A DNA stretch of 64,000 bases from a virus. The stretch lies in IMG/VR virus record IMGVR_UViG_3300005529_000003, positions 30,831 through 94,830 of that record; one strand, written 5' to 3'. Both the position numbers and the translations under genes were made by a program. This document shows positions 1 to 64,000 of the stretch, piece after piece (the stretch's first letter is position 1; every line of letters begins with the position of its first letter). The notes under the pieces are model-generated. The model ran no database searches. It was not told where the DNA came from and was given only the letters and a program-made list of their open reading frames with translations.

Positions 1-19
1 CTGGCTTCTGTACGGCCTT

Positions 20-58
20 AAAGTTTTCTCTCCTTCACTGAGGACAAGAGAAGACTTT
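20..58. repeat. 39-bp dyad element (17-5-17), copy 1
   Basis: aaagttttctctccttc-actga-ggacaagagaagacttt. Confidence 0.7.
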
Positions 59-151
59 TCACGGAGGAGGACGCGCCGTGAGTGACAACATCATGAGGGC
101 GACGAGCAACAACGCGGCGATGTACGGAATCGCCTCAACGATACGTTTCAT
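59..151 (-). CDS. Small putative membrane peptide (30 aa)
   Basis: MKRIVEAIPYIAALLLVALMMLSLTARPPP; start overlaps the stop of 148..621 (ATGA); below the ORF-track size cutoff. Confidence 0.4.
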   Translation of the reverse strand: MKRIVEAIPYIAALLLVALMMLSLTARPPP

Positions 152-621
152 TTGAGTTCTCCTCGGGCTTTCCTGAGCGAGTTCTGGTACTCTCTCGGAT
201 GTTTGCTCTTCCACTTCACCCACGCTGGTAGAAGGATCTTATATGCCCCACAGCACGTCGGGCTTTCGGCATATTGTAGTGTGTACTTGTGTTTATCCTC
301 TATAATTACGAAAAGACGACTGGGTAAAGCTGCTGGCGATTGTTTTGAAGTCTCGTTTACGCACCCATCAAAATTTTGCCAGTCAAACGAAAGCGTGTCC
401 CATCTACTCTTCGTTGTGCCCCACCTTCCTGATTCATAAGCTTCCTGACTAACCGTGTGGATAAAAGGTCTTAGCTCAAGCTCCCACACCCACCGCCAGA
501 ACTCAGCCTCCTCCAGGCGGTCGTTGTCCTCGAGCCAGTCGCAGTAGTACGGGAGGTCCTTGAGTTTCCCCTGCTCGATCCTGGCGAGAAAGCCCTCCTC
601 TGTTCTTTCTGTGGTGGTCAT
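148..621 (-). CDS. Hypothetical protein with TIGR02996-like N-terminal motif
   Basis: EEGFLARIE...YYCDWLEDNDRLEEAEFWR resembles the 'FL..I...vYADWL.E.G...rAEfiR' motif; GAGG SD. Confidence 0.55.
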   Translation of the reverse strand: MTTTERTEEGFLARIEQGKLKDLPYYCDWLEDNDRLEEAEFWRWVWELELRPFIHTVSQEAYESGRWGTTKSRWDTLSFDWQNFDGCVNETSKQSPAALPSRLFVIIEDKHKYTLQYAESPTCCGAYKILLPAWVKWKSKHPREYQNSLRKARGELK

Positions 622-623
622 CT

Positions 624-797
624 CTAGTACCTCGTATCTTGTTCTGAGTGGATCAAATCCTCGCTGTCTCTGAACTCGACGTCGGCGTACGTCAACGACT
701 CTTCGCCTGAGACTTTCTTACCTGCGTGAAATAACATCCAGGAGGCGAAGAGTAGAGGCAGGGCGATGAGTTGCCTAATAAACCAGAGCGCTTTCAT
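624..797 (-). CDS. Small hypothetical protein with hydrophobic N-terminus (57 aa)
   Basis: Hand-translated MKALWFIRQLIALPLLFASWMLFHAGKK...; fills the gap in the operon. Confidence 0.4.
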   Translation of the reverse strand: MKALWFIRQLIALPLLFASWMLFHAGKKVSGEESLTYADVEFRDSEDLIHSEQDTRY

Positions 798-1224
798 TCT
801 TTGCTCTTTCTTGTTTTTCTTCTCGCCATTCTTTCCAGGCGTTGAAGAGTGCCTCTTCTGCGTTCTGAAGAGATGAAAACCCTTTCCATCCTTCTTGTTT
901 TCGTTCCCTCTTCACTTTGTCGAAGAGTTCCTTACAGAGGTAATCTCCTCTGTTCTCTTTAACTCCTATTGGTTCCCCAGGCCAGTAAGACCAATCTTCC
1001 TTGCCGTCACCTGTTGTCGTTCCTCCATATCCGTAGAGAGAAGGCAGCAGCTTCCTCTCAAGCAGCCACTCCTGAAATTGTGCGAAGTAGTCGTTGTCTT
1101 CCTCGTCGCGAATCCACCAGATGAACGCCTCCTTGCTTGAAGGTGCTCTTAGCCTTTCGCAGCGTTCATCCCAGTAGTCCTTAACCTCTTGTTCGAGGAT
1201 CTTGTACCAGTCACTCCTCGTCAT
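775..1224 (-). CDS. Hypothetical protein (Trp-rich, weakly similar to 148..621)
   Basis: ORF with likely start MTRSDWYK overlapping the upstream gene end. Confidence 0.55.
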   Translation of the reverse strand: MTRSDWYKILEQEVKDYWDERCERLRAPSSKEAFIWWIRDEEDNDYFAQFQEWLLERKLLPSLYGYGGTTTGDGKEDWSYWPGEPIGVKENRGDYLCKELFDKVKRERKQEGWKGFSSLQNAEEALFNAWKEWREEKQERAKNESALVY

Positions 1225-1696
1225 TGATCTTCTCCGGCGTCTTCTGTGTCTCTTGCTTTTCCCACGGGTAACGAGCGGCGAGGCACGCATTCACGGACAA
1301 CGGCTCGAGGTCCTCCCACATCTTCTGCACCTTCTCTTCGGGGACGCCGTGCGCGTTCGGGTAGCCGCCCTCGCAACGAATGAAGACGATTGTCGCGTTG
1401 TACTTCATGCCCAACTCGACGTAAGGGCGAGCTTCCCAAGCCTTGATGTTCGTGTTGTCCACGATCACGTTGTGCCCGTTCATCAGCAACGCCTCAACGC
1501 GGATCTGGTTGTAGCGGTGGAACTCCTGGAGCTTCTCGGGCTTGAAGACGTACGCTCCGGTCACATTGTCGATGAAGTACTCGTCCGTCGAGCAGATCTT
1601 GAAGCGAGGTTGTGCGTTCCTCCAGCCGTTGTTCAACTCGTTGGCGAATGTGGACTTCCCCGAGCCTGGCGGGCCTTGCATGATCACGAGGTACAT
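1211..1696 (-). CDS. P-loop kinase, AAA_33 / N4BP2-like polynucleotide-kinase family
   Basis: Walker A GPPGSGKST, CSTDEYF, VIVDNTN, HGVPEEKV motifs; AGGAG SD. Confidence 0.85.
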   Translation of the reverse strand: MYLVIMQGPPGSGKSTFANELNNGWRNAQPRFKICSTDEYFIDNVTGAYVFKPEKLQEFHRYNQIRVEALLMNGHNVIVDNTNIKAWEARPYVELGMKYNATIVFIRCEGGYPNAHGVPEEKVQKMWEDLEPLSVNACLAARYPWEKQETQKTPEKINDEE

Positions 1697-1731
1697 CGAT
1701 GTCTCCTTGTTCGTTCTGGTCTTGAAGTCGG

Positions 1732-2094
1732 TTAGTTGCTCGACGGCTTGATGTCGGTCTTCGGCGGAGGAACTTCTTTGCCCGCTGCCTCATAAACTCG
1801 TTCGGTGATGAGTTGAACAAGCTCTTCCGGTGAAGTCGCCTCAAGGACCTCGACTTCGACCGGGACCGCCTCGTTCGCTGTCTTGTCGATGGCATCGAAG
1901 ACCGCTGCCAGTTTCAGTAGTGACTGCTCAAAATCGTCGCGGACGGAAAGCGCCTCAAGTAGGCTTCTGAAGTGAGGGCGTTCCATGCAGTTCATGAACA
2001 ACTCGAACGCCAACTGGTACTTGATGGCGAGTGGGAGTCGGTCCATATGACCGATCAATATCTTCACGAATGGGTTTACCTGATCGTCGCTCAT
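1732..2094 (-). CDS. Hypothetical protein
   Basis: 120-aa ORF, AGGAG SD. Confidence 0.6.
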   Translation of the reverse strand: MSDDQVNPFVKILIGHMDRLPLAIKYQLAFELFMNCMERPHFRSLLEALSVRDDFEQSLLKLAAVFDAIDKTANEAVPVEVEVLEATSPEELVQLITERVYEAAGKEVPPPKTDIKPSSN

Positions 2095-2121
2095 TCTTGT
2101 CTCCTGAACTTGATGTGTAAG

Positions 2122-2201
2122 TAGGGCCGGCAGGAATCGAACCTGCCTTCGGCGTTGATTAGCTATATCGTCGCCTTAGTCTAGTTAGCACCAGCAACCC
2201 T
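2122..2201 (-). ncRNA. tRNA-like RNA with non-canonical D and anticodon arms
   Basis: Acceptor-like stem AGGGTTG/CGGCCCT and canonical T-arm GCAGG-TTCGATT-CCTGC; interior does not fit a standard cloverleaf; no encoded CCA. Confidence 0.55.
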
Positions 2202-2203
2202 AT

Positions 2204-2242
2204 AAAACCTCCCGACGCTTCTCTTGCGATGGCGTCGGGAGG
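2204..2242 (-). terminator. Intrinsic terminator-like hairpin
   Basis: 11-bp stem cctcccgacgc/gcgtcgggagg followed by TTTT on the minus strand. Confidence 0.55.
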
Positions 2243-2319
2243 CAGACCAGGAGAACCGCTGGTGTTCCGTCTAAGTGTGTTAACGATCGATCACAAAAAG
2301 ACGGAACAGAGCAGATTTC

Positions 2320-2535
2320 CTAGTTCTTAATCGTGACGTACTTGCTTTGCTTCTGATCGAAACCGATTGCCGTGTTCGTCTTTGCGGCATGCCAGTACTC
2401 CACTCCGTCCTTGAAGTTGGAAACTCCGGTGAGGTCCATGCCGCGAGCTTGAGCCTCTGCCCTGATGAGTGCGGGGATCTTGATCATTGGACGGCTCTCC
2501 CTTTCTTTGTCGTTCGAGTATCCTTCGTTCATCAC
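2320..2535 (-). CDS. Hypothetical protein
   Basis: 71-aa ORF, AAGGAG SD. Confidence 0.5.
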   Translation of the reverse strand: MMNEGYSNDKERESRPMIKIPALIRAEAQARGMDLTGVSNFKDGVEYWHAAKTNTAIGFDQKQSKYVTIKN

Positions 2536-2541
2536 ATCTCC

Positions 2542-3198
2542 TTACTGAACGCTGAGCGAAGCCGCTTCGACCTGCGGTTTCCCCTGGAAGAAGGACTGTG
2601 TCCCGCTCGCCGTGACTACTCGCCCCTTGAAGTAGTCGATGTTCTGCGCGTACTGCCCAAGAACCTGCGGATTCTTGATGACGATCGTTCGCTGGGCGAC
2701 CTTGTAGTCGGGGGTGTCGTTCAAGAACACCCACCCTCGACTGTTCTTGCCGACGCTCGCCACGACGAACTGCGACTGAACCTGCTGGATCGGTGCGGGC
2801 GGAATCGTTCCGGCGTTCAGATAACCAGCGACCGGAGGACTCTGCGTCGGCAGCGGCACCGGCGTCGGAGCCGGAGCGGCGAACTGAGGCTGAGGCTGAG
2901 GATGGTAGTACATTGCGGGCGTCATCGGCGGAGCGACCGCAGCGGCGACGGCGGCGTGCGGCTTCTGAGCCTCCTCGACGTGTGCGTCCTTTTTCGTATC
3001 CTTCTGGTTCACATACCAGAGGATTGCCAGGGACGGCACGATGGCGGCGAGGGCCCAGACAGCCATCGGGTGCTGCTGGATGTACACGGCGGGACTGCGG
3101 CGGTTCTGCGGACTCATCTTGTTCTCCTCGTTCGTGACAGGCGACTCGTTGTTGGACAGTGACTCGTTCTTGACGCTCTCGACTGCTGACTCAGACAT
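2542..3198 (-). CDS. Membrane-anchored protein with Pro-rich linker and C-terminal OB-fold-like domain
   Basis: TM segment AVWALAAIVPSLAILWYV; C-terminus VASVG..WVFLN...YFKGRVVTASG..FQGKPQV resembles OB-fold domains. Confidence 0.6.
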   Translation of the reverse strand: MSESAVESVKNESLSNNESPVTNEENKMSPQNRRSPAVYIQQHPMAVWALAAIVPSLAILWYVNQKDTKKDAHVEEAQKPHAAVAAAVAPPMTPAMYYHPQPQPQFAAPAPTPVPLPTQSPPVAGYLNAGTIPPAPIQQVQSQFVVASVGKNSRGWVFLNDTPDYKVAQRTIVIKNPQVLGQYAQNIDYFKGRVVTASGTQSFFQGKPQVEAASLSVQ

Positions 3199-3234
3199 CG
3201 TTCGTGACTCCTCGTTCGTTTAGTGGTTTTCGTT

Positions 3235-3273
3235 TTCGATCTTCTCGCCTCGTTTAGGAGTGAGAGAAACTTT
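3235..3273. repeat. 39-bp dyad element, copy 2
   Basis: ttcgatcttctcgcctc-gttta-ggagtgagagaaacttt (left arm degenerate). Confidence 0.6.
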
Positions 3274-3432
3274 TCTTCATCATCCTTCGCCACCGAACTC
3301 TTCCTCGATCGGCCACTGGTGTTCTTCTGTTTCCGGATTCCTCGGACTTCTTTTTGGAAAATTCCTCAAGGCCCTTGACCTCCTTTGCCTTCACCCCATA
3401 GAATCTCTTGCTTCTCCTGCCGAAGAAAAGAA

Positions 3433-3471
3433 AAAGTCTTCTCTACTCCTTAGTGGAGGAGAGAAGACTTT
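3433..3471. repeat. 39-bp dyad element, copy 3
   Basis: aaagtcttctctactcc-ttagt-ggaggagagaagacttt. Confidence 0.75.
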
Positions 3472-3507
3472 CTCTTCTTTCCTGACTGACGATTCTGACC
3501 TGGAACG

Positions 3508-3999
3508 TCAGAAAGGGATCTCGCTGTCGTCGTTCTGGCTCTCGTCGCTATCGCCCTGGTCGTTGGGCAGCTCGACGGTCCTTGTCCCGACACTGACGGG
3601 CGACTTCTCGCTCTTCGCGCTGGCTGTCGCTGAACCCTCCTTGGGTTTCGCGTCGAGCGGCATGATCATGATGGCCTCGACGACCCACTTCTCTCGATGT
3701 TCTCCCGTCTGACGGTCGGCCCACTCCTCCTTCTTGAGTCGGCCCTTGACGTACACGAGCCGCCCCTTTCCGTTCTGACCGAACAGCTTCTCCAGGTGGT
3801 CGGCGAGCTGCTGAGACTTGTTGTTGAAGCCCTTGACGTCCCAGTAGACCGGGAAGTCCTCCCACTCGTTCGTCTTCTTGTTGAGCTTTCTCTCGTTGAT
3901 CGCCACGCTGATCTTCGTGACCTTGCCCCCGTTGTCGAACGTCTTCGTCTCTGCGTCTCGTGTCAGCCGCCCGATCAGTGTGAACTCCTGAAAATTCAT
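3508..3999 (-). CDS. ssb: Single-stranded DNA-binding protein
   Basis: LIGRLTRDAE, KGRLVYVKGRL..EEW, acidic tail ending DSEIPF. Confidence 0.95.
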   Translation of the reverse strand: MNFQEFTLIGRLTRDAETKTFDNGGKVTKISVAINERKLNKKTNEWEDFPVYWDVKGFNNKSQQLADHLEKLFGQNGKGRLVYVKGRLKKEEWADRQTGEHREKWVVEAIMIMPLDAKPKEGSATASAKSEKSPVSVGTRTVELPNDQGDSDESQNDDSEIPF

Positions 4000-4024
4000 C
4001 GTAACCTCCGAAGTGTAGTGAAGT

Positions 4025-4063
4025 TAAGTTCTATCCGCCTCAATTAGGAGTGGAGAGAACTTT
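4025..4063. repeat. 39-bp dyad element, copy 4
   Basis: taagttctatccgcctc-aatta-ggagtggagagaacttt. Confidence 0.7.
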
Positions 4064-4077
4064 TCTTAACACTGAGC

Positions 4078-4121
4078 GAAAAAGAAAACGAGCCTCTCCA
4101 CCGAGATGAAGAGGTTCGTTT
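4078..4121 (-). terminator. Terminator-like hairpin after the 950-aa gene
   Basis: aaacgagcctct/agaggttcgttt stem with an A-run on the + side (U-tract on -). Confidence 0.55.
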
Positions 4122-4133
4122 CGTCGGTTGTTG

Positions 4134-6986
4134 TCACGCGGAAATCAATTCTGCGACTTCTTTGACTTCCGCCTCCTGAGTAAGGCGGAACTGCTCGACG
4201 TGATCCCCTAGATCTTCCGGGCAGACCCAGTCTAGTTCGGGCTCGTGGTCCAGTGCCTTGCCGACTGTCTCGGTGCAGAGGGCTGAGGCGACGTACATCC
4301 TTTCCTTGATCGTTTCCAGCCGCTCCTTGCTTTCCATGAGGAAGTCTGCGAGTTCCAACGCGACTCCTTCGTTACGTCCGATGGCGTACTGGATGGCGAG
4401 CGGATCGATTTCCATGCCGTTCACCTTCGCGAGTACCTTTGCGTACGTCTGGCGAAGCAGTTCGAGCCCTGAGACTTTCGCCGTCTCTTCACGATCGACG
4501 TAGATGATCTTCTCGTGGTCGTTCTGGTTCTTCCTTGCTTTCTTCTTTCGTTGAGACGCTGGAATCATTCTTGCGTTCAGCGAGCGGTTCCGGCCGATCC
4601 ATTCCTTGAACCACTGGCCTCCTTGCTCGATCTGGCGGGCTACGTCGTCGATTGTCTCGACCTGGAGTAGCCTCTTGCGAATGATCGTTGCTGCCTCTGT
4701 CAGGAGTTTCTCTCCCTGAGCTTCGAGTCTCTCGGCCGTTCGCTCCAGGGCGGCTCGCAGCCTCTTCTGTCGGTCGATGTCCTCCTTCTTCCTGGGGTTT
4801 GCAGCCAGCATGTCCACTGCGTCAGCCGCGGAGTAGAGCGACTTGAACTCTGCCTCCTTCGCGATCGTGCAGAGCCTCGATGAATCGATCGGTTTCGTGT
4901 CGAGCCTCTCCAGTTCGTTGATCATCCTGATCAGGGTCCGCCAGGCGTTCTCTTCCGCCCGTCGTTCTGCCTTGAACTTCCACTTGCCGCAGCGACGTAG
5001 CGTTCTTGCCATGACGCCCTCGATCGTGTTCCTGAGCTTTGCCTCCTCTTCGAAGATGTCCTGGAGAACGTCCTTGAGGTACTCCGCGTTAGACTTCATG
5101 TCCTCCTGGACGTCTCTCGGTTGCTGGCGGTAGGTCGCCCGCATTGATTCGAGTTCCTTCTCGATCGTCTGTCGCTCGTTGTTCTTCTTGAGCAGCGAAG
5201 CCTCGTGCCATTCCATCGATCGTCGCTCTGACTCGACGTAGAACGTCTCTGGATCGAAGCTGAGAGGCGATGGAGGAATGTAGTCGAGTGGCTCCTCACT
5301 CGCCAGTTCGAATTCCTCCCTGTCGAATGGATCGTTCTCTAGCCAGTCCTGAGCGTTGTGCTGCTTCCTGCTCGACGCAAGCTCCTCCAGGCAGGCGTCG
5401 AGTTCTTCGTGAGTGCCGAAGATCCACTTTGACGGCGGATCGTCCTCGTCTGCTCGTTCTTGCTCTCGCGTCTTGACGACTTGTAGCCAGATCGGAATGC
5501 CACAGAGGCGTGAAGGCAGAAACTCCTGACCGGACTTCGATGTGACGAACTCGCAGACGTCGAGCTTGTGCTGGTGTCTCGACTTCATGTCCGTCCTGTT
5601 CTGACGCAGTTTCATCCACTGCGTCATCCACTCCCTGAATGCCCCGTACACCTTCATCTGGTGGACATACGGCTTGCCCGCTTCCGCGAGTGCTTCTGCC
5701 TCTTTCGATGTGGTGACGATGGGCAGTCTTGTGCCGTCGTCACGAACGTCGAGCATGTATCTCGACTTCCTTGTGTTGCCGTCCTTCTCGCCTGCTCCTG
5801 GGAAGAAGAACCCTTCCCCGAGCATGTCGTCGATCTTGTCGAGTGGGATGAAGCAGAGCGGGCTGTAGACCTTGACCTCTTGTTTCTCCTGCGTCTTCCT
5901 GTTTGCGACGTCGTACTGCGTCACGGCGAGTTCTACTTTTGTCGGGAACTCCACTAGGCCCTTGCCGTCGTTGAACACCAGCGGCGTGAGGCTCGGGCGA
6001 GCGTAGAGCGTCCGCTCGATGACCATCAGCTCCAGCTCCTCGATCGCCTTCCTTGTTGCTCGATTCACCTTGATTCCGTGGAGTGAAGCTCCGAAGTCCA
6101 TCACGAACTTGGATCGCCCCGGTCCTCCTGTCTTCGGGCGGTTCTTGATGTCCTCCATGATCGTGCCGACGCATATCTTCCTGGGCAGTCCCGGAGCGTA
6201 TCCCCACTTGCCACTGATCTCGTCCTGCTTCAGGTTCAGGAACGACAGGCAGGGCAGGAGAGAGTCTCGCTCGAATCCGTCTGGGTCGAAGACGTGATGC
6301 GACTTCGCCGTGCTGATCGTCTTCTGGGCGAGGTCGTTGAAGGTGTATACTGGCCGCTTGAAGCTCCATGCCGTGAAGCCGAGGGCCTTGAACTCCTCTC
6401 GCTCCTGGCGGACGAAGTTTCCTTCACGCGGCATCTTGCCAACGAGTTTGTCGTACACCTTGTATCCCTTCGACGGGACGACGACTGAGAACTCGATGCC
6501 CTTGTCGCAGATCTTCCTGACTCGAGAGAGGAACTGGCCTTTTGTCTTCTCACTGGCTGCCGCTGAGAGGACGATGATCGCGTACTCGTTACGCTCTGGA
6601 AGAGCGTTCCCCTTGATTGGCCGTCCGCTCTGTCTCGTTGACGAGGCAATCACACCGAGGATCTCCGCCTCGCTCCCTCCTTTCCAGAGCATGGCGTCCT
6701 CGATCTGCTCGATCTCGAAGCCGTAGGGGAGGATGCAGACCGCCGATCTCTCCTTCGTTCTTCTGGCGGGAAGTTCCTGCTCTCCTGAGATTTCTTGCTT
6801 CAGGGGAATGTCGTCGTGAGCGTTGCTGAAGGCTGCACTTTTCTTCTCTTCTTCGGGAAATACCTTGCGCCTGAGTTGTGCAGTCTTGTTCTCGTGTTCG
6901 CGTGTCCACGCTTGGAGGTACAGCGGCATCATCCTGGCGAGATGAGGGTCTTGACTGAGGATTTCCGAGCATGTAAGATGCTTCAT
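4134..6986 (-). CDS. Large hypothetical protein (950 aa), C-terminal half coiled-coil-like
   Basis: Long ORF with AGGAG SD; no recognised catalytic motif. Confidence 0.85.
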   Translation of the reverse strand: MKHLTCSEILSQDPHLARMMPLYLQAWTREHENKTAQLRRKVFPEEEKKSAAFSNAHDDIPLKQEISGEQELPARRTKERSAVCILPYGFEIEQIEDAMLWKGGSEAEILGVIASSTRQSGRPIKGNALPERNEYAIIVLSAAASEKTKGQFLSRVRKICDKGIEFSVVVPSKGYKVYDKLVGKMPREGNFVRQEREEFKALGFTAWSFKRPVYTFNDLAQKTISTAKSHHVFDPDGFERDSLLPCLSFLNLKQDEISGKWGYAPGLPRKICVGTIMEDIKNRPKTGGPGRSKFVMDFGASLHGIKVNRATRKAIEELELMVIERTLYARPSLTPLVFNDGKGLVEFPTKVELAVTQYDVANRKTQEKQEVKVYSPLCFIPLDKIDDMLGEGFFFPGAGEKDGNTRKSRYMLDVRDDGTRLPIVTTSKEAEALAEAGKPYVHQMKVYGAFREWMTQWMKLRQNRTDMKSRHQHKLDVCEFVTSKSGQEFLPSRLCGIPIWLQVVKTREQERADEDDPPSKWIFGTHEELDACLEELASSRKQHNAQDWLENDPFDREEFELASEEPLDYIPPSPLSFDPETFYVESERRSMEWHEASLLKKNNERQTIEKELESMRATYRQQPRDVQEDMKSNAEYLKDVLQDIFEEEAKLRNTIEGVMARTLRRCGKWKFKAERRAEENAWRTLIRMINELERLDTKPIDSSRLCTIAKEAEFKSLYSAADAVDMLAANPRKKEDIDRQKRLRAALERTAERLEAQGEKLLTEAATIIRKRLLQVETIDDVARQIEQGGQWFKEWIGRNRSLNARMIPASQRKKKARKNQNDHEKIIYVDREETAKVSGLELLRQTYAKVLAKVNGMEIDPLAIQYAIGRNEGVALELADFLMESKERLETIKERMYVASALCTETVGKALDHEPELDWVCPEDLGDHVEQFRLTQEAEVKEVAELISA

Positions 6987-7127
6987 GTGAGAATCTCTCC
7001 TGGTCGTGATGGGCCGGGGAATCTTCTGGCTGGAGACGCGGTTCTCGCAAGGGAATCGTGGAGATCCCTCACGCTGAGTGGCGGTGCTAGTAACACCGCC
7101 ACTCTCTTTGTCTCTACAGCCATTTGC

Positions 7128-7718
7128 TCATGATCGAGCCGCTGACGTCGTTCGACGTTCGTAGCGACTGTACTCTGTCGTCGTTGTTGATTCGCGATTT
7201 TCGCCTCGGGCTCTCGCTTCGAGTTCTTCTCGTTCGCGTTCGAGGCGTTCGCGTCGGCGTCGTCCCATTTCCCTCCAGTACGCCCTCTGTTCTGGCGTGC
7301 CTGGACGTCGTGGCCTCCTCGTTGTTCTTGTCGTTGTCGTGGTTGTTGTCGTTGTCGTCCGCGGTTCGCTTGCTGGCGGCACTGAATCCAGTCGCGTCTG
7401 CTCCTCCACGCTGACTGTTCGTTCGACATACTCCGCGTTCGTGAGGACATAGAGCGTCGTTGGCGTGAAGAGGAGCTGAACGCTTCTTTCGTGTCCGTTC
7501 TGCCTCCTGACTTCGAAGCAGATCTCGTTCTGTTCCTCCCGGTGTTCGCATTCTGCGAAGATGAGCAGCTTCTTTCTGAGCCGCTCGATCTCGTCGCCTG
7601 TTGTGTAGCGAAGCGTTAGCAACGCCTCTTGCTTCGCTTCGGGCCTGACCCTGATTTTCTTGACCAGGCCGTCGTTCGTGAACTTCACACCCAGAATCGA
7701 CTCGATACCAGTATTCAT
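7128..7718 (-). CDS. Hypothetical protein with Thr/Arg-rich C-terminus
   Basis: ORF with GGAG SD; preferred over overlapping frames. Confidence 0.55.
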   Translation of the reverse strand: MNTGIESILGVKFTNDGLVKKIRVRPEAKQEALLTLRYTTGDEIERLRKKLLIFAECEHREEQNEICFEVRRQNGHERSVQLLFTPTTLYVLTNAEYVERTVSVEEQTRLDSVPPASEPRTTTTTTTTTTRTTRRPRRPGTPEQRAYWREMGRRRRERLEREREELEARARGENRESTTTTEYSRYERRTTSAARS

Positions 7719-8071
7719 CTCCCAAATGTCCTTGCTTCCTTTTACATCGGCGAAGCTAATTCCGCTCCTGGCTGGAGTAAGAGAGATATCGAAGACACGA
7801 TCCTCGACCCCCTTCCTACACTCAGGAGTACAGGGGAGACTTTTTTTCGAGGCGAGCGGCAGCGTATCGAGCGACTCCTTCTCGGATTGTTCATTCCGCT
7901 TGTGTTGTCTGTTTCCTAAAGTTTCCTTTCCCTCCTATCAAGAAGGAGAAGGAGACTTTTCTTACCGAACCACAACGCTTGAAAGACAACCCTTCAGAGT
8001 GATTTTACCGATCTGGAGGATTGCCGATCAAGTGTGTGCAATGTCGTGAGACGGTCTGTGCTGGCTTAGCA

Positions 8072-8368
8072 CTAGAGGTAACAAACATAGACAGGCTTTT
8101 GCCCTGTGAGTTCGTTTGCGATTCTCACCGCGATCCGCCGCACTGCTAGCGCTCTGAGGGCACTTTCCCCTCCCATGTCGTCGATGTTGTCGTAGCTGTA
8201 CCGCCCGTCACTCCGCACGAGGTAGACACGACGAATCCATTCGCCCTTCATTGCCTCGATCGTCACTAGCCAGAAGTGCTTTCCCACGACTTCGACGACG
8301 ACATCGAAGTCGCCGTCTTGCCTGAAGTGCTCTTCTGTCTTGAGTTGCCAGCCCTGAGTTGAGATCAT
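8072..8368 (-). CDS. Hypothetical protein
   Basis: 98-aa ORF. Confidence 0.55.
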   Translation of the reverse strand: MISTQGWQLKTEEHFRQDGDFDVVVEVVGKHFWLVTIEAMKGEWIRRVYLVRSDGRYSYDNIDDMGGESALRALAVRRIAVRIANELTGQKPVYVCYL

Positions 8369-8726
8369 TCCATTCTCTTTCTGTAGTAGTTCGTTGTGTG
8401 TTGAGACAATAACGCCTCAGCAAGTCCCGCTCTTTCTGTTCTAGCGAGACCCGCCGAGGCATTCATTTACCTGTCGGGCATGGGGGGCGAATCAGTCTGT
8501 TGTCAGGTCTTTTACCACTTCGTCGCGGAGAAGTCTTGCATCCAGTTTGCGGCTTTCTTGCAGCTTCTCTTCATCGTCCCAGAGATCCTGTTCGATCTCT
8601 GACGTTCTGTTGACGAGGTTTTTTTCGGTCCTTCATCCATTGGCTGTCGATCGCTCTGAGTTTTTCCATCACTTGAGCGTATTCGTCCTTCAGGGCTTGT
8701 CGTTCGTCTGCTGTCATTTTTTCTCC

Positions 8727-9101
8727 TTACCAGTCGAGTTCTTCATTCAGCTTCTTCCTGATCCTCTTGAACTGCTCTCCCAGTACTCCTTCTGTCTTAT
8801 CTGCTGAGTCCAGCAAGAACAGGATGTGCCAGACTTCCTCGCTTGAAGGCGACCACGGTAGGCGTTTCTTGTCTGTTGCGTACGACATATAGTAGTCGTT
8901 TGCCGGCTTTCTATCCTCCTCCGAAGCTCGTGGCATTCGAGAGAGATAGATCGGTGGTCTTTTCTGGGCGGCTTCCATCTCCTGTCGTATCTGTTCTGTC
9001 AGGAGATCGTGCCAGCCTCGATCCTTTCCTGCCTGGAAAGAGATGAAGCTGACGAGAGCGACGACGATCGATGCGAACACCCACTCGATGATCTGTTTCA
9101 T
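8727..9101 (-). CDS. Hypothetical protein with N-terminal TM/signal anchor
   Basis: Start MKQIIEWVFASIVVALVSFISF with AGGAG SD. Confidence 0.6.
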   Translation of the reverse strand: MKQIIEWVFASIVVALVSFISFQAGKDRGWHDLLTEQIRQEMEAAQKRPPIYLSRMPRASEEDRKPANDYYMSYATDKKRLPWSPSSEEVWHILFLLDSADKTEGVLGEQFKRIRKKLNEELDW

Positions 9102-9147
9102 GACTGAATCTCCTTTCTGTGCAGATTGTCCTTTGGCCTGATGGGAT

Positions 9148-9498
9148 TTAGTCTTCCTTACGCTTGTGACATCCATCTGCGTAGCAGCCCTTGCACATCC
9201 TTGCCTCTTCTGCTGGTAGCATCTTCGTCGCTGTTGCCATTCGCTTCCAGTTGCACGGCTCGGTAGGGTCCTTCTCGTCCAGGACAATTACTGTCCACCC
9301 TTCCACGAGCCAGCCGACCACTCGTCCGTTGAAGGTGTCGTGAGCGTCCTCGTCGTTCATCGGGTGGCTGTGTTCGATGTGCCCGCGGCCGTCGTCCTCT
9401 CTGAAGCTGAACTTGTTCCCGAACCCGTTCGCTTTCTTTCTGTGGTACATCGTGAAAGTCATGGTGACGGCGACGAGAGCTGATGATGTTGTGTTCAT
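9148..9498 (-). CDS. Hypothetical protein
   Basis: 116-aa ORF, AAGGA SD. Confidence 0.5.
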   Translation of the reverse strand: MNTTSSALVAVTMTFTMYHRKKANGFGNKFSFREDDGRGHIEHSHPMNDEDAHDTFNGRVVGWLVEGWTVIVLDEKDPTEPCNWKRMATATKMLPAEEARMCKGCYADGCHKRKED

Positions 9499-9628
9499 TC
9501 GATCTTCCTTTCGTGGTTGATGCTTATCAGATTCTCGAATTCACGTTGTCCAGCCGTACTGTTCGCTGAAGCAGACAGGGTACTTCTTCTCTGACTCGAC
9601 TTCCTCAGCGAGCCATTCGCTCTCCTTG

Positions 9629-9913
9629 TCAGAACGGCATTGTATCTTCGAGCACCTGAAGATGGTTCTGGATGTACCGAGGTAGCGACCTTCGCTCCTC
9701 CTGCTCTTTCATCCTCCTCGCCTCTCGAATCCTGTCGAGTTCGTCGAGGCTGATTCCTTCGTCCTCGCCGTCTTCCTCTGTGTACTTTTCTTCAGTGCCG
9801 AGGTTGCTGAGGTTTTCACAGAAGCAGCAGACGTATCCGCCGTGGAGATTGTTGTAGTCGAGCGTCGGCTGACCGCAGTAGACGCACTCGCAGTCATCAG
9901 GATGTTGAATCAT
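9629..9913 (-). CDS. Small Zn-ribbon protein with acidic region, ends EDTMPF
   Basis: CVYC...CCFC motifs. Confidence 0.6.
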   Translation of the reverse strand: MIQHPDDCECVYCGQPTLDYNNLHGGYVCCFCENLSNLGTEEKYTEEDGEDEGISLDELDRIREARRMKEQEERRSLPRYIQNHLQVLEDTMPF

Positions 9914-9961
9914 GATCGATGTCCTTTCTGTGTCTCTGACGTATTACGTTGTTCGTACGAA

Positions 9962-10006
9962 AGACTCTCTCTAACTTCTTAATGTGTAAGAAGTTAGAGA
10001 GAGTCT
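9962..10006. repeat. Perfect 20-bp inverted repeat with 5-nt spacer
   Basis: agactctctctaacttctta-atgtg-taagaagttagagagagtct. Confidence 0.9.
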
Positions 10007-10030
10007 ATGACTGCACACCTTGTCGTCGTA

Positions 10031-10195
10031 TCATGCTGCTCCATTTGCACTTACGACGACCTCCGAAACACTCTCTCCATTTGCACACGAAGGGCAGTAC
10101 TCGTCGCCGTAGAGAGTGCGAATGAGTAAGCAGCCGCAGTCGCTGCACCGCTCGTCCTCGTGGCACTCCGCCTCGATGTCGCGTTCTTCCGTCAT
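10031..10195 (-). CDS. Small Zn-ribbon protein
   Basis: MTEERDIE...CSDC...CPSC; ATGA overlap with the upstream gene. Confidence 0.55.
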   Translation of the reverse strand: MTEERDIEAECHEDERCSDCGCLLIRTLYGDEYCPSCANGESVSEVVVSANGAA

Positions 10196-10593
10196 GATGT
10201 TTCTCCAGTGTTTTCCTGGGTTTGCTGTGTCTGTTGAGACTTCATCCACTCGATGCACTTCATGATGACGTCGCAGTGGCAAGCTAGTGGCGAGCACCAG
10301 CAGCCGAGATCGAGTTCGGGATGCTCGATTAGAAACTGAAGAGCAGCGACGACTGGCTCGTATCCATCCTGGATGCACTGCCACAGGTCCTTCTTAAATG
10401 CTGGAATCGCCTCACCACGTTTGTGAATCACTGTCTTGCCCTCGGCGTCTCTGCACCAAGGACAGGCACGGTGGATCGGATGTTCGTTGGCGAGAGGCGA
10501 AAGAGGCCATCCGTTACAGGCCCGACCGCAGTAGTAGATTCGCTTGGCTCGTGGTGATCCAGGGCGAATCCCTTTCACGTTGACGACTTTCAT
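10192..10593 (-). CDS. DUF4326 family protein
   Basis: KVVNV..., YYCGR...SPLAN, LGCWCSPLACHCDVI. Confidence 0.8.
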   Translation of the reverse strand: MKVVNVKGIRPGSPRAKRIYYCGRACNGWPLSPLANEHPIHRACPWCRDAEGKTVIHKRGEAIPAFKKDLWQCIQDGYEPVVAALQFLIEHPELDLGCWCSPLACHCDVIMKCIEWMKSQQTQQTQENTGETS

Positions 10594-10799
10594 CTTGGCT
10601 CCCAGGTGTTGTTGTCGAGTTCTTCTTGGGCTGTTTCTCTGGTGCGGAAGTAGTCAGATTCTCTGGAGTACGGGCCGCACTTGCAGATCGTGCCGATGTA
10701 GAAGCCCGCGGCCGATCGACAGACTTGCATCTGAAGTTTCGTTCCGCACTCAGAGCAGACGGGACTCGCACCACTGAGGATCGTTTCACCAGGAAGCAT
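10590..10799 (-). CDS. Small Cys-containing phage protein
   Basis: CSEC...VCRSAAGFYIG...CGPYSRESDYF. Confidence 0.6.
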   Translation of the reverse strand: MLPGETILSGASPVCSECGTKLQMQVCRSAAGFYIGTICKCGPYSRESDYFRTRETAQEELDNNTWEPR

Positions 10800-11263
10800 C
10801 ACTGATTCTCCTCTGCTTGTTTGAGTTCGTTGCGGACTTGCATGAGCAGCTTGCCGAGATAATTCTCGCCGACGCCGTTGCAAACTCCCCAGAAGACGTC
10901 ACCCCAGGTGTTCGCTTCCACGAGTTCTTCCTCACCCGTCGCCAGGAGCTTCTCTTTCAGGGACGAGATGGCGAACTTCTGTCGCAGCAGTCTCAGCATT
11001 ACCTCCAGCTTGATATCATCCCAGTCTGTTCGAACAGTCGATTGAAGTCCTCTTGCTGTTCGCTTTGCTGCTGCTGGCGTCTCACAGAGCAGGATCGCCT
11101 CACGAGCAGAGCGATCATCGCCTTGCCGAATGACTCCAGGGAAGAACTTTGCCCACTGATACGCCTGCTCGACAGAGTGAAACAGCGTGCCGTCTTTCGC
11201 CTTCACTTCACAAGCCCAGAAGTTCGAGAGCCAGCGGTATTCGCCAAAGAATCCAGCGATCAT
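10799..11263 (-). CDS. NADAR (YbiA/DUF1768) family N-glycosidase
   Basis: WLSNFW, SVEQAYQWAKF, WDDIKLEVM...KF, LLATG..ELVE...DVFWG...GENYLGKLLMQVR. Confidence 0.93.
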   Translation of the reverse strand: MIAGFFGEYRWLSNFWACEVKAKDGTLFHSVEQAYQWAKFFPGVIRQGDDRSAREAILLCETPAAAKRTARGLQSTVRTDWDDIKLEVMLRLLRQKFAISSLKEKLLATGEEELVEANTWGDVFWGVCNGVGENYLGKLLMQVRNELKQAEENQ

Positions 11264-11337
11264 CTTCCGCTCCTTCACCAGACTTGTAAGCGAGCAAGAG
11301 CGAAACATTCACTCTATCAAACTCACTTACACTCCAA

Positions 11338-11362
11338 GAAAGCAACCACGACAAACCGTTCA
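11338..11362 (-). promoter_or_regulatory. Conserved upstream motif, copy 1
   Basis: TGAACGGTTTGTCG-TGG-TTGCTTTC, ~75 nt upstream of the NADAR start. Confidence 0.55.
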
Positions 11363-11628
11363 AGCCGTCGAGACAGCGTCCATCTCTAACACCACGAATA
11401 ACAACTTCTCTCCAACCGACGATGAAGAGAGTGGAGAGATTTTCTATTATTCACAGAGCGTGTGGTTAGTCTGGCTACCTAAACACACTGTCAGAAATGG
11501 TTCTTTCTGCTTCTGAGCAAAAACTTTTCACGCCCTTTTCTTGTCGTCATTAACGCACCTGGCGAAGTTTTTTCTGCTTATCGCTTAAGGACTTATGGAA
11601 TCGAAGATGATTTCCTGTTCACTTTTCC

Positions 11629-11658
11629 TTGACAAGTTGTTTTAAAGTATGCTACACG
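11629..11658 (+). promoter_or_regulatory. Candidate sigma70-type promoter
   Basis: TTGACA-18 nt (ending TGC)-TACACG; overlapped by palindrome acgctct-tag-agagcgt (11656-11672). Confidence 0.4.
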
Positions 11659-11664
11659 CTCTTA

Positions 11665-12160
11665 GAGAGCGTTCCGCAGCGTCCTATCTGCTATTCCACG
11701 ATCCTCCAAAGCGGTAAAACAGCAAGGATTGTTTCAGCGGTGGACAAGTTGGTTCCACCTGTCCACATCATCTCATCGAGGTTTTCGATGTGGACAGGTC
11801 TCTGATGTGGAATCTTAAAAGCTTCCTCCGCTCCTCTGTAGGAGTTGAGAGACGAGAAAGTTGTCAGTCCAGAAGCAAGGCTCTGGGCACTTGGGGACCA
11901 AAGGAAGAAGCAGAAATAACGTTCTCGGGCCTTGGGCCTTGATGAGGGTGTGAAGTTCTTCTTCCTCTTCCCGCCTCGTGACGGTCCCCAACACCCACAC
12001 ATGGCTCTGAAGCTCGCTTGACGAACAACAACGAGCAGCGAGTGACTGACAGCAGCCTGGACGAGTGACGAACAACGAAGAGGGACAGCCAACTTCTCTT
12101 TCTTCGCTGGGGAGTAAGAAGAGACTTTTGAAGTTCTCTTCTTCCACTTGTCCATTTCGA
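11665..12160. ncRNA. Candidate long structured non-coding RNA
   Basis: No credible ORF; many nested stems (see findings). Confidence 0.45.
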
Positions 12161-12264
12161 GATGACGAAAAAACGATCATTCGAAAACTTTAGAGATTGA
12201 AACCGCGAGAGTGAAGCGACTCAAGAAGCTGAGTTTTCTTGAGACGGTTTGACGATAAGAAGAG

Positions 12265-12317
12265 AAAAAAGAAAAGACCGCGGCCTCTACTCCTTGCGAA
12301 GTAGAAGCTGCGGTCTT
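12265..12317 (-). terminator. Intrinsic terminator
   Basis: aagaccgcggc/gctgcggtctt stem with an A-run on the + side. Confidence 0.65.
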
Positions 12318-12330
12318 CTCGTTCACACGA

Positions 12331-12690
12331 TTAGAAGTGGATGCGACACAGCGTCTTGCGATATTTGATGAATCGCTCTGTGTACATCCTGCGGATCTTG
12401 TAGTCGGGGTGCTGTTCCGACTGTCGCTTTATGTACTGCATCTCTTCGACACACTTCTCTCTAAAGAATAGGAGGTCGTCGCTGCTGAGGTCCACGATGC
12501 ACTCGTAGAGACGCTGGAGCGTGGAGAGGGTGCAGAGGCCGCCACACGCGAGGAACGCCATCCAGGCGTCCGCGATGGAGTGAGAGGGCCTGGTGATTCG
12601 ACGCGGTTCACACACGATGAGGATCGTGAGCACGAGGGCCGCGAAGAAGATCAGACAGAGGGTGAGACGCAGAATCGACAACTCGTTCAT
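12331..12690 (-). CDS. Membrane protein, hypothetical
   Basis: N-terminal TM helix; AGGAG SD. Confidence 0.6.
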   Translation of the reverse strand: MNELSILRLTLCLIFFAALVLTILIVCEPRRITRPSHSIADAWMAFLACGGLCTLSTLQRLYECIVDLSSDDLLFFREKCVEEMQYIKRQSEQHPDYKIRRMYTERFIKYRKTLCRIHF

Positions 12691-12785
12691 GTGATTCTCC
12701 TGGCTGGAGTGAGAGTTTACCAGAAACGAAGAGAGCCGCCTCGATCGTGAGACGGCTCGAAACTTTTCGGGACAGAGTGAGTCGC

Positions 12786-13325
12786 TTAGAAGCGATCCTC
12801 TTTAGTCGGCTGCTTCTTCGCGTTGAGAGCGGCGGTGCGGTCGGCGACGAACTTGCGGTGCTTCGTCGCCCGCTCGATTGTGACTTTCTTGCTGCCGTCA
12901 CAGCACAGACAGACGCCAGGCTCCTTCCAGCCGGCGAACTGCACGAAGCCCTTGCCCTTGCACTTGGGGCATTGGACGAGAGCGGGCTTCTTCGACGTGG
13001 ATGCAGCGGGAGCAGCGGGAGCAGTCGGAGGAGTGAAGACCCAACTCCACTGCTCCGACTTCTTGTAGCCGAGATGCCTCAGCAGTTGGCGGAGAGCTTC
13101 ACGCCCTTCCTCGGAGTACTCGGCGGGATCGACTTCGATCGCCTCACCCAGCACCTCGTTGCCGGTGTGGAAAGTGACGAGAGGAAGAAAGCCAGCAGGA
13201 GCAGAGACGTCGAGGCCCGACAGAATCGCTGTACCGCCTGAGTTGGGGACAGAGAACTCGATACGACCATCGACGACTTTCCAGGAGAAGGACATCGCGG
13301 CCAGAACGGAAGAAGAAGCGGTCAT
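12786..13325 (-). CDS. Hypothetical protein with DnaJ-type CxxCxGxG zinc finger
   Basis: CPKCKGKG...CLCCDGS; AAGGAG SD. Confidence 0.7.
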   Translation of the reverse strand: MTASSSVLAAMSFSWKVVDGRIEFSVPNSGGTAILSGLDVSAPAGFLPLVTFHTGNEVLGEAIEVDPAEYSEEGREALRQLLRHLGYKKSEQWSWVFTPPTAPAAPAASTSKKPALVQCPKCKGKGFVQFAGWKEPGVCLCCDGSKKVTIERATKHRKFVADRTAALNAKKQPTKEDRF

Positions 13326-13406
13326 GACAGACTCCTTGCCATGAAGTGAAGGAGTTCAAGCAAGCTGCAACACACAGCTTCACCAACTCAAATCACTTCA
13401 ACTCAA

Positions 13407-13430
13407 GAAAGCGAAACGGCAAACTGTCCA
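13407..13430 (-). promoter_or_regulatory. Conserved upstream motif, copy 2
   Basis: TGGACAGTTTGCCG-TT-TCGCTTTC, just downstream of a terminator and ~82 nt upstream of the 13325 start. Confidence 0.55.
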
Positions 13431-13459
13431 GTAACGCTGAATGATGTGGTCGTATGCGG

Positions 13460-13497
13460 AAAAAGAAAAACCCCTCAGCCTTGTAGACTGAGGGGTT
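13460..13497 (-). terminator. Intrinsic terminator
   Basis: aacccctcag/ctgaggggtt stem plus U-tract on minus. Confidence 0.75.
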
Positions 13498-13516
13498 CGT
13501 GTTTGTGTCGTGACGA

Positions 13517-13777
13517 CTACTGCCATGCCGACGCCTCGACGGCGGATAGCATTTCGATCTCCTCAGCGAGGGCGTCACTGAGTTGTAGCCACCGCTCCCG
13601 CTCCGCATAGCCGCTGAGCCACCAGCGAGCTTGTTCGAGAAACACGGGCTGCACCTTGCACAGATCTGCGAGTGAGGCATTCTCACAGATCAGATGCAGT
13701 GCGTGGGGGAGCGAGTGAACGCCAGAGACGAACTGTCGTCCTGTTACCACCATGCCGAGCAGACTCTTGACTGCCAT
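13517..13777 (-). CDS. Hypothetical protein
   Basis: 86-aa ORF, AAGGAG SD. Confidence 0.55.
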   Translation of the reverse strand: MAVKSLLGMVVTGRQFVSGVHSLPHALHLICENASLADLCKVQPVFLEQARWWLSGYAERERWLQLSDALAEEIEMLSAVEASAWQ

Positions 13778-13849
13778 CGTCAGTCTCCTTTCGTGTGATC
13801 AGTTGTCGCGAATGCAACACGCATCCACCTAACAACTGATTCACATCCT

Positions 13850-13873
13850 GAATGCAAAGCGACAAACCGTTCA
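13850..13873 (-). promoter_or_regulatory. Conserved upstream motif, copy 3
   Basis: TGAACGGTTTGTCG-CT-TTGCATTC, ~73 nt upstream of the 13777 start. Confidence 0.55.
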
Positions 13874-14127
13874 GTTTCTTGAGTCGTGCGTACGTCGTTG
13901 TGTCTTCTAGCTCTTGAAGCCCAAAACACAACGAGTAGACCCCCGTACCCCCTCCAGATCATCACAGCAATCAATGAAACACTAACGGGGCTCCTTACAG
14001 AAACCCAAAGGATTTTCAAAGTTGGGATACTTTGCGAGTCTTTTATTCGATTTGAATCAACTCGAGACGTGTCAGAAAAACTGGTACGAATTTCTTACAA
14101 AAAAATCACAGGAGTTCATAACTTTTT

Positions 14128-14181
14128 CATGCAATGCGTTGCATGTTATCTTTCCTTTTAGTTATCGAGTTCTCGATAACT
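14128..14181. promoter_or_regulatory. Candidate operators in the divergent immunity region
   Basis: Palindromes catgcaa-tgcg-ttgcatg (14128-14145) and agttatcgag-tt-ctcgataact (14160-14181) in AT-rich DNA upstream of the repressor. Confidence 0.5.
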
Positions 14182-14265
14182 CGAGGTGACGCTTTGCATC
14201 AACAGCGATCACTTCTTCACAAATTCGTAACGAAACAAACAAGAACGGAAAGAAAGTAAAAGAAC

Positions 14266-14511
14266 ATGCAGGACTTCATCGCAAAGGCTCTGAAGAACTA
14301 CAGGATGCAGCGGAACATGACGCAGGCGGACCTCAGCAGGGAGGCGGACGTCTCGCTCAGGATCATCAACTACATCGAGAGCGGGGAGCAGTTGAACCCA
14401 AAACTCGTCACACTCACGAAACTTGCGAGGGCCCTCGGCGTTTCCGTGGAGGATCTGCTAAGGAATGCCAGGACGTCTTCTTCGAAGAAAACAAATGACG
14501 ATGGGATTTAA
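14266..14511 (+). CDS. XRE/Cro-CI family HTH regulator (probable repressor)
   Basis: LKNYRMQRNMTQADLSREADVS...IESG...NPKLVTLTKLARALGVSVEDLL. Confidence 0.92.
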   Translation: MQDFIAKALKNYRMQRNMTQADLSREADVSLRIINYIESGEQLNPKLVTLTKLARALGVSVEDLLRNARTSSSKKTNDDGI

Positions 14512-14622
14512 CGCACGCCATTTGCGTTAATGCTTACGGATACTTCGAGTTCAGGAAAACACGTCGAATTTTGAGAGTCACTGTACCGTTCTACTACACC
14601 CCACATCGAGGAGTGCCTTAAG

Positions 14623-15870
14623 ATGACACACCACAAGAAGAAAAAGAAGCGTCGTGGAAGGGGCGAAGGATCGATCTACAAGAGGGGCGACGGCCGGTGG
14701 GTCGCGATACTCGCTTCAGGGGAGGTTGACATTACAACGGGGAGGAAGAAGCGGAAGTACATCTACGCTGAGTCGAAGACAGAGGTCCTTCATCTTCTGG
14801 AAGATCACAAGGCGAAGTTAAAGGCGAAGCGTGTCGAGTCTCATGATAAGCGACTCCTTTGTGATTACCTCGACTCCTGGTTGGAGACGAAGAAACTTTC
14901 TGTAGAGAAACGGACACAGGAGTCGTACGAGTCGCATGTCCGCGTCCACATCAAGCCGAATCTCGGATCGATCAAGCTGCAAGATCTGACTTCGCAGAAC
15001 GTTCAGGACTTCTACTCAAAGCTCGTCAAGGATGGTGTCTCCTCGACGCAGGCGCGCAAGGTCGGGACGACACTTGGAGTCGCCCTGGCGGACGCGGTGA
15101 GGGCCCGACATCTGCTAGTCAATCCCTCTGTCGGCATTCGCAAGCCCAAGAAGGTCTTCAAGGAGAGTGAAGTATGGGACGAGGAGCAGTTGCGTTCTTT
15201 TCTCGCCGCCGCAAAACAAGACGAACGGCACTGGCCTTTCTACTTGACGATGCTCGACAGTGGACTACGCCCCGGTGAGCTTTGGGCATTGCGTTGGTCC
15301 GACGTGAACCTCGAGTTGGGAATACTGACGATCCGCAGGGCGATTGAAGGCGGATTAGGACCAGTCGGCGTCAAGGCTCCCAAGACGTCAAAAGGTCGGC
15401 GAAATGTCGTTCTATCTCCGCCGACAGTTGCAGTCCTTCGTGAACTGAGAGAGAAACGGCTGTTAGCAGGCGCGAAGGAAACGGACCTCATCTTCTGCAA
15501 CATCCGCGGCGGCTTCATGAGGTTCTCGAACTTCTATCGCGATTCATACAACCCCCTTCTGGAACGAGCGAACCTTCCTCACAAGCCGCTCTACACCCTC
15601 CGACACACATCCGCCACGCTCTTGCTCCTCCTGGGAGAGCCAGCGAAAATTGTCTCAGAGCGCCTTGGGCACTCGACAACGAGGCTCACACTTGATACTT
15701 ATAGTCATGTCCTCCCGTCCATGCAAAAGACGACAGCGGACAGGCTTGGCGGCCTGCTCGAGGGACTCATGGCGAAGAAAGATTTGAAACCTTCAGAGGC
15801 CGACGGGGTTAATACTCGGGTTGTAGATGGCGGTCCCGGAGGCTGCAACTCAGCAGATGGACAAACGTAA
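14623..15870 (+). CDS. int: Tyrosine integrase
   Basis: N-terminal RGRGEGSIYKR arm domain; GLRPGEL (R), PKT (K), YTLRH (H/Y-x-x-R), LGHS, TLDTYSH (Y). Confidence 0.97.
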   Translation: MTHHKKKKKRRGRGEGSIYKRGDGRWVAILASGEVDITTGRKKRKYIYAESKTEVLHLLEDHKAKLKAKRVESHDKRLLCDYLDSWLETKKLSVEKRTQESYESHVRVHIKPNLGSIKLQDLTSQNVQDFYSKLVKDGVSSTQARKVGTTLGVALADAVRARHLLVNPSVGIRKPKKVFKESEVWDEEQLRSFLAAAKQDERHWPFYLTMLDSGLRPGELWALRWSDVNLELGILTIRRAIEGGLGPVGVKAPKTSKGRRNVVLSPPTVAVLRELREKRLLAGAKETDLIFCNIRGGFMRFSNFYRDSYNPLLERANLPHKPLYTLRHTSATLLLLLGEPAKIVSERLGHSTTRLTLDTYSHVLPSMQKTTADRLGGLLEGLMAKKDLKPSEADGVNTRVVDGGPGGCNSADGQT

Positions 15871-15911
15871 AGGACGACCAAGTCATGATGGCGCAAGGAC
15901 TTACAGGCGCA

Positions 15912-15952
15912 GAAGGCGTAGCTCAGCTGGTAGAGCAACGGACTTTTAATCC
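15912..15952 (+). other. attP core: 5' half of tRNA-Lys(UUU)
   Basis: GAAGGCG-TA-GCTC-AGCTGGTA-GAGC-A-ACGGA-CT-TTT-AA-TCC, then the tRNA pattern stops; lies between int and xis. Confidence 0.8.
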
Positions 15953-16359
15953 CACCAACAACTCCCGCACTGACGACCTCCGATCGTCGCAAACCCTTCC
16001 GTTTTCCCTCATTTACAGCGATTTTGCTGGCATTTTCGATAGCGGCGGCTGCCACGATAAACGCCCCCTGTCCGACTTACAGGCTGTCAGTAAGCGGTCA
16101 ACGCCAGAGACGCGGTATCGCGTCTCTTTTGGTGTCCATTCGTCATTTTGGTTGATTCTTTGGATCACCCCACGGATCGCCTCTTGACAACGGCGGCGTG
16201 AGGGCGGATCATCAAGGAGTACAAGTGAGAAGTGTACTTGCGATCAGTAGACGGAAATGGATGGGATCTCCATCAGGCTCGTGTTCTCGCCGCAGAGCGT
16301 ATTCCTCGACGTAGAGGAAACCTCGTCTTGCGGTTTTTTCTCCAGCCAGGAGAAGTACG

Positions 16360-16647
16360 ATGACGGTCGGAACGGTCGCAGTGATGGCGACGAGCGGTTC
16401 TCGCAACGCAGGGATGGTGACGACATCTCAACCGACACCCCCCTCACAAGGAGAGCGAGGAGACAAGCTCTACCTGCTCAAGGAGGTATGCCGTATTTTG
16501 CGGGTATCGCGGGCGACTCTCTACCGCCTCATGAACTCTGGGGCTCTCCACTACTCGAAGGTCGGTGGGCAGCGGCGAATCTCGCGACGGCAGCTCGACG
16601 AGTGCATCGACAGGCACGACACGTCGAGGCACGATACCGCGGCATGA
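16360..16647 (+). CDS. xis: Excisionase-like HTH (HTH_17/MerR type)
   Basis: LYLLKEVCRILRVSRATLYRLMNSGALHYSKVGGQRRI; start uncertain. Confidence 0.85.
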   Translation: MTVGTVAVMATSGSRNAGMVTTSQPTPPSQGERGDKLYLLKEVCRILRVSRATLYRLMNSGALHYSKVGGQRRISRRQLDECIDRHDTSRHDTAA

Positions 16648-16709
16648 TGCCGGTTCTGTAAACGATAGGAGCGGGTCTGACAGGGAGTTCAGGCCCGCTC
16701 TTTCTATTT

Positions 16710-17306
16710 TCAGTCGAGATTCCACTTCGCTTTTCGGAGGTGGAGGGTGAATATATGCCCTGTTGTCTTGTAGTCGTATTCTATTCGGTGCAAGACGGCC
16801 TGGAAAGACAGCTCGTGTCCTGGTTTTAATTTCTTTGCCTTTTCGCGGTCTTCTTTTGTCTTGAGCGGAATGATCGCCGGACTCAGGGGGCGGACGTCGG
16901 CATCTTCCTGACTGATCAAGAAGATGAATTTATACAACTCGCGAGGGTGTCGGCGGTTGTCAGGTCTTGCGTCTCTGACGTCGTGCTGCCGGGCGTGGAA
17001 CACGATGCAAGGTCCGAGAGGGGGTGCGTCCTGGATGTCGATCGCCGGTAGTTTCCAGGAGATTTCCTTTACGTTTTGCGAACTCAATACCTTCTTCAAC
17101 ATTAGGATTTGATCGTTCAGGGCTATCTCGTTCCTCTTATTGTCGAATCGCTGAACGATGTCGGTCTTTTCAATCACCCACTGTTTCGTATTTTGTAGCG
17201 ACTTGGCATCAAATTCAGCCTCCTTCGCTTTCGGCGGGGCTTTCTGAAGAAAGAAGACCAGAGCCAGGCACACGAAGAGGGGTAGTCGGGGTTCGCTGAT
17301 GAGCAT
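16710..17306 (-). CDS. Exported hypothetical protein (moron-like)
   Basis: Hydrophobic signal-like N-terminus, GGAG SD, own promoter. Confidence 0.7.
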   Translation of the reverse strand: MLISEPRLPLFVCLALVFFLQKAPPKAKEAEFDAKSLQNTKQWVIEKTDIVQRFDNKRNEIALNDQILMLKKVLSSQNVKEISWKLPAIDIQDAPPLGPCIVFHARQHDVRDARPDNRRHPRELYKFIFLISQEDADVRPLSPAIIPLKTKEDREKAKKLKPGHELSFQAVLHRIEYDYKTTGHIFTLHLRKAKWNLD

Positions 17307-17335
17307 GTCGGATCTCCGTTGAGGGCGACCCAACG

Positions 17336-17365
17336 ACTCTATCAGCGCGCTGTTTTGTCTGTCAA
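17336..17365 (-). promoter_or_regulatory. sigma70-type promoter
   Basis: TTGACA-18 nt (ending TGA)-TAGAGT. Confidence 0.6.
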
Positions 17366-17369
17366 GCGT

Positions 17370-19970
17370 TTACCCGCCGATGTCCGACCCCTTCGGCGGT
17401 TTCGGCAGCGACTTCAGGTCGGGGAGTTCCTCCGGGAACCAGGGGTGGGTTTCGCCGACTTCCTCACGCAGGAACTGGGACGTCGATTGGCCCTGCTCGG
17501 TAAATCCAGGTTCGAGACGGGCTTCGCGGGACTCCTTCGCCGCCTCGCCGGCCCAGATCCTCGCCCGCTCCTCGATGGGTAGGTCTGAGTCCAGATAAGT
17601 TCCTTGCGAGGATTCTCTTTCGACCTCGAAGGCGATGTCCGCTGCCTCCTGTGCCGACATCCTCCGATCTCTCCTGCCAATTCTTTCTCCCCTAGCCTCT
17701 TCTCCTTCCTCGAACGACTCGAGGGCAGAACCCTCGTCCGCTGCGTTTTCTCCTTTACTCCGCCCTTTCGAGATCGTGTTTGTTTTTTCGAATTCGAAGC
17801 TGTCGAGCTTCGCATCGAGTTCCTCGATCAATTGGTTGCCGAGTTGCTGAGAGAGGGGAAGCTCATAATCCTGGATGTCGAACTCCTCTATCTCGTCGTC
17901 GAGGTAACGAATGAGGAGGCGGTGGATGTCTTCCCGCAGGAGGTCAGCTTCGTCCTTGATCGTCTCCAGATCGTGTGCTGCGACTCGGTCGGCCGTGATC
18001 TTCTCCAAACGGCGGCTGAGGTCTTCGTAAGCCCTCCACGGTCCCTGCCTCATCTCGTCCTGTTCCTTGAAGTGGGCTCGCCACCAGCCAGGAGATCCTG
18101 GTGTTTGACCTTCCTTAGCGGACCACTCCTTTTGCCCCATCGACCACCAGTCCTCGTTCCCCATCGACGGACGCCATTCAGGGTCGGTCCTAGCGTTCAA
18201 CGAATGCAGGCGGGCGAGTCGTTTCTGGAAGAGGGCCTTGGAGACTTTCTGGTCTGCGTGGTCTTTCCCCTGGTTCGACAGAATGTCTTGCTGCTTCTCA
18301 AGGAAGTTTTCGTCACGGTTGTCGTCAATGAATTCGATGAACTGGACGGACTCGAGGAGTTTCTGCTGACCTTCTGGCGACATCGACATGATTTGCTGGA
18401 CGGTCCACCGCTTCTTCATCGCCTCATGGTGTCGTGATTCTTCCTCTTCTTCCTTGATTTCCCTTTTATCGCGGTATTGCTCCGCGAAAGCCGCTGGCGA
18501 TTCCCGTTCCTTCTCCACGACTTGCTCGGCGAACTCGGGCGTACCCACCTTGACGATCTCACCCTTCGAGCCGAGGGCGACAGGCCCTTCTCCTCGTCTG
18601 CGATAGTCGTCTTCCGTCAACCTCTGCACCGTTGATGGGTGAGAGAGACTTTGGTATTCGCGATCGAATTCCGCTTCTCGTCGCCTTCCTGTCCCCGTCT
18701 TCAAGTATTCGTTGGCGTACTTGACCATGAACGAGTCGGGCTCGAAGGAGTCGTACTCGAACTCTGAGGGGGCTTTCGGCGTCGTCGCAGCCGCCTTGTT
18801 GATCGTGTGGATCTGGTCGCGGTAAACCTTGCGGATCTTTCCCTCGTCGGTGTAGACGAAGAACTCGTAAGGCTTCGTGTCCTTCGCCTTCTTGTACACA
18901 ACGAACCCGTGCATGACGACGTTCTTGCCTGTCTGTTCGTCCTTATCCTTGAGGACGATCTGGGCCTCGAGGGTGTTTTCCTCCTTCCGCTCCATGTGCC
19001 CGCGTTTAGCTAGCCAGATGATGTAGCCGGTCGGACACTCCTCGATCCGCTTGCCGAAGAACTTCCCCTTCGTCATGACGTAAACATCGCCAGGTGGTTT
19101 CCGGTAGGAGACGACCAGGGCGTACTCGAGTTGGGCCGAGAGCGTAAGGGCTTCGCCAGCGAGAGGGGCCTGGACTCGCTCTCTCCGCCCGATAGCCGCT
19201 TTCAGCTCCTGTGCCGCTTTTCCCAGGCGATCGAGGTTGTTGGCGTACCAGTTCAGGTCGCGTTCCTGTTCTCCCGCCTTGATGTCTCCCTTGTGAATTC
19301 CTTTCTTGAGTCTCGTGTAGGCGTCGATGACGTCCTGGTGGATCTCCGCCTGTGACTTCAGGGCTTCCGAAAGACCCTTCTCCTCGGCTTCCTTGATGAT
19401 TTCCTTGAGTCTGCCCGCGATGCCTGCACTCTCGGCATTCGTCCGGAAGCTAAAGCCAGTGGCGTATCCGCTGTCTTCCAGTGTGTCCACGAGTTTGAGC
19501 CGCTTCTCAACTTCCCTTACATCCTCCTTCGAGTCCACAAAGAGAACGGCATTCCCAGGAAGTCGTTTGACCGTCGTCAGGAGGAACCAGTAACGGTCCA
19601 CAACTTTTGCCAACTCCTTTTCTGCCGTCTGTTTCGCATTGATCTTGGCCTTCTCTGCCTGAAAACGAAGCTTCTCGACTGCGGCGATGTACTCATCTCT
19701 GGCCCGCTGCACCTTCATTTCCTTCGACTTATCGTTCGGGCTATTTCTGCTGATCTGAGCGAATTTCTCATAAGCTTTCCGTTCCCTGACCTTCAACTCG
19801 CCTTCAATGAATTCGACTTCCTTCTTCAGCTCCTTCTCCACTTTCCTGTTAAGGATTTCTGGAGCCAACTCGGACGGCGTCTTCTTGTTTAGTAACGGGT
19901 GAACGCTCGTAACGAGGACGTGGTTCCTGTTCTTTGCGTCGTATTTATCACGACCAACTTCAATTTTCAT
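17370..19970 (-). CDS. Large charged hypothetical protein (866 aa) with an internal DUF3820/ExoX-C-like motif
   Basis: Long ORF; MTKGKFFGKRIEECPTGYIIWL resembles MPFGKyKG..l.dlP..Yl.W. Confidence 0.8.
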   Translation of the reverse strand: MKIEVGRDKYDAKNRNHVLVTSVHPLLNKKTPSELAPEILNRKVEKELKKEVEFIEGELKVRERKAYEKFAQISRNSPNDKSKEMKVQRARDEYIAAVEKLRFQAEKAKINAKQTAEKELAKVVDRYWFLLTTVKRLPGNAVLFVDSKEDVREVEKRLKLVDTLEDSGYATGFSFRTNAESAGIAGRLKEIIKEAEEKGLSEALKSQAEIHQDVIDAYTRLKKGIHKGDIKAGEQERDLNWYANNLDRLGKAAQELKAAIGRRERVQAPLAGEALTLSAQLEYALVVSYRKPPGDVYVMTKGKFFGKRIEECPTGYIIWLAKRGHMERKEENTLEAQIVLKDKDEQTGKNVVMHGFVVYKKAKDTKPYEFFVYTDEGKIRKVYRDQIHTINKAAATTPKAPSEFEYDSFEPDSFMVKYANEYLKTGTGRRREAEFDREYQSLSHPSTVQRLTEDDYRRRGEGPVALGSKGEIVKVGTPEFAEQVVEKERESPAAFAEQYRDKREIKEEEEESRHHEAMKKRWTVQQIMSMSPEGQQKLLESVQFIEFIDDNRDENFLEKQQDILSNQGKDHADQKVSKALFQKRLARLHSLNARTDPEWRPSMGNEDWWSMGQKEWSAKEGQTPGSPGWWRAHFKEQDEMRQGPWRAYEDLSRRLEKITADRVAAHDLETIKDEADLLREDIHRLLIRYLDDEIEEFDIQDYELPLSQQLGNQLIEELDAKLDSFEFEKTNTISKGRSKGENAADEGSALESFEEGEEARGERIGRRDRRMSAQEAADIAFEVERESSQGTYLDSDLPIEERARIWAGEAAKESREARLEPGFTEQGQSTSQFLREEVGETHPWFPEELPDLKSLPKPPKGSDIGG

Positions 19971-20087
19971 CGGGCTGCTGAGCAGAAGAAAGAAAGAGAG
20001 TTATCCTTCCTGGTGCGGAAGAAGTCCGCAACAAGAATCTTCTGTCAGCATCATCGCTCTAATTCACTCACTTCTTGATTTCACTTA

Positions 20088-20180
20088 ATGTTCGACACCC
20101 TCCTAGGTAAAATCAAGACGTTCTGGAAGTCCCTCTGGGCTGGTAGTTCGTCTCATCGCGAGGTGGCGTCCCGTCTACGC
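20088..20180 (+). pseudogene. Displaced original 5' end of the portal gene
   Basis: MFDTLLGKIKTFWKSLWAGSSSHREVASRL duplicates the N-terminus of 20725..22188, then runs into antisense HNH sequence. Confidence 0.8.
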
Positions 20181-20711
20181 CTAAGTAGGGAAGTTAAGCT
20201 TGGCGAATTCTCCGTATCTTTCAATAGCGGCAGAGTCGTACATTCTGGCTGCCTCTTCTTCGCTGTCCGAACTCCCTAGATATACAGTCTCGCTTTGGTC
20301 GTTTTTTATTTGAGCCCGCCACTTTGCGTACTGCTTATGCCAGCTAACCCCCTTGAACCGGCTGGTTTTACCAGGCTTGTTTTGGGGTGTCGAGTTCCTC
20401 CTGTTTTGTCTGTGAGTAGCTAGACGAAGATTTGAGCGAACGTTGTTCAGGCCGTTTTGGTCGATGTGGTCAACTTCCATCCCTCTAGGCGCATTCATGA
20501 TGAGTCGGTGCAGATAAACAGTTCTCCAGATCCCCTCGACTTTCACTTTTGCTGCGGCATATACGCCGTTTCTCTTTCTGTTCAAAAACCAGTGATAGTT
20601 CCTTACCAACTCGATATCTTCCGGACTAATCCAAGTTACGATTCCCTCACGCAGTTCAATTGAGTAACGAGCAGTTGTCGATTGCAGGGTATTTTCAGCT
20701 AGTTCAGACAT
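20181..20711 (-). CDS. HNH-AP2 homing endonuclease
   Basis: YLHRLIM...EVDHIDQNGLNNVRSNLR (HNH_3); SRFKGVSW...WRAQI...YLG...EEEAARMYD (AP2); AT-rich relative to flanks. Confidence 0.93.
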   Translation of the reverse strand: MSELAENTLQSTTARYSIELREGIVTWISPEDIELVRNYHWFLNRKRNGVYAAAKVKVEGIWRTVYLHRLIMNAPRGMEVDHIDQNGLNNVRSNLRLATHRQNRRNSTPQNKPGKTSRFKGVSWHKQYAKWRAQIKNDQSETVYLGSSDSEEEAARMYDSAAIERYGEFAKLNFPT

Positions 20712-20724
20712 TTTAAGATTGTAG

Positions 20725-22188
20725 TTGGTCGTGGGTCTAATCAACAAAGTTGTTCAATTTTGGAAGTCTTTATGGGCAGGCAGTTCTTCCCATAGAGAAA
20801 TGGCCTCGCTATTACAATATGGGGCTGGCCTCGGGACTTTCTCAGGAGCGTGGACGGACTCGCGCATCGAGCTGGTGCGGCACTTCCGCCACTGGGTCTA
20901 CATCGCCGTCGATCGCATCGCGACAAAAGTAGCCACGCAGGTTCCGAACGTCACGTTCGTTCGTGCGGACCTGGATTACATGGACGCGGCGAAGAAGCGT
21001 AGAAACGGCAAGGCGACTCTTTCTCCCTATCACCGCAGCAAGGCTCTCACTCCTCTCCGCAGTCATGAAGAACTCGAGCCGGCAAGAGAAGATCACCCGC
21101 TTGTCAGACTCCTCCACGACCCGAACGAACCCGACACCGCCTATGACCTGTGGTACGAGACGGTCCTGTTCTTGAAGCTCACCGGCTCTTCCTACTGGTG
21201 GATTCCGAAGAACAAGACGACGGGGTTGCCCGAGGCGATCTGGGTCATCCCCTCTCACTGGATCTGGCCTGTCGTCGGCAAGGATCGCACGATCGACGGC
21301 TACGAGGTCCGCCCGGTTGAGGGCAACTACCTCCGCAAGTTCCTCCCTTACGAGGACGTCCTCCACTTCAAGTTCAAATCACCGACTTCAAAGATCGACG
21401 GTTACTCCCCGCTCACCGCAGTCAACAACTGGGTGGACACGCAGGAGAGCGTTGATCGCTCCCGCTTCTTCTTTTTCCGCAACGGCACGTTCCCAACCGT
21501 CGCCATTGAATTCGCGGGCGACCTTCAGGATCTGACGAAGGAGAAACTCGATCAGATCGAGGCGAAGTTGATGAACCGCTCTCAAGGCGAAACAAAAAGC
21601 GGGAAACCACTTTTTGTTCCTCCGGGGATGAAGCTCAAGCCGCTGTGGATTACCGCTCCGGAAATGGGCTTCATCGAGAGCGCCGAGCAACTCCGCGACA
21701 ACATCCTGGCAGCGTTCGGCGTGCCGGCGTGTATCGCTCAGATCAACTCCGATATGACGTACGGGAGCGTGACGGCGGCTCAGGCCGGCTTCTTCACGAT
21801 GACCGTCAATCCTCTTCTTCGTTTTCTCGGCCAGGTGATTACTGAGAAGATGGCGTGGCTCTACGATCGCAAGCTCCGCGTGTGGTGGGAGGACATGACG
21901 CCCGACGATCCTGAGATGGTGGAAAAGCGTATCCAGACGGATCTTCTCGCCGCTGCCAGGACGCCCAACGAGATTCGCGGGCTTCGCGGATACGCCGCTT
22001 ACACGCACGGCGGTGACGATCCCATCGTCGCCCGTAACCTCGCCGTCCTGCCGATCGGTACGGGGCGAAAGCCTGAGTGGCAAATCGCTGATCCAGGGCT
22101 CGACAACGAACGCAACGCCCTTAAAGACCCCTCTTCTCCCACCGAAAAGCCGCTCGTCGAAAACGACGACACTGACGATAAAGAATAA
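20725..22188 (+). CDS. Portal protein (HK97-like)
   Basis: VYIAVDRIA, HPLVRLLHDPN, VLHFK...GYSPL, ILAAFGVP, TPNEIR; start codon (TTG/GTG) uncertain. Confidence 0.93.
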   Translation: MVVGLINKVVQFWKSLWAGSSSHREMASLLQYGAGLGTFSGAWTDSRIELVRHFRHWVYIAVDRIATKVATQVPNVTFVRADLDYMDAAKKRRNGKATLSPYHRSKALTPLRSHEELEPAREDHPLVRLLHDPNEPDTAYDLWYETVLFLKLTGSSYWWIPKNKTTGLPEAIWVIPSHWIWPVVGKDRTIDGYEVRPVEGNYLRKFLPYEDVLHFKFKSPTSKIDGYSPLTAVNNWVDTQESVDRSRFFFFRNGTFPTVAIEFAGDLQDLTKEKLDQIEAKLMNRSQGETKSGKPLFVPPGMKLKPLWITAPEMGFIESAEQLRDNILAAFGVPACIAQINSDMTYGSVTAAQAGFFTMTVNPLLRFLGQVITEKMAWLYDRKLRVWWEDMTPDDPEMVEKRIQTDLLAAARTPNEIRGLRGYAAYTHGGDDPIVARNLAVLPIGTGRKPEWQIADPGLDNERNALKDPSSPTEKPLVENDDTDDKE

Positions 22189-23795
22189 TGAGTACTCTCG
22201 AAATCAAATCCGTCTTCCTCTCCGTCGCCGAGAGGGAGAAGAAACTTTCTGAACTCGCGAATCACAAGGACTCGCAGAGTCTTTGTTTCAAAGACGCCTC
22301 TCAGTTCTCCTACACGCTGTCGGAGTCGAAGGGAGGTATTGTCGGTCACGACCACACCGATCCGTCCGTCCTTGAGATCAACGAGAAGGAGATGTGGGCG
22401 GAGTTCAAGCTAACACAACTCCGCAGAGATCACCACGGCGACATCGTCGAGCCGAAGGGCTGTCTGCCCTTCCTCTCGGAGTACGAGAAGAACGCGCAGG
22501 TGTTCTTCAGCCACCGCTCCAGTGATGTACCGATCGCCAAGTCCACCGATGCCAACGGCAAACTTCGCCTGCGAGTCACCGACGAGGACATGGTCGCAAG
22601 GGCGTACTTCCACAACGTCACGCAGGAGAGCGTCGAGGTCTTTAAGCTCATCACGCTCGGGTACTTGAAGGGGGCATCGATCGGCTTCGTGCCCGTCCTC
22701 GGAGAGTGGATCGAAAGGCCCGAACGCAAGAAAGACAAGGACGAAAACAAGAACGAGATCGACTTCGACTTCGGCGGCATCCGTTTCAAGAAGTGGAAAC
22801 TTCTGGAGTGGAGCGTCGTCCCGATCCCCGCCAACGCTGACGCCATTCGCGGCTTCCTGTCACGCGAGAAGTCCCTCTCCCCCATCACCCGCAACTTCCT
22901 CTCTCCTTACGCCGCCGAGAGGAAGGCGTTCCTCTTCCTTCCCGGTCAACTCACCAAAGAGATTCAACATATGTCTGTCGATACGAACACTGAAGAAAAT
23001 AAAATCACAACCGCAGCGGAGGAGCTTACCAAGGCGGTTGAAAACATGGACAAAGTCATTGAGACGATGAAGGACGTCACAAAAAATATCGATTCGATGG
23101 TTGTTGAAGCTACCGTCACTGATAACCCTGAAACGAAGAACGTCGAAGTTGTTGAGAAGGCCGTAGAGAAGAGCGTGGAAGCTACTTCCGCCGCGGAGAT
23201 GAACTCCTCCGACAAGACTCCCAGCGACGACATGCCGTACGGATGCAGCGTCCTCTGCAAGGCTCACGAGCTGCACAAGGCGGCTCATGATCACTTCATG
23301 ACGAGTTACAAGAAGATCGACAACGAGAAGACGATCAAGTTCGTCACCCGTCATGTGAACAAGTTTGCCAAGGCGATGAACGCTCTGTCGAAGTTCGCGG
23401 CAGAGAATTACCCGAAGCACGTCAAGGAGCCGGTCGAAGTCGCGGGCATCGACAACAGCGACGATGACGAACCGGAACACAAGTCGCTCTTTATTGATGA
23501 TTCTCTTGTCGAGGTTGTCGAATTCCTGAAGGAACTCGCGGAGGATAACAAGCTCACGAAGGCCCAGAAAGCCGCGTGCAAGTTGTATTCTCAGTCGCTC
23601 AAATCCGTTAATTTTACCAGTTCACCGGCAAAACCGCAGGAAGTGAAAACGGTTTTCGAGGAAAAAACATCGGCGACCGAAACTCAGACCCCTAACAAGG
23701 AAGAGGCGCATATTGTCAAAGTTCTGGAGAACTGCGAGAAGGTCGATGAGAAGATCAAGAGTTTGTTTTACAAGTTGTTCGGCACAGAGATGTAA
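22188..23795 (+). CDS. HK97-family prohead protease with C-terminal scaffold-like extension
   Basis: RDHHGDIV, FFSH, GYLKGASIGF, LLEWSVVPIPANADA. Confidence 0.9.
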   Translation: MSTLEIKSVFLSVAEREKKLSELANHKDSQSLCFKDASQFSYTLSESKGGIVGHDHTDPSVLEINEKEMWAEFKLTQLRRDHHGDIVEPKGCLPFLSEYEKNAQVFFSHRSSDVPIAKSTDANGKLRLRVTDEDMVARAYFHNVTQESVEVFKLITLGYLKGASIGFVPVLGEWIERPERKKDKDENKNEIDFDFGGIRFKKWKLLEWSVVPIPANADAIRGFLSREKSLSPITRNFLSPYAAERKAFLFLPGQLTKEIQHMSVDTNTEENKITTAAEELTKAVENMDKVIETMKDVTKNIDSMVVEATVTDNPETKNVEVVEKAVEKSVEATSAAEMNSSDKTPSDDMPYGCSVLCKAHELHKAAHDHFMTSYKKIDNEKTIKFVTRHVNKFAKAMNALSKFAAENYPKHVKEPVEVAGIDNSDDDEPEHKSLFIDDSLVEVVEFLKELAEDNKLTKAQKAACKLYSQSLKSVNFTSSPAKPQEVKTVFEEKTSATETQTPNKEEAHIVKVLENCEKVDEKIKSLFYKLFGTEM

Positions 23796-23881
23796 TCGTG
23801 ATGTATAGAAATTACATGCGTCGTTTTCGTGTTATCATGAAAACTGATTCGTTGTCTTTCTTCCTTTATGTATAGAACTGA

Positions 23882-24202
23882 ATGCCGCCGCCGTCATCGT
23901 CTTCTTCTCGACGTAGTGAGACTTCCGCTAGCAAGACGCAGCAAACTCCTATCTCTTTGTCAGTTAGCCAGAAAGCAACGTCTTCGGCGACTCGAGAAGG
24001 CGAAGCAAGTAAAGAATGCAAGGAATGTAAACACTGGCTGAAGAAGGGCGTCAGTGAGCAGACGCAAGCAGAACTCGGCGACTGCCGTCTCGAGCCCCCT
24101 TTCCTGATCGTCCCTGGAATCCCTCTCACTCAGTTCGGCCCTCTCTCCTTCCACCCCGTCACATCTGGCAGCGACTGCTGCTCTCACTTCACGCAGAAAT
24201 AA
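23882..24202 (+). CDS. Small Cys-rich hypothetical protein
   Basis: CKECKHW...GDCRLEPP...DCCSHF. Confidence 0.5.
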   Translation: MPPPSSSSSRRSETSASKTQQTPISLSVSQKATSSATREGEASKECKECKHWLKKGVSEQTQAELGDCRLEPPFLIVPGIPLTQFGPLSFHPVTSGSDCCSHFTQK

Positions 24203-24250
24203 CCAGCGGCACTCATCTCTCGCCGCTCACTTCGGAGAAATCCAACTCTA

Positions 24251-25675
24251 ATGTCCGCAGATAACAAGACTCCTTCCGTTACTGACTCGCTTGCTCAGAA
24301 GGTCGAGTCGCTGGCCGATTCGCAGAAGAAGACCGTTGAGGTCCTCGAGAAACTCGTCGAGAAGACATCCTCGAATGCCGAGCAGAACCGCAAGTCGCTC
24401 TTCGGTGGCGGCGCTCCTAACGTCCGCACTGGCGAGAGCGCTCTAACGAGTCGCGGCTTCAGCTACATGAAGCTGCTCCAGGCGATGTCGAAGATCGTTC
24501 CTTATGAGGACGCGAAGGTCGAGATCGACCTCCACAATCGCCTCCAGAAGCTGTACGTCGATAAGTTCGGCTACCAGAAGGCCGAGACGAACTCGATCCT
24601 CGTCCCCATGTCCTCGTCCTTCCTGGCGATCAGTTGCCCGGAAGAGCGGCAGTTCAGCGAGGAAGTCGGCCAGGTCGTCAAGGCCGGTCTGCACGGGCTC
24701 GACTGGCATGAGTACGTCGCTCTTCGCAAGACGCTGTCGTGGACGGACGAGTCTGCTCTCGGTTCGTTCGTCGCCCCGCCGATCCAGGGCGAACTGATCG
24801 AGCTGTTCCGCAACCGTGAAGTCTTCATGCGGGCGGGGGCTCGTGCGATGCCGATGCCGCCCAACGGCCGCATTGTCTTCCCCCGTCACACCGGGCCGTC
24901 GAGTGCCTACTTCATCGGCGAGAACACGTCGATCACCACGAGCGAGCAGACCTCCGGCGATCTGACCCTCCAGGCGAAGAAACTCGCCGCCCGCGTCACC
25001 GTCCCCAACGAGCTGTTCCGCTTTAGCTCCGTCAGCATGGAGATGTTCCTCCGCGACGATATCGCGAAGGTCTGCTCCCTGAAGCTCGATAGCGCCCTGC
25101 TCCAGGGCGTCGGCAGCACGGTCGCTCCCAAGGGCCTCATCAACTACTCCGGCATCAATACCCACACCGCTCTTACTGTTGGCGCGAACGGCAACACCTT
25201 CCAGCCGGAAGACGTCGCCACGATGATCTCGAAGGTCGAGGAGCAGAACGCCGTCTTCAAGGGCTTCGTGATGCGCCCGCAGCTTTGGGGTGGGATCGTC
25301 AACCGCCGATCGGACGCTGTCAACGCGGGCGATTCGAAGGGGCCATTCGTTTTCAACTACCTGCGTGGCTACGAGCAGAGTCAGAAGCTCGAGAATGGCA
25401 CCGACGCCAACCTCTACGGCTACCCGGTGTGGAAGAGTACGAACATCTCCAACACCCGCTCGAAGGGGAGTGCCTCGAACCTGACCTACATCCTCGGCGG
25501 CGACTTCAACGACTACGTCCTCGCGATGAGTGCCGTCATGGAGTTCGCCATCAACACGCAGGGTGACACGGTCTTCGCCAACGACCAGACGCAGATCCGC
25601 GCCATCATGATGTGTGACGGCGGGCCTCGCCACGAGGCTTCGTTCATCCTCTGCGATAACCTGCTGAACGCCTAA
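24251..25675 (+). CDS. Major capsid protein (HK97 fold)
   Basis: GSFVAPPIQGELIELFR, AYFIGE, LTLQAKKLAARVTVPNEL, LDSALLQG.G...PKGL, LYGYPV, GDFNDY. Confidence 0.95.
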   Translation: MSADNKTPSVTDSLAQKVESLADSQKKTVEVLEKLVEKTSSNAEQNRKSLFGGGAPNVRTGESALTSRGFSYMKLLQAMSKIVPYEDAKVEIDLHNRLQKLYVDKFGYQKAETNSILVPMSSSFLAISCPEERQFSEEVGQVVKAGLHGLDWHEYVALRKTLSWTDESALGSFVAPPIQGELIELFRNREVFMRAGARAMPMPPNGRIVFPRHTGPSSAYFIGENTSITTSEQTSGDLTLQAKKLAARVTVPNELFRFSSVSMEMFLRDDIAKVCSLKLDSALLQGVGSTVAPKGLINYSGINTHTALTVGANGNTFQPEDVATMISKVEEQNAVFKGFVMRPQLWGGIVNRRSDAVNAGDSKGPFVFNYLRGYEQSQKLENGTDANLYGYPVWKSTNISNTRSKGSASNLTYILGGDFNDYVLAMSAVMEFAINTQGDTVFANDQTQIRAIMMCDGGPRHEASFILCDNLLNA

Positions 25676-25723
25676 GCAGTCAGCTTTTTCTAACAAACTC
25701 ACTTATCTCGGAGAAAGCTGATA

Positions 25724-26389
25724 ATGGCAGATCTCTCTAAACTTCAGACGGACGGTGGGCAGAAGACCGCCGCCGTTGCCGCGGGCTCTGGTGCTGCCGA
25801 CGTCGTCGTCAGCGCCAAGCCTGGCCGCATCAATCGTATCGTCATCACCACCGCAGGGACGGCCTCTCTCGAACTCTACGACCACGCTTCCGCCACGGCG
25901 GGTGCGAAGCTCGTATGGAAGAGTGGGGCTACGCCGGCTGTTGATACCGACAACAAGACGCTGGACATCCCTGTCGCCAACGGCATCGTCGCCCTTCAAG
26001 CAAGCGGAACGGCCGCTGTCACGATCTACTTCACGGAGGACGAGGTCGCTGGCACTGGCGAGTCGGCCGACAAATCTCACCCCGTCGCTCTTGGCGGACA
26101 CTACACGTCCTACCACGCCGCCGGGAGTTCCGGAGCGGGTGCTGCTCTTGCCGAGCAGGGTCGTCTCTGCCGACTTGTCGTCCTCTCGTCTGGCTCCGCC
26201 GCGACGGTGATCTACGACAACGACGACGCTGCTTCAGGGACGAAGGTCTTCACGCTGAAGGCCAACCCGACCGTCGGTGCGGTCTACGACATCCAGGCCC
26301 CCTGTGCGGCCGGCATCTACGTCGCCGGCGCGACGAACACTTCTGCCCTCCTCATCACTTACTCGAAGAACGCAGCCAACGGTCGGTAA
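25724..26389 (+). CDS. Putative head decoration protein with two internal repeats
   Basis: Position after the capsid gene; repeated GR...V...(L/I)YD..A..G.K...DI....GI unit. Confidence 0.6.
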   Translation: MADLSKLQTDGGQKTAAVAAGSGAADVVVSAKPGRINRIVITTAGTASLELYDHASATAGAKLVWKSGATPAVDTDNKTLDIPVANGIVALQASGTAAVTIYFTEDEVAGTGESADKSHPVALGGHYTSYHAAGSSGAGAALAEQGRLCRLVVLSSGSAATVIYDNDDAASGTKVFTLKANPTVGAVYDIQAPCAAGIYVAGATNTSALLITYSKNAANGR

Positions 26390-26435
26390 ACCGCTAACTT
26401 TTCTCGAAGATACTAAACACAAGAAAGATACATAA

Positions 26436-26876
26436 ATGAGCGCGACGTTTTTAGTTGACCTCGCCCACACGCTCGAGGGCGACGTCTCCATTGCTCCGCA
26501 GAACTACTCCACGGCGGGCACGAAGACTGGCAGCTTTGTTGATCTCCTCGGCTCCGACGGCCCGGTTCATGCTTTCGTCATGACGGGGGATTGCGGCGAT
26601 GCCGACACGAGCTTCTATGTGAAGCTTCAGGAGTCCGTTGATGGAACGAACGACATCACAGATGTCGCCGACTCTACCTCCTCGACTTACTCGGGAGCGA
26701 GCGGCATGGACAACCTTCTCTTTGCCGTCTCCACGAACAAGCGTACCAAGCGTTACGTTCGGGCTGCTGTCGTGATCGCGACGTCCGGTACGGCTGATGT
26801 GGATATTGCCGTTGGCGTCTTCGGTCGGAAGAAGATTGCTGGCAGCGGTGCCGGAACTTACACGACTGTTTCGTAA
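26436..26876 (+). CDS. Putative capsid cement/decoration protein
   Basis: VKLQES.DG...TDV, KRYVRA motif typical of small post-capsid beta proteins. Confidence 0.6.
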   Translation: MSATFLVDLAHTLEGDVSIAPQNYSTAGTKTGSFVDLLGSDGPVHAFVMTGDCGDADTSFYVKLQESVDGTNDITDVADSTSSTYSGASGMDNLLFAVSTNKRTKRYVRAAVVIATSGTADVDIAVGVFGRKKIAGSGAGTYTTVS

Positions 26877-27033
26877 CGAAGTCACTTCCACGCGAGTATT
26901 CTAGAACTCGCAAGTCACTTCCCCTTCGAAACCCTCGCGACCGACTTCATTTCTTACTCGTAAACTTCTCACCAATCCTCTCTCCTTCAAGTTTTACGAG
27001 TAGACAAGTCGGTCGCGGGGGTTCATCTCTTTC

Positions 27034-27696
27034 ATGGCTCTGACAACGCTCCTGAAGATGAAGTCCTTCCTGGGTATCACGTCCACGACGCAGGATACTC
27101 AGCTCGATGCTCTTCGTGCGGCTGCGGAGCAAGCCATCAAGACGGAACTCGATCGCGACCTTGAAGCAAACCCCCTGACGGAGTACTATTCGGGCACAGG
27201 CACTCGCGTTCTCTGCCTTCGGGAAACTCCCGTCGCCTCCATATCCTCGATTCATATCGACTTCTCAGGTTACTACGGACAGAACACCGACAGCAATTTC
27301 CCCTCTTCAACTCTCCTCACTGCTGGCAAGGACTACGCACTCAGGATCGATCGTGGCGGCATGAGTTACTCGGGCATCGTCGAGCGAATTGGCACGGTGT
27401 GGTCGGAACTCAACCGCTCGTACACGCAGGCCCACGTCACGCAGGAAGTTGCTCCAGCTATCGGCAACATCAAGGTCAGTTACACGGCAGGCTTCACGAC
27501 GATTCCCGAAGACATTCAGTACTGTGTCGCCCTCGTCGTTCGCAGGATGCAGCAGAACGCTCAGTACGGTTACTTCCTTGCGTCCGAGAAGCTCCGCGAC
27601 TACACCTATCACCTCCTTCCACTTGCCAAGAAGGCGATTAGCGAGGTTGGCTCTGTGGAGCGAACGCTTCGTGTGTACAAGAAGGTGCCGTGGTAA
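27034..27696 (+). CDS. Head-tail adaptor (gp6/gp15-like)
   Basis: MALTTL..MKSFLGI...DTQL, PVASISSI, NIKVSYTAGF..IPEDI. Confidence 0.85.
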   Translation: MALTTLLKMKSFLGITSTTQDTQLDALRAAAEQAIKTELDRDLEANPLTEYYSGTGTRVLCLRETPVASISSIHIDFSGYYGQNTDSNFPSSTLLTAGKDYALRIDRGGMSYSGIVERIGTVWSELNRSYTQAHVTQEVAPAIGNIKVSYTAGFTTIPEDIQYCVALVVRRMQQNAQYGYFLASEKLRDYTYHLLPLAKKAISEVGSVERTLRVYKKVPW

Positions 27697-28517
27697 TGTC
27701 TTCACAAAGACTCTTTCTTGAAGCCGTCAGTGTTTGCATCGGTTACGGCGACTTCCTGTCGGTCACACTACCGAAGAATCAGCCGATTTTTGATCACCTT
27801 GTCATCGTGACCTCGCCAGAAGACGAGGAGACACGCGAGGTTTGTCGCAAGCACAGCGTTCGCTGTTTATTGACAAACGACCACAAGAAGAACGACGACG
27901 TCTTCAATAAAGGCCGGTGTATTCAGCGAGGGCTTGATCAGCTCTCTTACGGAGGCTGGGTCGTTCACATGGATGCCGACATTGTTCTTCCAGAGAGAAC
28001 CAGGAAGGTACTTGAGTGGGCGGATCTCGAGGAGGACTGCATTTATGGATGTGATCGCGGCATGGTGAAGTCCTGGGATCACTGGCAGCGCGTCCTGGCG
28101 AGCGGTTGGCTGACGCATGACTACCACTGCCGTGTGAACCCTCCCCCCGACACGGCCATTGGTACGAGGTGGGCTTCCCCCGAACACGGCTACGTCCCGA
28201 TCGGCTTCTTTCAGCTCTGGCACGGGCCTTCTTCCCTCTATCGCGGTACTCACGCCCGCCCTTACCCACAGCACCACCAGGACGCCGCCCGCGGTGACGT
28301 TCAGCACGCCCTTCAGTGGGATCGTTGCAAGCGAGTTCTACTCCCCGAGCTGATCGTCCTCCACCTGGAGAGCGAGCCTGCAAAGCTTGGAGCGAACTGG
28401 AAGGGAAGAACAACTGCGCGTTTCGTTCCAGGCGGGCCTGTAAGACGTCCAACTCCTTCTCCTTCTTCTCCTCCTTCTCCTCCTCCTCTTCCTCCTGTTG
28501 ACGTACGAGTGTCCTAA
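27696..28517 (+). CDS. GT-A fold (GT2-like) glycosyltransferase
   Basis: VSVCIGYGDFL, FNKGRCI, WVVHMDADIVLP (DxD), IGFFQLW. Confidence 0.8.
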   Translation: MSSQRLFLEAVSVCIGYGDFLSVTLPKNQPIFDHLVIVTSPEDEETREVCRKHSVRCLLTNDHKKNDDVFNKGRCIQRGLDQLSYGGWVVHMDADIVLPERTRKVLEWADLEEDCIYGCDRGMVKSWDHWQRVLASGWLTHDYHCRVNPPPDTAIGTRWASPEHGYVPIGFFQLWHGPSSLYRGTHARPYPQHHQDAARGDVQHALQWDRCKRVLLPELIVLHLESEPAKLGANWKGRTTARFVPGGPVRRPTPSPSSPPSPPPLPPVDVRVS

Positions 28518-28519
28518 CG

Positions 28520-28900
28520 ATGGCTTCCACACCCGCTTCACACGGCTCCAACAGGACAATCGAGCAAACGGCCGTCCGCCTTACCGCTGCGGATCTGCCG
28601 AATGATTACGAACTTGAACTGAAGGCCGCTGCTGGCAACGGCGGAATCATCTACGTCGGCCTCGGTAACACAGTCACGGCTGGGAGCGATGCTGGCTTTG
28701 ACGGCTTCCCTCTTTCTGCCAATCAGTCCTTGAGTATTCCGAAGGCGCTGGTGGCTCTCACCTCTGACGTGTGGCTTATCGGCTCTGCCGGCACTCAGGT
28801 CGTTTACTGGATGCTCCATAACCAAGTCACTCCCGAACGCCTTGCCTGGGCACTCGACTTCTCTTCGCCTGGCACTTCGGGCTATCTTCCTCTCCTTTAA
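28520..28900 (+). CDS. Putative minor virion protein
   Basis: LKAAAGNGGIIYVG...GFPLSANQSLSI; position in module. Confidence 0.6.
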   Translation: MASTPASHGSNRTIEQTAVRLTAADLPNDYELELKAAAGNGGIIYVGLGNTVTAGSDAGFDGFPLSANQSLSIPKALVALTSDVWLIGSAGTQVVYWMLHNQVTPERLAWALDFSSPGTSGYLPLL

Positions 28901-28923
28901 GAATTAAGAATACGAGAACATAA

Positions 28924-29940
28924 ATGGCGAACATTCCTGTCAAGGATGCCCTTGGCGCAACGGATTATCTGAAGTCTTCTGGTGCAGGCTCGGATGGCGA
29001 TCCCTTCATCCCGCAGAACACAACCACGCTTCTTGCTGGTTCTGCGGCGGTCGGTACTGTCGGCGTCACCAGCGTTGTAACTGGCGTTGCTGCGACCTCT
29101 CTTGGTAAGGCTGAAGACGCTGCTCACAGTTCGGGCGATGTTGGTGTCATGATGCTCGCCGTGCGCGAGGCATCTGCTACCGATCTTTCCGCAGGGAACA
29201 CGGACGGAGATTATGAACCCCTTCAGGTCGATGCGAGCGGCCGTCTGTGGGTTAACGCGGGTGCCGTCACCCCAGGTACTTCTGCTGCTAATCTTGGCAA
29301 GGCAGAGGACGCTGCGCATTCGAGCGGTGATACGGGCGTCATGATGCTTGCCGTTCGGGAAGCCACGGCTACAGATCTCTCTGCCGGTAATAGTGACGGT
29401 GATTATGAGCCACTCCAGGTGGACGCCAGCGGGCGACTCTGGACGCACGCTGGCGTTATCGACGCAGGCGAGACGCATGTCAGCGACCCCCGCGACGTTA
29501 TTTCCGTCACACCGACCGTCAGTGCTTCTTCTGCCTACACTGCTGGTGATGCTGTCGGTGGCAAGCAAACCCTCACTTCCGCGGCTCGCGTCAGCGGCGG
29601 CAAGCCAATGCTTGAATCGTTGACGATTATCGACAAGGGCAATCAGAAGGCTGCCCTGACGATCCTCTTCTTCGACGCCGACCCTTCCGCCGCGACGATC
29701 ACGGACAACTCCGCCTTCGCCTGGAGTACCGACATCGCGAAGTTCGTCGGCAAGATTGATGTCGTCACGGGCGACTACCAGACGATCGACTCAAAAGCTG
29801 TCGCGACGATTGAGAACCTTGGACTCATCCTGAAGGCGAACGGCTCCGCCAACCTCTACGCTGCGGTTCTGACGACTGGCACGCCGACTTACGCTTCTAC
29901 GAGCGACTTGATCTTCCGCTACGCCTTCCTCCAGAACTAA
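28924..29940 (+). CDS. Putative virion protein with a 64-aa tandem duplication
   Basis: LGKAEDAAHSSGD.GVMMLAVREA.ATDLSAGN.DGDYEPLQVDASGRLW twice (starts 29101 and 29293). Confidence 0.75.
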   Translation: MANIPVKDALGATDYLKSSGAGSDGDPFIPQNTTTLLAGSAAVGTVGVTSVVTGVAATSLGKAEDAAHSSGDVGVMMLAVREASATDLSAGNTDGDYEPLQVDASGRLWVNAGAVTPGTSAANLGKAEDAAHSSGDTGVMMLAVREATATDLSAGNSDGDYEPLQVDASGRLWTHAGVIDAGETHVSDPRDVISVTPTVSASSAYTAGDAVGGKQTLTSAARVSGGKPMLESLTIIDKGNQKAALTILFFDADPSAATITDNSAFAWSTDIAKFVGKIDVVTGDYQTIDSKAVATIENLGLILKANGSANLYAAVLTTGTPTYASTSDLIFRYAFLQN

Positions 29941-29963
29941 TTTTCTTTGTCGTTGTCGTGGCG

Positions 29964-30314
29964 ATGACCAACCTCCGAAACTTCACTCTCCAGACTGTCC
30001 TCGTGCAACGTCCGCGTTACACGAAGGACGATTCGGGGGCAGGCCGGCAGCAGTTTTTCCAGGTTAGTGCGAGTGAGATTCCCTGTTCGATTCAGCCGGC
30101 GGGCGGCGGTACGAGTTACTTCTTCGGGGAAAGGCAGACGACGAACGAGTTCTTCGTCTACTTCGACACCGATCCAGGAATTCAACGCGGCGACCGCTTG
30201 CAAGACCAGGACGGGATTTACTACTCAGTGACAAACTGGGAGAACATTGCCGGCCGCTCTCAAATCTGGGTCGCGCGCGCGACTCAACTCAACGCCTCCT
30301 CTCCTCTTACTTGA
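29964..30314 (+). CDS. Head closure / head-tail joining protein
   Basis: VQR....DDSGAG, PCSIQP, IQRGDRL...YYSV. Confidence 0.7.
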   Translation: MTNLRNFTLQTVLVQRPRYTKDDSGAGRQQFFQVSASEIPCSIQPAGGGTSYFFGERQTTNEFFVYFDTDPGIQRGDRLQDQDGIYYSVTNWENIAGRSQIWVARATQLNASSPLT

Positions 30315-30322
30315 TTCAGTAA

Positions 30323-31021
30323 ATGCCTTCTTACCTCACACAACCCGGACTTAGCCTCGCGAGGACGTCGAACACGTCCTTTTCGGCTTCCATCTCCGGT
30401 GATGGGGGGAATACGCACCGGCTCTTTTACCGCAAGATTGGCGACTTGCTCGACACGACAGGGCCTACTCTTGTCGGGAGCGGGTCTGTCAACGTCCTCG
30501 GGCTAACGAGTCAGGGGCAATATCTCGCCTATGTCGTCGCGGATGACGGCATCTCCTCTTACTCCAGGCCGACATTCAAGGCCGTCTCACTCGCTGCGAC
30601 AGACTCGCTTACCGGAGCGATGATCGCGAGATTCGACGCCAACCCGATCACTGTCGAGATGATCACGGGGGGCATGTGGGCAGGCGAAGTTCCTGAGCAT
30701 GTCGAGCCTCCCTACTGTCACATCGAGCAGTCTGTCGCCACCACGCTCCCGAACTTCGTCGATGAGATAGAGTTCTCTCGGGTGCTGGTGCAGGTCTTTG
30801 CTCTGGGTTACGACAACTGTTACAAGGCAGTCCGGCAACTCAAGTCCACTTACGACTATCAGTCCCTCACCTTCTCTTCCTTCGCCGGCACTGTCGGCAT
30901 CTGGCCTCTTAGCTGGCGAGTCTATAACGAACGCCGCCGCTGGCGAGACAACGAGGTCATTCACCGCGGCGTCCTCACATGGCGCGTCGGGGCTGAAAAG
31001 CCGCGAGCTTCTAACGCTTAA
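30323..31021 (+). CDS. Tail terminator-like protein with N-terminal FN3-like extension
   Basis: GEVPEHVEPPYC...VLVQVFA...HRGVL (DUF3168-like); position. Confidence 0.6.
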   Translation: MPSYLTQPGLSLARTSNTSFSASISGDGGNTHRLFYRKIGDLLDTTGPTLVGSGSVNVLGLTSQGQYLAYVVADDGISSYSRPTFKAVSLAATDSLTGAMIARFDANPITVEMITGGMWAGEVPEHVEPPYCHIEQSVATTLPNFVDEIEFSRVLVQVFALGYDNCYKAVRQLKSTYDYQSLTFSSFAGTVGIWPLSWRVYNERRRWRDNEVIHRGVLTWRVGAEKPRASNA

Positions 31022-31097
31022 CACGCTTAAATCACTTCTTTCTTTCGATCCCTTCTTCGATCACTTCTTCGTTTAACGAAAGACAAATACACTTCTC

Positions 31098-31619
31098 ATG
31101 GCAACCACGCTCACCGTCCCCCAGATCAGTGCGGGCATCCGCTGGACCTTCTCGCAGACTCAGACGTGGGGTGACGCCACCTCGCAGTCCTCGGCCTTTA
31201 ACTTCAACGACACCCTCGCCGACGGTACGGGTGCCGACCAGGCGAACCGCCTCTACGTCCTCCAGTCCACGATCGCTGGCGGGGCGACTCTCACCCTTGA
31301 CCTCGCCGCCTCACTCACGGACGTCTTCGGGTCGAGCATCACGTTCGCCCGCGTCAAGACGTTCTACTTCGAGCTGACGTCCGACACCTCCTCTTCGAGC
31401 GTGACGCTTGGTAACTCCGGTACTGCTCCCGCTCCGCTGTGGTTCGGTGCTGACGACCAGACGATCACCATCAAGAACGGTGGGTGTTTCCTCATTCACG
31501 CTCCGGGCGCGACGGCCTACCCCGTGACCGCGACGACGGCGGACAAACTCCTGCTCACGAACGACGACGGCTCGAACGTCGCGACGATCAAGATCGTCAT
31601 CATCGGCGTGTCGGTGTAA
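31098..31619 (+). CDS. Putative virion structural protein
   Basis: Thr/Ser-rich, beta-like; position. Confidence 0.65.
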   Translation: MATTLTVPQISAGIRWTFSQTQTWGDATSQSSAFNFNDTLADGTGADQANRLYVLQSTIAGGATLTLDLAASLTDVFGSSITFARVKTFYFELTSDTSSSSVTLGNSGTAPAPLWFGADDQTITIKNGGCFLIHAPGATAYPVTATTADKLLLTNDDGSNVATIKIVIIGVSV

Positions 31620-31673
31620 TCCCTTCTCTCCGCTTCGCTCCACTTCAAATCGCACTTCTTTCGAGTCTCATAA

Positions 31674-32144
31674 ATGCCTGCATTTGCTGCTTATAATTGT
31701 CGAGTGACGTTCGGCGGTGTCGCGCTCCACGCTAATTCCGTGACCATCAACGTCAAGAGCGACATCCAGGACGTCACGAGTTTCTCCCAGAACATCGGGA
31801 CGCCCGTTGCGATCCCCACATTCCCTACGGCTGTTGCGGTTGGCGCTGCGGCCGGCTCCAACGGCTACGGCAACTACGTCCAGGGCGTCATCGACGCTGA
31901 CGTGACTCTCGACGCCTTCTGGTTCTCGGATGACAACCCCTACCTCGCCGTGGGTTTCAACATCAACCCCGGCGTGGTCGTGGGGCCTGTCGTTATCCTC
32001 CTCGACTCCGTCAACGTCAACAAGTCGTGGTCCTTCTCGAAGATGATCGTCGAGAGCCTTGACCACATGGAAGCCGTCCGCGAGACGATCCGCTTCACCG
32101 CCCGCCTCAAGAACTGCGGCACGCTCCTCGTGGCACCCGTGTAA
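31674..32144 (+). CDS. Major tail tube protein (putative)
   Basis: Size, DVTSF motif, position before the chaperones. Confidence 0.65.
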   Translation: MPAFAAYNCRVTFGGVALHANSVTINVKSDIQDVTSFSQNIGTPVAIPTFPTAVAVGAAAGSNGYGNYVQGVIDADVTLDAFWFSDDNPYLAVGFNINPGVVVGPVVILLDSVNVNKSWSFSKMIVESLDHMEAVRETIRFTARLKNCGTLLVAPV

Positions 32145-32176
32145 TCGGTCCTGTCTTTTCTTCCTTCTGACTTTTG

Positions 32177-32593
32177 ATGGCCTCCTTCAGCGGCTTTAAC
32201 GGCGCGGTCACACTGAAAGGCGGGGCGATCTTCCTTCACGCGAAGGAATGGTCGCTCCGCCTTTTGGCTGACGAGTTCGACGTCACGCACGCCCTCCCGC
32301 GTGGGGACGTGGACGCCGGCTTCATGAAGACGCTCACCACGCTTCAGGGGGCCGAGGGGGGCGTACGCGCCGTCTGGAACGACGACGACAACCCCTTCTT
32401 CACCGCAGAGGACGTGCGGCCTTCTTCCCGCGTGGAACTCGAGCTGTGGCTCTCCAGGAACCTCGCTCAGGGGTTCTTCCATTTCTACGCCTATATTACA
32501 GGTGCCGAGTCCTCCAACTCCGTCAGGGGAGTACCCGAGTTTTCCTTCACTTTCAAGTCTGACGGTTTCATCTCTTACGCCCGCTCCAAGTAA
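32177..32593 (+). CDS. Second tail-tube-like paralog
   Basis: Aligns by eye with 31674..32144 (GGxxxLHA, DVT, W..DDNP(Y/F), VR....F). Confidence 0.6.
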   Translation: MASFSGFNGAVTLKGGAIFLHAKEWSLRLLADEFDVTHALPRGDVDAGFMKTLTTLQGAEGGVRAVWNDDDNPFFTAEDVRPSSRVELELWLSRNLAQGFFHFYAYITGAESSNSVRGVPEFSFTFKSDGFISYARSK

Positions 32594-32626
32594 CTACTTC
32601 TTTCATTTCCAGAGATACCGAAACAC

Positions 32627-33064
32627 ATGGGAGCAGTCTCCGCAGCGCTTGCAGAAGGCGCTGATTTCGTCTACGAGGACAAGACCTACAAGGTCCACCC
32701 TTGCACTTATGAAGTGCAAGCCGCGTTCGAGCGTTACCTCGAGGGTTACGCCATCGACACCTACTACAAACTCTCACGGAAGATGAGTGTCGAGGACAGC
32801 GACAAGATGCTCGCACAACTCCACCGCGACATCTCGATGGGCTTTTACAGCTTCGGCAGCAAGGCGGTTCGCGAAGCTCTGGACAGCAAGGTCCACCTCC
32901 GCCACATGGTCTTTTTGATGCTCAAGAAGAACCACCCCGAAGTCACCGTGGAACTCGTGCGCGAGATGTTCGACGCGCAGGGAGATCGGTTGATGCTCAG
33001 CGTAAATCTGGCGAACGCCGACCCAAACCGCCAGAGCCCGGAAACGAAACAGCCGAACGGCTGA
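32627..33064 (+). CDS. Tail assembly chaperone (gpG-like)
   Basis: Position; slippery heptamer near its 3' end. Confidence 0.75.
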   Translation: MGAVSAALAEGADFVYEDKTYKVHPCTYEVQAAFERYLEGYAIDTYYKLSRKMSVEDSDKMLAQLHRDISMGFYSFGSKAVREALDSKVHLRHMVFLMLKKNHPEVTVELVREMFDAQGDRLMLSVNLANADPNRQSPETKQPNG

Positions 33065-33378
33065 GACGCTTAACCGGGCACCAGTTGCTCAACTTCAACT
33101 ACGTCTGCGGCATCCTCGTCCGCGAGCCCTACTTCCTCTCCCTCGAACAGATCCGCAAACTGACTCCGTATCAGGTGCAGCAGATCTACGCCAAGGACCC
33201 CAAAACACAATCGCCGTACGTCGGCGGACCGTCGAGGGCACCTGGCGTCGGAGGTTCTTCTTCACTCACTCCGGACGTCTTGCGCAAACTCGGCATCCCG
33301 ATGAAGGAAGATCCATCGCAGGCGAACGTGCCGCCGCCGTGTTTCCCGCTGTCGCCGTTAACGAAACCCTCGAAGTAA
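33022..33378 (+). CDS. -1 frameshift extension (gpT-like) of the tail chaperone
   Basis: C CCA AAC at 33022-33028 in X XXY YYZ register; the -1 frame is open into ORF 33085..33378 (LEQIRKLTPYQ). Confidence 0.8.
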   Translation, partial: PKPPEPGNETAERLRRLTGHQLLNFNYVCGILVREPYFLSLEQIRKLTPYQVQQIYAKDPKTQSPYVGGPSRAPGVGGSSSLTPDVLRKLGIPMKEDPSQANVPPPCFPLSPLTKPSK

Positions 33379-33408
33379 ACAACAAGACAAGAATAGAGAT
33401 CGCCACTC

Positions 33409-36400
33409 GTGAGTAATCAGAAAGACGTGGCGTCCAACCCGTTCGACGCCGTGATGAAGGTCATGGACGAGGTTGTCCTCGTCATGAAGAACCTCACTGC
33501 CTCGGCGACGGCGGCGGCTCACACGTTCGATCAGGCTGGCGAGTTCGCTTCAGGGATCACGCATCGTGGAATGCTCATTGAGCATTTGCTCGGCCACAAC
33601 CGCCACGAACGCGGCGTCTTCGACGCGATGGCGGGCATCCCTCCTCGCGGCGAATTCTCTTCTTACACGGGCAACTTTCGACAAACAAACAACTCCTTCT
33701 CTGCTGCGACTGCCTCTCCGCAATCACAACGTGGAAGTAGTTGGTGGGGAGAAGGTGCCGGCTTCAACAAGCCGCCCGCCGCGTGGGAGGGGACCGGGAG
33801 GGCGTTCCCGTCCGCACCGATGTCCACGGAGGCAGCGGCGGGTCCGCTCGTCAACCGCATCTTGCAGAGGGCGCTGGGCCAGGTCGATCCCGCGCTCGTG
33901 ACAAAGTGGTTCTCGCATCTCTCCGGCGGCGCGAAGATGTCCGGAGAGGACTTCTCGTCGCTCATTGAGCAACTCAAGGAAGCAAAAACAACTCGCACAC
34001 AATCGAGCAAGCGTGTCGTCAAGGAGGGTCGCTCCTCTTCCAATGAAAGTCGAGAGTCTGACAGTCGATCCATCAAGGACTACGAGCAGCATGAGCGGTC
34101 AAAAAATACTCCCGTCATCGAGGACCGCGACGATGAAGACGAGGACAAGCCGAAGAAGAAAAAGAAGCCGCGTTCTTCGTTTCCGAGAGAAGAACGAAAA
34201 CCCGCTTCAACTACGGATCGCGTAAAAGACAACTTCGAGGAAAATCGGAAAGAAGATAGGTCGAAAACCACATCTCTCCAGCAAGCAACTACCGACTCTT
34301 CGGTAGTTTCTTCTGTTTCTCCTGTTTCTTCTGTTTCGCCTTCTGTCAAAGAGTTGAAGCAGAAGTTCAAGATGCCGGAGGGTCCGTCCGACATCCAGGC
34401 CGCGCACGCGGCATTACGAGAAGACGAAAGAGAACAAGAACTAAGGCGGCGACAAAGTAAATCACAGGCCCCAGGAGATTACCCCACTCGACCTCTCACT
34501 CCAGTCCCTGTTGCTACCTCTCCTTCCGCTCCTGCACCGTCTCCGTTTTTACGGAACGCCGCTCCTTCTCTCTCTGTGGAGTCCGTCCTCTCCGGTCATC
34601 AGTCGGAGAACGATCTTCGTTCTCGGCTGAAGATGAAGCCCATTCCGTTCGAGAACTATGTAAATCGGTCGCTTCTCCGGTACAACAAGGTGACGGGGCA
34701 GCGGGAGCCGGTAAGCAAGCCTGTAAAGGAGTTGTTAGAACAACACGGCGGACTTGCTGGGTTGCTCCAGAAAGCTCAGGAGCTTCAGAAGCCGGCGAAG
34801 CTTACTCCCGTCGAAAAGCAAGAAGATGTCCACACCGAGACGTCTGGACAAACCCTGGCGGCCGAGGTCAACAAGACAAAGAAGAAGCCTCTACCGCCTC
34901 TCCCTTCAGCGAAACAAGCGGCTTACCTCGATCCCTCTGTCGCTGCTCAGATCGAAGAGAATAAAGACAAGCACGAGCAACTCAAGCAGCCGGCTGTTCC
35001 CTATCAGCCTTCCTCTCCTTCTCTCTCCCCTGTTGTAAGTGATCGCCCACTCACACCGTGGGAACAATTCCTGGAGGAAGAAGCTCGTGAGGCGTACGAA
35101 GGGAAACGCAGCCTTCACCCTCTCCGTTACAACCAAAAGAAGAAAAAAAAGAAGACTCCCGAAGAGCAAGAAGCTGAGAGACTTACAGCCCTCAAGACCG
35201 AACACCACCGTCAACACACAGAGGAAGCGGGTAAGAAGCAGAAGAAGGCGGAATTCGAACAGGCTAGTCAGGAATTTTCCCTTGCCCAACAGCAGGAAGA
35301 ACAGCGCAAGAACGAAGAGATTGAAGCAGAAAGACCGAAGGTATCGAACGAGTGGACGCCGGCTGATAAGCCTAGAAATCTTTCTTCGCTCAAACCGATC
35401 GAGCCAGTTCGTTATTCCTCTCTAAGTCCGCACGCTCATGAACGGATGCGCGCATTCGGTGAGTCCGACGAACAGTACTCTCTGCGACTTGAAGCAGAAC
35501 GTGAAGCCGTCGAGAAGAAGAAATCGACTGAGCATTCAGATGTGTTCAGTAATAAGCCTGTCTCGGATGTTCATCAAGATGTACACGAGCTAACAAAAAC
35601 CACACAGGAGAAGCTCAACGATTCTCTTTCTTCCTGGCACAACTTCGAGAAGGAAGGACAAGCGTTTTCTCCTTCTAGTGCTTCTGGTGTTTCGCTAAAC
35701 GAAGCCGGGGCACAAGAAAAATCTGAGTCTTCTGAATTCTCCAAACCACAACACGAAACGCCTGGCGGTCGTTCTTCTACTACTCCTGCTGATGTCATTA
35801 CTCCAGGCGAAGAAATCGCCGATGATCTCGACCTCATCTCTGGCCTGATCTGCGAGGCCGAGAAGAACCTCAAGGCGGCGATCGCCTCCTTGCCGAAGGG
35901 CGTCGAGTACCCTGAAATCGTCCGCCCCGAAGAACAGCCCGCCGTCAAGCGGGCTCATGGCTTCGACGGTCGTGACGATCGTATCGGTGCAGACTTCTTC
36001 CCTCCGGGTGAAGGTGAGAAGTACGGCGATTCCTCCAAAAGTGTCAGCGACAGGGAGGGCAGGCGTACAGATCGCGGCTACACCGAGTCGGACACACACG
36101 CCTCACGAGCTTACGAGTCGAGCGAGAAGGGAAAAACGACTACAAAGGAGAAGGCGTTCAGCGAGAACGAGATCAAGGCCCTCCAGCAACTCCACGCACA
36201 GGCAGAACAGCACTACGACGACAGAGCTAATCAACGATCAGGAAATCGGGTACTCGCTAAGGAGGGGCAACTCGATCGAGACGCCGACAACCAGAAGCGG
36301 AAGCTGAATGACGGCCAGCAACAACACGGCTTTATCCTCTCTGCCGTGACGGGACATCTCCGCAACTTCGGCAATGAGTTGACGAACTCCATCACTGGCT

Positions 36401-37368
36401 TGCTGTCTTTCAAGAAGGCACTCAACCTCGCGTTCACTGCGGCATCTGCTTCTTCGCCCGACGCAATGGCGACTTTCTCGAATTCTTTCAAGCTTTTGAT
36501 GGCGCAGTTTGGGCAGTTCCTTCAGCCTGCTCTTTTGAAGGTATCGAAGTGGCTCCAAGATACAGTTCAAAATGACCAACTTGAGGACAAGTTCCACAGC
36601 CCTAAAGTCGTTAAGTCTCTTCAGGAACTAGGACAAGTTCGACTTCTTCAAGCTACTCAATCTGAGGGCTCAGATGTCTATAAATCACAAAAGAAGTTCC
36701 TGGACATTGCCGCTCATCAGAATCAAGACAAGCTACCTACTATCATCAAGTACGTTCAACAACAAGCAGAGTTTACTGCAAGTAAACATGAATGGGCCAA
36801 GAACAAGGTTGAGGAACTGTCGTCTCTTGTGGAAACGGCCGACGTTTTTCAAAATCAAGTAGAAAAAAGTAAGGGCATCTTTCACTGGCTGAATCCACTT
36901 CCGGGCGGTGTTGACATCGCCAACAAGACAGTCACGAATGAAGATCGAGAAAAGCTTGCGGAAGCAAAAGAATTGCTGCTCAAGTTTGAGGGGCAACTAC
37001 TTGCCTTTCAAGACTTTGCTGATGGGTTGAACAAGAAGTTTGATATTCCTCAGCTTGTGCTTCCTAATTTCCGTAAGGGGATCAAAGAGAGCGCCGGCGA
37101 ACAGATAGAAAAGAATCCCTATCAGCTTGGGCTTCTGCACTCCTACGCCTCCCACACCCAGCCCGCCTTCATGGGTGTCGAGGAAATGTACAAGAACGTC
37201 CAACTCAAAGCCTTGCAGAACGATCCTCTCCAGATGGAGATCAAGAACATCCAGCTCAAACAGCTCGAGGCGATGTGCAAGGGAAATCTCTACCTCGAGA
37301 AGCTTGCCAAAGACGCGGGCATTGAATTCACTACTCCCCCTGCCAAGGTCGTCGGCGGCGGTCGTTAA
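33409..37368 (+). CDS. Tape-measure-position protein, atypical (long hydrophilic low-complexity centre)
   Basis: Longest ORF, directly after the chaperones; only the N-terminus and last ~350 aa look amphipathic and TMP-like. Confidence 0.7.
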   Translation: MSNQKDVASNPFDAVMKVMDEVVLVMKNLTASATAAAHTFDQAGEFASGITHRGMLIEHLLGHNRHERGVFDAMAGIPPRGEFSSYTGNFRQTNNSFSAATASPQSQRGSSWWGEGAGFNKPPAAWEGTGRAFPSAPMSTEAAAGPLVNRILQRALGQVDPALVTKWFSHLSGGAKMSGEDFSSLIEQLKEAKTTRTQSSKRVVKEGRSSSNESRESDSRSIKDYEQHERSKNTPVIEDRDDEDEDKPKKKKKPRSSFPREERKPASTTDRVKDNFEENRKEDRSKTTSLQQATTDSSVVSSVSPVSSVSPSVKELKQKFKMPEGPSDIQAAHAALREDEREQELRRRQSKSQAPGDYPTRPLTPVPVATSPSAPAPSPFLRNAAPSLSVESVLSGHQSENDLRSRLKMKPIPFENYVNRSLLRYNKVTGQREPVSKPVKELLEQHGGLAGLLQKAQELQKPAKLTPVEKQEDVHTETSGQTLAAEVNKTKKKPLPPLPSAKQAAYLDPSVAAQIEENKDKHEQLKQPAVPYQPSSPSLSPVVSDRPLTPWEQFLEEEAREAYEGKRSLHPLRYNQKKKKKKTPEEQEAERLTALKTEHHRQHTEEAGKKQKKAEFEQASQEFSLAQQQEEQRKNEEIEAERPKVSNEWTPADKPRNLSSLKPIEPVRYSSLSPHAHERMRAFGESDEQYSLRLEAEREAVEKKKSTEHSDVFSNKPVSDVHQDVHELTKTTQEKLNDSLSSWHNFEKEGQAFSPSSASGVSLNEAGAQEKSESSEFSKPQHETPGGRSSTTPADVITPGEEIADDLDLISGLICEAEKNLKAAIASLPKGVEYPEIVRPEEQPAVKRAHGFDGRDDRIGADFFPPGEGEKYGDSSKSVSDREGRRTDRGYTESDTHASRAYESSEKGKTTTKEKAFSENEIKALQQLHAQAEQHYDDRANQRSGNRVLAKEGQLDRDADNQKRKLNDGQQQHGFILSAVTGHLRNFGNELTNSITGLLSFKKALNLAFTAASASSPDAMATFSNSFKLLMAQFGQFLQPALLKVSKWLQDTVQNDQLEDKFHSPKVVKSLQELGQVRLLQATQSEGSDVYKSQKKFLDIAAHQNQDKLPTIIKYVQQQAEFTASKHEWAKNKVEELSSLVETADVFQNQVEKSKGIFHWLNPLPGGVDIANKTVTNEDREKLAEAKELLLKFEGQLLAFQDFADGLNKKFDIPQLVLPNFRKGIKESAGEQIEKNPYQLGLLHSYASHTQPAFMGVEEMYKNVQLKALQNDPLQMEIKNIQLKQLEAMCKGNLYLEKLAKDAGIEFTTPPAKVVGGGR

Positions 37369-37388
37369 CTCTCTTCTTTTAAGTTCTC

Positions 37389-38378
37389 ATGCCTCAGCAA
37401 ATTCTCAAGATTCTTCCGAACGGCGAGCAGTATGCCACTGTCTACGAGGAAGTCATTCGCGGCGTTCACTCCCCGGAGTACTCTCTTGTCGCTGGCGCTT
37501 CTCGCGTTAGACGCACCGTGGACGTTGCCTGGGACAATCGTACGGACGCCGTCCGCTGCTTCCTCGGCTTTCCTCGTGTGATGCCGTACGGGCCCTTGGC
37601 TACGAACCGTTACATCACGCGGGCACTACCTGATTACATGCGGGACTTCAAAAACAACCACGACGGCCCTTACCTGTGGGCAACACAGATCGAGAAGATC
37701 GAGGGCATTGGGCCGCTGGGTACTTACGACGTCACAGGAGTTGCGGAATACGAAAAAGCGAGGCTGACGGTCATCTATGAAGCTGTCTCACACGGAATTT
37801 TCGAAGATCGACATCCCAAAGTCGTTGGTGCTACTGGCTTTCCTGACGAGTCCAAGCTCTTCCGTTACGTCACCATCGCCTTCAAACCTTCAGCGGAGTT
37901 CATTACACTCCCTCGCGGTTATTACTTTTGGGTTGCAGAAGGGGGCGAACCTTCAGGTAACAAAATGGACTTTGGGGGTTCAAAGCTGTTGCCTTCTATT
38001 GAAATTCATTTCATCTGGCGGCAAGTTCCAGTAATCCCCACAGCAGCACAAACTCAGGTCGGTTGTGTAAATAACGCCCCCTTCACGATCTATTCCAATT
38101 CTGACGATTCGGCTCAGATAACATACGCTACCGGAACGCTGCTCTTACTTGGTGTCGATCTCAATCGTTACAAGCTCGCCAGCGGTGATGGCGTCTTCGA
38201 CATCACCTACCGGATGAAATACTTCGAACCGGAAGCAGGCAGAGGGCATAACTACTTCCTGCGGTATCTTTCAGCAACGAATCAACTTGCTTATCGTCGT
38301 TTGAACTCCAAGGCAGACGGCAACGAAAACAACGTCTTTGCAAGCAAAGACTTCTCTCTTCTCTTTCAGCCTTATTAA
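37389..38378 (+). CDS. Putative tail tip/hub protein
   Basis: Position after the TMP; aromatic beta-rich composition. Confidence 0.55.
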   Translation: MPQQILKILPNGEQYATVYEEVIRGVHSPEYSLVAGASRVRRTVDVAWDNRTDAVRCFLGFPRVMPYGPLATNRYITRALPDYMRDFKNNHDGPYLWATQIEKIEGIGPLGTYDVTGVAEYEKARLTVIYEAVSHGIFEDRHPKVVGATGFPDESKLFRYVTIAFKPSAEFITLPRGYYFWVAEGGEPSGNKMDFGGSKLLPSIEIHFIWRQVPVIPTAAQTQVGCVNNAPFTIYSNSDDSAQITYATGTLLLLGVDLNRYKLASGDGVFDITYRMKYFEPEAGRGHNYFLRYLSATNQLAYRRLNSKADGNENNVFASKDFSLLFQPY

Positions 38379-38386
38379 GCTTCCTA

Positions 38387-41209
38387 ATGCCTGACCGCGA
38401 GAACATGCCGCGATGGTGCGGCGGAGATTACATCTTCTCAGAAGACCTCAATGCCCTCTCTGAAGGCGTCGAGCGAGCTTCTCGTATCTCTGTCGGCCAG
38501 GGCATCGTTAGTAATTCCTTCGCCGGCAGCTACGAGAGCGATCGCGAAGTCATCTTCGTCAAGGCAACAGCTTACGAATCCTCGTCAGGTAAGTACGCCT
38601 TCAAGGAATACTCCTTTGCTGATGACGGGCTCTTCCAGGAGCGCGACGGGGGCGTATCGAGTTATAACGGAGACGCTTCTGACCCTTACGCCACGCCGCT
38701 TTATGAAGCGAACGGTAAGGTCTTCCCTGTTGACTCGATGGTGTGGGCGAAGCGGAGCGAGAACGGACAATACTACGTCTGCATTTACAACGATATCTCA
38801 GGCGGCGGTACACTCACTGGGCCTGTAACGTTCAGTGACCTTGTCACGTTCAATGGCTATCTTGTTGTAACTCCTGGCAGTACCCCCGGTTCGCCTGTCA
38901 ACGGCGAGGTGTGGACGACTTCCGGCGGCATCTTCGCCCGCATCAACGGCGTCACTTACAACATGCTGAACGCGGCATGGCCGACTATCACAACAGTGGA
39001 CGGCACGCCTTCTTATGCCTCCACCGGGACGGTCGCTTTCGACGAGGCGGACGGCTTCAGTCTGTCGCAGCCCTCGGCGAACGTGGTGCGTGTAGACTTA
39101 CTGGCGGCTTCGACGACGCAAACGGGCGTCATCACAACGGCGGCTCAGAACCTGGCCGGGGATAAAACACTCCTCGGTCTTTTCACTGTCTACGCTTCGG
39201 TTGGGAGCGTCGGCACTTATTTCATCCAGGAGAACTCGGGCAGCACCAACAAGGCGTATTTCACTTACGACACGACGGCGAAACAAGGGGCCGTCGGGAT
39301 CACGACGTCCACTCCAGACGTCGGAGTCGATATCTCCTTCATTTATACCGGGGGGGCGGCGAATGCGATCTGGTTCACGAATTACACTCACTCGACGGGG
39401 GCATACCCGCAACTAGGCATTCGTAAAGTAGAGGGACTCTCTTCGACGCTACTTCTGGGTGATGATGGCACCGATGCTCTCGGCAACGTCTTCACGAGTG
39501 GGCTCTGCACCACCGTCGGTCCCGGCACGTTAGGCACGTCGGCCCCACTAAACATCGACACCGACGGTACCCTCAGTGCAAATTCCAACACGCTGATCCC
39601 CACCCAGAACGCCGTCAAGACCTACGTCGATGCCGTCGCCACCGGGCTCGACTGGAAGGCGTCCGTCCGCGTTGCCACCACCGCCAACGGTACGCTGGCC
39701 ACGGCCTACGAGAACGGCGACACGATCGACGGCGTGACCCTGGCGACTGGCGATCGCATCCTGCTCAAGAACCAGACCAGCGGCGCGGAGAACGGAATCT
39801 ACGTCGTGGCTGCGTCCGGGGCACCAGCACGCGCCACCGACGCGAACACCTCGGCCGAGGTGACGTCGGGGCTGGCCTGCTTCGTCTCCGAGGGCTCGAC
39901 GAACGCGGGTTCGGCGTGGGTTCTCACCACGGCTGATCCCATCACCCTCGGCACGACGGCGCTCGTCTTCGCGCAGTTCAACGGAGGCAGCACCTACACG
40001 GCGGATGAATCCACGCTGCACCTGTCGGGGACGCAGTTCAGCGTGAAGACCAACGGCGTCGGCGACTCCCAGATCCGACAGTCGGCCGGCCTGTCTGTCG
40101 TTGGCCGCAGTGTCAACAGTACCGGCAACGTGGCCGACATCACGGCTGCCAACGACAACGAGGTCCTGCGCCGCAGCGGCACGGCGATTGGGTTCGGCAA
40201 GGCTTCTCACTCCGACTCGCTGAGTAGCCTCGGTTGGACCGTCAGCGGCCACACGGGGACGGCGGACACGCTGGCGGTGTTTGGCAGCTCCGGTCAGGCG
40301 TTGTCAATGGGGATTGGCGACTACACGACTGCCGTGCCGACAGCACTGGACTACTTCCTCTTCTACGACGTGTCTGCTGGCGGTCATCGCACCAACACGA
40401 TTGCCGGCATCCTGGCACTCGTGCCGGTGACTCGTGAGCTGCTGACGGCCAACCGTACCTACTACGTCCGCACGGATGGCAGCGACAGCCATGACGGGTC
40501 GGCCAACGATTCCTCCCACGCTTTTTTGACCATACAGAAGGCCATCGATGTAGCTGTGGCCCTGGACCTGTCCATCTACAGCGTCACCATCAGCGTAGCC
40601 GACGGGACGTACACTGGCTCCAACACCCTGAAGAGCTACGTCGGTGCCGGGCCGATCGCCATCGTGGGCAACACCACCACACCGGCCAACTGCGTCATCA
40701 GCGTCACGGGGGGAGACTGCTTTAGCGGCAACGGCGTGGTGGGACGCTACGAGATTCGCGGTTTCAAGCTAACGACAACGACTAGCGGCTTCGGCATCAA
40801 TGTCACGAACGACACGTTCATCAGCTCCCTGAAGAACATGAACTTCGGGGCGATGGCGACCAACTACTCGCAGATACTCTGCTCGTCGTACTCCGCCGTC
40901 GTGCTGACTGGCGATTACTCAATTACGGGCGGGGCCTACACGCATCTGAATGCTTCTGGCGGGTACATCATTTACTCCGGCTCGGCCACCGTCACCCTCA
41001 CGGGGACGCCGGCCTTCGCCTCGGCGTTCGCCCTGGCGGACCGCAAGGGGAAGGTCGAGACGTCTACCATCCCGACCTATTCGGGCTCTGCGACGGGGAC
41101 GCGGTACATTAGCCAGAACGTGTCGTTCATCTACACCGGCGGCAGCGGGGCCACCTTTTTCCCCGGCAATGCGGCCGGCAGCACAAGCAATGGCGGTGTT
41201 TACGCATGA
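38387..41209 (+). CDS. Tail fibre / receptor-binding protein (mosaic)
   Basis: VKTYVD...GLDWKASVRVATT...IDGV.L..GDRILLKNQ...ENGIY fibre motif; C-terminal RTYYVRTDGSD...AFLTIQKAID beta-helix-type start. Confidence 0.85.
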   Translation: MPDRENMPRWCGGDYIFSEDLNALSEGVERASRISVGQGIVSNSFAGSYESDREVIFVKATAYESSSGKYAFKEYSFADDGLFQERDGGVSSYNGDASDPYATPLYEANGKVFPVDSMVWAKRSENGQYYVCIYNDISGGGTLTGPVTFSDLVTFNGYLVVTPGSTPGSPVNGEVWTTSGGIFARINGVTYNMLNAAWPTITTVDGTPSYASTGTVAFDEADGFSLSQPSANVVRVDLLAASTTQTGVITTAAQNLAGDKTLLGLFTVYASVGSVGTYFIQENSGSTNKAYFTYDTTAKQGAVGITTSTPDVGVDISFIYTGGAANAIWFTNYTHSTGAYPQLGIRKVEGLSSTLLLGDDGTDALGNVFTSGLCTTVGPGTLGTSAPLNIDTDGTLSANSNTLIPTQNAVKTYVDAVATGLDWKASVRVATTANGTLATAYENGDTIDGVTLATGDRILLKNQTSGAENGIYVVAASGAPARATDANTSAEVTSGLACFVSEGSTNAGSAWVLTTADPITLGTTALVFAQFNGGSTYTADESTLHLSGTQFSVKTNGVGDSQIRQSAGLSVVGRSVNSTGNVADITAANDNEVLRRSGTAIGFGKASHSDSLSSLGWTVSGHTGTADTLAVFGSSGQALSMGIGDYTTAVPTALDYFLFYDVSAGGHRTNTIAGILALVPVTRELLTANRTYYVRTDGSDSHDGSANDSSHAFLTIQKAIDVAVALDLSIYSVTISVADGTYTGSNTLKSYVGAGPIAIVGNTTTPANCVISVTGGDCFSGNGVVGRYEIRGFKLTTTTSGFGINVTNDTFISSLKNMNFGAMATNYSQILCSSYSAVVLTGDYSITGGAYTHLNASGGYIIYSGSATVTLTGTPAFASAFALADRKGKVETSTIPTYSGSATGTRYISQNVSFIYTGGSGATFFPGNAAGSTSNGGVYA

Positions 41210-41442
41210 CCACTTACACGAGCGACGAATTCCTGAACCTGTGGAAGATCCCCCTCGACTGCCCGCACTGCCTGGGACGGGCGAGGCGGTTCGGGCTGCA
41301 CACCGTGGCACCATCCGAGGGGTACGCGATCTGCTTTTGTGGTGGGCTCATCGAGTTCCCTCCACTGCCACCCGGCGCGGGCGAGGTAATCGTGGATGAC
41401 ACGACGGGCAGGCGATACCTGACGAGGAAAAAGGCGTCATGA
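41206..41442 (+). CDS. Small Zn-finger-like protein
   Basis: CPHC...CFCG; ATGA overlap. Confidence 0.45.
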   Translation: MTTYTSDEFLNLWKIPLDCPHCLGRARRFGLHTVAPSEGYAICFCGGLIEFPPLPPGAGEVIVDDTTGRRYLTRKKAS

Positions 41443-41885
41443 TCACCTATAGCGAGGACCCGGCCGGCATCAACCTCTCCCGACTCCGCGCCCTCGTCGA
41501 GGCGAGGGGCGGCACGGTCGAGGTGTTCCGGGGGCGCAAGTTAGACGGCTCTCCTGGCGTGGCCCAACTCAACGTCAGTCTCCCCTTCGATGGGGACACC
41601 CCCGAGGCACGGACGGCCTTCAACGAGTGCGTGACCCAGGCCACGGGAATCAGTGACTCGAACGAAGCGGCGGCGAAGGTTTTGCGTGATCGCCTCTCCG
41701 CGAAGTCCGTCCTGGATGATCCAGGCCCCAACGGTAAACTGGCTCGCGCTGCTTTGATCGCCTTCTGCGACGACAACAAAATCAAGGACGCGAAAGACAA
41801 ACTCAAAGCCGGCAAGAACAAAGACGCCCTCGACTCGATCATCGCCGTCGTCAAGGCGGTCATCGACTCTGGCGATGTGGACTAA
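41439..41885 (+). CDS. Hypothetical protein (possible fibre chaperone)
   Basis: Coupled ORF after the fibre gene. Confidence 0.55.
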   Translation: MITYSEDPAGINLSRLRALVEARGGTVEVFRGRKLDGSPGVAQLNVSLPFDGDTPEARTAFNECVTQATGISDSNEAAAKVLRDRLSAKSVLDDPGPNGKLARAALIAFCDDNKIKDAKDKLKAGKNKDALDSIIAVVKAVIDSGDVD

Positions 41886-41890
41886 CCCTC

Positions 41891-42685
41891 ATGAACTCCG
41901 AACGCAACAAATTCTTACTTGTCCTCGCCCTTGCCGCAGCCGCCCTCTTTTACGTCGAACAACAGCAACAGAAGAACAAGTGTCCGGACGGCCGTTGTCC
42001 CCTTCCTCCGCCTTCTCCTGCTCCTTTCAACCCTTTTCCTCCATCACCTAAGCCTCCGACTCCACCGCCTCCTAAGCCGTGGGAGCCAGATGACTCCGAG
42101 GCCGGTCGGTCTACTCGCGGAGTCATTTTCGGTAATCCGGTAAAGGGGACAAAGACTTCTCCTGACGGCACTGTCGATTGTCTTGACTTACCGCAGTCCG
42201 AGAAAAAGCACAACGTCGGTGGTCGAGATGGGGCAGGGCTTTGCGTGTTTACATCCATCGAGTACTCTGCTCGATGGAGTAACGAGCGGCGGCTTTACGA
42301 GTTCCAGAATCAGATGAGGAAAGAACCTGGCGGCGGCCATCCAGAGAAGGTCGAAAAGATGATGGCGAAGTACGCCCCTGGTGTCGCCTACATCCAGGAC
42401 ACGACGGGTGACTATGAGTTGTTGAAGGCGGCAATCAAGTCGGGGCGGATGCCGTCTGTCACTTACAACGGCTACGATCCCCATTATCGAGGCCCCGTCG
42501 CTCACATGGTCAGTTGTGCGTGGGCGGACGACAGGTGGGCTTGTGTGACGGACAACAACTTCCCCCAGGACTCCGAACACATCTGGATGTCTCCCGCCGA
42601 TTTCGTGTCAAGATTCAAAGGTGGTGGCGGTGGCTGGAGTGTGATCCTCCTGAACCCTGGCCCCCCTCCTGTTCCAATTAACTAA
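41891..42685 (+). CDS. Signal-anchored papain/C39-like cysteine peptidase
   Basis: Hydrophobic N-terminus, Pro linker, GLCVFTS (Cys) ... AHMV (His) ... TDNN. Confidence 0.65.
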   Translation: MNSERNKFLLVLALAAAALFYVEQQQQKNKCPDGRCPLPPPSPAPFNPFPPSPKPPTPPPPKPWEPDDSEAGRSTRGVIFGNPVKGTKTSPDGTVDCLDLPQSEKKHNVGGRDGAGLCVFTSIEYSARWSNERRLYEFQNQMRKEPGGGHPEKVEKMMAKYAPGVAYIQDTTGDYELLKAAIKSGRMPSVTYNGYDPHYRGPVAHMVSCAWADDRWACVTDNNFPQDSEHIWMSPADFVSRFKGGGGGWSVILLNPGPPPVPIN

Positions 42686-42696
42686 AGAGACTTCTT

Positions 42697-43704
42697 GTGT
42701 TTCGAACTTCCTTTCTGTTCTTTCTTGCTGTTTTTCTTCTTCTCGTTCTTGTCGCGTTTCTTTCTGCCGCTGTTCATGATAGCAGTGACGAACAACAGGA
42801 GGTCATCGTCTCGCGAGCCTCGAGGGGTTCCCCCGACTACAGCCGGGCGAGCTGGGAGAGGCCGCAACCGTCTGACACGACTCCGCCCACTCACTACTGG
42901 CTCGTATGGAAGAACCTCGACGGGAGCAAGACGACGATCGGCAAGTATCATGCAGTCGGTCTGAAGGCCGGGCAGTTCTTCTACTTCGACGGTGAAAGGG
43001 GCTACGAAACACGACCTTCACCTCCGCCCATTCAACCGCCGCTTACTCCTCCTCCTCCTTCTCCTGTTCTTCCTCCTGTTCTTCCTCCTGTGGTCATTCC
43101 ACGCGAGAACTTCGGCGTTGACGTGGACCGGATTCACCGCTCTCCGGAGCAGATTACCGTTAGTCCCTCAACAGGGAGTAAAGACAAGAAGGAGATTGGT
43201 CGGCAGGAGGCCATCGAGATCATCACGAAAGGCTTACCGGAGGATCGCCAGAAGCTCCGTGTTACAGTCATCGGGAGCGAGTCCGCCTGCCAGCAAGTCG
43301 TCAATGATTTGAAGACATCGCCCGCCCTTCTGCCTTATTCGTCGAACGTCCTCATACAGGATTATCGCCCTGGTGAGTGGGCACTCAACTGCGGCTTTCT
43401 GGCGACTGTAGACCCCACCATTTACGTTCAGAAGCCTCCAGACCAGGCAGGGCGGGGGAAGGTCCTCCACCGCCAGGACGGCTACGATGGCCCAGAGAAG
43501 CTCGCTGTCGCTCTCAGGAAGGCTGACCCCTCTTATAACCCCGCCAATGATCCTGATCTGCGCCGGCCGAATTCGATCCTTCCGTCGTTCGACCTCTCCA
43601 ACGTCCCGCCGTGGGCCATCCTCGCTGGGGCCTTCGGTGGATATGCCCTCCTCACCCGATCACCTCCCCCTTCTCCTTCTCCGTCTCCTTCCGACAAAAA
43701 GTAA
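42697..43704 (+). CDS. Membrane protein (N- and C-terminal TM) with possible thioredoxin-like fold domain
   Basis: Two hydrophobic termini; LRVTVIG...PTIYVQ..GKVLHRQDGY; no CxxC. Confidence 0.55.
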   Translation: MFRTSFLFFLAVFLLLVLVAFLSAAVHDSSDEQQEVIVSRASRGSPDYSRASWERPQPSDTTPPTHYWLVWKNLDGSKTTIGKYHAVGLKAGQFFYFDGERGYETRPSPPPIQPPLTPPPPSPVLPPVLPPVVIPRENFGVDVDRIHRSPEQITVSPSTGSKDKKEIGRQEAIEIITKGLPEDRQKLRVTVIGSESACQQVVNDLKTSPALLPYSSNVLIQDYRPGEWALNCGFLATVDPTIYVQKPPDQAGRGKVLHRQDGYDGPEKLAVALRKADPSYNPANDPDLRRPNSILPSFDLSNVPPWAILAGAFGGYALLTRSPPPSPSPSPSDKK

Positions 43705-43708
43705 GAGC

Positions 43709-44308
43709 ATGAACTCGTCTTCGACCGAAACCATTCCTTCTCCTGATGTTGTTTCTACTACTCCTACTCCCTCTCCCATCACCACGGACTTGACCACAAT
43801 GGATACGAATTCGCTCATCCCCTACATCGTTGGCGCTATCATTGCCCTCCTCGCTCAGTGGCTCAGTCACGGCAAACTGCGAATCCCCTTCCCTACTCTT
43901 CCTTCTTCACCAACTCCGCCTTCGACTTCGCCTTCTCCTTCCTCTCAACCGCCTTCTTCTTCTTCTCCTCTTTCGGCGACGACTCCAGCGTCCCTCGCCT
44001 CGATGCCCCCTCTAACGCCTCAGCAGCACGCCGCTCTTCTGCCCCATCTCATTCCCCTGCTGACGAGCATTCTTGCGAACCACACAACTCCTCTGAGCCC
44101 TCCGCCTTCTGTCTCTCCTGTCTCTCCTGTTTCTCCTGTTTCTCCTGTCGTTACGACTCCTTCTTCGACCCCTGCGACTGATCCGGCGACTCTCGCGTCC
44201 TCCGTCTCTGCCTCCATGCCTATCCTCCTGGCCGCGATCTCTGCCGTCCTGCCAACTCTTGTCGAATACCTCCTTGGCAGGATCAAGACTGGGGAGATCA
44301 AGCCGTGA
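43709..44308 (+). CDS. Ser/Pro-rich membrane protein (holin candidate)
   Basis: Hydrophobic segments LIPYIVGAIIALLAQWL and ILLAAISAVLPTLVEYLL; 9-bp (SPV)n repeats. Confidence 0.5.
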   Translation: MNSSSTETIPSPDVVSTTPTPSPITTDLTTMDTNSLIPYIVGAIIALLAQWLSHGKLRIPFPTLPSSPTPPSTSPSPSSQPPSSSSPLSATTPASLASMPPLTPQQHAALLPHLIPLLTSILANHTTPLSPPPSVSPVSPVSPVSPVVTTPSSTPATDPATLASSVSASMPILLAAISAVLPTLVEYLLGRIKTGEIKP

Positions 44309-44661
44309 GCCAGATCACACCGGGCGGCTCCTTTGCCGCCATGACTTTTACGCCAAGGCAGCTCCTTGTCTACGGTCTCGCCCTCTTCGTCTTCCTTCAT
44401 TTCGCTGACAAGATCTTCTTCTCCTCCTCTTCCTCCTTACCGAATAGATCGCCAGCAGGGAAGATTCACTGCGAAGTTCGAGTGGTCTGTGACCCGTTCC
44501 AAAAGGAAGCTAGATTAGTGAAGATCAAGGACGGCGGGGCCGTCATCCTGCTATCCTTCCACACTCCCGAGGACGCTGCGAGTGCGGCCAAGGTCATCCT
44601 CGACGTCCTCCGGGATTACCCCCTGCCGCTGCCTCCGCCTTTACCGAGACCTTCCCCATGA
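44305..44661 (+). CDS. Single-TM hypothetical protein
   Basis: LLVYGLALFVFLHF; GTGA overlap. Confidence 0.55.
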   Translation: MSQITPGGSFAAMTFTPRQLLVYGLALFVFLHFADKIFFSSSSSLPNRSPAGKIHCEVRVVCDPFQKEARLVKIKDGGAVILLSFHTPEDAASAAKVILDVLRDYPLPLPPPLPRPSP

Positions 44662-45395
44662 CACGATTCTTCTCTCTCTTCTCCTTCTTCTGTTTTCTCT
44701 TTCCTCCTGCCTCACTCGACGCCTTTGCTGCCACGCTCAAGGAGGACGTGTTGCTGAATGTCGTTCACATCGACGCAGGCAAGTACTTGGGGTCCGGGAT
44801 CACAATTGTACACAACGGAGAGCTGCACGTTCTCACCGCAGCCCATGTCGTCTCTGACGTCATGAAGCTTAAATCCATCCGCTTCATCGACGCGAAGGGT
44901 GAGGTCTACTCCCGCGAGGAAAAAGTAACGCCACGCTACGTTGACTGTACCTGGAAGAACGACACCAAGCTTCGCTGTCAGGTTGTCTGGTACTCTGCGG
45001 ACTGGGAGGGAGGGGCCATCGACCTTGCTCTCTTAAAACCCGACGCAGCCGGGCTTAAACTGCTCAAGGACGCGGGCGTCAAGGGGGCAACACTCGCTGG
45101 GAAAGAAGACGCCGGGCTTGAGGAAGGAGAAGACGCCTGGTATTGCGGCTCGGGGGGCGGCATCAAGTGGGGACTCGAGAAGACGATCATTTCCCGCTTT
45201 GATGATCGTTACCTCGTCGTTAACGGCTGCGGTTGGTTTGGACACTCTGGAAGTGGCGTTTTCGTGAAACGTGGAGACTCCTTCAAACTCGTCGGCATCA
45301 TCAGTCAGTTCATTCAGCATCCGAACGAGAACTTCAAGTCGCCCATCGAGGCCGAACGCCAACTTCAGACGTTCCTCGACGGCGTACCGAAGTAA
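44658..45395 (+). CDS. Secreted trypsin-like (S1) serine protease
   Basis: Signal peptide; VLTAAHVV, IDLALL, GHSGSG catalytic triad motifs. Confidence 0.9.
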   Translation: MTRFFSLFSFFCFLFPPASLDAFAATLKEDVLLNVVHIDAGKYLGSGITIVHNGELHVLTAAHVVSDVMKLKSIRFIDAKGEVYSREEKVTPRYVDCTWKNDTKLRCQVVWYSADWEGGAIDLALLKPDAAGLKLLKDAGVKGATLAGKEDAGLEEGEDAWYCGSGGGIKWGLEKTIISRFDDRYLVVNGCGWFGHSGSGVFVKRGDSFKLVGIISQFIQHPNENFKSPIEAERQLQTFLDGVPK

Positions 45396-45427
45396 CGGTC
45401 GTTTAACAACCCGAAACACTTAACGCC

Positions 45428-45901
45428 TCAGTCTTGATTGACTGAGGCGTTTTCTTTTTCTTCTTGGTCTAGATCAAGGCCGAATTTCTTTCTGTTCTCT
45501 TCGGAAACAGAAGGAATGACGCCGATTTTCATCGGTCGTAGTTCAACAAGTTGAATTTCCATCTCGTCATACAATTCCTTGTTAACTGACGTACGCCATG
45601 CATATATCCCCTGACTCCAATCTGTGTACCTCTGGGTTGCCGTGTCGGTAATCGCCCCGCGAGCTGCACTCACCGACTTGTAACGACCCATTTTCGAGCC
45701 GTCCTTCTTCGAGACAACCTCGTAATACGCCTCAGAGACGCCTGCCTTGACTCGCATCTGAGCAGCCTCGATCTTGCGATCATTGTCTTGCTCTTCCAGC
45801 CAGTCCCCGTAAGCTGCCGCAGCCGCCGTTCGCTCTGACCAATTCCCTTCTCTGATCGCCTTCTTGAACTCCCTCTCGATAGGGTCTGTGACCTTCTTCA
45901 C
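45428..45901 (-). CDS. Hypothetical protein with TIGR02996-like motif
   Basis: AAYGDWLEEQD...EAAQMRVKAGVS; paralog of 45898..46353. Confidence 0.65.
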   Translation of the reverse strand: MKKVTDPIEREFKKAIREGNWSERTAAAAAYGDWLEEQDNDRKIEAAQMRVKAGVSEAYYEVVSKKDGSKMGRYKSVSAARGAITDTATQRYTDWSQGIYAWRTSVNKELYDEMEIQLVELRPMKIGVIPSVSEENRKKFGLDLDQEEKENASVNQD

Positions 45902-46353
45902 TTCTTTTCTCCGAACTGTGAGAACCTCGCGACAATGTTCAGCGTGCGCGGTACTTCGTAAAGGACAACTTCGAGGATTTCGTCGAAAAACTTATCGAAC
46001 TGTTCTTTTGTGGTGTACAGGACTGTCTGCTTTAACCAGTTCCTCCAGATCCACCCTTTGTGATGTTCGATCCAGCGAGTAACCCGACTCAATGACTTGT
46101 ATCTTAACAGGACGTCTTTCGATTTCCTGTCGATGACGCCGTAGTAGACCCACGAGACGCCAGCTTTCATTCGCATCTTCGCGGCTTCTTCCTCGCGCTC
46201 CTGGTTCGACAGCCAATCGGCGTAAGCTCCTGCCGTTGCTTTTCTTGTCTCCTTATCTGTCTTCTTGTTCGCCAGCACCTCCTTGAACTGTTTCTCCAGA
46301 GCGTCTACTTTCTTCGCCACTTCAAGACCTCCAGCAAACACCACATTGTTCAC
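45898..46353 (-). CDS. Hypothetical protein with TIGR02996-like motif
   Basis: GAYADWLSNQEREEEAAKMRMKAGVS. Confidence 0.65.
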   Translation of the reverse strand: MNNVVFAGGLEVAKKVDALEKQFKEVLANKKTDKETRKATAGAYADWLSNQEREEEAAKMRMKAGVSWVYYGVIDRKSKDVLLRYKSLSRVTRWIEHHKGWIWRNWLKQTVLYTTKEQFDKFFDEILEVVLYEVPRTLNIVARFSQFGEKK

Positions 46354-46996
46354 ACGTCGTCTTTGTCACGCCGTTCTCAGGCGGACATACGAGCGTCAGC
46401 CCGATCTTCTTCTGCACGACCCCACGCAGCTTCCTCACCCTGAACACCAACTCACTTCCTTCAGGCGGCAAGTCCTCCTGACTTGTCATCATCCATGCCA
46501 ACCTGACGCCTTCAGGAACTCGCCGTGGCGTTCCTGTCTCCTGGTCGCAAGAGAACCACGCTCTGACGTTCTTCAGACCGGCGATCTCCTTCAACACCTT
46601 CAAGATTTCACGAACTCTCCAACTTCTTGTGTAGAAGTAGAAGATCGTTTGTGGGCATGTCTTCATTACCTCGAGCCACTTCCTTGTGTAGAGAGAAGAA
46701 TAGAAGTCGCCCGCAGCGTGAATGCGAACAACTTCTATCTTCTTCGATTCGATGAAGTGAATCATTCGCTTCACGAAAGTCTTACGCCTGGAGAGGCGAA
46801 AGTTCTTCTCGTATTGCGACTTGATGTTCGGGCGGAAGGCTTCGAGGTGAGCGGAGTAACAAGCTTTCGAGCAGAGGTCGGAGCGGCCAGGACACGTCTT
46901 GCGAGACGGCAAACTGAACGACCAAATTCTCCTTCGTTTCTTCTTTGAACCGGGACGTCCTTTACTCCGGAGCTTTGAGTTCCCCGGCGTTAACAC
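46322..46996 (-). CDS. GP88-like protein (Cys-rich, radical-SAM-like fold)
   Basis: GNSKL, FSLP...TCPG....C...CY, RIHAAGDF, YTRSW, CP......CEQCGVCW. Confidence 0.8.
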   Translation of the reverse strand: MLTPGNSKLRSKGRPGSKKKRRRIWSFSLPSRKTCPGRSDLCSKACYSAHLEAFRPNIKSQYEKNFRLSRRKTFVKRMIHFIESKKIEVVRIHAAGDFYSSLYTRKWLEVMKTCPQTIFYFYTRSWRVREILKVLKEIAGLKNVRAWFSCDQETGTPRRVPEGVRLAWMMTSQEDLPPEGSELVFRVRKLRGVVQKKIGLTLVCPPENGVTKTTCEQCGVCWRS

Positions 46997-47360
46997 TTGC
47001 GAACTCCTTGAAGCAATCAAGCTGGTTAAGGGCCTCGATGAACTCCTCGCCGTTCCATACTTGCTCTCCCCGACTGTCCATTCGGGCTCTTCGATCATGA
47101 AGATCCTGGATCTGTTCAAGATCCTTGATCGTCATGGATTGCGGAAGGATTTTCTTGATCAGCTCGTGGTCGAGGTCCCATACCGCAGAGCCTTCAAAGC
47201 TTTCGTGGTAGTCTTCGTCTTCGATCAAAATGCCGACAACACATTTCGTCTCATTCGGACCTCGGTATAAACACTGGCTATCAGGAGTTACTGATGGGAG
47301 GGTGCCGTCTATAGCCGCCTTCTTGAGCATCTCGTAGTATTCACGTTTCGTCACCGGCAT
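46962..47360 (-). CDS. Hypothetical phage protein
   Basis: CLYRGPNETKCVVGILI...EQIQDLHD motif. Confidence 0.7.
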   Translation of the reverse strand: MPVTKREYYEMLKKAAIDGTLPSVTPDSQCLYRGPNETKCVVGILIEDEDYHESFEGSAVWDLDHELIKKILPQSMTIKDLEQIQDLHDRRARMDSRGEQVWNGEEFIEALNQLDCFKEFASVNAGELKAPE

Positions 47361-47692
47361 TCTTTTTCTCCTTCACTCACGAAAGCTTCCAGGGTGTGAC
47401 ACACTCGCACGACCTCAGCGAATGAGTCTGCCCTACCTCGAGGAAATGCAGCGAGTAGAGGGTCACACTCACTTTCGGCTTCCTCCTGGTACTCCTTCTC
47501 TCTTGCCTCACAGTACTCGCGGATCTGCTGCACGATTGCTTTCGGTGATAGTGGCGTGAACTGGACGCCGAGGATCACTCCAAGCCCCTTGCAGAACGTC
47601 TCTCGCGTCCAGCCTTCTTTCTTTCGTTCCTCCACCCATGCCTGAATTTCTGTCAGGATCTCGTTCGTCTTCGGATCTGTTTCTTTAACCAC
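47351..47692 (-). CDS. Hypothetical protein
   Basis: 113-aa ORF in operon. Confidence 0.55.
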   Translation of the reverse strand: MVKETDPKTNEILTEIQAWVEERKKEGWTRETFCKGLGVILGVQFTPLSPKAIVQQIREYCEAREKEYQEEAESECDPLLAAFPRGRADSFAEVVRVCHTLEAFVSEGEKECR

Positions 47693-48107
47693 CGTACACC
47701 CCCGTCGTTTCTTCCACGTTCTTTCGTAACTCCAACGATCGCTTCACTTCCGGGATGAGGTTCGCTCGCATTTCATCACGCGGCGTATCGTCAAACCAGT
47801 TCAACCAGTATCTACATGCTGCTTTCTCCCCCATTCGCTGATCGATCTCGAAGCACATGGTTGCGAAAAATTCCTCAACCTCCATTACGGTTTCAAGTTT
47901 GTCACCGATCCAACCACAGAACCCCAAGGCACAAGCAGCTTCCACCGGCCAGGAAGCCACACAGAGAAGAGGGGGCGGTGTTGTCGTTGCTCCCTGGAGC
48001 AGCCTTTCGTCGTCTTTCTCCAGGGCAGTCAGCAGGGCCTGCAAGCCTTCTTCACTTAAAAGAGGTGCGACTCCTTGTCGCCATACTGTCTTCCACATCT
48101 CGATCAT
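47685..48107 (-). CDS. Conserved hypothetical protein (planctomycete-like)
   Basis: WKTVWRQG...LLQGATTTPPPL.CV..WPVEAAC...LNWFDDTPRDEMR; similarity recalled, not searched. Confidence 0.7.
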   Translation of the reverse strand: MIEMWKTVWRQGVAPLLSEEGLQALLTALEKDDERLLQGATTTPPPLLCVASWPVEAACALGFCGWIGDKLETVMEVEEFFATMCFEIDQRMGEKAACRYWLNWFDDTPRDEMRANLIPEVKRSLELRKNVEETTGVYGG

Positions 48108-48580
48108 GCTTCCCTCCATTCGCCGTTCGTCCACCGCTCGTAAAGCAACACCTTGCAGTCGTGGATCTTCCACACCGCCGTCTCGTTGTTCGCGGACAGC
48201 ACCTTCACGAACGCCTTGTAAACAAGCTGATCTTCCTTGTTGTGCATGTCCGCCTTCTTGACAGCCTCCAGGGGCGTATTGGCGTAAGTGAAGAGGATCG
48301 TCACTCCGTCGTTTTTCGCCAACCTCACCTCATAAAGGAGTAGAGGAGACTTTTCTTCCACCTTCTTCTCTTCTGAACTCTTTCGAGGGTTAAGCGGATT
48401 GAGTTCGATCAACTTGTCGTGGTGGTCGCTCGAAATGGCAGGAAATGCGAGAATGTTGTACATTCCCCCGTAACGGTGCTGGAACGTCAAGGAGTTGTCC
48501 ACGCAGAACTTCAGGATCTCCATGACGTTCCACGGGTACACATACGCCTCCCAGCCGTACAGGATTCGGTGATCGCTCAC
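48104..48580 (-). CDS. Hypothetical protein
   Basis: 158-aa ORF, coupled. Confidence 0.55.
   Translation of the reverse strand: MSDHRILYGWEAYVYPWNVMEILKFCVDNSLTFQHRYGGMYNILAFPAISSDHHDKLIELNPLNPRKSSEEKKVEEKSPLLLYEVRLAKNDGVTILFTYANTPLEAVKKADMHNKEDQLVYKAFVKVLSANNETAVWKIHDCKVLLYERWTNGEWREA
48315..48353. repeat. 39-bp dyad element, copy 5 (inside an ORF)
   Basis: ttcgccaacctcacctc-ataaa-ggagtagaggagacttt. Confidence 0.55.
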
Positions 48581-48894
48581 GATTTTTTCTCTTCCTTCTT
48601 TTTCGGTTTGACGAGGGTCAAAAGCTTCTCTCGGAGTGAAGGCGAGCTGTAATGGCCGTTGTCTGCCGCCACTGCGATATCATACGCCTGACTTGCTGAT
48701 AGTCCCAGGCCCTCCCCCGCCCTCTTGTACGCCGTGAGGTCGAACACCGTGTTGTTCTTCAGGAAACACGCGGCGGTCAGCGGGCAGCAAAGTTTCCTCA
48801 CGCCCTTCACCGTGATGATGCACTGGATCATGCCCGCTTGACGGAGTTCCCACGGCAGATCCTTGACCGTTTCGACGATTTCGTCAACTGTCAT
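48577..48894 (-). CDS. Orphan CP(L/I)TA family paralog 1
   Basis: MTVDEIVE...CCPLTAA...AADN...LREKLL. Confidence 0.75.
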   Translation of the reverse strand: MTVDEIVETVKDLPWELRQAGMIQCIITVKGVRKLCCPLTAACFLKNNTVFDLTAYKRAGEGLGLSASQAYDIAVAADNGHYSSPSLREKLLTLVKPKKKEEKKS

Positions 48895-48908
48895 TTCGTT
48901 TCTCCTTA

Positions 48909-49229
48909 CTAAGGCTTGACGAGCGTCAGAAGTTTCTGGCGGATGTCGAGGTCTTGTTTCTTGTTTCCGTCGGCGGCAAGTACAATTTGTGTAGTCAATT
49001 CTTCCGGAATATCACTCACCTTCCCCGCCGTGTACGGGAAATGAGGCCCATACACTCTTCCAGTACGCAAAAAACAGAAGGCGGTGATTGGGCAGAAACA
49101 TTGCTCCTCGTCCACATTTGAGTGTTTGAGGAAGCAGCGAATCACACAATCCCCAACTTCACAATCCCCAACTTCTCCTATCTTCCAGGGCAGATCCTTG
49201 ATCACCTCGATGATTTCATCAACGTCCAT
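48909..49229 (-). CDS. Orphan CP(L/I)TA family paralog 2
   Basis: MDVDEIIE...FCPITAF...AADG...IRQKLL. Confidence 0.75.
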   Translation of the reverse strand: MDVDEIIEVIKDLPWKIGEVGDCEVGDCVIRCFLKHSNVDEEQCFCPITAFCFLRTGRVYGPHFPYTAGKVSDIPEELTTQIVLAADGNKKQDLDIRQKLLTLVKP

Positions 49230-49259
49230 TATTTTCTCTTTCGTGTCAGAAGTTAAATG

Positions 49260-50339
49260 TCAGAGGTTTGGACTGTAACGCGAGGCCGCACTGCGAGCGA
49301 TCTGGCATAACTCCTCTTCCTCGAGTGGCGGCTCGCAACGAGTGTTCATGTTCTTGAGAGCGGCTCGAATTTCGTTCTCCGCTGCACCGAACCGCCTGAG
49401 AGCCGACGCCGCCCTGAACAATGTTCGATTCCTCAGCCCCTCGTGGATGACGATCCCCCCGTCCATCGCCATCGACACACCTTCTACGCTGCTCGCATGA
49501 GACGGCAACGGTAGTGGCTTCCACGGCTGAAAAGTCGTGAGAGCTTTCTGATTCAACTGCCAGGTATACTTCTTCCCCTTGCAATGGAGAGACGGAGGCA
49601 TGACGGAGATGCGACCTTCTGACAGCAACTCGACCTGGCCCTCGGAGAACTTCAAGCACGAGTTCGCAGGCGGCTTCATGTCGTCAGGGAGGAAGTAGAC
49701 GAGCCTTTGCCCCCGATGCGTATCGAATGTGAGAGTATCGGAGAGATCGAGCCACGCCAACTCTTCAAGGGCCTTCTCTGTTGGCCCATCGATATCGACG
49801 CTGACGAGGTTCGACACCTTGCCCATGACGACGCCGACGTTCGCGGACGGGTGCCTGCGGAACTGGTCCTCGAGTTCCTGCTCAGTGGGAGGTCGTTGCT
49901 GCCACAAGCGCCAGCGGCAGTCTACTGGCACTTTACCGAACTTGTCGGGGCGACGGCAAACCTTCCTGTGCTCTGCCCCCACGCCGTAATGATCTCGCGG
50001 GCAAAGCGCGACGACGGACCATCCCAGGCGGAGGTAATGGAGTGCCGCCTTGAAGCGGGGGTTTTTTCTGAAGTCATCCGCGTACGTCTCGTCTTGGCAC
50101 TCTTCCTTGACGGCCTGTTCGAATTTGTTTTCGTCACTGATGGTCGCGTTCTCGTACACCTCATTCTCCTGAGTCTCTCTTTCGACAACATTCACGGACC
50201 ACGAATTGATAAGGAACTGGGCCAACTCGTTTCCTCTCTCGTCGAGGAGACGATCTCTTAACAGATGCAGCTTCTTTACTGACAGAGTAGGCCCTTTGTC
50301 GATGTACTTCTCCTCATTGCTGTAGAACTGGATCTTCAC
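49260..50339 (-). CDS. Bifunctional DNA primase/polymerase with PriCT-1 domain
   Basis: ALHYLRLGWSVVAL, KVP, ANVGVVMG, VDID, MPPSLH, EGLRNRTLF, CEPPLEEEE. Confidence 0.9.
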   Translation of the reverse strand: MKIQFYSNEEKYIDKGPTLSVKKLHLLRDRLLDERGNELAQFLINSWSVNVVERETQENEVYENATISDENKFEQAVKEECQDETYADDFRKNPRFKAALHYLRLGWSVVALCPRDHYGVGAEHRKVCRRPDKFGKVPVDCRWRLWQQRPPTEQELEDQFRRHPSANVGVVMGKVSNLVSVDIDGPTEKALEELAWLDLSDTLTFDTHRGQRLVYFLPDDMKPPANSCLKFSEGQVELLSEGRISVMPPSLHCKGKKYTWQLNQKALTTFQPWKPLPLPSHASSVEGVSMAMDGGIVIHEGLRNRTLFRAASALRRFGAAENEIRAALKNMNTRCEPPLEEEELCQIARSAASRYSPNL

Positions 50340-50647
50340 GACTCTCTTGCACTCGGTCTAGATACGGGGGTGAATTCGACAGTGACTTCGATATTACTTA
50401 CAATCACAACTCATGACAAAGCCCGCATTCTTCTTCCACTGCGGGCGTATCTCCTGCTTGCAGAACATGCAGCGTACGCTGTGCGTGTACTCGTGGACGG
50501 GGAGAGGGCCTTCCAGCTCGTCCACCGTGACGCATTTAGGGGTGTTCTTTGTGTTTTCTTTTTCGATGCGGTCGGCGGCTTCCTGCTTTCTATCTCTGCG
50601 GGGTTTTCGCCTTGTTCTCAACCTTAGAATGATGGGGGATGCGGTCA

Positions 50648-50992
50648 TTATAAGTGGCTCTCCATTGTCTTTGTAATATTCAGCCTGTTCTTTTCGATCC
50701 ACTGTTGTTCAAAGTCTAATGCAGCGAGTCGATTTACATAAGGCCCGACTACAGGTCCTCCAAGTGGCCTCAAATCAACAAACCATTTATCTTTCTCGAT
50801 GAGTTTTTCGTTGTAGTAAGGATGATCTTTGATCCACATATTTTGTGCGTCCATACTTAAACAAGACCACGGCTCGACGTGCGAAGCTCTCTTTACTTCA
50901 CACTCTCCTGAATGCTCGATCTTCAAGTTATCCGTGGTGATGTGCATCACGACACCATTTTCATCGATCTTCACGATGATCTTCGTTTGCAT
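50648..50992 (-). CDS. Conserved hypothetical protein (RASHVEP motif)
   Basis: KRASHVEP...WFVDLRPLGGPVVGPY..R.AAL..E..W; GGAG SD. Confidence 0.7.
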   Translation of the reverse strand: MQTKIIVKIDENGVVMHITTDNLKIEHSGECEVKRASHVEPWSCLSMDAQNMWIKDHPYYNEKLIEKDKWFVDLRPLGGPVVGPYVNRLAALDFEQQWIEKNRLNITKTMESHL

Positions 50993-51066
50993 TTCATTCT
51001 CCGTAAATGAAACAACGTACGCCACTAAAGACGTACGTTGTTTCTTTGTTCATTGTTTGTCACACT

Positions 51067-51333
51067 TCATTCCACTATTTCTTCTTCCTCCTTGATGAAC
51101 GTGAGTACTTCCTCTTCAGTCCAACCATCCTTGTTTTCTCCTGGCGTCACATAAAGTAACCAGCACTCATCGTCATCGTCGAGAAGGTAAAGCCCGCAGT
51201 TGTATTTCCCATTTGATCGAGGTCCCTCGACTATGATCTTCCAGTAAGGCGTAAGCTCTTTCTCGAATGACTGTGGAAGTCCTACCCTTCGAGCAAATCC
51301 TTTCGCCTTCAAGTTCTCCACGAACACGTTCAT
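51067..51333 (-). CDS. Hypothetical protein
   Basis: 88-aa coupled ORF. Confidence 0.55.
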   Translation of the reverse strand: MNVFVENLKAKGFARRVGLPQSFEKELTPYWKIIVEGPRSNGKYNCGLYLLDDDDECWLLYVTPGENKDGWTEEEVLTFIKEEEEIVE

Positions 51334-52322
51334 CAGAGTTCAACCTCGTTGAGCTTGCCTGCAACGTCGCTCGAGAACTGGCGGCGAGGCAATGTCGTCA
51401 CCATCTTGTCGAGTGACTCCTTGAGCTTGTTCATGCCGTCCTTGACCTGGCTCTTGATCCAGTCCACGTTCTTCACCTCGTTCACGGAGATGGGAATACG
51501 ACCCGTACTGGTGTTTACAGTGAGGATCTCCTGAGCCTGGTTAACAAGCCCTTCGAGTTCAGCGTTCGACCCGCAATAGAGGTTCTTGAACCGCTGGACA
51601 AAGGCGTTGACGTTCTCGAGCGAAGCCTGCTTGAAGACCTTCCGCTCGCCCTCTTCTCCAGGCTCCAGGCGTTCAGAGAGGTGCGACACGAGTTCGTGGA
51701 ACGTCTCTACGAACACCTGTTCACCGAGAGATGCCGCCTCGTCAAACCGCTGGCGGACTCGCTCGGCCTGCTCCCGATATAGATCAGGGTTAACGCCCTG
51801 GAGCCACTCAGGCGGCTCGAGCGATGGGTAATCGACAGTGAACCCATATTTCTCCACGATCGACACAGGGTAGTCGGCATCGTTGTAGAGGTCGCCCAAC
51901 TCCTGCCTCGCCTCCGCCTTGACGTCGCTGAGGTGGGCCTGGAGGTCCTCTACGGCAGTTGTCAACTCCGCTCGAATCGAGTTGACGAAGTCTGTCCACA
52001 AAGGAAGGGCGGAGGTCTTGAGAAGGCGAACGCCGTCCTCGATCCACTCGTCCGTCCTCTCCTGCCACTCCTGCCGCAATCTCGACAGGATCTTGCTGAC
52101 GGCGGCAATGTACTGGTTGTCGCTGTTAGCAAGCTTCTTGCCACCTGTCATCCGCTTCGACTGAGCGCCGAACGCATTCGCTGCCGTCTTCCTCTGATCC
52201 TTGGACAGCGACTTCGACAGACCCCAGCGATTGATGACGAGCTTGCAACCCATTCGCGTTCTGCGAAGTCGTTCACCAGGAGTCAGCAAACTGATATCTT
52301 GATTCGTTTGTTCTTCGGACAT
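51333..52322 (-). CDS. Helical conserved protein (DUF3150-like)
   Basis: GGKKL, GVRLL, ARQELGDLYNDADYP, LSERL...KVF; AAGGAG SD. Confidence 0.7.
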   Translation of the reverse strand: MSEEQTNQDISLLTPGERLRRTRMGCKLVINRWGLSKSLSKDQRKTAANAFGAQSKRMTGGKKLANSDNQYIAAVSKILSRLRQEWQERTDEWIEDGVRLLKTSALPLWTDFVNSIRAELTTAVEDLQAHLSDVKAEARQELGDLYNDADYPVSIVEKYGFTVDYPSLEPPEWLQGVNPDLYREQAERVRQRFDEAASLGEQVFVETFHELVSHLSERLEPGEEGERKVFKQASLENVNAFVQRFKNLYCGSNAELEGLVNQAQEILTVNTSTGRIPISVNEVKNVDWIKSQVKDGMNKLKESLDKMVTTLPRRQFSSDVAGKLNEVEL

Positions 52323-52363
52323 TGAGTTCTCTCCTTTAGTCTTTAGTCGTTAGTCGTTAAATG

Positions 52364-52402
52364 AAAATCTCCACCGCCTCATCATGAAGGGGTGGAGACT
52401 TT
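52364..52402. repeat. 39-bp dyad element, copy 6
   Basis: aaaatctccaccgcctc-atcat-gaaggggtggagacttt. Confidence 0.75.
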
Positions 52403-52427
52403 TCTTACTTCCAGTTGTTCACGATGA

Positions 52428-52769
52428 TCAGTTCACGAGAGCAAGAAGGCGATCTCGAATCCTGATCACCTCATGATCGACGGAAAGACTTTCTTGTTCT
52501 CGATTGTAAACATTGTCCGAAGCCTGAACGATCTTAACCGCATCGTCAATCTTGAGGTTAAGCCTTTCGGCCATCGCTCTCACTTGATGGATTGTAAATA
52601 CAATCTGCGTCTTCTTGTATGCCAGGGCACTAAGAGGACAGTGAGTACAAGTCCAGGCGAATGCGGGATGTTGACCGTGCGAGCGAATGCACTTCTGAGA
52701 GTTGTCGATCGTCCACGGGAACTCATCCTTGAGCTTGAGGATCTCGTCCACCGCCTCGTCGAGCGTCAT
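52428..52769 (-). CDS. Orphan CP(L/I)TA family paralog 3
   Basis: MTLDEAVD...HCPLSAL...ASDN...IRDRLL. Confidence 0.75.
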   Translation of the reverse strand: MTLDEAVDEILKLKDEFPWTIDNSQKCIRSHGQHPAFAWTCTHCPLSALAYKKTQIVFTIHQVRAMAERLNLKIDDAVKIVQASDNVYNREQESLSVDHEVIRIRDRLLALVN

Positions 52770-53107
52770 TCATCTCTCTCCTTCTTCGTGAGCGTGAGGA
52801 GCTTCTGGCGGACGATCGCTCTAGGAGAGTCCGGCTCGTTTGTGTTCCGCCTGTCCGCCGCATCGGCGATGATCTCGGCATCTTTTTCCGCAATCCCCAG
52901 CTCCTCTGCTGCTAGTGCGTAATCTCCGCTCCAGTATGCCTTCCCTGTCCGTTTCAAGCAAAGTGCGGTGAGCGGGCACAGTCGATTTGCTTCTCCTTTT
53001 CCTAATTCCTCTCTCCACCACCGCAACCAGCCGTCGCTGTCGTCGATCGTCCAGTTTTCGTCCCTCGTCTCTTCCAGAATCGCGTTCACTGCTTCGTCAA
53101 GTGTCAT
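52766..53107 (-). CDS. Orphan CP(L/I)TA family paralog 4
   Basis: MTLDEAVN...LCPLTAL...AADR...VRQKLL. Confidence 0.75.
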   Translation of the reverse strand: MTLDEAVNAILEETRDENWTIDDSDGWLRWWREELGKGEANRLCPLTALCLKRTGKAYWSGDYALAAEELGIAEKDAEIIADAADRRNTNEPDSPRAIVRQKLLTLTKKERDE

Positions 53108-53108
53108 G

Positions 53109-53450
53109 TCATTCTCCGTAGTGTTTTGGGTGAAGCCCTTCTAGAAACCGCCGACGAATCTCTGTTGCCACTGGTGATGCTCCGTGGCAGCAGTCTGCCG
53201 CACGGATGATCGTATCGATGTCCCTGAAGCCAATTTCCAGTATTGTTCCCGCTTTTCGAAAATCGACCGCTGGCAGCAATTTACTTGTCCTTTTGAATAC
53301 GAGTGCCGTCAGTGGACACATCGTGCAAGTCGGTAGAGTACTATTACTCTCCTCGTAACGACTTGCACGAAGCGTCCCCAGAGGGTTCAACCTCCAGTCC
53401 ATGTCCTTCGTCTCCTCGATCACAGCAGTCATGAACTCCTCGAGCGTCAC
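53109..53450 (-). CDS. Orphan CP(L/I)TA family paralog 5
   Basis: GTG start VTLEEFM...MCPLTAL...AADC...IRRRFL. Confidence 0.7.
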   Translation of the reverse strand: MTLEEFMTAVIEETKDMDWRLNPLGTLRASRYEESNSTLPTCTMCPLTALVFKRTSKLLPAVDFRKAGTILEIGFRDIDTIIRAADCCHGASPVATEIRRRFLEGLHPKHYGE

Positions 53451-54958
53451 AGTTCTGTTCCTTTCTCTGTCTTGAGCGCGTCCAGCCGTCTCTGAATTGA
53501 AGAGGACGGTAGCGGTTTGTTGTAGTAGATTCCCGGCGACGACGCTGAAAGTGCCCACCCCGACGCGAACTCCTTTATCTGGCGGATGGCTTCTGGTGCT
53601 CTCCTGACGTTCACCGGCACTCGTTCCACAGCTTCACCGAACGAGTACCCCATCTCACTGACGAGGTAACAAAGTTGTTCCACCTCCGCTCCTGTCCATC
53701 CTTCAAGATCTCCACACGCCTTGTTGACCGCGGCGACGGAGTCCACGAGCCCCGCCTTCTTCAGGTGGTATTCGAGGATCGAGTCGCGTTCTTCTTTCGT
53801 TGGGAGGTCGAGGAAGAACGTGGCGTCAAAGCGGCCAGGGCGAAGGAACTCGTACGGAATGGAAGCGACGTTGTTTGCCGTGGCGATCAGGTAGACGTCG
53901 GCCGTCGTCTCCTGTCGCCACGTTAAGAGCGTGCCGAAGATCCTCGCCATAACTCCAGAGTCATTGGACGAGCTGCTGCCGGCAAGGTCCTTCTCGATCT
54001 CCTCCAGGCGGACCACGACAGGTGCGAGGGCCTCGAGTTGGTCGAGGACGAGGCGGAGGTTCGCCTCGCTCTGCCCAACGAGCGACCCGAGCAAGGAGCC
54101 AATCCTCAACAGGACTGTGTTCCGACCCACTTCATTCCCCAGAGCAGAAGAGAAGAGACTTTTCCCTGCCCCGGACGCTCCTACGAGACAGATCCCCTTC
54201 GCCGGCTTCTTCCTCTCAGGGCGGAAAGCCCGCAACGTGAAGTCTTTGAGGTGGGCGAGCCCCTTGACGTCCGCGAACGTCAGTGAGGAGCGCTCCATCT
54301 TCAAGAAGCCGCCCTTCTCCAGCACCTTTGCCTTCGAGTGCCAGAGGGCTTTCGGCGTCACGGGCTCGTCCCTCGCCAGACAAAGGGCCAGTTCCTGCTC
54401 GGCCTCGAAGCGCATAAGTCCCGACAACGCTTCGAGTGTCGCCTTCTGAAGTGGAGAGCCTTCTTCTCGACCGAGCGTGCGGTTGACTAGCTTCTGGATC
54501 TCCTCGTGCCCTGGAGGCTCATGGCGGAGGACAGCGATGTACGTCTGGAGTTCGTCGGGGATGTTCACGAACGGCGACAGGATGATGAAGTACGCCCCGA
54601 CGCTCTTGCCGACAGCGATCGCGTTCAAGAGCGATTGCTTGAGGTCGGGGATCTTGATAAAGTCGTGGAGGTTATGAAGGGCGATTGCGTACTTCTTCTG
54701 CGACTCCGCCGCCTCGCCGATCTTCTGGAAGACGCTCTTGATGGCATTTCCTGGAGCCATCTTGCTCCCCTCAACCGTGGGACCATCGTCATTGACTTCA
54801 CGCAGGCCGACGTCAGCATCCCAGGAGAGAAGCTGAACGTCGTGAGCAGTACACACTCGCCGCATGACTCGCTGTGTCTCGGGCGGCTCTCGTGTTTGTA
54901 CCCACATCCCCGCCGCTCCTGCCTTCAAGTGCTGTGCGAACGATTCCTCGAACTTCAT
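53447..54958 (-). CDS. Ycf46-like AAA+ ATPase
   Basis: Degenerate N-terminal AAA domain; GASGAGKS, RLEEIEK, ATANN, FLRPGRFD. Confidence 0.88.
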   Translation of the reverse strand: MKFEESFAQHLKAGAAGMWVQTREPPETQRVMRRVCTAHDVQLLSWDADVGLREVNDDGPTVEGSKMAPGNAIKSVFQKIGEAAESQKKYAIALHNLHDFIKIPDLKQSLLNAIAVGKSVGAYFIILSPFVNIPDELQTYIAVLRHEPPGHEEIQKLVNRTLGREEGSPLQKATLEALSGLMRFEAEQELALCLARDEPVTPKALWHSKAKVLEKGGFLKMERSSLTFADVKGLAHLKDFTLRAFRPERKKPAKGICLVGASGAGKSLFSSALGNEVGRNTVLLRIGSLLGSLVGQSEANLRLVLDQLEALAPVVVRLEEIEKDLAGSSSSNDSGVMARIFGTLLTWRQETTADVYLIATANNVASIPYEFLRPGRFDATFFLDLPTKEERDSILEYHLKKAGLVDSVAAVNKACGDLEGWTGAEVEQLCYLVSEMGYSFGEAVERVPVNVRRAPEAIRQIKEFASGWALSASSPGIYYNKPLPSSSIQRRLDALKTEKGTEL

Positions 54959-54986
54959 CGTTTAGTTCCTCTCTCGTCATCATTTG

Positions 54987-55259
54987 TTACTGTTGAAACG
55001 CCTCGTAAACGAGCTTGTCTGCCGCAATGTCCAGGAGTAGCCCAGAACAGCTATCTCCATGCACACCGTCGTATTCTCCTTCGTTCGCCCTAGCTCCAGT
55101 GTTGTCGCAATAGACATGGGCCATTGTCTTACAAACGAGCTTCACTTCATCGTCTTTGCCATCGGCAATCCCCAGAACGTAAACAGGAGTCCCCTTAAAG
55201 ACGACGTCCGCTTCTTCCGTGACAATCGTCTCTGTCGTTCGGCAAATCAACTTGCTCAT
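54987..55259 (-). CDS. Hypothetical protein
   Basis: Start MSKLICR with AGGAG SD. Confidence 0.55.
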   Translation of the reverse strand: MSKLICRTTETIVTEEADVVFKGTPVYVLGIADGKDDEVKLVCKTMAHVYCDNTGARANEGEYDGVHGDSCSGLLLDIAADKLVYEAFQQ

Positions 55260-55260
55260 T

Positions 55261-55440
55261 TCAAGTCTCCTGGTTGACGTCAGGCGACAGGTACATCTCA
55301 GGCGTCGGATCGTCCTTCTCTTGCTGCCCCAGGCCGATCTCAACGAGGCGAGTGGCATCGAGACATTCGCTCCCGGCAAACCCTTGAGCCTCCACCTTCG
55401 CGTTCCCCCACTCGTCTATACGAATGATGATCTTCTTCAC
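55261..55440 (-). CDS. DUF2997 family protein (59 aa, absent from the ORF track)
   Basis: Hand-translated VKKIIIRIDEWGNAKVEAQGFAGSECLDATRLVEIGLG...PTPEMY. Confidence 0.8.
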   Translation of the reverse strand: MKKIIIRIDEWGNAKVEAQGFAGSECLDATRLVEIGLGQQEKDDPTPEMYLSPDVNQET

Positions 55441-55443
55441 TTG

Positions 55444-55671
55444 TTAACCTTTCATGAAGACCGTTTGTTCAAAGCCCTTGTGCGATACGAGCCACTCCAC
55501 AAACGCATTGTTCCATTCGTACTTTGCCTTGAACTCTCGGCCCTCAGCCGCACACACCTTTCTGAATTCGATCGCATAACAACGAGTGTCGTACGGGCCT
55601 ACCACAACGTGATGGATTGAGCCTGCGGAGTCATGCAGAATGATCGCCAATCGCAGGCTCATTATTAGCAC
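55444..55671 (-). CDS. Hypothetical protein
   Basis: 75-aa ORF. Confidence 0.45.
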   Translation of the reverse strand: MLIMSLRLAIILHDSAGSIHHVVVGPYDTRCYAIEFRKVCAAEGREFKAKYEWNNAFVEWLVSHKGFEQTVFMKG

Positions 55672-56057
55672 TCCTCTGACAGGTTCTCGAAAGTCTTGAC
55701 AGCCACGTCCGGAACAGAGATCTCTTCAGGCGGCTCGAGGGCGATCGTATCAAGCTCCAGGCCTTCCCATTCTTCTTTCCACAACTCGAATGCCCGCCCC
55801 GCTTCTGACTCTGCCCAGTTCTCCGATCGCTCGTCGGCATAGTCCGTCATGACCTGAACGACCTCGTCCCTGAAAGCCACTGCCTCCTCGATCATCTTGT
55901 TCAACCGCTTCAACGGCTCGTCGATACTCCGCTCCCACTCCCGTTGAAAAGCGTCGTTGAAGTCTGAGATCCCATTCTCAAGCTCTGATGCTGCCTCGGC
56001 CAACTCCCTGGCGAGGCGTGCTTTCTTATTCAGTTGTTCTCTGTCGAGCTTCTTCAC
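55665..56057 (-). CDS. Acidic helical hypothetical protein
   Basis: GGAGG SD; YADERSENWAESEAG motif. Confidence 0.7.
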   Translation of the reverse strand: MKKLDREQLNKKARLARELAEAASELENGISDFNDAFQREWERSIDEPLKRLNKMIEEAVAFRDEVVQVMTDYADERSENWAESEAGRAFELWKEEWEGLELDTIALEPPEEISVPDVAVKTFENLSEEC

Positions 56058-56558
56058 TTGATCAACCTCCTGATTTCTTCCTCTATCCAGTTAACAATAC
56101 GGGGCGTTACACCCTCGATCAAACTGTAAGGGCCGTCGCTGTATTTGTTAGCAACAAAAAATAGTAGAATCAGCAACACTCCGCCTGTGATCATTTGGTG
56201 TACCACAACTCCTTCCACGCTCGCCCAATTTCTTTGTCCATTTCATCCTGTTCTGGAGTTGTTTTTCCGTAGCTATCTTGAAGTGCGGGCCAGATGATTC
56301 CTGCTCCTTCCAACGCTCTTGCGATAGCAGCGATGCAGATTCCTTCCTTTCGTGCTGCTTCCAGAATGATGTGATAGTCAGTCGCACTGTTGTATTTACG
56401 CATTGCTGTTTTTCGGCCATGCCTTTCGTGAAGTTCAGTCGTGAAACGTGATTGACCACTCGCTGTAGAGAGTGATCGCCATGAATGGGTGAGCGAAGAA
56501 GTCGTGAATGAAAGCCCAAAAGAACTTCTCCTTCGCATTCTTGCAAGCCTTGCGAGGG

Positions 56559-56819
56559 TCAGTCCTCATCGTCTTCTTCCTCTTCTTCTTCTTCTTCTTC
56601 CTCTTCGGTTTCTTCAAAGACAAGCCCAAGTCCTTCGAACACACCAGCGACATGCTGAATCTGCTCCCAGTCCCATTCCTTGTCAGGATTCAGGACGTAC
56701 TTGCCAGTATCGAGGTCCATCTCCGCGTAGAAGATGTCATGGAGTTCCTCGAGTGCGACTACGAGTTCAGTGTTCGAGACAGCCTGCTTCAAGATCCTTT
56801 CGCGTTCCTGGAAAGTCAC
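56559..56819 (-). CDS. Acidic-tailed hypothetical protein
   Basis: GAGGAG SD; NPDKEW motif, poly-Glu tail. Confidence 0.6.
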   Translation of the reverse strand: MTFQERERILKQAVSNTELVVALEELHDIFYAEMDLDTGKYVLNPDKEWDWEQIQHVAGVFEGLGLVFEETEEEEEEEEEEEDDED

Positions 56820-56831
56820 CTCTTGCTCCTC

Positions 56832-57230
56832 TCAGTAAGCGGCCAACTCCAAAACAACCTCCTGGCCCTCTTCCTGCGTAGAGAGAAGCGTGAGTCCCTG
56901 CTCCTCCGCACTCACGAGGACGCTTTGCTTGGCGTACTCCCGCAAGAACTTCTTCAGCTCACTGACCTTCCCCCAGTGACCGTCCTGCACCTGGCGGATG
57001 TCGTTCACTGTCGGTGGGTTCTCGGAGTAGTTGTCAAACGTCAGCGTGCCGTCCGCGTTGAAGCAGACGGGGTAAAGCCAGTTAGGCAACTTGACCCACA
57101 TGCCATTCATCGTCCGGCTTGCGTACCCCCTGACCTCACCGACGCCGTGAACAAGACCCAACGCCTTGCAAGCCCGCTCGAACACCCTCTCGGAACGCAC
57201 CTGCGTCTTGACAGTGCTGATGTGAGACAC
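56832..57230 (-). CDS. DUF1257 (Ycf35) family protein
   Basis: GTG start (M)SHISTVKTQVR...ACKALGL...VKLPNWLYPV...FDNY...WG...YA; GGAGGA SD. Confidence 0.8.
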   Translation of the reverse strand: MSHISTVKTQVRSERVFERACKALGLVHGVGEVRGYASRTMNGMWVKLPNWLYPVCFNADGTLTFDNYSENPPTVNDIRQVQDGHWGKVSELKKFLREYAKQSVLVSAEEQGLTLLSTQEEGQEVVLELAAY

Positions 57231-57264
57231 TATTCGATCCTCCGTCTGTTTGTGTGTAAAAAGA

Positions 57265-57303
57265 AAAGTCTCCTCCACCTCATCAAGAAGCGGAAGAGAC
57301 TTT
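57265..57303. repeat. 39-bp dyad element, copy 7
   Basis: aaagtctcctccacctc-atcaa-gaagcggaagagacttt. Confidence 0.75.
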
Positions 57304-57304
57304 A

Positions 57305-57788
57305 AGAGAAGAAATGGCCTGGTGACTTTTCCCTCAAGCTCTAGGCTCGAGAAGGGGCACCGCCGAAGCTGATCATTCAACCGGAGTCACGGTGTAAGCT
57401 GCTGGCACTTCGTTGGAAGTCAGAAGCCTTGCCACTCGTTTGAGTCAGGCCATTGTGCTTTAAAGAGATGAGATCGGTCGATCGGAGTCTCTGTGGCTGG
57501 GATTTGCACCGAGCTGTTATCACAGTTTGCCAGACGCCCGTCTAGACCAAGCGGTTGACCGTCGCGCGACGAACTGCGACAGTCTAACCGATCTCGTCTC
57601 TTCTGAAATGTGTTTGCGAGCCCGCCACTCGTACAATATCGCTAGTCAAGACTTACCGTTCGTCTTGAAAAGTCTTTTCTTCCTCCCCGGCGAGGCAAGA
57701 GAGTAGAGAACAAGTCAAGCTGTACTTGATCTACTCTCTACTGCCTAAAGGAGAAAGAAGAAACTTTCTTGGGAGCTAGCCTTCTTGT
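57305..57788 (-). ncRNA. Long structured leader / candidate ncRNA
   Basis: Non-coding stretch between a consensus promoter and the first gene; 16-bp closing stem 57463-57478/57587-57602 plus internal hairpins. Confidence 0.5.
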
Positions 57789-57794
57789 ACGGTG

Positions 57795-57824
57795 ATTATA
57801 CCAAGGGGTCGAAAAAGCTGTCAA
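57795..57824 (-). promoter_or_regulatory. Consensus sigma70 promoter of the leftward operon
   Basis: TTGACA-18 nt (ending TGG)-TATAAT. Confidence 0.85.
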
Positions 57825-57888
57825 GAGCAGTTTGAACATAATCGCGAAAATGTTACGAAAAAGTTTCCTAACACTTCTTCGTGAGTTC

Positions 57889-58488
57889 TTATTTACTCTT
57901 TGCAAGTTTCTCTCGCTCCTCGACAACGCGACACCAGAACTTCTCGGCTTCAGAATTGATGCGTGAAATTTCTCCTTCGTTGCGAGGATAAAGCACGACG
58001 GCGAATTCCTCACTCTTTGCGAATGATGTCGGATTATACGACACATAATGATGAAGCAACGACCCTGAGATGCCGATCTGCCAATCACACTGCGGCTGAT
58101 ACTTGACAGGAATCTTCCCATCAAGTGCTAATTTGTGGTCATCCTTGTTTGGGCACTTGATCTCGATGGTGATGCGATTCTTGGAATCCCAGCCATCAAG
58201 AGATACCTTCATCCACTCTCTGACGTCGTCCTCACCACACACAGGGAGGACAGGGATGCCCATGATGGCCTCGTAGAGAGCCCTAGCGACCGGCTCCAGG
58301 TCGTGCCCTCGTCGCATCGCCCCGTTGCTCTTCCTCGCTGGCACGCCCGTTACCTTCTCTCTGAGGAGCTTCTCGGGCTTTGTCCACGGAGAGACGCCGA
58401 GGATGATGGGGATGTCGGAACTTCCAATGCCTGCTTGCCTCCAGGCGAGCCACTCTGGCGTTCCTTGTTGTAAATTAATGATCTTCAC
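57889..58488 (-). CDS. YqaJ / lambda-type exonuclease
   Basis: QGTPEWLAWRQAGIGSSD, RGHDLEP, SLDG, IEIKCP, YQPQ. Confidence 0.93.
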   Translation of the reverse strand: MKIINLQQGTPEWLAWRQAGIGSSDIPIILGVSPWTKPEKLLREKVTGVPARKSNGAMRRGHDLEPVARALYEAIMGIPVLPVCGEDDVREWMKVSLDGWDSKNRITIEIKCPNKDDHKLALDGKIPVKYQPQCDWQIGISGSLLHHYVSYNPTSFAKSEEFAVVLYPRNEGEISRINSEAEKFWCRVVEEREKLAKSK

Positions 58489-58648
58489 GAAACGTGCCTT
58501 TATAAATGCGGGCGGTACTGAAACACATAAGTTTAACTCCTGGTCGAAAAGGAGCAGAAGAAACTTTTCTTCTTGCCAACTTCGGATCTCGAGTTAGCTT
58601 TCTTTCGTCAGGTAACTTTCACAATGAATTTGAATACTCGCGGTTCTG

Positions 58649-59044
58649 ATGTCTCGTCGTCCCACTGATTCGTCCTTTCTCCAGCAACTCAAAGACGGTT
58701 CCGGCTTCTGGCTTCCCAACGATCTCGTCGATCTTCACGCGGAAGTTCTGGGGCCTTTCGGAGTTTTCCTTTACGTCATCCTGGCGAGGGCGATCACGCC
58801 TTCCTTCTATCCCAGTGTGAAGGAGTTGGCCTTCCAGTCCCGAATGCCGGCGAGAGAAGTCCGCAAGAAGCTCCTCCAGCTTGCGAGCCTCGAGTTGTTG
58901 AACGACAATGACCTTGAGCGCCTCCGTGGTTACTACTACGATCGCAAGGGCAAGAACTCAAGCGGCAAGAGCCACTGCGAGGAGCCCGCCTTGCCGGAAG
59001 AACTCACACCAGACGAGGACGTCGAAGGGGGTTGCGAGTTGTGA
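58649..59044 (+). CDS. Winged-HTH protein resembling a phage replication-initiator N-terminus
   Basis: FWLPND...LGPFGVFLYVIL...FYPSVKELA...VRKKL..L...LL. Confidence 0.65.
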   Translation: MSRRPTDSSFLQQLKDGSGFWLPNDLVDLHAEVLGPFGVFLYVILARAITPSFYPSVKELAFQSRMPAREVRKKLLQLASLELLNDNDLERLRGYYYDRKGKNSSGKSHCEEPALPEELTPDEDVEGGCEL

Positions 59045-59102
59045 AAAGTTTCTTTTGTCCCCCTGATGTCAACAACTCGATAACAAGAAGAAAGAAACAC
59101 AC

Positions 59103-59348
59103 ATGAATCGAATGTCTCTCACCAAGTACTTGCTCGTTGTCGGCTTCTTCTTTGTCGCCCTGACAGTCGCTGTCCTTGTCTGCATTCCCTCCTCGGACGA
59201 CGACTGCGATTGTTGTGATGGCAAGTGCTGTCCGTGCAAGAAGTGTCCGTGCGGTAATAGTTGCGAGTGCAATCAAGGTAAGCCCTGCTCCTGTGAGCCA
59301 GGCAAGTGTGAGTGTGAAGACTGCCCCGGCATTGTCAACAAAAAGTAA
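59103..59348 (+). CDS. Signal-anchored metallothionein-like Cys-rich protein
   Basis: TM segment followed by 16 Cys in CxC/CC motifs. Confidence 0.65.
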   Translation: MNRMSLTKYLLVVGFFFVALTVAVLVCIPSSDDDCDCCDGKCCPCKKCPCGNSCECNQGKPCSCEPGKCECEDCPGIVNKK

Positions 59349-59363
59349 GCGAGTCACGTCAAC

Positions 59364-60281
59364 TTGAGCTACCAAGAAAATCTTCCTTCTGCTCCTTTAA
59401 GGAGTCAGAGAGAACAAAGGAACGAGCTATCTGTAACGACTGCCGATAGTAGTCAGTTTTCGATCAAGGCGATGTTCGCCCTCGCCAAGGCGTGTTCGGC
59501 CAGCGGTTTTTACAAGGACGCCAAGGACCCCAACAAGGCGATCGTCAAGATGATGATTGGGCACGAGTTGGGGATCGGGCCTGGCGCTTCTCTCAGCGGC
59601 ATCTACATCGTCCAGGACAAAGTCGTCCTCTCATCGAACCTTCTCGCCGGCCTGGTGAAGAAGAGTGGCCGTTACGACTACCGCGTTAAACTTCTTGACG
59701 CTGAGAAAGGATGCGTACTCGAGTTCTTCGAAGTGCAGGAGACTCCTCAAGGCAAGAAGCTAACGTCGATCGGCACGTCGGAGTTTCTCAAGGCCGACGC
59801 TGAACGAGCAGGGCTGCTAAACAAGCCAGGCCCGTGGAAGCAGTACCCGAAGAATATGTACTTCGCGCGTGCGCTTTCCAACGGACAGCGCATGTTCGCC
59901 CCCGACCTGAGTGCTGGGACGCCCGTCTACACCCCGAACGAACTTGGAGTCGAGGAGAATGAGGACGGCGAGATCGTTGCTGACGATGGAAGTCCGACTT
60001 CTCCGACGATCGCCAAGAAGCTCCAAGACCTCTGCAACCAAACAGAGACGTCTGTGGAAGCGCTCTTGAGGCACTACGGATCGCCGACGATCGCAGATCT
60101 AGGAGATCAAGCAGCGTCTGCGGCGATCAGCCTCCTCGAGCAAAAGCTCGCCATCCGCCAAGTTCAGCAAGTCCAATTGAACAAAAACAATGCTGCGGCA
60201 ACTGTCGCCGTGGCGAACGTACAAGAACCTGAATCTGTTGAATCTGTTGAATCTGTTGAAGTAAAGAAAGAGAGTGATTGA
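59364..60281 (+). CDS. RecT/Bet-like single-strand annealing protein
   Basis: VKMMIGHELGIGP..SLSGIYIV, DAERAGL, WKQYPKNMYFARA; start uncertain. Confidence 0.8.
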   Translation: MSYQENLPSAPLRSQREQRNELSVTTADSSQFSIKAMFALAKACSASGFYKDAKDPNKAIVKMMIGHELGIGPGASLSGIYIVQDKVVLSSNLLAGLVKKSGRYDYRVKLLDAEKGCVLEFFEVQETPQGKKLTSIGTSEFLKADAERAGLLNKPGPWKQYPKNMYFARALSNGQRMFAPDLSAGTPVYTPNELGVEENEDGEIVADDGSPTSPTIAKKLQDLCNQTETSVEALLRHYGSPTIADLGDQAASAAISLLEQKLAIRQVQQVQLNKNNAAATVAVANVQEPESVESVESVEVKKESD

Positions 60282-60283
60282 GT

Positions 60284-60802
60284 ATGGCTTACGATCTTGA
60301 GTCCCTTTACGTCGGTGAAGTCGTCGAACACAACGCCGGTGCTGACAAGAACGATAACCTGAAGGTCGTCCTCGACGTCAAGCTCGCCGGCAAGTTGATG
60401 GATAAGTTCAACCCTGACGGCGGTGTCGATCCACTCGACCAGAACGCCGTTGTCCAGGTGCAGTTGAACTTCTCCGACTCCGATACTCGCATGGACATCC
60501 TCGAGAAGCAGCTCGAGAAGCTAGGCTTCGACGCCGACACCACTCCAATCACCGCCTTGATCCCCGGAGAGCCCGGCCATCACTCCTTCGTCGGCCAGAA
60601 GGTCTTCCTCCAGGGCACGCTGTCGAGTCAGAACGGCAAGACATCGCTGTTCTGGAACCTCCGCTTCCCTCGTCGCTTCCAGGCTCGCCTCGACACCGAG
60701 AAGCGCGATCTCGTTCTCTCGAAAGTGACCGAGACGTGGTCGAAGCGGAAGAAGGCGAAGCAAGAGACGACACAAGTCGCCTCTGCCGAGATCCCGTTCT
60801 AA
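60284..60802 (+). CDS. SSB-like protein (DUF669-type) ending EIPF
   Basis: Follows the annealing protein; SSB-type C-terminal tip. Confidence 0.55.
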   Translation: MAYDLESLYVGEVVEHNAGADKNDNLKVVLDVKLAGKLMDKFNPDGGVDPLDQNAVVQVQLNFSDSDTRMDILEKQLEKLGFDADTTPITALIPGEPGHHSFVGQKVFLQGTLSSQNGKTSLFWNLRFPRRFQARLDTEKRDLVLSKVTETWSKRKKAKQETTQVASAEIPF

Positions 60803-60820
60803 CAGCAACTTCTTGAAATT

Positions 60821-60895
60821 GCCCCGCTGTCATCCACAATGCACTCCGACTCTCACTCACTCGTTCGGATGGCAGCGGGGCTTTCTTTTCTTTTC
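60821..60895 (+). terminator. Terminator-like long hairpin
   Basis: gccccgctgtcatcc/ggatggcagcggggc followed by tttcttttcttttc; the loop is unusually large. Confidence 0.55.
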
Positions 60896-60927
60896 TACAC
60901 ACCGCATAACAGAGAAAGAAAACACAC

Positions 60928-61635
60928 ATGACTCCTGAAGAGTTCGTTATCTGGCTGTGGAATTCGATCGTCTCTCACCCCGAAGTCAGTCTGTTCAACT
61001 CCTTCCTGACGACTCTCGGGTTCATTGCCATCCTCCTCATCAAGAAGTACAAGAAGCCCATAGTCGTTATCGAAGAGAAGATGGAGTACGACCCCGTCTA
61101 TCACCCACTCAGTGCGATCATCAACGGCAGCAAGGTAACGGACTGGGTCAGGGACGCTGGCTGCTACATTCACAGGAATCGCACTGGCTTCGGTTTCACG
61201 TTCATCCCTGAAACTTCCTGTAAGGACGAACAGATCGTCCTTGTACAGGGCATGATCGACGTGACAAAGCTCTTGACGAGCGAGCAGTACACGCAGCTTT
61301 ACAACGACTGCAAGGCGCTTCAGAAACAGGTTGATCTTTATTGTGACAACCAGGCCCGTGAAGTTCTTGCCAAGGTCTTCGTTACTGACCCCGATTCCCC
61401 GCCTCTGCCGAACTTCACTCGCAACGGTCAGGTTCTGTCAGCGAATGGTACTTGGATTACCCCTACCACCTCTCCTCTTGCTGAAGTCCGAGGTTCTGCT
61501 TCTCCTGTGGGCTTCACTCCGGCTGAACTGCGAGCGCCTCAACAGCAGCAAGAAGACAAAAAGGTTAGCGCAAAGGATGTAAAGGATGCAAAGGATTACG
61601 TCAACCACAAGAGTTATCACTGCGCGCTCCGTTAA
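60928..61635 (+). CDS. Membrane-anchored hypothetical protein
   Basis: TM FLTTLGFIAILLI followed by KKYKK. Confidence 0.6.
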   Translation: MTPEEFVIWLWNSIVSHPEVSLFNSFLTTLGFIAILLIKKYKKPIVVIEEKMEYDPVYHPLSAIINGSKVTDWVRDAGCYIHRNRTGFGFTFIPETSCKDEQIVLVQGMIDVTKLLTSEQYTQLYNDCKALQKQVDLYCDNQAREVLAKVFVTDPDSPPLPNFTRNGQVLSANGTWITPTTSPLAEVRGSASPVGFTPAELRAPQQQQEDKKVSAKDVKDAKDYVNHKSYHCALR

Positions 61636-61662
61636 TTCGCTTTAGAGAAGAAAGTAAGTGTA

Positions 61663-64000
61663 ATGACGGTTCGCTCCACACAATTCGCAAACTCTCGTTA
61701 CACTTACTCTCTTCCCTGGAGCGGCGAGAAGTTCCCCTCGTCAAAGACGAACCCGATCGCCTTCGATACAGAAACAGAAGTTGTTGATGTCGGAACTCCT
61801 AAAGCGGTACTTGCCACGATCTCAACAGGAACTAGAAGCGCTGTCCTCTCTCTTCAGCAACTTCCATCGTTCATCCAGCAGCACGCTGGTTCTTACTTGG
61901 TCGGACACAACTTCGCCTTCGATTTCTGGGTCGTCGAGCGATACCTTCGAGAGAGCGACCATCGAGAAGCTCTCGGTATCTGGTGGTCGCTCGTAGACCG
62001 CGGCCATGTGTTCGACACGATGGTCCTCGACATGCTCGTCCGCATCGCTCGCGGCGAAGGGGCGAAGGGCGGAGCAGAGGACGGCATCTGGGCTCGCAAC
62101 CTCGACGAAGTCGCTCAGAGCTACGCCAAGATCGCCGTCAACAAGGAAGACCCCTACCGAATGCGGTACGCCGAGATCCTCGGCAAGCCGTTCGAGGAAG
62201 TTACTGACGTCGGCTTCTTCGACTACGCCATCAAGGATGCGATCGCGACGGCCAGGACGTACAACGCGATGCGAGCCGTCGCCGACTCGCTTGTCAGGAC
62301 GCACGCCCTCTTCTACCCGCCAGAAAAGCGGGAATACCGCAGCGACGTCGTCGAGAAGTACGGTCTGCTCACCGAGACGCTCCAGGTCAAGGCGTCGGTC
62401 ACTTTGAAGTACATGGAAGATCGTGGTATTTGTGTTGACAACCAGAAAGTCGCGACACTCGACAAGACCTATCGTGATCACGTTGACGACGTCATCGAGT
62501 TCATGCGGTGTCGATGGCCCGATCTATTCAAGTACCAGAAGCCGAAGAAGGTCAAGCAACCGAAAGTCGAGAAAGTCAAACTGCCTCGAAAGAAGAAGGG
62601 CGACCCGCCGCGAGAAAAGCCGGCGAAGCCCGCCCCTCCGCCAATTCCTCCTCGCGAAGAACTCCCCCTGGAGTTGACGAAGAAGTCAGGCTTACCTTCC
62701 TTGAACTCGAAGTGGCTGAAGGAGTACTTGCAGCAGCTTGCTGACGAACTCGAGGTGGACGCCCCACAGTCAGACGGCAAGAAGAAGGGCATCTCCGCGA
62801 GCGTGAAGGCGTGGAGCGAGCTGGCGAAAGAGTACGGTGCATCTCACCCCTTCCTTCAAGCCTGGCCGCTTGTTGCAGAGTCCTCGAAGCTCCTCGGCTT
62901 CCTGTCGATCGCCGCCAAGGATAAAGTCCTCAGACCTCGCTACGGTCTCCTGAAGCTCACTGGACGTACAAGTTGTTACTCTCCGAACCTGCAACAATGG
63001 CCGAAACTAGCGGCGTTTCGTGAGATCTTCATCCCTCGTTCAGGCTTCAAACTGCTCACGATCGACTACAGCGCCATCGAGCTTTGCACACTCGCATCTG
63101 TGTGTCAAAAGAGGTTCGGTTATTCAAAGCTTGGCGAGTTGATTCGCAACAAGAAGGACCCGCACGCCTACACCGCCTCGATGATTCTCGGAGTGCCTCT
63201 CGAGGACTTTATGCTCCTGAAGAAGTCCGACGAGAAGTTCTTCAAGGCTAAGCGGCAAGCAGCGAAGGCACTAAACTTCGGTTGCCCTGGTGGCCTCGGT
63301 GCGTTGAAGCTATCTCTTTACGCCAAGGCGAACTACGGTGTCGATCTGACCGTCGAAGAAGCTCAGGCATTCCGAGAGAAGCTGATCAATCAGATCTACC
63401 CCGAGCTAAATGACAAGGACGGCTTTCTCGCCGATGAGTGCTGGACGAACATGGCTTTCTCGCTCGGCCTTTCAGAAGAGATCCTTCGCAAAGCTTTCGA
63501 CGCTGAAGATCCTGACAAGGGCTTCATCACCGGACGCGCTCTCGGCAAGGTGATTCGTGGCTCTCCTGTCAAGTTTGATGGGACGCCTTACAAGCCGGAG
63601 TTCGTCGAACGCATGTGGCACTCAATCATTTCTGTCTTCACTCTCTCCCCGAAGGTCAAGAGCGAAGACCTCGAGCAGTTGTTCGAGAAGAAGGGTTCGC
63701 CACAACTCTTCTACAAGTACTGTGCAGGCGTCGTCCCCACGCTCACTGGGCGTCTCAGGGGCGGCGTCGATTACACCCAGCAAAAGAACTGTCTCGATGC
63801 TGAAACTGAAGCGTTAACTCGTCGTGGTTGGGTAAAAGGTTTTGATCTTAAGATGGATGATCAGCTTCTTACCAAGAATGCAGATACAGGAGAACTGGAA
63901 TGGCAACATCCTACTGACTTAAAATTCTACCCAGACTACGAAGGTCCACTCGTAGAGTTTTCTTCCAAGTCTATGAGTGCTGTTTCAACTCCCGATCATC
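61663..64000 (+). CDS. polA: Family A DNA polymerase (3'-5' exo + pol), truncated by the window end
   Basis: Not in the ORF track; hand-translated AFDTET, GHNFAFD, TGRTSC..PNLQQ, IDYSAIEL (motif A), RQAAKALNFG (motif B). Confidence 0.95.
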   Translation, partial: MTVRSTQFANSRYTYSLPWSGEKFPSSKTNPIAFDTETEVVDVGTPKAVLATISTGTRSAVLSLQQLPSFIQQHAGSYLVGHNFAFDFWVVERYLRESDHREALGIWWSLVDRGHVFDTMVLDMLVRIARGEGAKGGAEDGIWARNLDEVAQSYAKIAVNKEDPYRMRYAEILGKPFEEVTDVGFFDYAIKDAIATARTYNAMRAVADSLVRTHALFYPPEKREYRSDVVEKYGLLTETLQVKASVTLKYMEDRGICVDNQKVATLDKTYRDHVDDVIEFMRCRWPDLFKYQKPKKVKQPKVEKVKLPRKKKGDPPREKPAKPAPPPIPPREELPLELTKKSGLPSLNSKWLKEYLQQLADELEVDAPQSDGKKKGISASVKAWSELAKEYGASHPFLQAWPLVAESSKLLGFLSIAAKDKVLRPRYGLLKLTGRTSCYSPNLQQWPKLAAFREIFIPRSGFKLLTIDYSAIELCTLASVCQKRFGYSKLGELIRNKKDPHAYTASMILGVPLEDFMLLKKSDEKFFKAKRQAAKALNFGCPGGLGALKLSLYAKANYGVDLTVEEAQAFREKLINQIYPELNDKDGFLADECWTNMAFSLGLSEEILRKAFDAEDPDKGFITGRALGKVIRGSPVKFDGTPYKPEFVERMWHSIISVFTLSPKVKSEDLEQLFEKKGSPQLFYKYCAGVVPTLTGRLRGGVDYTQQKNCLDAETEALTRRGWVKGFDLKMDDQLLTKNADTGELEWQHPTDLKFYPDYEGPLVEFSSKSMSAVSTPDH
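63790..64000 (+). mobile_element. Intein (N-terminal part) in the DNA polymerase
   Basis: In-frame YTQQKN|CLDAETEALTRRGW...STPDH (blocks A and B); abrupt shift to AT-rich codons. Confidence 0.9.

Follow-up and report, generated by a model that had tools for sequence, protein, structure and literature searches.

A dispersed, transcription-oriented family of asymmetric repeat elements in the non-structural operons of a temperate phage

The phage and its repeat family

The repeat family considered here is carried by a 95-kb temperate soil phage whose host is probably a planctomycete bacterium. The window, the whole stretch of 64,000 nucleotides that was analyzed, covers positions 30,831 to 94,830 of its record (IMGVR_UViG_3300005529_000003), and coordinates refer to the window unless marked as genome positions. 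The phage encodes an integrase, an XRE repressor (14266–14511), and a YqaJ-type recombination exonuclease that starts at 58488 near a divergent region, and its leftward arms converge with rightward operons at approximately 21.7 and 76.2 kb of the genome. Ordinary promoters are read by the host polymerase, as witnessed by a consensus sigma-70 promoter at 57795–57824 on the minus strand, which matches TTGACA-18-TGnTATAAT at 12 of 12 positions. Among approximately 70 phage proteins scanned, no antiterminator, NusG-like, RNase, or sigma genes were found, and there was no Pfam match to a RAYT-type transposase. Comparison with the Rfam covariance models gave no family at or above its gathering score anywhere in the window, and around 57200–57900 just a chance-level match.

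The original prediction described a 39-bp dyad with two 17-bp arms and a 5-bp spacer. All seven copies listed there were found at the coordinates given, and each fits CYYC-N5-GRAS with an ACTTT end. The looser copies it mentioned were recovered independently at 7805–7843, 7918–7959, 11405–11443, 12090–12128, 57668–57770, and 58529–58567, and an oppositely oriented copy near 59377–59417 was confirmed on the plus strand. Copies beyond that list lie at 59045 (+) in the window and at 26625–26663, 27538–27576, and 2474 (+) in the genome. The invariant unit of these approximately 19 copies is not the dyad but an asymmetric 5′ half, consisting of an A-rich lead, AAAGT, and approximately 14 pyrimidines ending in CTCC. 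This half is kept in all 19 copies, with AAA invariant, the G present in 17 of 19, and the T in 18 of 19; G is absent from element positions 5 to 12 throughout, and the 3′ half is unconserved. The asymmetric core RAAAAGTYTC occurs in every copy, hairpin or not, and holds approximately 14 bits over approximately 10 bp. Element positions 6 to 19 are specified just as pyrimidine, with compensating purines in the other arm.

A chance origin of the family is excluded because three counts exceed expectation. First, 17-5-17 dyads with at least 13 of 17 matches number 14, compared to 1.7 ± 1.3 (maximum 6) in 100 dinucleotide shuffles, so that the dyad excess survived the composition-matched comparison. 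Second, the pattern AAA[GA]T followed by seven pyrimidines was observed 29 times, compared to 6.2 ± 2.4 in 200 shuffles. Third, 19 of these 29 matches are intergenic, with intergenic sequence making up 17.6% of the genome (p = 1.5e-8). No member of the family occurs in 1.34 Mb of sequence from 80 viral relatives or in 0.81 Mb of loci from 80 Planctomycetota genomes, approximately 2.1 Mb in total. The best covariance-model scores outside the phage were 20.4 and 16.7 bits, compared to 24 to 45 bits for the phage's own copies, which were the training set of the model. The 80 sampled viral relatives are distant, and no close relative of the phage was found for cross-genome covariation.

Placement and polarity of the copies

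The copies are housed in the three non-structural transcription arms. It had been claimed that the structural module contains none, which is correct except for one weak antisense match (22211–22248, 20 bits). That most copies are intergenic agrees with the pattern count given above, with the reservation that two copies lie in coding sequence. One of them is a listed copy, the strong half copy at 48315–48353 on the minus strand (26 bits), which is in frame inside a 158-aa ORF (48104–48580) with coding potential unbroken on either side. The predicted orientation bias is clear: stand-alone intergenic copies are 7 sense and 0 antisense, stand-alone copies overall are 14 sense and 3 antisense, and each antisense intergenic match is the partner arm of a sense match. 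Nine copies precede a start by 58–94 nt, and the full dyads are found 20–36 nt 3′ of stop codons. The gap from element to start is just 19–55 nt, and conserved −10 and −35 sequences are absent there; no motif common to these gaps was found, and the Shine–Dalgarno sequences are ordinary and varied.

In the first leftward arm, where all copies are on the minus strand, the full-geometry dyad at 20–58 (13 of 17 matches, 38.4 bits, hairpin z = −1.05, no U tail) lies 90 nt past the stop at 148 and upstream of a Y-RNA-like array left of the window. A stand-alone half copy at 3235–3273 (z = −0.6) has its 5′ end 75 nt upstream of the ATG at 3198. The strong dyad at 3433–3471 (16 of 17 matches, −22.4 kcal/mol, z = −7.4), with a U-rich, terminator-like sense tail, follows the SSB stop (3508) by 36 nt, and the dyad at 4025–4063 (12 of 17 matches, −13.7 kcal/mol, z = −4.0) precedes the SSB ATG (3999) by 25 nt. 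Ahead of the latter copy, at 4114–4093, lies a distinct hairpin that has a T-run. Farther along are a stand-alone half copy at 7805–7843 (24.3 bits, z = +0.3, hairpin in a shifted register) and a dyad with indels at 7918–7959 (−18 kcal/mol when extended, z = −2.9). A sigma-70-like site is found at 8031–8002, 43 nt upstream of this dyad. The half copy at 11405–11443, with an AAAAT head, an 8-bp stem, and a long loop (z = −2.0), marks the downstream edge of an ORF-free region, and the stand-alone half copy at 12090–12128 (z = 0.05) marks the upstream edge of the ORF-free region 11629–12160. An unstranded, perfect 20-5-20 CT/GA palindrome at 9962–10006 carries no AAAGT head on its sense side and scored 20.7 bits outside the training set; it is a related variant outside the core family.

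In the other leftward arm, also on the minus strand, the strong dyad at 52364–52402 (−21.9 kcal/mol sense, −17.6 antisense, z = −4.6, two sense-only G·U pairs) lies 26 nt past the stop at 52428 and 41 nt ahead of the ATG at 52322. The strongest sense hairpin, at 57265–57303 (−26.3 kcal/mol compared to −14.4 antisense, z = −7.3, three sense-only G·U pairs), has the tail TCTTTTT and is the top terminator-like site of its region; it closes an ORF-free unit of approximately 480 nt, 34 nt before the GTG at 57230. The composite copy at 57668–57770 forms a 103-nt hairpin (−47 kcal/mol, z = −3.1) with two inverted half-sites as its outer stem and an inner hairpin as cargo, and it begins approximately 21 nt past the predicted start of the promoter at 57795–57824. 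As this consensus promoter makes plain, the repeat element is no sigma-70 promoter itself. In the divergent region, a leftward half copy at 58529–58567 (z = −2.2) lies 79 nt upstream of the exonuclease start. On the plus strand, a half copy at 59045–59083 without a hairpin adjoins the TGA of a 131-aa gene, 58 nt before the next ATG, and the copy at 59377–59417, with an AAAT head, lies 94 nt before the ATG at 59472 and has 13 identical bases in common with the leftward copy at 58529–58567.

This distribution would suit sites of defined orientation, similar to stoperators or ESAS, at which a regulator from phage or host docks on double-stranded DNA. A monomer on RAAAAGTYTC would block or modulate polymerase in an orientation-dependent manner, and full dyads would be inverted site pairs. 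Such a function is conceivable, if somewhat unlikely. A short, high-information asymmetric core in every copy, the strict polarity with transcription, the short intergenic spaces, and a temperate phage with integrase and XRE repressor are all consistent with it, as are the copy just past the start of the strongest promoter and the one in the divergent promoter region; L5 stoperators (PMC9283540) and the ESAS of Cluster K (PMC3203893) are published examples of the same distribution logic. However, the pyrimidine-only positions 6 to 19 with their compensating purines suggest selection for pairing and not for base readout, the U tails of the best copies and their G·U pairs confined to the sense strand would be meaningless in double-stranded DNA, and the structural operon, bar its one weak match, is without copies, unlike the case of stoperators. 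The XRE protein, originally proposed as the binder, is unlikely in that role because its own divergent control region (13778–14265) contains no family copy; the palindrome repeated there is another one, ATGCAAnGCG / CATGCAATGCGTTGCATG. The stoperators of Cluster A phages share their site family with the operator at the promoter (PMC9283540).

Compared to the element described here, Cluster A stoperators (L5 gp71) are 13-mers without a dyad that occur also among structural genes (PMC9283540). Both are asymmetric and numerous, with more than 20 per genome in the case of stoperators, occupy short intergenic spaces, follow transcription in orientation, and belong to temperate phages. They differ in that the stoperator site is also the early-promoter operator, whereas the immunity region of this phage lacks the motif, and in that approximately half of the copies in this phage are hairpins, the best four with U tails. 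The closest known anatomy is that of the ESAS of Cluster K mycobacteriophages (Pope et al. 2011, PMC3203893). Like the present family, ESAS consist of two imperfectly inverted 17-bp repeats around a short spacer of variable length (4–13 bp), the left (5′) repeat being nearer to consensus than the right, and they occur in approximately 10–20 copies in the non-structural half of the genome, in one orientation and upstream of some genes. They adjoin a 13-bp SAS that overlaps the ribosome-binding site 3–7 bp from the start codon (PMC3203893). In contrast, the phage's element has no SAS and lies 19–55 nt from the start codon. Furthermore, departures from consensus in ESAS do not support RNA pairing, whereas the arms found here partly co-vary with G·U on the sense strand; the two are dissimilar in sequence, and their hosts belong to different phyla.

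Hairpins, strand bias, and terminator-like features

A real hairpin is present in about eight copies, approximately half of the family; in nine copies, the fold is not superior to those obtained after shuffling the copy's own 3′ part. Since about half of the copies hold the 5′ half only, pairing alone cannot be the selected feature. The proposal of a control system stands as far as a genome-wide, transcription-oriented family of cis-elements is concerned; mRNA hairpins, its suggested form, apply to about half of the copies and not to the rest. Covariation of the arms within copies, also predicted, is real but is carried by just four to five of them. In an arm-swap test, native hairpins averaged −13.7 kcal/mol compared to −11.0 for chimeras (p = 5e-5), with the weak copies alone giving p = 0.097. 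In-register arm pairing was 68.5% compared to 63.7 ± 1.4 in shuffles, a level reached by 0 of 500, and slid registers gave 49–59%.

The four best hairpins (genome 27538–27576; window 3433–3471, 52364–52402, and 57265–57303) fold at −22 to −26 kcal/mol. Their dyads contain eight non-Watson–Crick positions. Six of these form G·U pairs when read on the gene-sense strand, and none does so on the antisense strand; each of the six transition mismatches gives G·U on the sense strand (p = 0.016), and the sense fold is stabler by 3–12 kcal/mol in three of the four. A U-rich tail follows on the gene-sense strand, with 3–8 U in the 10 nt past the stem. The combination that defines an intrinsic terminator, a stable stem-loop with a U-rich tract, is present in these four copies and missing from the other approximately 15. 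The four look like intrinsic terminators inside operons.

Across the family, the sense-strand G·U excess is small (32 vs 24), the antisense strand folds slightly better in 10 of 18 copies, and conservation of the A-rich lead makes T-rich tails more regular on the antisense strand. The elements could be imagined as terminators facing against the genes and stopping antisense transcription that enters the early arms from the convergent operons, with the conserved half as 3′ arm plus U tract (GAGRAGAC-TTTTCTT). At least four T are found in the 10 nt past the antisense fold in 14 of 18 copies, the conserved bases are exactly stem base and tail, and the arms meet rightward operons head-on at both points of convergence. 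This role is nevertheless very improbable: stand-alone copies are unpaired at the stem base by the T tract, with a 2–4-nt gap, and fold at a mere −2 to −12 kcal/mol, the best copies favor the sense strand, one copy in the divergent region is unreachable by antisense read-through, and the invariant AC before TTT is unneeded for termination.

Sense-strand hairpins between cistrons could also be sites of RNA processing or stability, with RNase III acting on long hairpins or RNase E/Y on the A-rich lead, and polycistronic early RNA split into units with a protective hairpin at either end, as in T7. Hairpins border ORF-free, probably non-coding RNA units (20–58; 12090–12128 with 11405–11443; 57668–57770 with 57265–57303), a recurrent single mismatch at position 13/27 divides the stem into a lower part of 12 bp and an upper part of 4 bp, and the single-stranded A-rich lead lies directly 5′ of the stem. 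However, a duplex of 17–22 bp is found in just four to five copies, the remaining stems being too weak for an RNase III-type substrate, which has approximately 20 bp or more of duplex and often an internal loop; half of the copies have no stable stem, and a need for a 20-nt conserved arm is known for neither RNase III nor RNase E/Y. We regard processing as unlikely, and the T7-type RNase III sites originally proposed fit the data less well than terminators or 3′-end hairpins, given the sense-only G·U pairs and U tails of the best four. In T7, early and late RNase III hairpins, as reported by Dunn and Studier in 1983, have two stems around an internal loop. Like the present family, they comprise approximately ten or more sense-strand intercistronic hairpins with some shared sequence; unlike it, they are longer, all fold, and have no conserved single-stranded half.

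The occurrence of full-dyad doublets and singlets side by side is reminiscent of a self-propagated or recombination-spread cassette border of REPIN or PeSL type, in which inverted doublets would be active, single halves would be decayed or recombinant remnants, and any terminator effect would be a by-product. The folding energy of weak copies equals that of artificial arm chimeras (−10.4 vs −11.0 kcal/mol). Same-orientation copies bracket SSB (4063/3471), a 78–81-aa gene (59045/59377), and ORF-free units (12128/11443; 57767/57303), and both the YqaJ-type exonuclease and the 13 bases shared by two copies agree with recombination. Yet remnants would be expected in both orientations, against the 7:0 observed, keeping the 5′ half while the 3′ half decays requires selection, and neither a RAYT-type transposase in the scanned proteins nor copies in the sampled planctomycete DNA were seen, which makes such an origin quite improbable. 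The REP/REPIN sequences of proteobacteria, as reported by Bertels and Rainey in 2011, are chromosomal, present in hundreds of copies, and tied to a RAYT transposase. They can have terminator or mRNA-stabilizing side effects. The likeness lies in a short conserved head plus imperfect palindrome, hairpin doublets beside single remnants, and intergenic location; the differences are 19 copies in one phage, the strict polarity of singlets, and none in the 0.81 Mb from 80 Planctomycetota genomes. The PeSL of T4-like phages (PMC2839356, PMC4122927) are likewise dispersed, conserved intergenic cassettes of early or accessory regions, each with a stem-loop terminator and placed beside single accessory genes. 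PeSL place a sigma-70 promoter between stem-loop and Shine–Dalgarno sequence (PMC2839356, PMC4122927), whereas the element-to-start gap in this phage has neither −35/−10 sequences nor room for them, the sole consensus promoter lies upstream of a copy, and the conserved part is the 5′ arm itself.

A possible sense-strand RNA punctuation signal

The explanation that we prefer, and hold tentatively, is that the family serves as sense-strand RNA punctuation, in which a factor reading the conserved 5′ half would govern termination or processing. The family with its polarity and placement, the covarying hairpin arms of some copies, the bias of G·U toward the sense strand, and the U tails are observations, whereas termination as such, a factor, and regulation are inferred. 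The element would be a cis-acting signal of the three non-structural operons, read on the transcript or the non-template strand. Each copy would present, in RNA order, the A-rich lead, AAAGU, and the run of approximately 14 pyrimidines ending in CUCC; in approximately half of them, a purine-rich inverted copy after approximately 5 nt would allow a hairpin of 12+4 to 17 bp. The four U-tailed hairpins would act as intrinsic terminators or attenuators and as hairpins protecting 3′ ends. They lie inside operons, 20–36 nt past a stop or 34–41 nt ahead of the next start. Genes behind these terminator-like hairpins lack the space for promoters of their own, so that read-through would have to occur; given this need, the most likely role of the conserved 5′ half is to serve a trans-acting factor as its handle. 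This factor could come from phage or host and be protein or RNA. Its presence on the 5′ arm would set hairpin formation and thereby make termination or processing conditional, and copies with weak folds would offer that handle alone, with no terminator attached. The family probably represents a known general type of gene-expression punctuation whose sequence is new.

In a more specific form, which we judge distinctly unlikely, the copies would make up a conditional-termination network in which one trans factor reads the AAAGU-polypyrimidine handle on nascent RNA at approximately 19 sites and determines, for each site separately, whether a hairpin for termination or processing is formed. Candidates for this factor would be an unrecognized phage protein or the strongly promoted, ORF-free RNA of approximately 480 nt at 57788–57304, which has its own 5′ hairpin with a purine-rich complement of the handle. 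To our knowledge, the antitermination logic of such a network is undescribed for phages or Planctomycetota. If it exists, the network would time the early operons and the non-coding RNA modules of the phage.

An asymmetric element and its specificity to the phage

The element is an oriented repeat with an asymmetric conserved unit. In an alignment of 19 copies in gene sense, this unit consisted of an A-rich lead (consensus AAGA), the sequence AAAGT (AAA in 19/19 copies, G in 17/19, and T in 18/19), and a pyrimidine run in which positions 6–12 and 14–19 are almost exclusively C/T and which ends in CTCC. The region 3′ of the loop of about 5 nt is purine-rich and weakly conserved. The original prediction had described a better conserved right arm ending in ACTTT on the plus strand; this conservation is real, and it equals the 5′ half read backwards. 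The seven copies listed there were all as described, its looser copies all belong to the family, and additional members were found at window 59045 (+), genome 26625–26663, genome 27538–27576, and genome 2474 (+).

The predicted excess of dyads over composition-matched sequence was confirmed, as 14 dyads of the 17-5-17 form with at least 13/17 complementary positions were found compared to 1.7 ± 1.3 in 100 dinucleotide shuffles. Five of them are family members, and two are related, namely the inner hairpin of the composite copy at 57668–57770 (−) and the palindrome at 9962–10006. The latter is a perfect 20-5-20 palindrome between two leftward genes, built in the CT-arm/GA-arm style of the family and lacking the AAAGT head on its sense side. 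The pattern AAA[GA]T followed by seven pyrimidines occurred 29 times versus 6.2 ± 2.4 in shuffles, and 19 of the 29 matches fell in the intergenic 17.6% of the genome (p = 1.5e-8).

The repeat family is specific to this phage. At a threshold of 20 bits, a position matrix matched the phage genome 17 times and the distant relatives (1.34 Mb) once. A covariance model, the E-values of which are rough, was trained on 14 copies and scored these at 24–45 bits; its top scores elsewhere were 20.4 bits in the same relatives and 16.7 bits in planctomycete DNA (0.81 Mb). The exact half-site pattern had nine matches in viral contigs, all single and unrelated, and the element matched no family in Rfam. No close relatives of the phage were found across the phage records and the viral, genome, and metagenome contigs searched: megablast of 24 kb against phage records gave no match, the portal protein retrieved one 28%-identical fragment from viral contigs and none from genome contigs, and a single-query search with the AAA ATPase (503 aa) retrieved none from viral or metagenome contigs. 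A profile search with the ATPase retrieved 80 viral and 80 Planctomycetota loci at 30–39% identity, and these carried neither the motif nor an obvious analogous repeat family. Several of the distant viral relatives reached through the ATPase contain regular tandem arrays with 60–70-bp periods (L075/L077, 6254–6720; L081, 15163–15560; L061, 2021–2480; L066, 555–2765), which are possibly CRISPR-like or other arrays.

The IMG/VR virus record, of which bases 30831–94830 form the window, comprises 94,830 bp with a 110-bp terminal repeat, and its gene map was self-trained and home-made over the whole genome. The phage is temperate, with a tyrosine integrase (14623–15870) and an XRE repressor (14266–14511). 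Transcription is organized in four blocks. The first leftward arm, at genome 22.0–44.6 kb (window to 13.8 kb), starts from the immunity region, and the structural genes form a rightward block at window 20.8–45.4 kb. The second leftward arm (window 45.4–58.5 kb) encodes primase, the AAA ATPase, and YqaJ exonuclease; and a rightward arm that begins at window 58.6 kb and runs past the genome end as far as genome 21.6 kb encodes PolA, thymidylate synthase, PhoH, and TerL. The best homologues of the ATPase among 5.8 billion proteins searched are from Planctomycetota, which makes a planctomycete the likely host, and all 80 of its listed genome loci are Planctomycetota or unclassified MAGs. This ATPase (53447–54958, −) belongs to a large family of more than 1,600 proteins, with at least 548 genome loci confirmed, that is also present in many large viral contigs. 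The 950-aa protein at 4134–6986 (−) had no match in Pfam or PHROG and no homologue at E ≤ 0.001 among 8,000 word-sharing candidates (522–1,663 aa) of the 5.8-billion-protein collection; the 866-aa protein at 17370–19970 (−) had none above the Pfam curated cut-off (one faint match, E 0.008) and none in PHROG. No tRNA genes were found in the window.

Pairing of the arms and the sense strand

Co-variation of the arms within copies, as proposed originally, was supported for the family, in which native pairs folded at −13.7 kcal/mol versus −11.0 kcal/mol after swaps of the 3′ halves (permutation p = 5e-5), but not for the weak copies alone (p = 0.097); the signal is carried by four copies. With the 17-5-17 register kept fixed, pairing occurs in 68.5% of cells compared to 63.7 ± 1.4 with shuffled partners (0/500 reach the native value), and registers slid by 1–3 columns gave 49–59% pairing. 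When the 3′ part of each copy was shuffled, fold z-scores were −4 or lower in five copies (genome 27576; window 3471, 4063, 52402, and 57303) and −2 to −3 in three (7959, 11443, and 58567), and nine copies showed no folding excess. In the composite copy, two inverted halves form the outer stem of a 103-nt hairpin of −47 kcal/mol (z −3.1); among stand-alone copies, which have the conserved 5′ half only, it alone has a long-range partner arm. Taken together, the swap, register, and own-shuffle results mean that selection acts on pairing in about half of the family, and every copy retains the 5′ half. The earlier reading as mRNA hairpins thus applies to about half of the family but not to the nine copies that show no excess. 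That such hairpins are sites of processing by RNase III or RNase E is unlikely.

The strand evidence is clearest in the four best dyads (genome 27538–27576 and window 3433–3471, 52364–52402, and 57265–57303). Their 8 non-Watson-Crick positions include six that form G·U pairs on the sense strand, and the antisense strand has no G·U pair at any of the eight. Folding of the sense strand is favored by 3.4, 4.3, and 11.9 kcal/mol in three of these dyads. Transition mismatches favored the sense strand in 6/6 cases (p = 0.016), a count of six positions in three copies. All four have U-rich sense-strand tails, and 57303–57265 ranks first among the terminator-like sites of its region. By these features, the four best dyads resemble intrinsic terminators of the ordinary type. 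The strand signal is weak when all copies are taken together (32 versus 24 G·U pairs), and 10/18 copies have a slightly better antisense fold. A regular T tract on the antisense side is what terminators facing against the genes would provide, but the stem base beside this tract is unpaired in stand-alone copies, and terminators facing this way are very improbable.

Oriented double-stranded DNA sites, comparable to stoperators or ESAS, would account for the short, high-information, asymmetric core and for the polarity. However, they leave unexplained the pyrimidine-only positions with compensating partners and the sense G·U pairs and U tails, and the copy expected at the immunity promoter is absent; this explanation is rather doubtful. 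The XRE protein, suggested earlier as a binder, is an unlikely one because its own 488-bp divergent control region (13778–14265) has no copy of the element, and a different palindrome occurs there. The region, which separates the XRE repressor from the cro-like gene, has ATGCAAnGCG/CGCTTTGCAT in three to four copies, among them a full 18-bp palindrome, CATGCAATGCGTTGCATG, at 14128–14145. A second palindrome, AGTTATCGAG/CTCGATAACT, lies at 14160–14181. These sequences probably represent the true repressor operators.

Other candidates were rejected. No −35/−10 sequence of a sigma-70 promoter lies in or after the element, and a perfect consensus promoter was found elsewhere; the host clearly uses consensus promoters. 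A promoter for a phage RNA polymerase was discounted, as the phage proteins scanned contained neither a polymerase or sigma domain nor a DxDGD motif. Adjacent stop triplets belonged to real ORFs in one case only, against a leader peptide or post-stop signal; no SAS-like motif was present at downstream ribosome-binding sites; and the dispersal and polarity speak against integrase arm sites or a centromere.

Polarity, placement, and a possible punctuation system

Each intergenic antisense match is the second arm of a dyad with a sense first arm. Stand-alone copies are sense versus antisense in a ratio of 7:0 between genes and 14:3 when weaker coding-region matches are included, and the three copies of the rightward arm all point rightward. 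The structural module, described earlier as free of the element, has no convincing copy but does contain one 20-bit antisense match (22211–22248); the immunity/integrase module also has no convincing copy. Weak copies fold with the same energy as artificial arm chimeras, as borders of propagated cassettes of the REPIN or PeSL kind might. The 7:0 polarity of the single copies and the selective keeping of the 5′ half argue instead for function, and such borders are distinctly unlikely.

Nine copies have their 5′ end 58–94 nt upstream of a credible start codon. Full dyads, with both 17-nt arms, lie 20–36 nt past a stop codon, and in long gaps the full dyad comes first and the half copy second (e.g., 3471 then 3273). 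Three of the four best dyads are 34–41 nt before a start codon, which leaves no room for a promoter, and downstream genes must therefore be reached by read-through. The ORF downstream of genome 27538–27576 is a weak 64-aa prediction only, and the copy that follows 3433–3471 is 159 nt downstream of it. Two copies are within coding sequence. The copy at 48315–48353 is in frame in a 158-aa ORF (48104–48580, −; …EEKSPLLLYEV…) with coding potential on both sides, and this ORF may be a fusion of two genes over a former intergenic element. The copies at 58529–58567 (−) and 59377–59417 (+) have 13 identical bases in common (CTTCTGCTCCTTT), inverted and 0.8 kb apart, and flank a divergent promoter region and two small rightward genes. 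G+C-rich classical terminator hairpins with T tracts occur at 13468–13498, 45422–45451, 4093–4114, and 12733–12758, two of the four being bidirectional at convergent or operon-internal sites, and the early leftward operon has several terminators soon after its first genes.

Same-orientation copies bracket SSB, a 78–81-aa gene, and the ORF-free stretch 11629–12160. They also bracket an ORF-free stretch of about 480 nt (57304–57824, −) that starts at, and is driven by, a perfect extended sigma-70 promoter (TTGACA-18-TGnTATAAT, 57824–57795, −), with the 103-nt composite hairpin at its beginning and the terminator-like dyad 57303–57265 at its end. This stretch had no match in Rfam and could represent a non-coding RNA; alternatively, it could be a long, terminated leader of the replication operon (11 kb), like lambda PR′-tR′. 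The element brackets a Ro60-like protein/Y-like RNA module as well as these ORF-free units and therefore may mark the ends of such RNAs. Adjoining the Ro60-like module in the first leftward arm are genes for a polynucleotide-kinase-like P-loop protein (AAA_33/KTI12; 1211–1696, −), a DUF4326 protein (10192–10593, −), and a NADAR-domain protein (10799–11308, −), a set that looks like an RNA-repair or ADP-ribose-processing theme.

Beyond the observed family, polarity, placement, partial co-variation, G·U bias, and tails, we infer termination, a trans factor, and regulation, and tentatively propose a sense-strand RNA punctuation system as a possible, still less than even, explanation. Full dyads would terminate or attenuate transcription and protect 3′ ends, closing units such as the Ro60-like/Y-like RNA module (window 20–58 to genome 27538–27576), SSB, and the promoter-driven ORF-free RNA. 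A trans factor reading the conserved 5′ half is suggested because downstream genes need read-through and the 5′ rather than the 3′ arm is conserved. Binding of this factor would compete with hairpin formation and lead to conditional termination or processing.

Relation to known repeats and significance

Transcription-oriented, intergenic, phage-specific repeats are known, including stoperators, SAS/ESAS, PeSLs, and T1-type repeats, and most are mechanistically open. To our knowledge, no function has been assigned to ESAS since 2011. The ESAS of Cluster K mycobacteriophages are closest in anatomy to the element: they consist of imperfect inverted repeats of 17 bp around a spacer that varies, with a better conserved left repeat, and are found in the non-structural half only and in a single orientation, with function described as unknown (PMC3203893). 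In contrast to the element, ESAS are linked to a box at the start codon, and RNA pairing finds no support in their departures (PMC3203893). Stoperators have the polarity logic in common with the element (PMC9283540). PeSLs are likewise conceived as terminator-bearing cassettes, but with a promoter inside (PMC4122927). Because of the differences from ESAS, stoperators, and PeSLs, the element appears to be a member of none of them.

The family combines an asymmetric half under strict conservation with a co-varying hairpin and terminator that are optional, and this combination gives experiments a clean means of telling sequence reading apart from structure. The element sits in a probable phage of Planctomycetota, a phylum with scarce data on phage regulation; we know of almost no description of gene regulation in its phages. 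If the copies are ordinary terminators and their relics, they would still provide a useful map of transcription units for annotating an ORFan-rich genome.

Follow-up and report, generated by a model that had tools for sequence, protein, structure and literature searches.

At the 5′ end of the HK97-type portal gene of a soil phage lies an insertion that has invaded the gene within its first 30 codons (Table 1; the window is the 64,000 nt of the phage genome that we analysed). An in-register portal N-terminus is present twice, 637 bp apart, and the two copies flank a minus-strand gene for an HNH_3+AP2 protein. Codon alignment confirms this arrangement, which the original prediction had described: the copies align codon for codon and without gaps, with the TTG of copy 2 opposite the ATG of copy 1. 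Over codons 1–30, 19 of 30 amino acids are identical (63%), 13 of the 17 degenerate codons are spelled differently, and 52/90 nucleotides match (58%). Within the stretch FWKSLWAGSSSHRE all 14 residues are identical and, as predicted, 9 of 12 degenerate codons differ, for a nucleotide identity of 31/42. A flank-to-flank tblastx comparison gave E = 6e-11, while the best of 336 mismatched-flank controls gave 0.006. The portal homology of copy 1 ends after 30 codons, and its reading frame then enters the HNH gene antisense and stops; copy 2 is continuous with the portal ORF, a divergent gene end joined in frame to the gene body. The putatively native end is kept as a fragment beyond the endonuclease gene (20088-20177, dead end at 20279), and an in-frame TAG at 20722-20724, in the spacer, closes the portal frame upstream of copy 2. 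The insert is tightly packed, its length being fully accounted for (531+13+90+3 = 637 nt). With both junctions placed by protein alignment and composition only, the gap from the last homologous codon of copy 1 to the HNH stop is 3 nt, that between the two start codons is 13 nt, and only 16 nt of the insert are both non-coding and non-duplicated. The 63-aa stub ORF has no Pfam match, and no similar short protein was found among 5.8 billion sequences.

Table 1. Features of the invaded portal locus, in window coordinates.
Feature	Position	Strand	Basis or remark
Divergent intergenic region	19971..20087	.	Separates the original portal start from the 866-aa gene that runs leftward; ORF map
Copy 1, putatively native portal codons 1-30 (MFDTLLGKIKTFWKSLWAGSSSHREVASRL), now a stub	20088..20177	+	Codon alignment, N-termini of relatives, GC3
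Dead-end ORF, 63 aa, ATG start	20088..20279	+	Copy 1 plus 33 codons read antisense to the HNH 3′ end
HNH_3 + AP2 endonuclease gene, intact, 176 aa	20181..20711	-	Stop 20181-20183, ATG 20709-20711
Spacer, 13 nt, HNH ATG to portal TTG (divergent)	20712..20724	.	Sequence
Copy 2, putatively imported start of the portal gene (codons 1 to ~35), continuous with the gene body	20725..20830	+	Closes the low-GC3 tract on the right
HK97-type portal gene, 487 aa when counted from TTG 20725	20725..22188	+	Pfam Phage_portal, E 8e-47

Which of the two copies belongs to this genome? GC3 is 0.67 in copy 1, 0.51 in the HNH gene, 0.43 in copy 2 and 0.87 in portal codons 36-65, compared with a genome mean of 0.69. 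The low-GC3 tract spans 20181 to about 20830, that is, the HNH gene together with copy 2, and portal GC3 rises to 0.8-1.0 from about codon 36; the right boundary near 20830 is approximate and set by composition only. The GC3 of the HNH gene is lower than that of all 28 genes of at least 200 aa in the window, and a first-30-codon GC3 as low as that of copy 2 is found in only 5% of 59 genes, a contrast based on 30-35 codons (about the 5th percentile). The earlier description of copy 1 as an ATG-led start with genome-typical codons that runs into a dead end, and of copy 2 as an AT-richer start fused to the portal gene, holds on both counts. Composition thus supports the view that copy 1 would be native and copy 2 imported. 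At the protein level the two are equally close to the related portal protein P0002 (15/24 each, by hand count).

The original prediction took the synonymous differences between the copies for a special re-spelling of the gene start. Portal orthologues at 30-95% amino acid identity, however, differ at 54-68% (up to 84%) of the codons for identical residues, and the 75% seen between the copies in FWKSLWAGSSSHRE is as expected of the 5′ end of a foreign orthologue. Since ordinary orthologues differ to this extent, no selection for re-spelled codons is needed, and we reject it; because the divergence lies in the ordinary orthologue range, copy 2 is best read as the gene start of a donor phage. A transposon-like target-site duplication was likewise rejected, the copies being only 58% identical in nucleotides.

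Copy 1 matches the uninterrupted N-termini of P0002, P0004-6 and P0008 (62-75% identical); because these proteins carry the peptide uninterrupted, it is a real part of the portal family. The database gene call for the invaded gene, P0001, begins at ATG 20800, so that the gene caller dropped 25 conserved portal residues, and the close homologues P0003 and P0007 are also called from later starts. The near-invariance of R24 in 20 portal homologues argues for a start upstream of M26. We infer that the portal protein is translated from the imported start, at TTG 20725 or at the alternative GTG 20731. No SD-like motif precedes the copy 1 ATG, TTG 20725 or the other candidate starts, and such motifs precede only 21 of 60 genes.

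Neither an HNH gene nor a duplicate was found upstream of the portal gene in about 100 (86-100) related loci (52 from IMG/VR, 51 from metagenomes), and such a sporadic distribution is typical of homing endonuclease genes. A single-sequence search of IMG/VR with the portal protein gave no match, the back-translated FWKSLWAGSSSHRE pattern had 0 matches in IMG/VR, and blastn of 20088-20900 against 50,697 phage records also gave none. The locus is present in one DNA sequencing run only, its probable source, and in none of the RNA runs listed; no endonuclease-less variant was found among the contigs of that DNA run.

The HNH protein matches Pfam HNH_3 (PF13392, E 3.8e-9, above the curated cut-off) and, in its C-terminal part, Pfam AP2 (PF00847, E 2.8e-9, 37.6 bits against a cut-off of 33.3), as well as PHROG 99 'HNH endonuclease' (E 8e-38). 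Its sequence contains the catalytic motif DH...N...N and ends in GEFAKLNFP, as is typical of the family, and residues D81-H82, N90, N94 and N103 occupy invariant or near-invariant columns across 30 homologues. Profile matches in the PDB include plant AP2/ERF domains (E 1e-23 to 1e-8) and I-HmuI (1u3e, E 6e-7). The genome carries a single copy of the HNH gene, and a search for its donor found none, the nearest homologue being about 50% identical. The sequence supports the assignment of the insert as a putative homing-type HNH-AP2 endonuclease gene, free-standing and lodged within the 5′ end of an essential gene.

Does the layout recur? The original prediction had suggested a database search for HNH genes flanked by gene starts duplicated at the protein level, and we applied a flank-duplicate test to 168 unique HNH-AP2 loci in IMG/VR, with 336 mismatched-flank controls. 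Five of the 167 other loci carry protein-level flanking duplicates, compared with 0 of the 336 controls at that level; about 3% of HNH-AP2 genes in IMG/VR show the layout. In L120, L271 and L150 a dead-end start is followed by the endonuclease gene and then by a new start, while in L066 the endonuclease gene uses the old start of the host gene, and in L072 it is the gene end that is replaced. The endonuclease gene and the attached copy have GC3 values of 0.45 and 0.28 in L120, against 0.77-0.80, and of 0.35 and 0.36 in L271, against 0.62-0.72. The host gene of L150 is weakly portal-like. Among the loci that bear duplicates, the portal locus is the only antisense case.

We propose that the insert is probably a splicing-free homing cassette of the gene-end-replacing kind, comprising the HNH-AP2 gene and the first ~35 portal codons of a donor and inserted at about codon 30. 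The enzyme would nick or cut an uninvaded portal allele near codon 30, and the break would be repaired from an invaded genome during co-infection. The right end would recombine within the conserved portal body, near 20830, and the left end would recombine in, or would originally have been joined at, the recipient's own codons 1-30. The outcome would be a native stub (copy 1), the antisense HNH gene, the donor start (copy 2) and the portal body, in that order. The stub would be a dead end yet usable in further homing, and copy 1 is likely to be the left homology arm. An invaded allele should escape further cutting, its target region having been both interrupted and exchanged by the insertion. 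Cleavage, resistance and the mode of HNH gene expression are what we infer here. The anatomy, the lack of any intron or intein sign, the fused second start and the recurrence all favour the splicing-free homing element of the original prediction; its special recoding falls away.

Could the arrangement have arisen without homing? An illegitimate crossover between related phages could have left a mosaic recombination scar, in which a passive HNH gene sits beside a donor portal sequence and does not propagate itself, its enzyme being inactive or cutting elsewhere, as it may. Nuclease genes are indeed known at boundaries of genetic exchange in phages (PMC10448857), and the synonymous divergence of the copies is only that between ordinary orthologues. 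We consider a scar unlikely, however, because an equally tight arrangement directly next to an HNH-AP2 gene is seen in every case at six unrelated host genes, and in 0 of 336 controls at that level; furthermore, the HNH reading frame is unbroken and its catalytic residues are preserved, and the junctions lie 3 and 13 nt from the ends of the endonuclease ORF. It is very unlikely that the HNH protein is an immobile packaging accessory or other domesticated nuclease, similar to HK97 gp74 or the GVE2-type HrdP: the gene interrupts the portal gene, is antisense and compositionally foreign, and is absent from the about 100 related portal loci, and the protein is of the HNH_3+AP2 homing type with an I-HmuI-like HNH part, not the zinc-binding [CxxC]2 packaging type. 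What speaks for such a role is that HNH genes are often found next to those for terminase and portal, where they function in packaging (PMC12724721; PMC3592412).

An unrecognised intron, intein or bypass that removes the insert would make copy 1, which still has an ATG, the native upstream region and 30 undamaged codons, the real start and copy 2 redundant. We regard this as extremely unlikely. Within 19500-21500, Rfam searches detected no group I or II intron and no other ribozyme, with E values up to 10 included, and the antisense ORF takes up 531 of the 637 nt. Since the 3-nt and 13-nt gaps fill out the 637 nt, the insert has no room for a ribozyme, a point on which the original prediction was right. 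The stop at 20277-20279 in the copy 1 frame means that the insert cannot be an intein, and with the ORF antisense and that frame stopped we found no intron or intein signs at the locus. Splicing would also leave a conserved, in-frame and exactly aligned copy 2 pointless, and the sense-oriented L120, L271 and L150 have the same dead-end stubs. We give almost no credence to an assembly artefact in which a chimeric join of reads from two strains made the duplication, even though the genome was assembled from a metagenome and the only run that holds the locus is its probable source. A check for the misassembly that would have counted against the original prediction gave base-for-base agreement: in the independent Logan assembly of the same run, one 24.9-kb contig covers 19300-21900 with 0 differences, no joints and a uniform depth of 15.7. 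In addition, the genome closes with terminal repeats, and an assembler cannot confuse two copies that share only 58% of their nucleotides.

The gene-end-replacing design of the proposed homing cassette is known from yeast and from fungal mitochondria. The WHO elements at the yeast aldolase gene FBA1 (Coughlan et al. 2020, PMC7282813; Osborne et al. 2026, bioRxiv 10.64898/2026.08.13.744650) are, like the portal insert, splicing-free, and they combine an endonuclease gene with a divergent essential-gene end joined to the gene body and a native fragment on the far side. Their homing has been shown experimentally (PMC7282813); the displaced fragment is the homology arm, and the replaced end confers resistance. 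In contrast to the HNH+AP2 protein of the portal insert, the WHO proteins are LAGLIDADG/intein-derived with zinc fingers, and they replace the 3′ half of a nuclear yeast gene in meiosis rather than the first ~30-35 codons of a phage portal gene. Because it is the 5′ end that is replaced here, a start codon and expression signals must come with the cassette as well. The antisense endonuclease gene is a further difference from WHO elements, as is their tandem cluster of older remnants, which we did not find at the phage locus. Similarly, in the mORF 'gene hybrids' of fungal mitochondria (Allomyces macrogynus atp6; Glomus atp6, atp9, cox2 and nad3), in which gene-end replacement is reported as demonstrated (PMC3630166), the host terminus is foreign, divergent in nucleotides and similar in protein, the native terminus persists and there is no splicing. 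The mORFs encode LAGLIDADG or GIY-YIG enzymes, replace C-termini, are often in frame with the host gene and reside in organelle genomes, and so differ from the portal insert. Since its enzyme is HNH_3+AP2 rather than LAGLIDADG or GIY-YIG, the portal insert is an analogue of the WHO elements and mORFs by mechanism and not a member by descent.

Among phage systems, the T4-type MobA/gene 60 topoisomerase cassette (Bonocora et al. 2011, as cited in bioRxiv 10.1101/2022.08.31.505936) resembles the portal insert in having an HNH endonuclease inside an essential ORF, no intron or intein, and divergent insert-derived sequence, which protects against re-cutting. MobA divides its host gene, giving two polypeptides that carry extra tails and a translational bypass of 50 nt, whereas the portal gene remains undivided and a short stub is given up. 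The T4 SegF, SegB and MobE genes, and likewise the Xanthomonas phage HNN-AP2 genes, are located intergenically, with clean replacement of their flanks. SegF, SegB and MobE, which like the HNH-AP2 gene are free-standing phage endonuclease genes, show intronless homing and break repair with co-conversion of flanking markers (PMC2988022, PMC2330249, PMC2790892). The HNH/HNN+AP2 architecture occurs widely and sporadically across phages, and the study of the Xanthomonas phage genes reports no conserved flanking sequences (PMC2248197). Finally, the 'hidden' out-of-frame HNH within the methylase gene of mycobacteriophage ShiLan (PMC11855218) is, like the proposed portal cassette, an HNH homing element that lies within coding sequence and for which no intron or intein can be detected. 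In ShiLan, in-frame read-through turns the insert into an additional loop of the host protein, whereas the portal gene would restart from a spare 5′ end.

Homing elements within genes are usually held to survive only by means of introns or inteins. The WHO elements provided in 2020 a third way to survive in genes, in yeast (PMC7282813), and in the phage literature we found no paper that describes an endonuclease gene with a spare gene end. There is perhaps an even chance that phage endonucleases include a widespread, undescribed class of splicing-free cassettes that carry a spare gene end, usually the start together with a new start codon, with portal genes perhaps as repeat targets (the present locus and L150) and with the antisense form found here. 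If common in phages, such cassettes would explain some short 'orphan' ORFs and some late or non-ATG gene starts in annotations, and they would show how essential structural genes become 5′ mosaics. Their signature, an endonuclease gene between protein-level duplicates, would enable a census and the prediction of target sites, and the natural pairs of sensitive and resistant targets could be used to study the specificity of AP2-guided HNH enzymes.

If such a class exists, its antisense form would need the promoter of the HNH gene to be placed within the imported start, tying the nuclease gene and its putatively resistance-conferring start to each other. The TACAAT at 20718-20723 on the minus strand, 6 nt before the HNH ATG, is present as the original prediction stated, and most of it falls within the 20712..20724 spacer. 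We do not endorse its reading as a leaderless promoter, since a promoter scan of the region found sites no more numerous than in shuffles and no above-chance signal for the antisense HNH gene. The expression signals of the native portal gene presumably lie in 19971..20087. Two terminator-like hairpins, not above chance, are located on the plus strand within the insert and, if real, would block portal transcription from the native promoter.

How is the start of the portal gene duplicated? Two portal N-termini stand 637 bp apart around the minus-strand HNH-AP2 endonuclease gene (the HNH gene), and in every part the sequence described in the original prediction is present in the window, so that the observation itself is confirmed. 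Copy 1 opens with ATG, reads MFDTLLGKIKTFWKSLWAGSSSHREVASRL and continues into antisense sequence of the HNH gene, where its frame stops after 63 codons. Copy 2 opens with TTG 20725, 13 nt past the HNH ATG and immediately 3' of an in-frame TAG, and its N-terminus, (M)VVGLINKVVQFWKSLWAGSSSHREMASLLQYG..., is fused to the rest of the 487-codon portal frame. The copies align codon for codon without gaps, the TTG opposite the ATG; 19 of 30 residues are identical, and a 14-residue core is the same in both, and 9 of the 12 degenerate codons in that core have different spellings. In tblastx the left and right flanks of the HNH gene match at E 6e-11 (best of 336 mismatched-flank controls, 0.006).

Features of the portal region (window positions) and of other IMG/VR HNH-AP2 loci (L rows)
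Feature	Position	Strand	GC3	Evidence or layout
Tyrosine integrase	14623-15870	+		PHROG 1, E 6e-67
866-aa gene, upstream of and divergent from portal	17370-19970	-		no credible Pfam match, no PHROG match
Dead-end ORF (copy 1 + antisense read of HNH gene)	20088-20279	+		ATG start; 63 codons
Copy 1, codons 1-30	20088-20177	+	0.67	
HNH gene	20181-20711	-	0.51, lower than all 28 genes >= 200 aa	176 aa; Pfam HNH_3 + AP2, both above curated cut-offs; PHROG 99 'HNH endonuclease'
Copy 2, codons 1-35	20725 to ~20830	+	0.43	
Portal codons 36-65			0.87	
Portal gene	20725-22188	+		Pfam Phage_portal E 8e-47; 487 codons
Prohead protease fusion	22188-23795			head module
HK97-type capsid	24251-25675			head module
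TCACTTC-like motif sites	24226-24250, 25699-25723; 4000-4024 (-), 13326-13350 (-); 20058-20087			
L120	2170-3522			dead-end stub with host start, sense endonuclease gene, second start fused to full gene
L271	1322-2376			as L120
L150	1358-3465			as L120
L066	2450-3872			endonuclease ORF uses host ATPase gene's original start, spare start after
L072	1999-3046			duplicated 3' end; displaced end fused to endonuclease C-terminus

The closest portal homologues (P0002, P0004, P0005, P0006 and P0008; 62-75% identical) carry the same N-terminal motif in an uninterrupted single ORF, for example MGSLVSRIKSFFKGLWTGSSSHREMAALLQYG, and by sequence comparison we take the N-terminal peptide to be a real part of the protein. 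In an alignment of 20 portal homologues R24 is nearly invariant, which argues for a translation start 5' of M26 (TTG 20725 or GTG 20731) and against ATG 20800, the start chosen in the database call of this portal (P0001). Like most genes in the window, TTG 20725 has no SD-like motif. Two close homologues, P0003 and P0007, have late called starts, one MAALLQYG... (the M26 position) and the other MGRSGSREMAALL...; these two homologues may have non-ATG starts or be invaded alleles. Two longer homologues, P0073 and P0085 (691 and 824 aa), list extra precomputed domains, PF03412 (peptidase C39), PF13529 and PF11814, suggestive of a fusion between a portal and a protease-like module.

Which copy is native? 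Against a mean GC3 of 0.69 for the window genes, copy 1 is typical and copy 2 AT-rich, as had been proposed, and GC3 switches within the portal gene at about codon 33-38, near 20830. Low GC3 is not general at gene starts here, because only 5% of 59 genes reach 0.43 or less over their first 30 codons. This contrast marks the HNH gene with copy 2 (20181 to about 20830) as apparently foreign and copy 1 as apparently native; few codons enter the comparison, and it is the weakest link of the argument.

An intron or intein is ruled out by the stopped frame of copy 1 and by a search of 19500-21500 that returned no intron or ribozyme (Rfam, E up to 10). The predicted lack of space for a ribozyme holds: the 637 inserted bases comprise 531 of antisense ORF, 90 of copy 2 and 16 that are neither. 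Nor are the copies a transposon-style target duplication, being only 58% identical in nucleotides over 30 codons, and an HNH protein of the packaging machinery is excluded by domain type, the I-HmuI-like HNH part being of the homing type and joined to AP2. As far as testable, an assembly artefact is contradicted by an independent assembly of the run that contains the record, in which a 24.9-kb contig is identical across 19300-21900 with even depth; since the record probably comes from that very sample, the second assembly is not independent sampling. The portal relatives also speak against a packaging HNH: in roughly 100 loci, drawn from IMG/VR and metagenomes, no HNH-AP2-type gene and no duplicated start occurs 5' of the portal.

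We propose that the window holds a homing element resembling the splicing-free WHO elements of yeast. In the WHO model, shown experimentally, the endonuclease cuts the sensitive allele of an essential gene, the invaded chromosome serves as repair template so that the endonuclease gene is copied along with a divergent, resistant gene end, and the recipient's own end is displaced as a fragment that later acts as a homology arm (PMC7282813; bioRxiv 10.64898/2026.08.13.744650). The anatomy of the locus fits this model; the mORF 'gene hybrids' of fungal mitochondria are built alike, but at C-termini (PMC3630166). On this model the enzyme would cut close to codon 30 of the portal gene, the right crossover would fall near 20830 in the conserved portal body (GAWTDSRIELVRHFRHW), and copy 1 with the native upstream region would form the left arm. 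Unlike WHO elements, the element in the window would replace a 5' end, so the cassette must bring a start codon; its nuclease gene is also antisense and would thus need a separate promoter, placed within the imported portal codons. The TACAAT of the putative promoter does stand 6 nt ahead of the HNH ATG, with TTGATT 15 nt upstream of it; a promoter scan of the region gave no signal above shuffles. The native portal promoter would now lie about 640 nt upstream of the portal. Terminator-like hairpins with T-runs occur on the portal strand inside the HNH gene (20362-20384 and 20554-20579, +), in a number not above chance; if they do act as terminators, transcription from the native promoter would not reach the portal gene.

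The recoding of copy 2, stressed in the original prediction, is not special. Related portal genes, compared as 360 pairs, differ in spelling at 54-68% (maximum 84%) of identical-residue degenerate codons at any amino acid identity from 30% to 95%; the observed 75% is what a 5' end taken from an orthologue in another phage would show, and selection for re-spelling need not be invoked. The spelling difference may well make the copy 2 site uncuttable.

Does the layout recur? Three different seed alignments yielded 243 HNH-AP2 loci from IMG/VR (174 unique genes, 168 testable loci), in which the left and right flanks of each endonuclease gene were compared on the same strand, with 336 mismatched flanks as controls. 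Besides the window locus, five loci with protein-level duplicates pass at E <= 2e-5 (controls at that level, 0/336); gene starts are involved at four and a gene end at one. At L066 the endonuclease ORF opens with the first 13 codons of the host gene, and the L150 host gene is weakly portal-like (Phage_portal_2, E 1.4e-4, under cut-off). At L120 and L271 the GC3 of the endonuclease gene and attached copy is much below that of the stub and its neighbours. From these loci, flank duplication is a recurring property of the HNH-AP2 family (about 3% of loci). The window locus is the only antisense case in the sample.

Full-text literature searching, with little reach into subscription journals, found no description of a phage endonuclease with protein-level duplicates of a gene start on its two sides; absence is not proven. 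Besides WHO elements and mORF gene hybrids, it returned the T4 MobA/gene 60 cassette, the 'ShiLan' HNH read-through case, one study of nucleases at boundaries of genetic exchange and one survey of Skunavirus HNH genes. We regard it as a phage form of a known kind of element, new in its HNH-AP2 enzyme, antisense orientation and replaced 5' end. The predicted interpretation is partly supported, with cleavage, resistance, start codon and promoter as its putative parts.

Finally, we note the genome setting. The source record, of which the window covers bases 30831-94830, is complete (94,830 bp, direct terminal repeats; IMG/VR), and the sole sequencing run containing it is labelled soil metagenome. 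The integrase, in a 94.8-kb genome that has terminal repeats, makes a temperate lifestyle probable for this phage. The rightward gene block begins with the portal gene; unusually for an HK97-type head module, its immediate 5' neighbourhood contains no terminase gene. Several start codons, including that of the capsid gene, have a repeated TCACTTC-like motif close by on their 5' side, in many cases with GGAG after it, which may be a common 5'-leader or promoter element; the motif also precedes the copy 1 ATG, there without GGAG.
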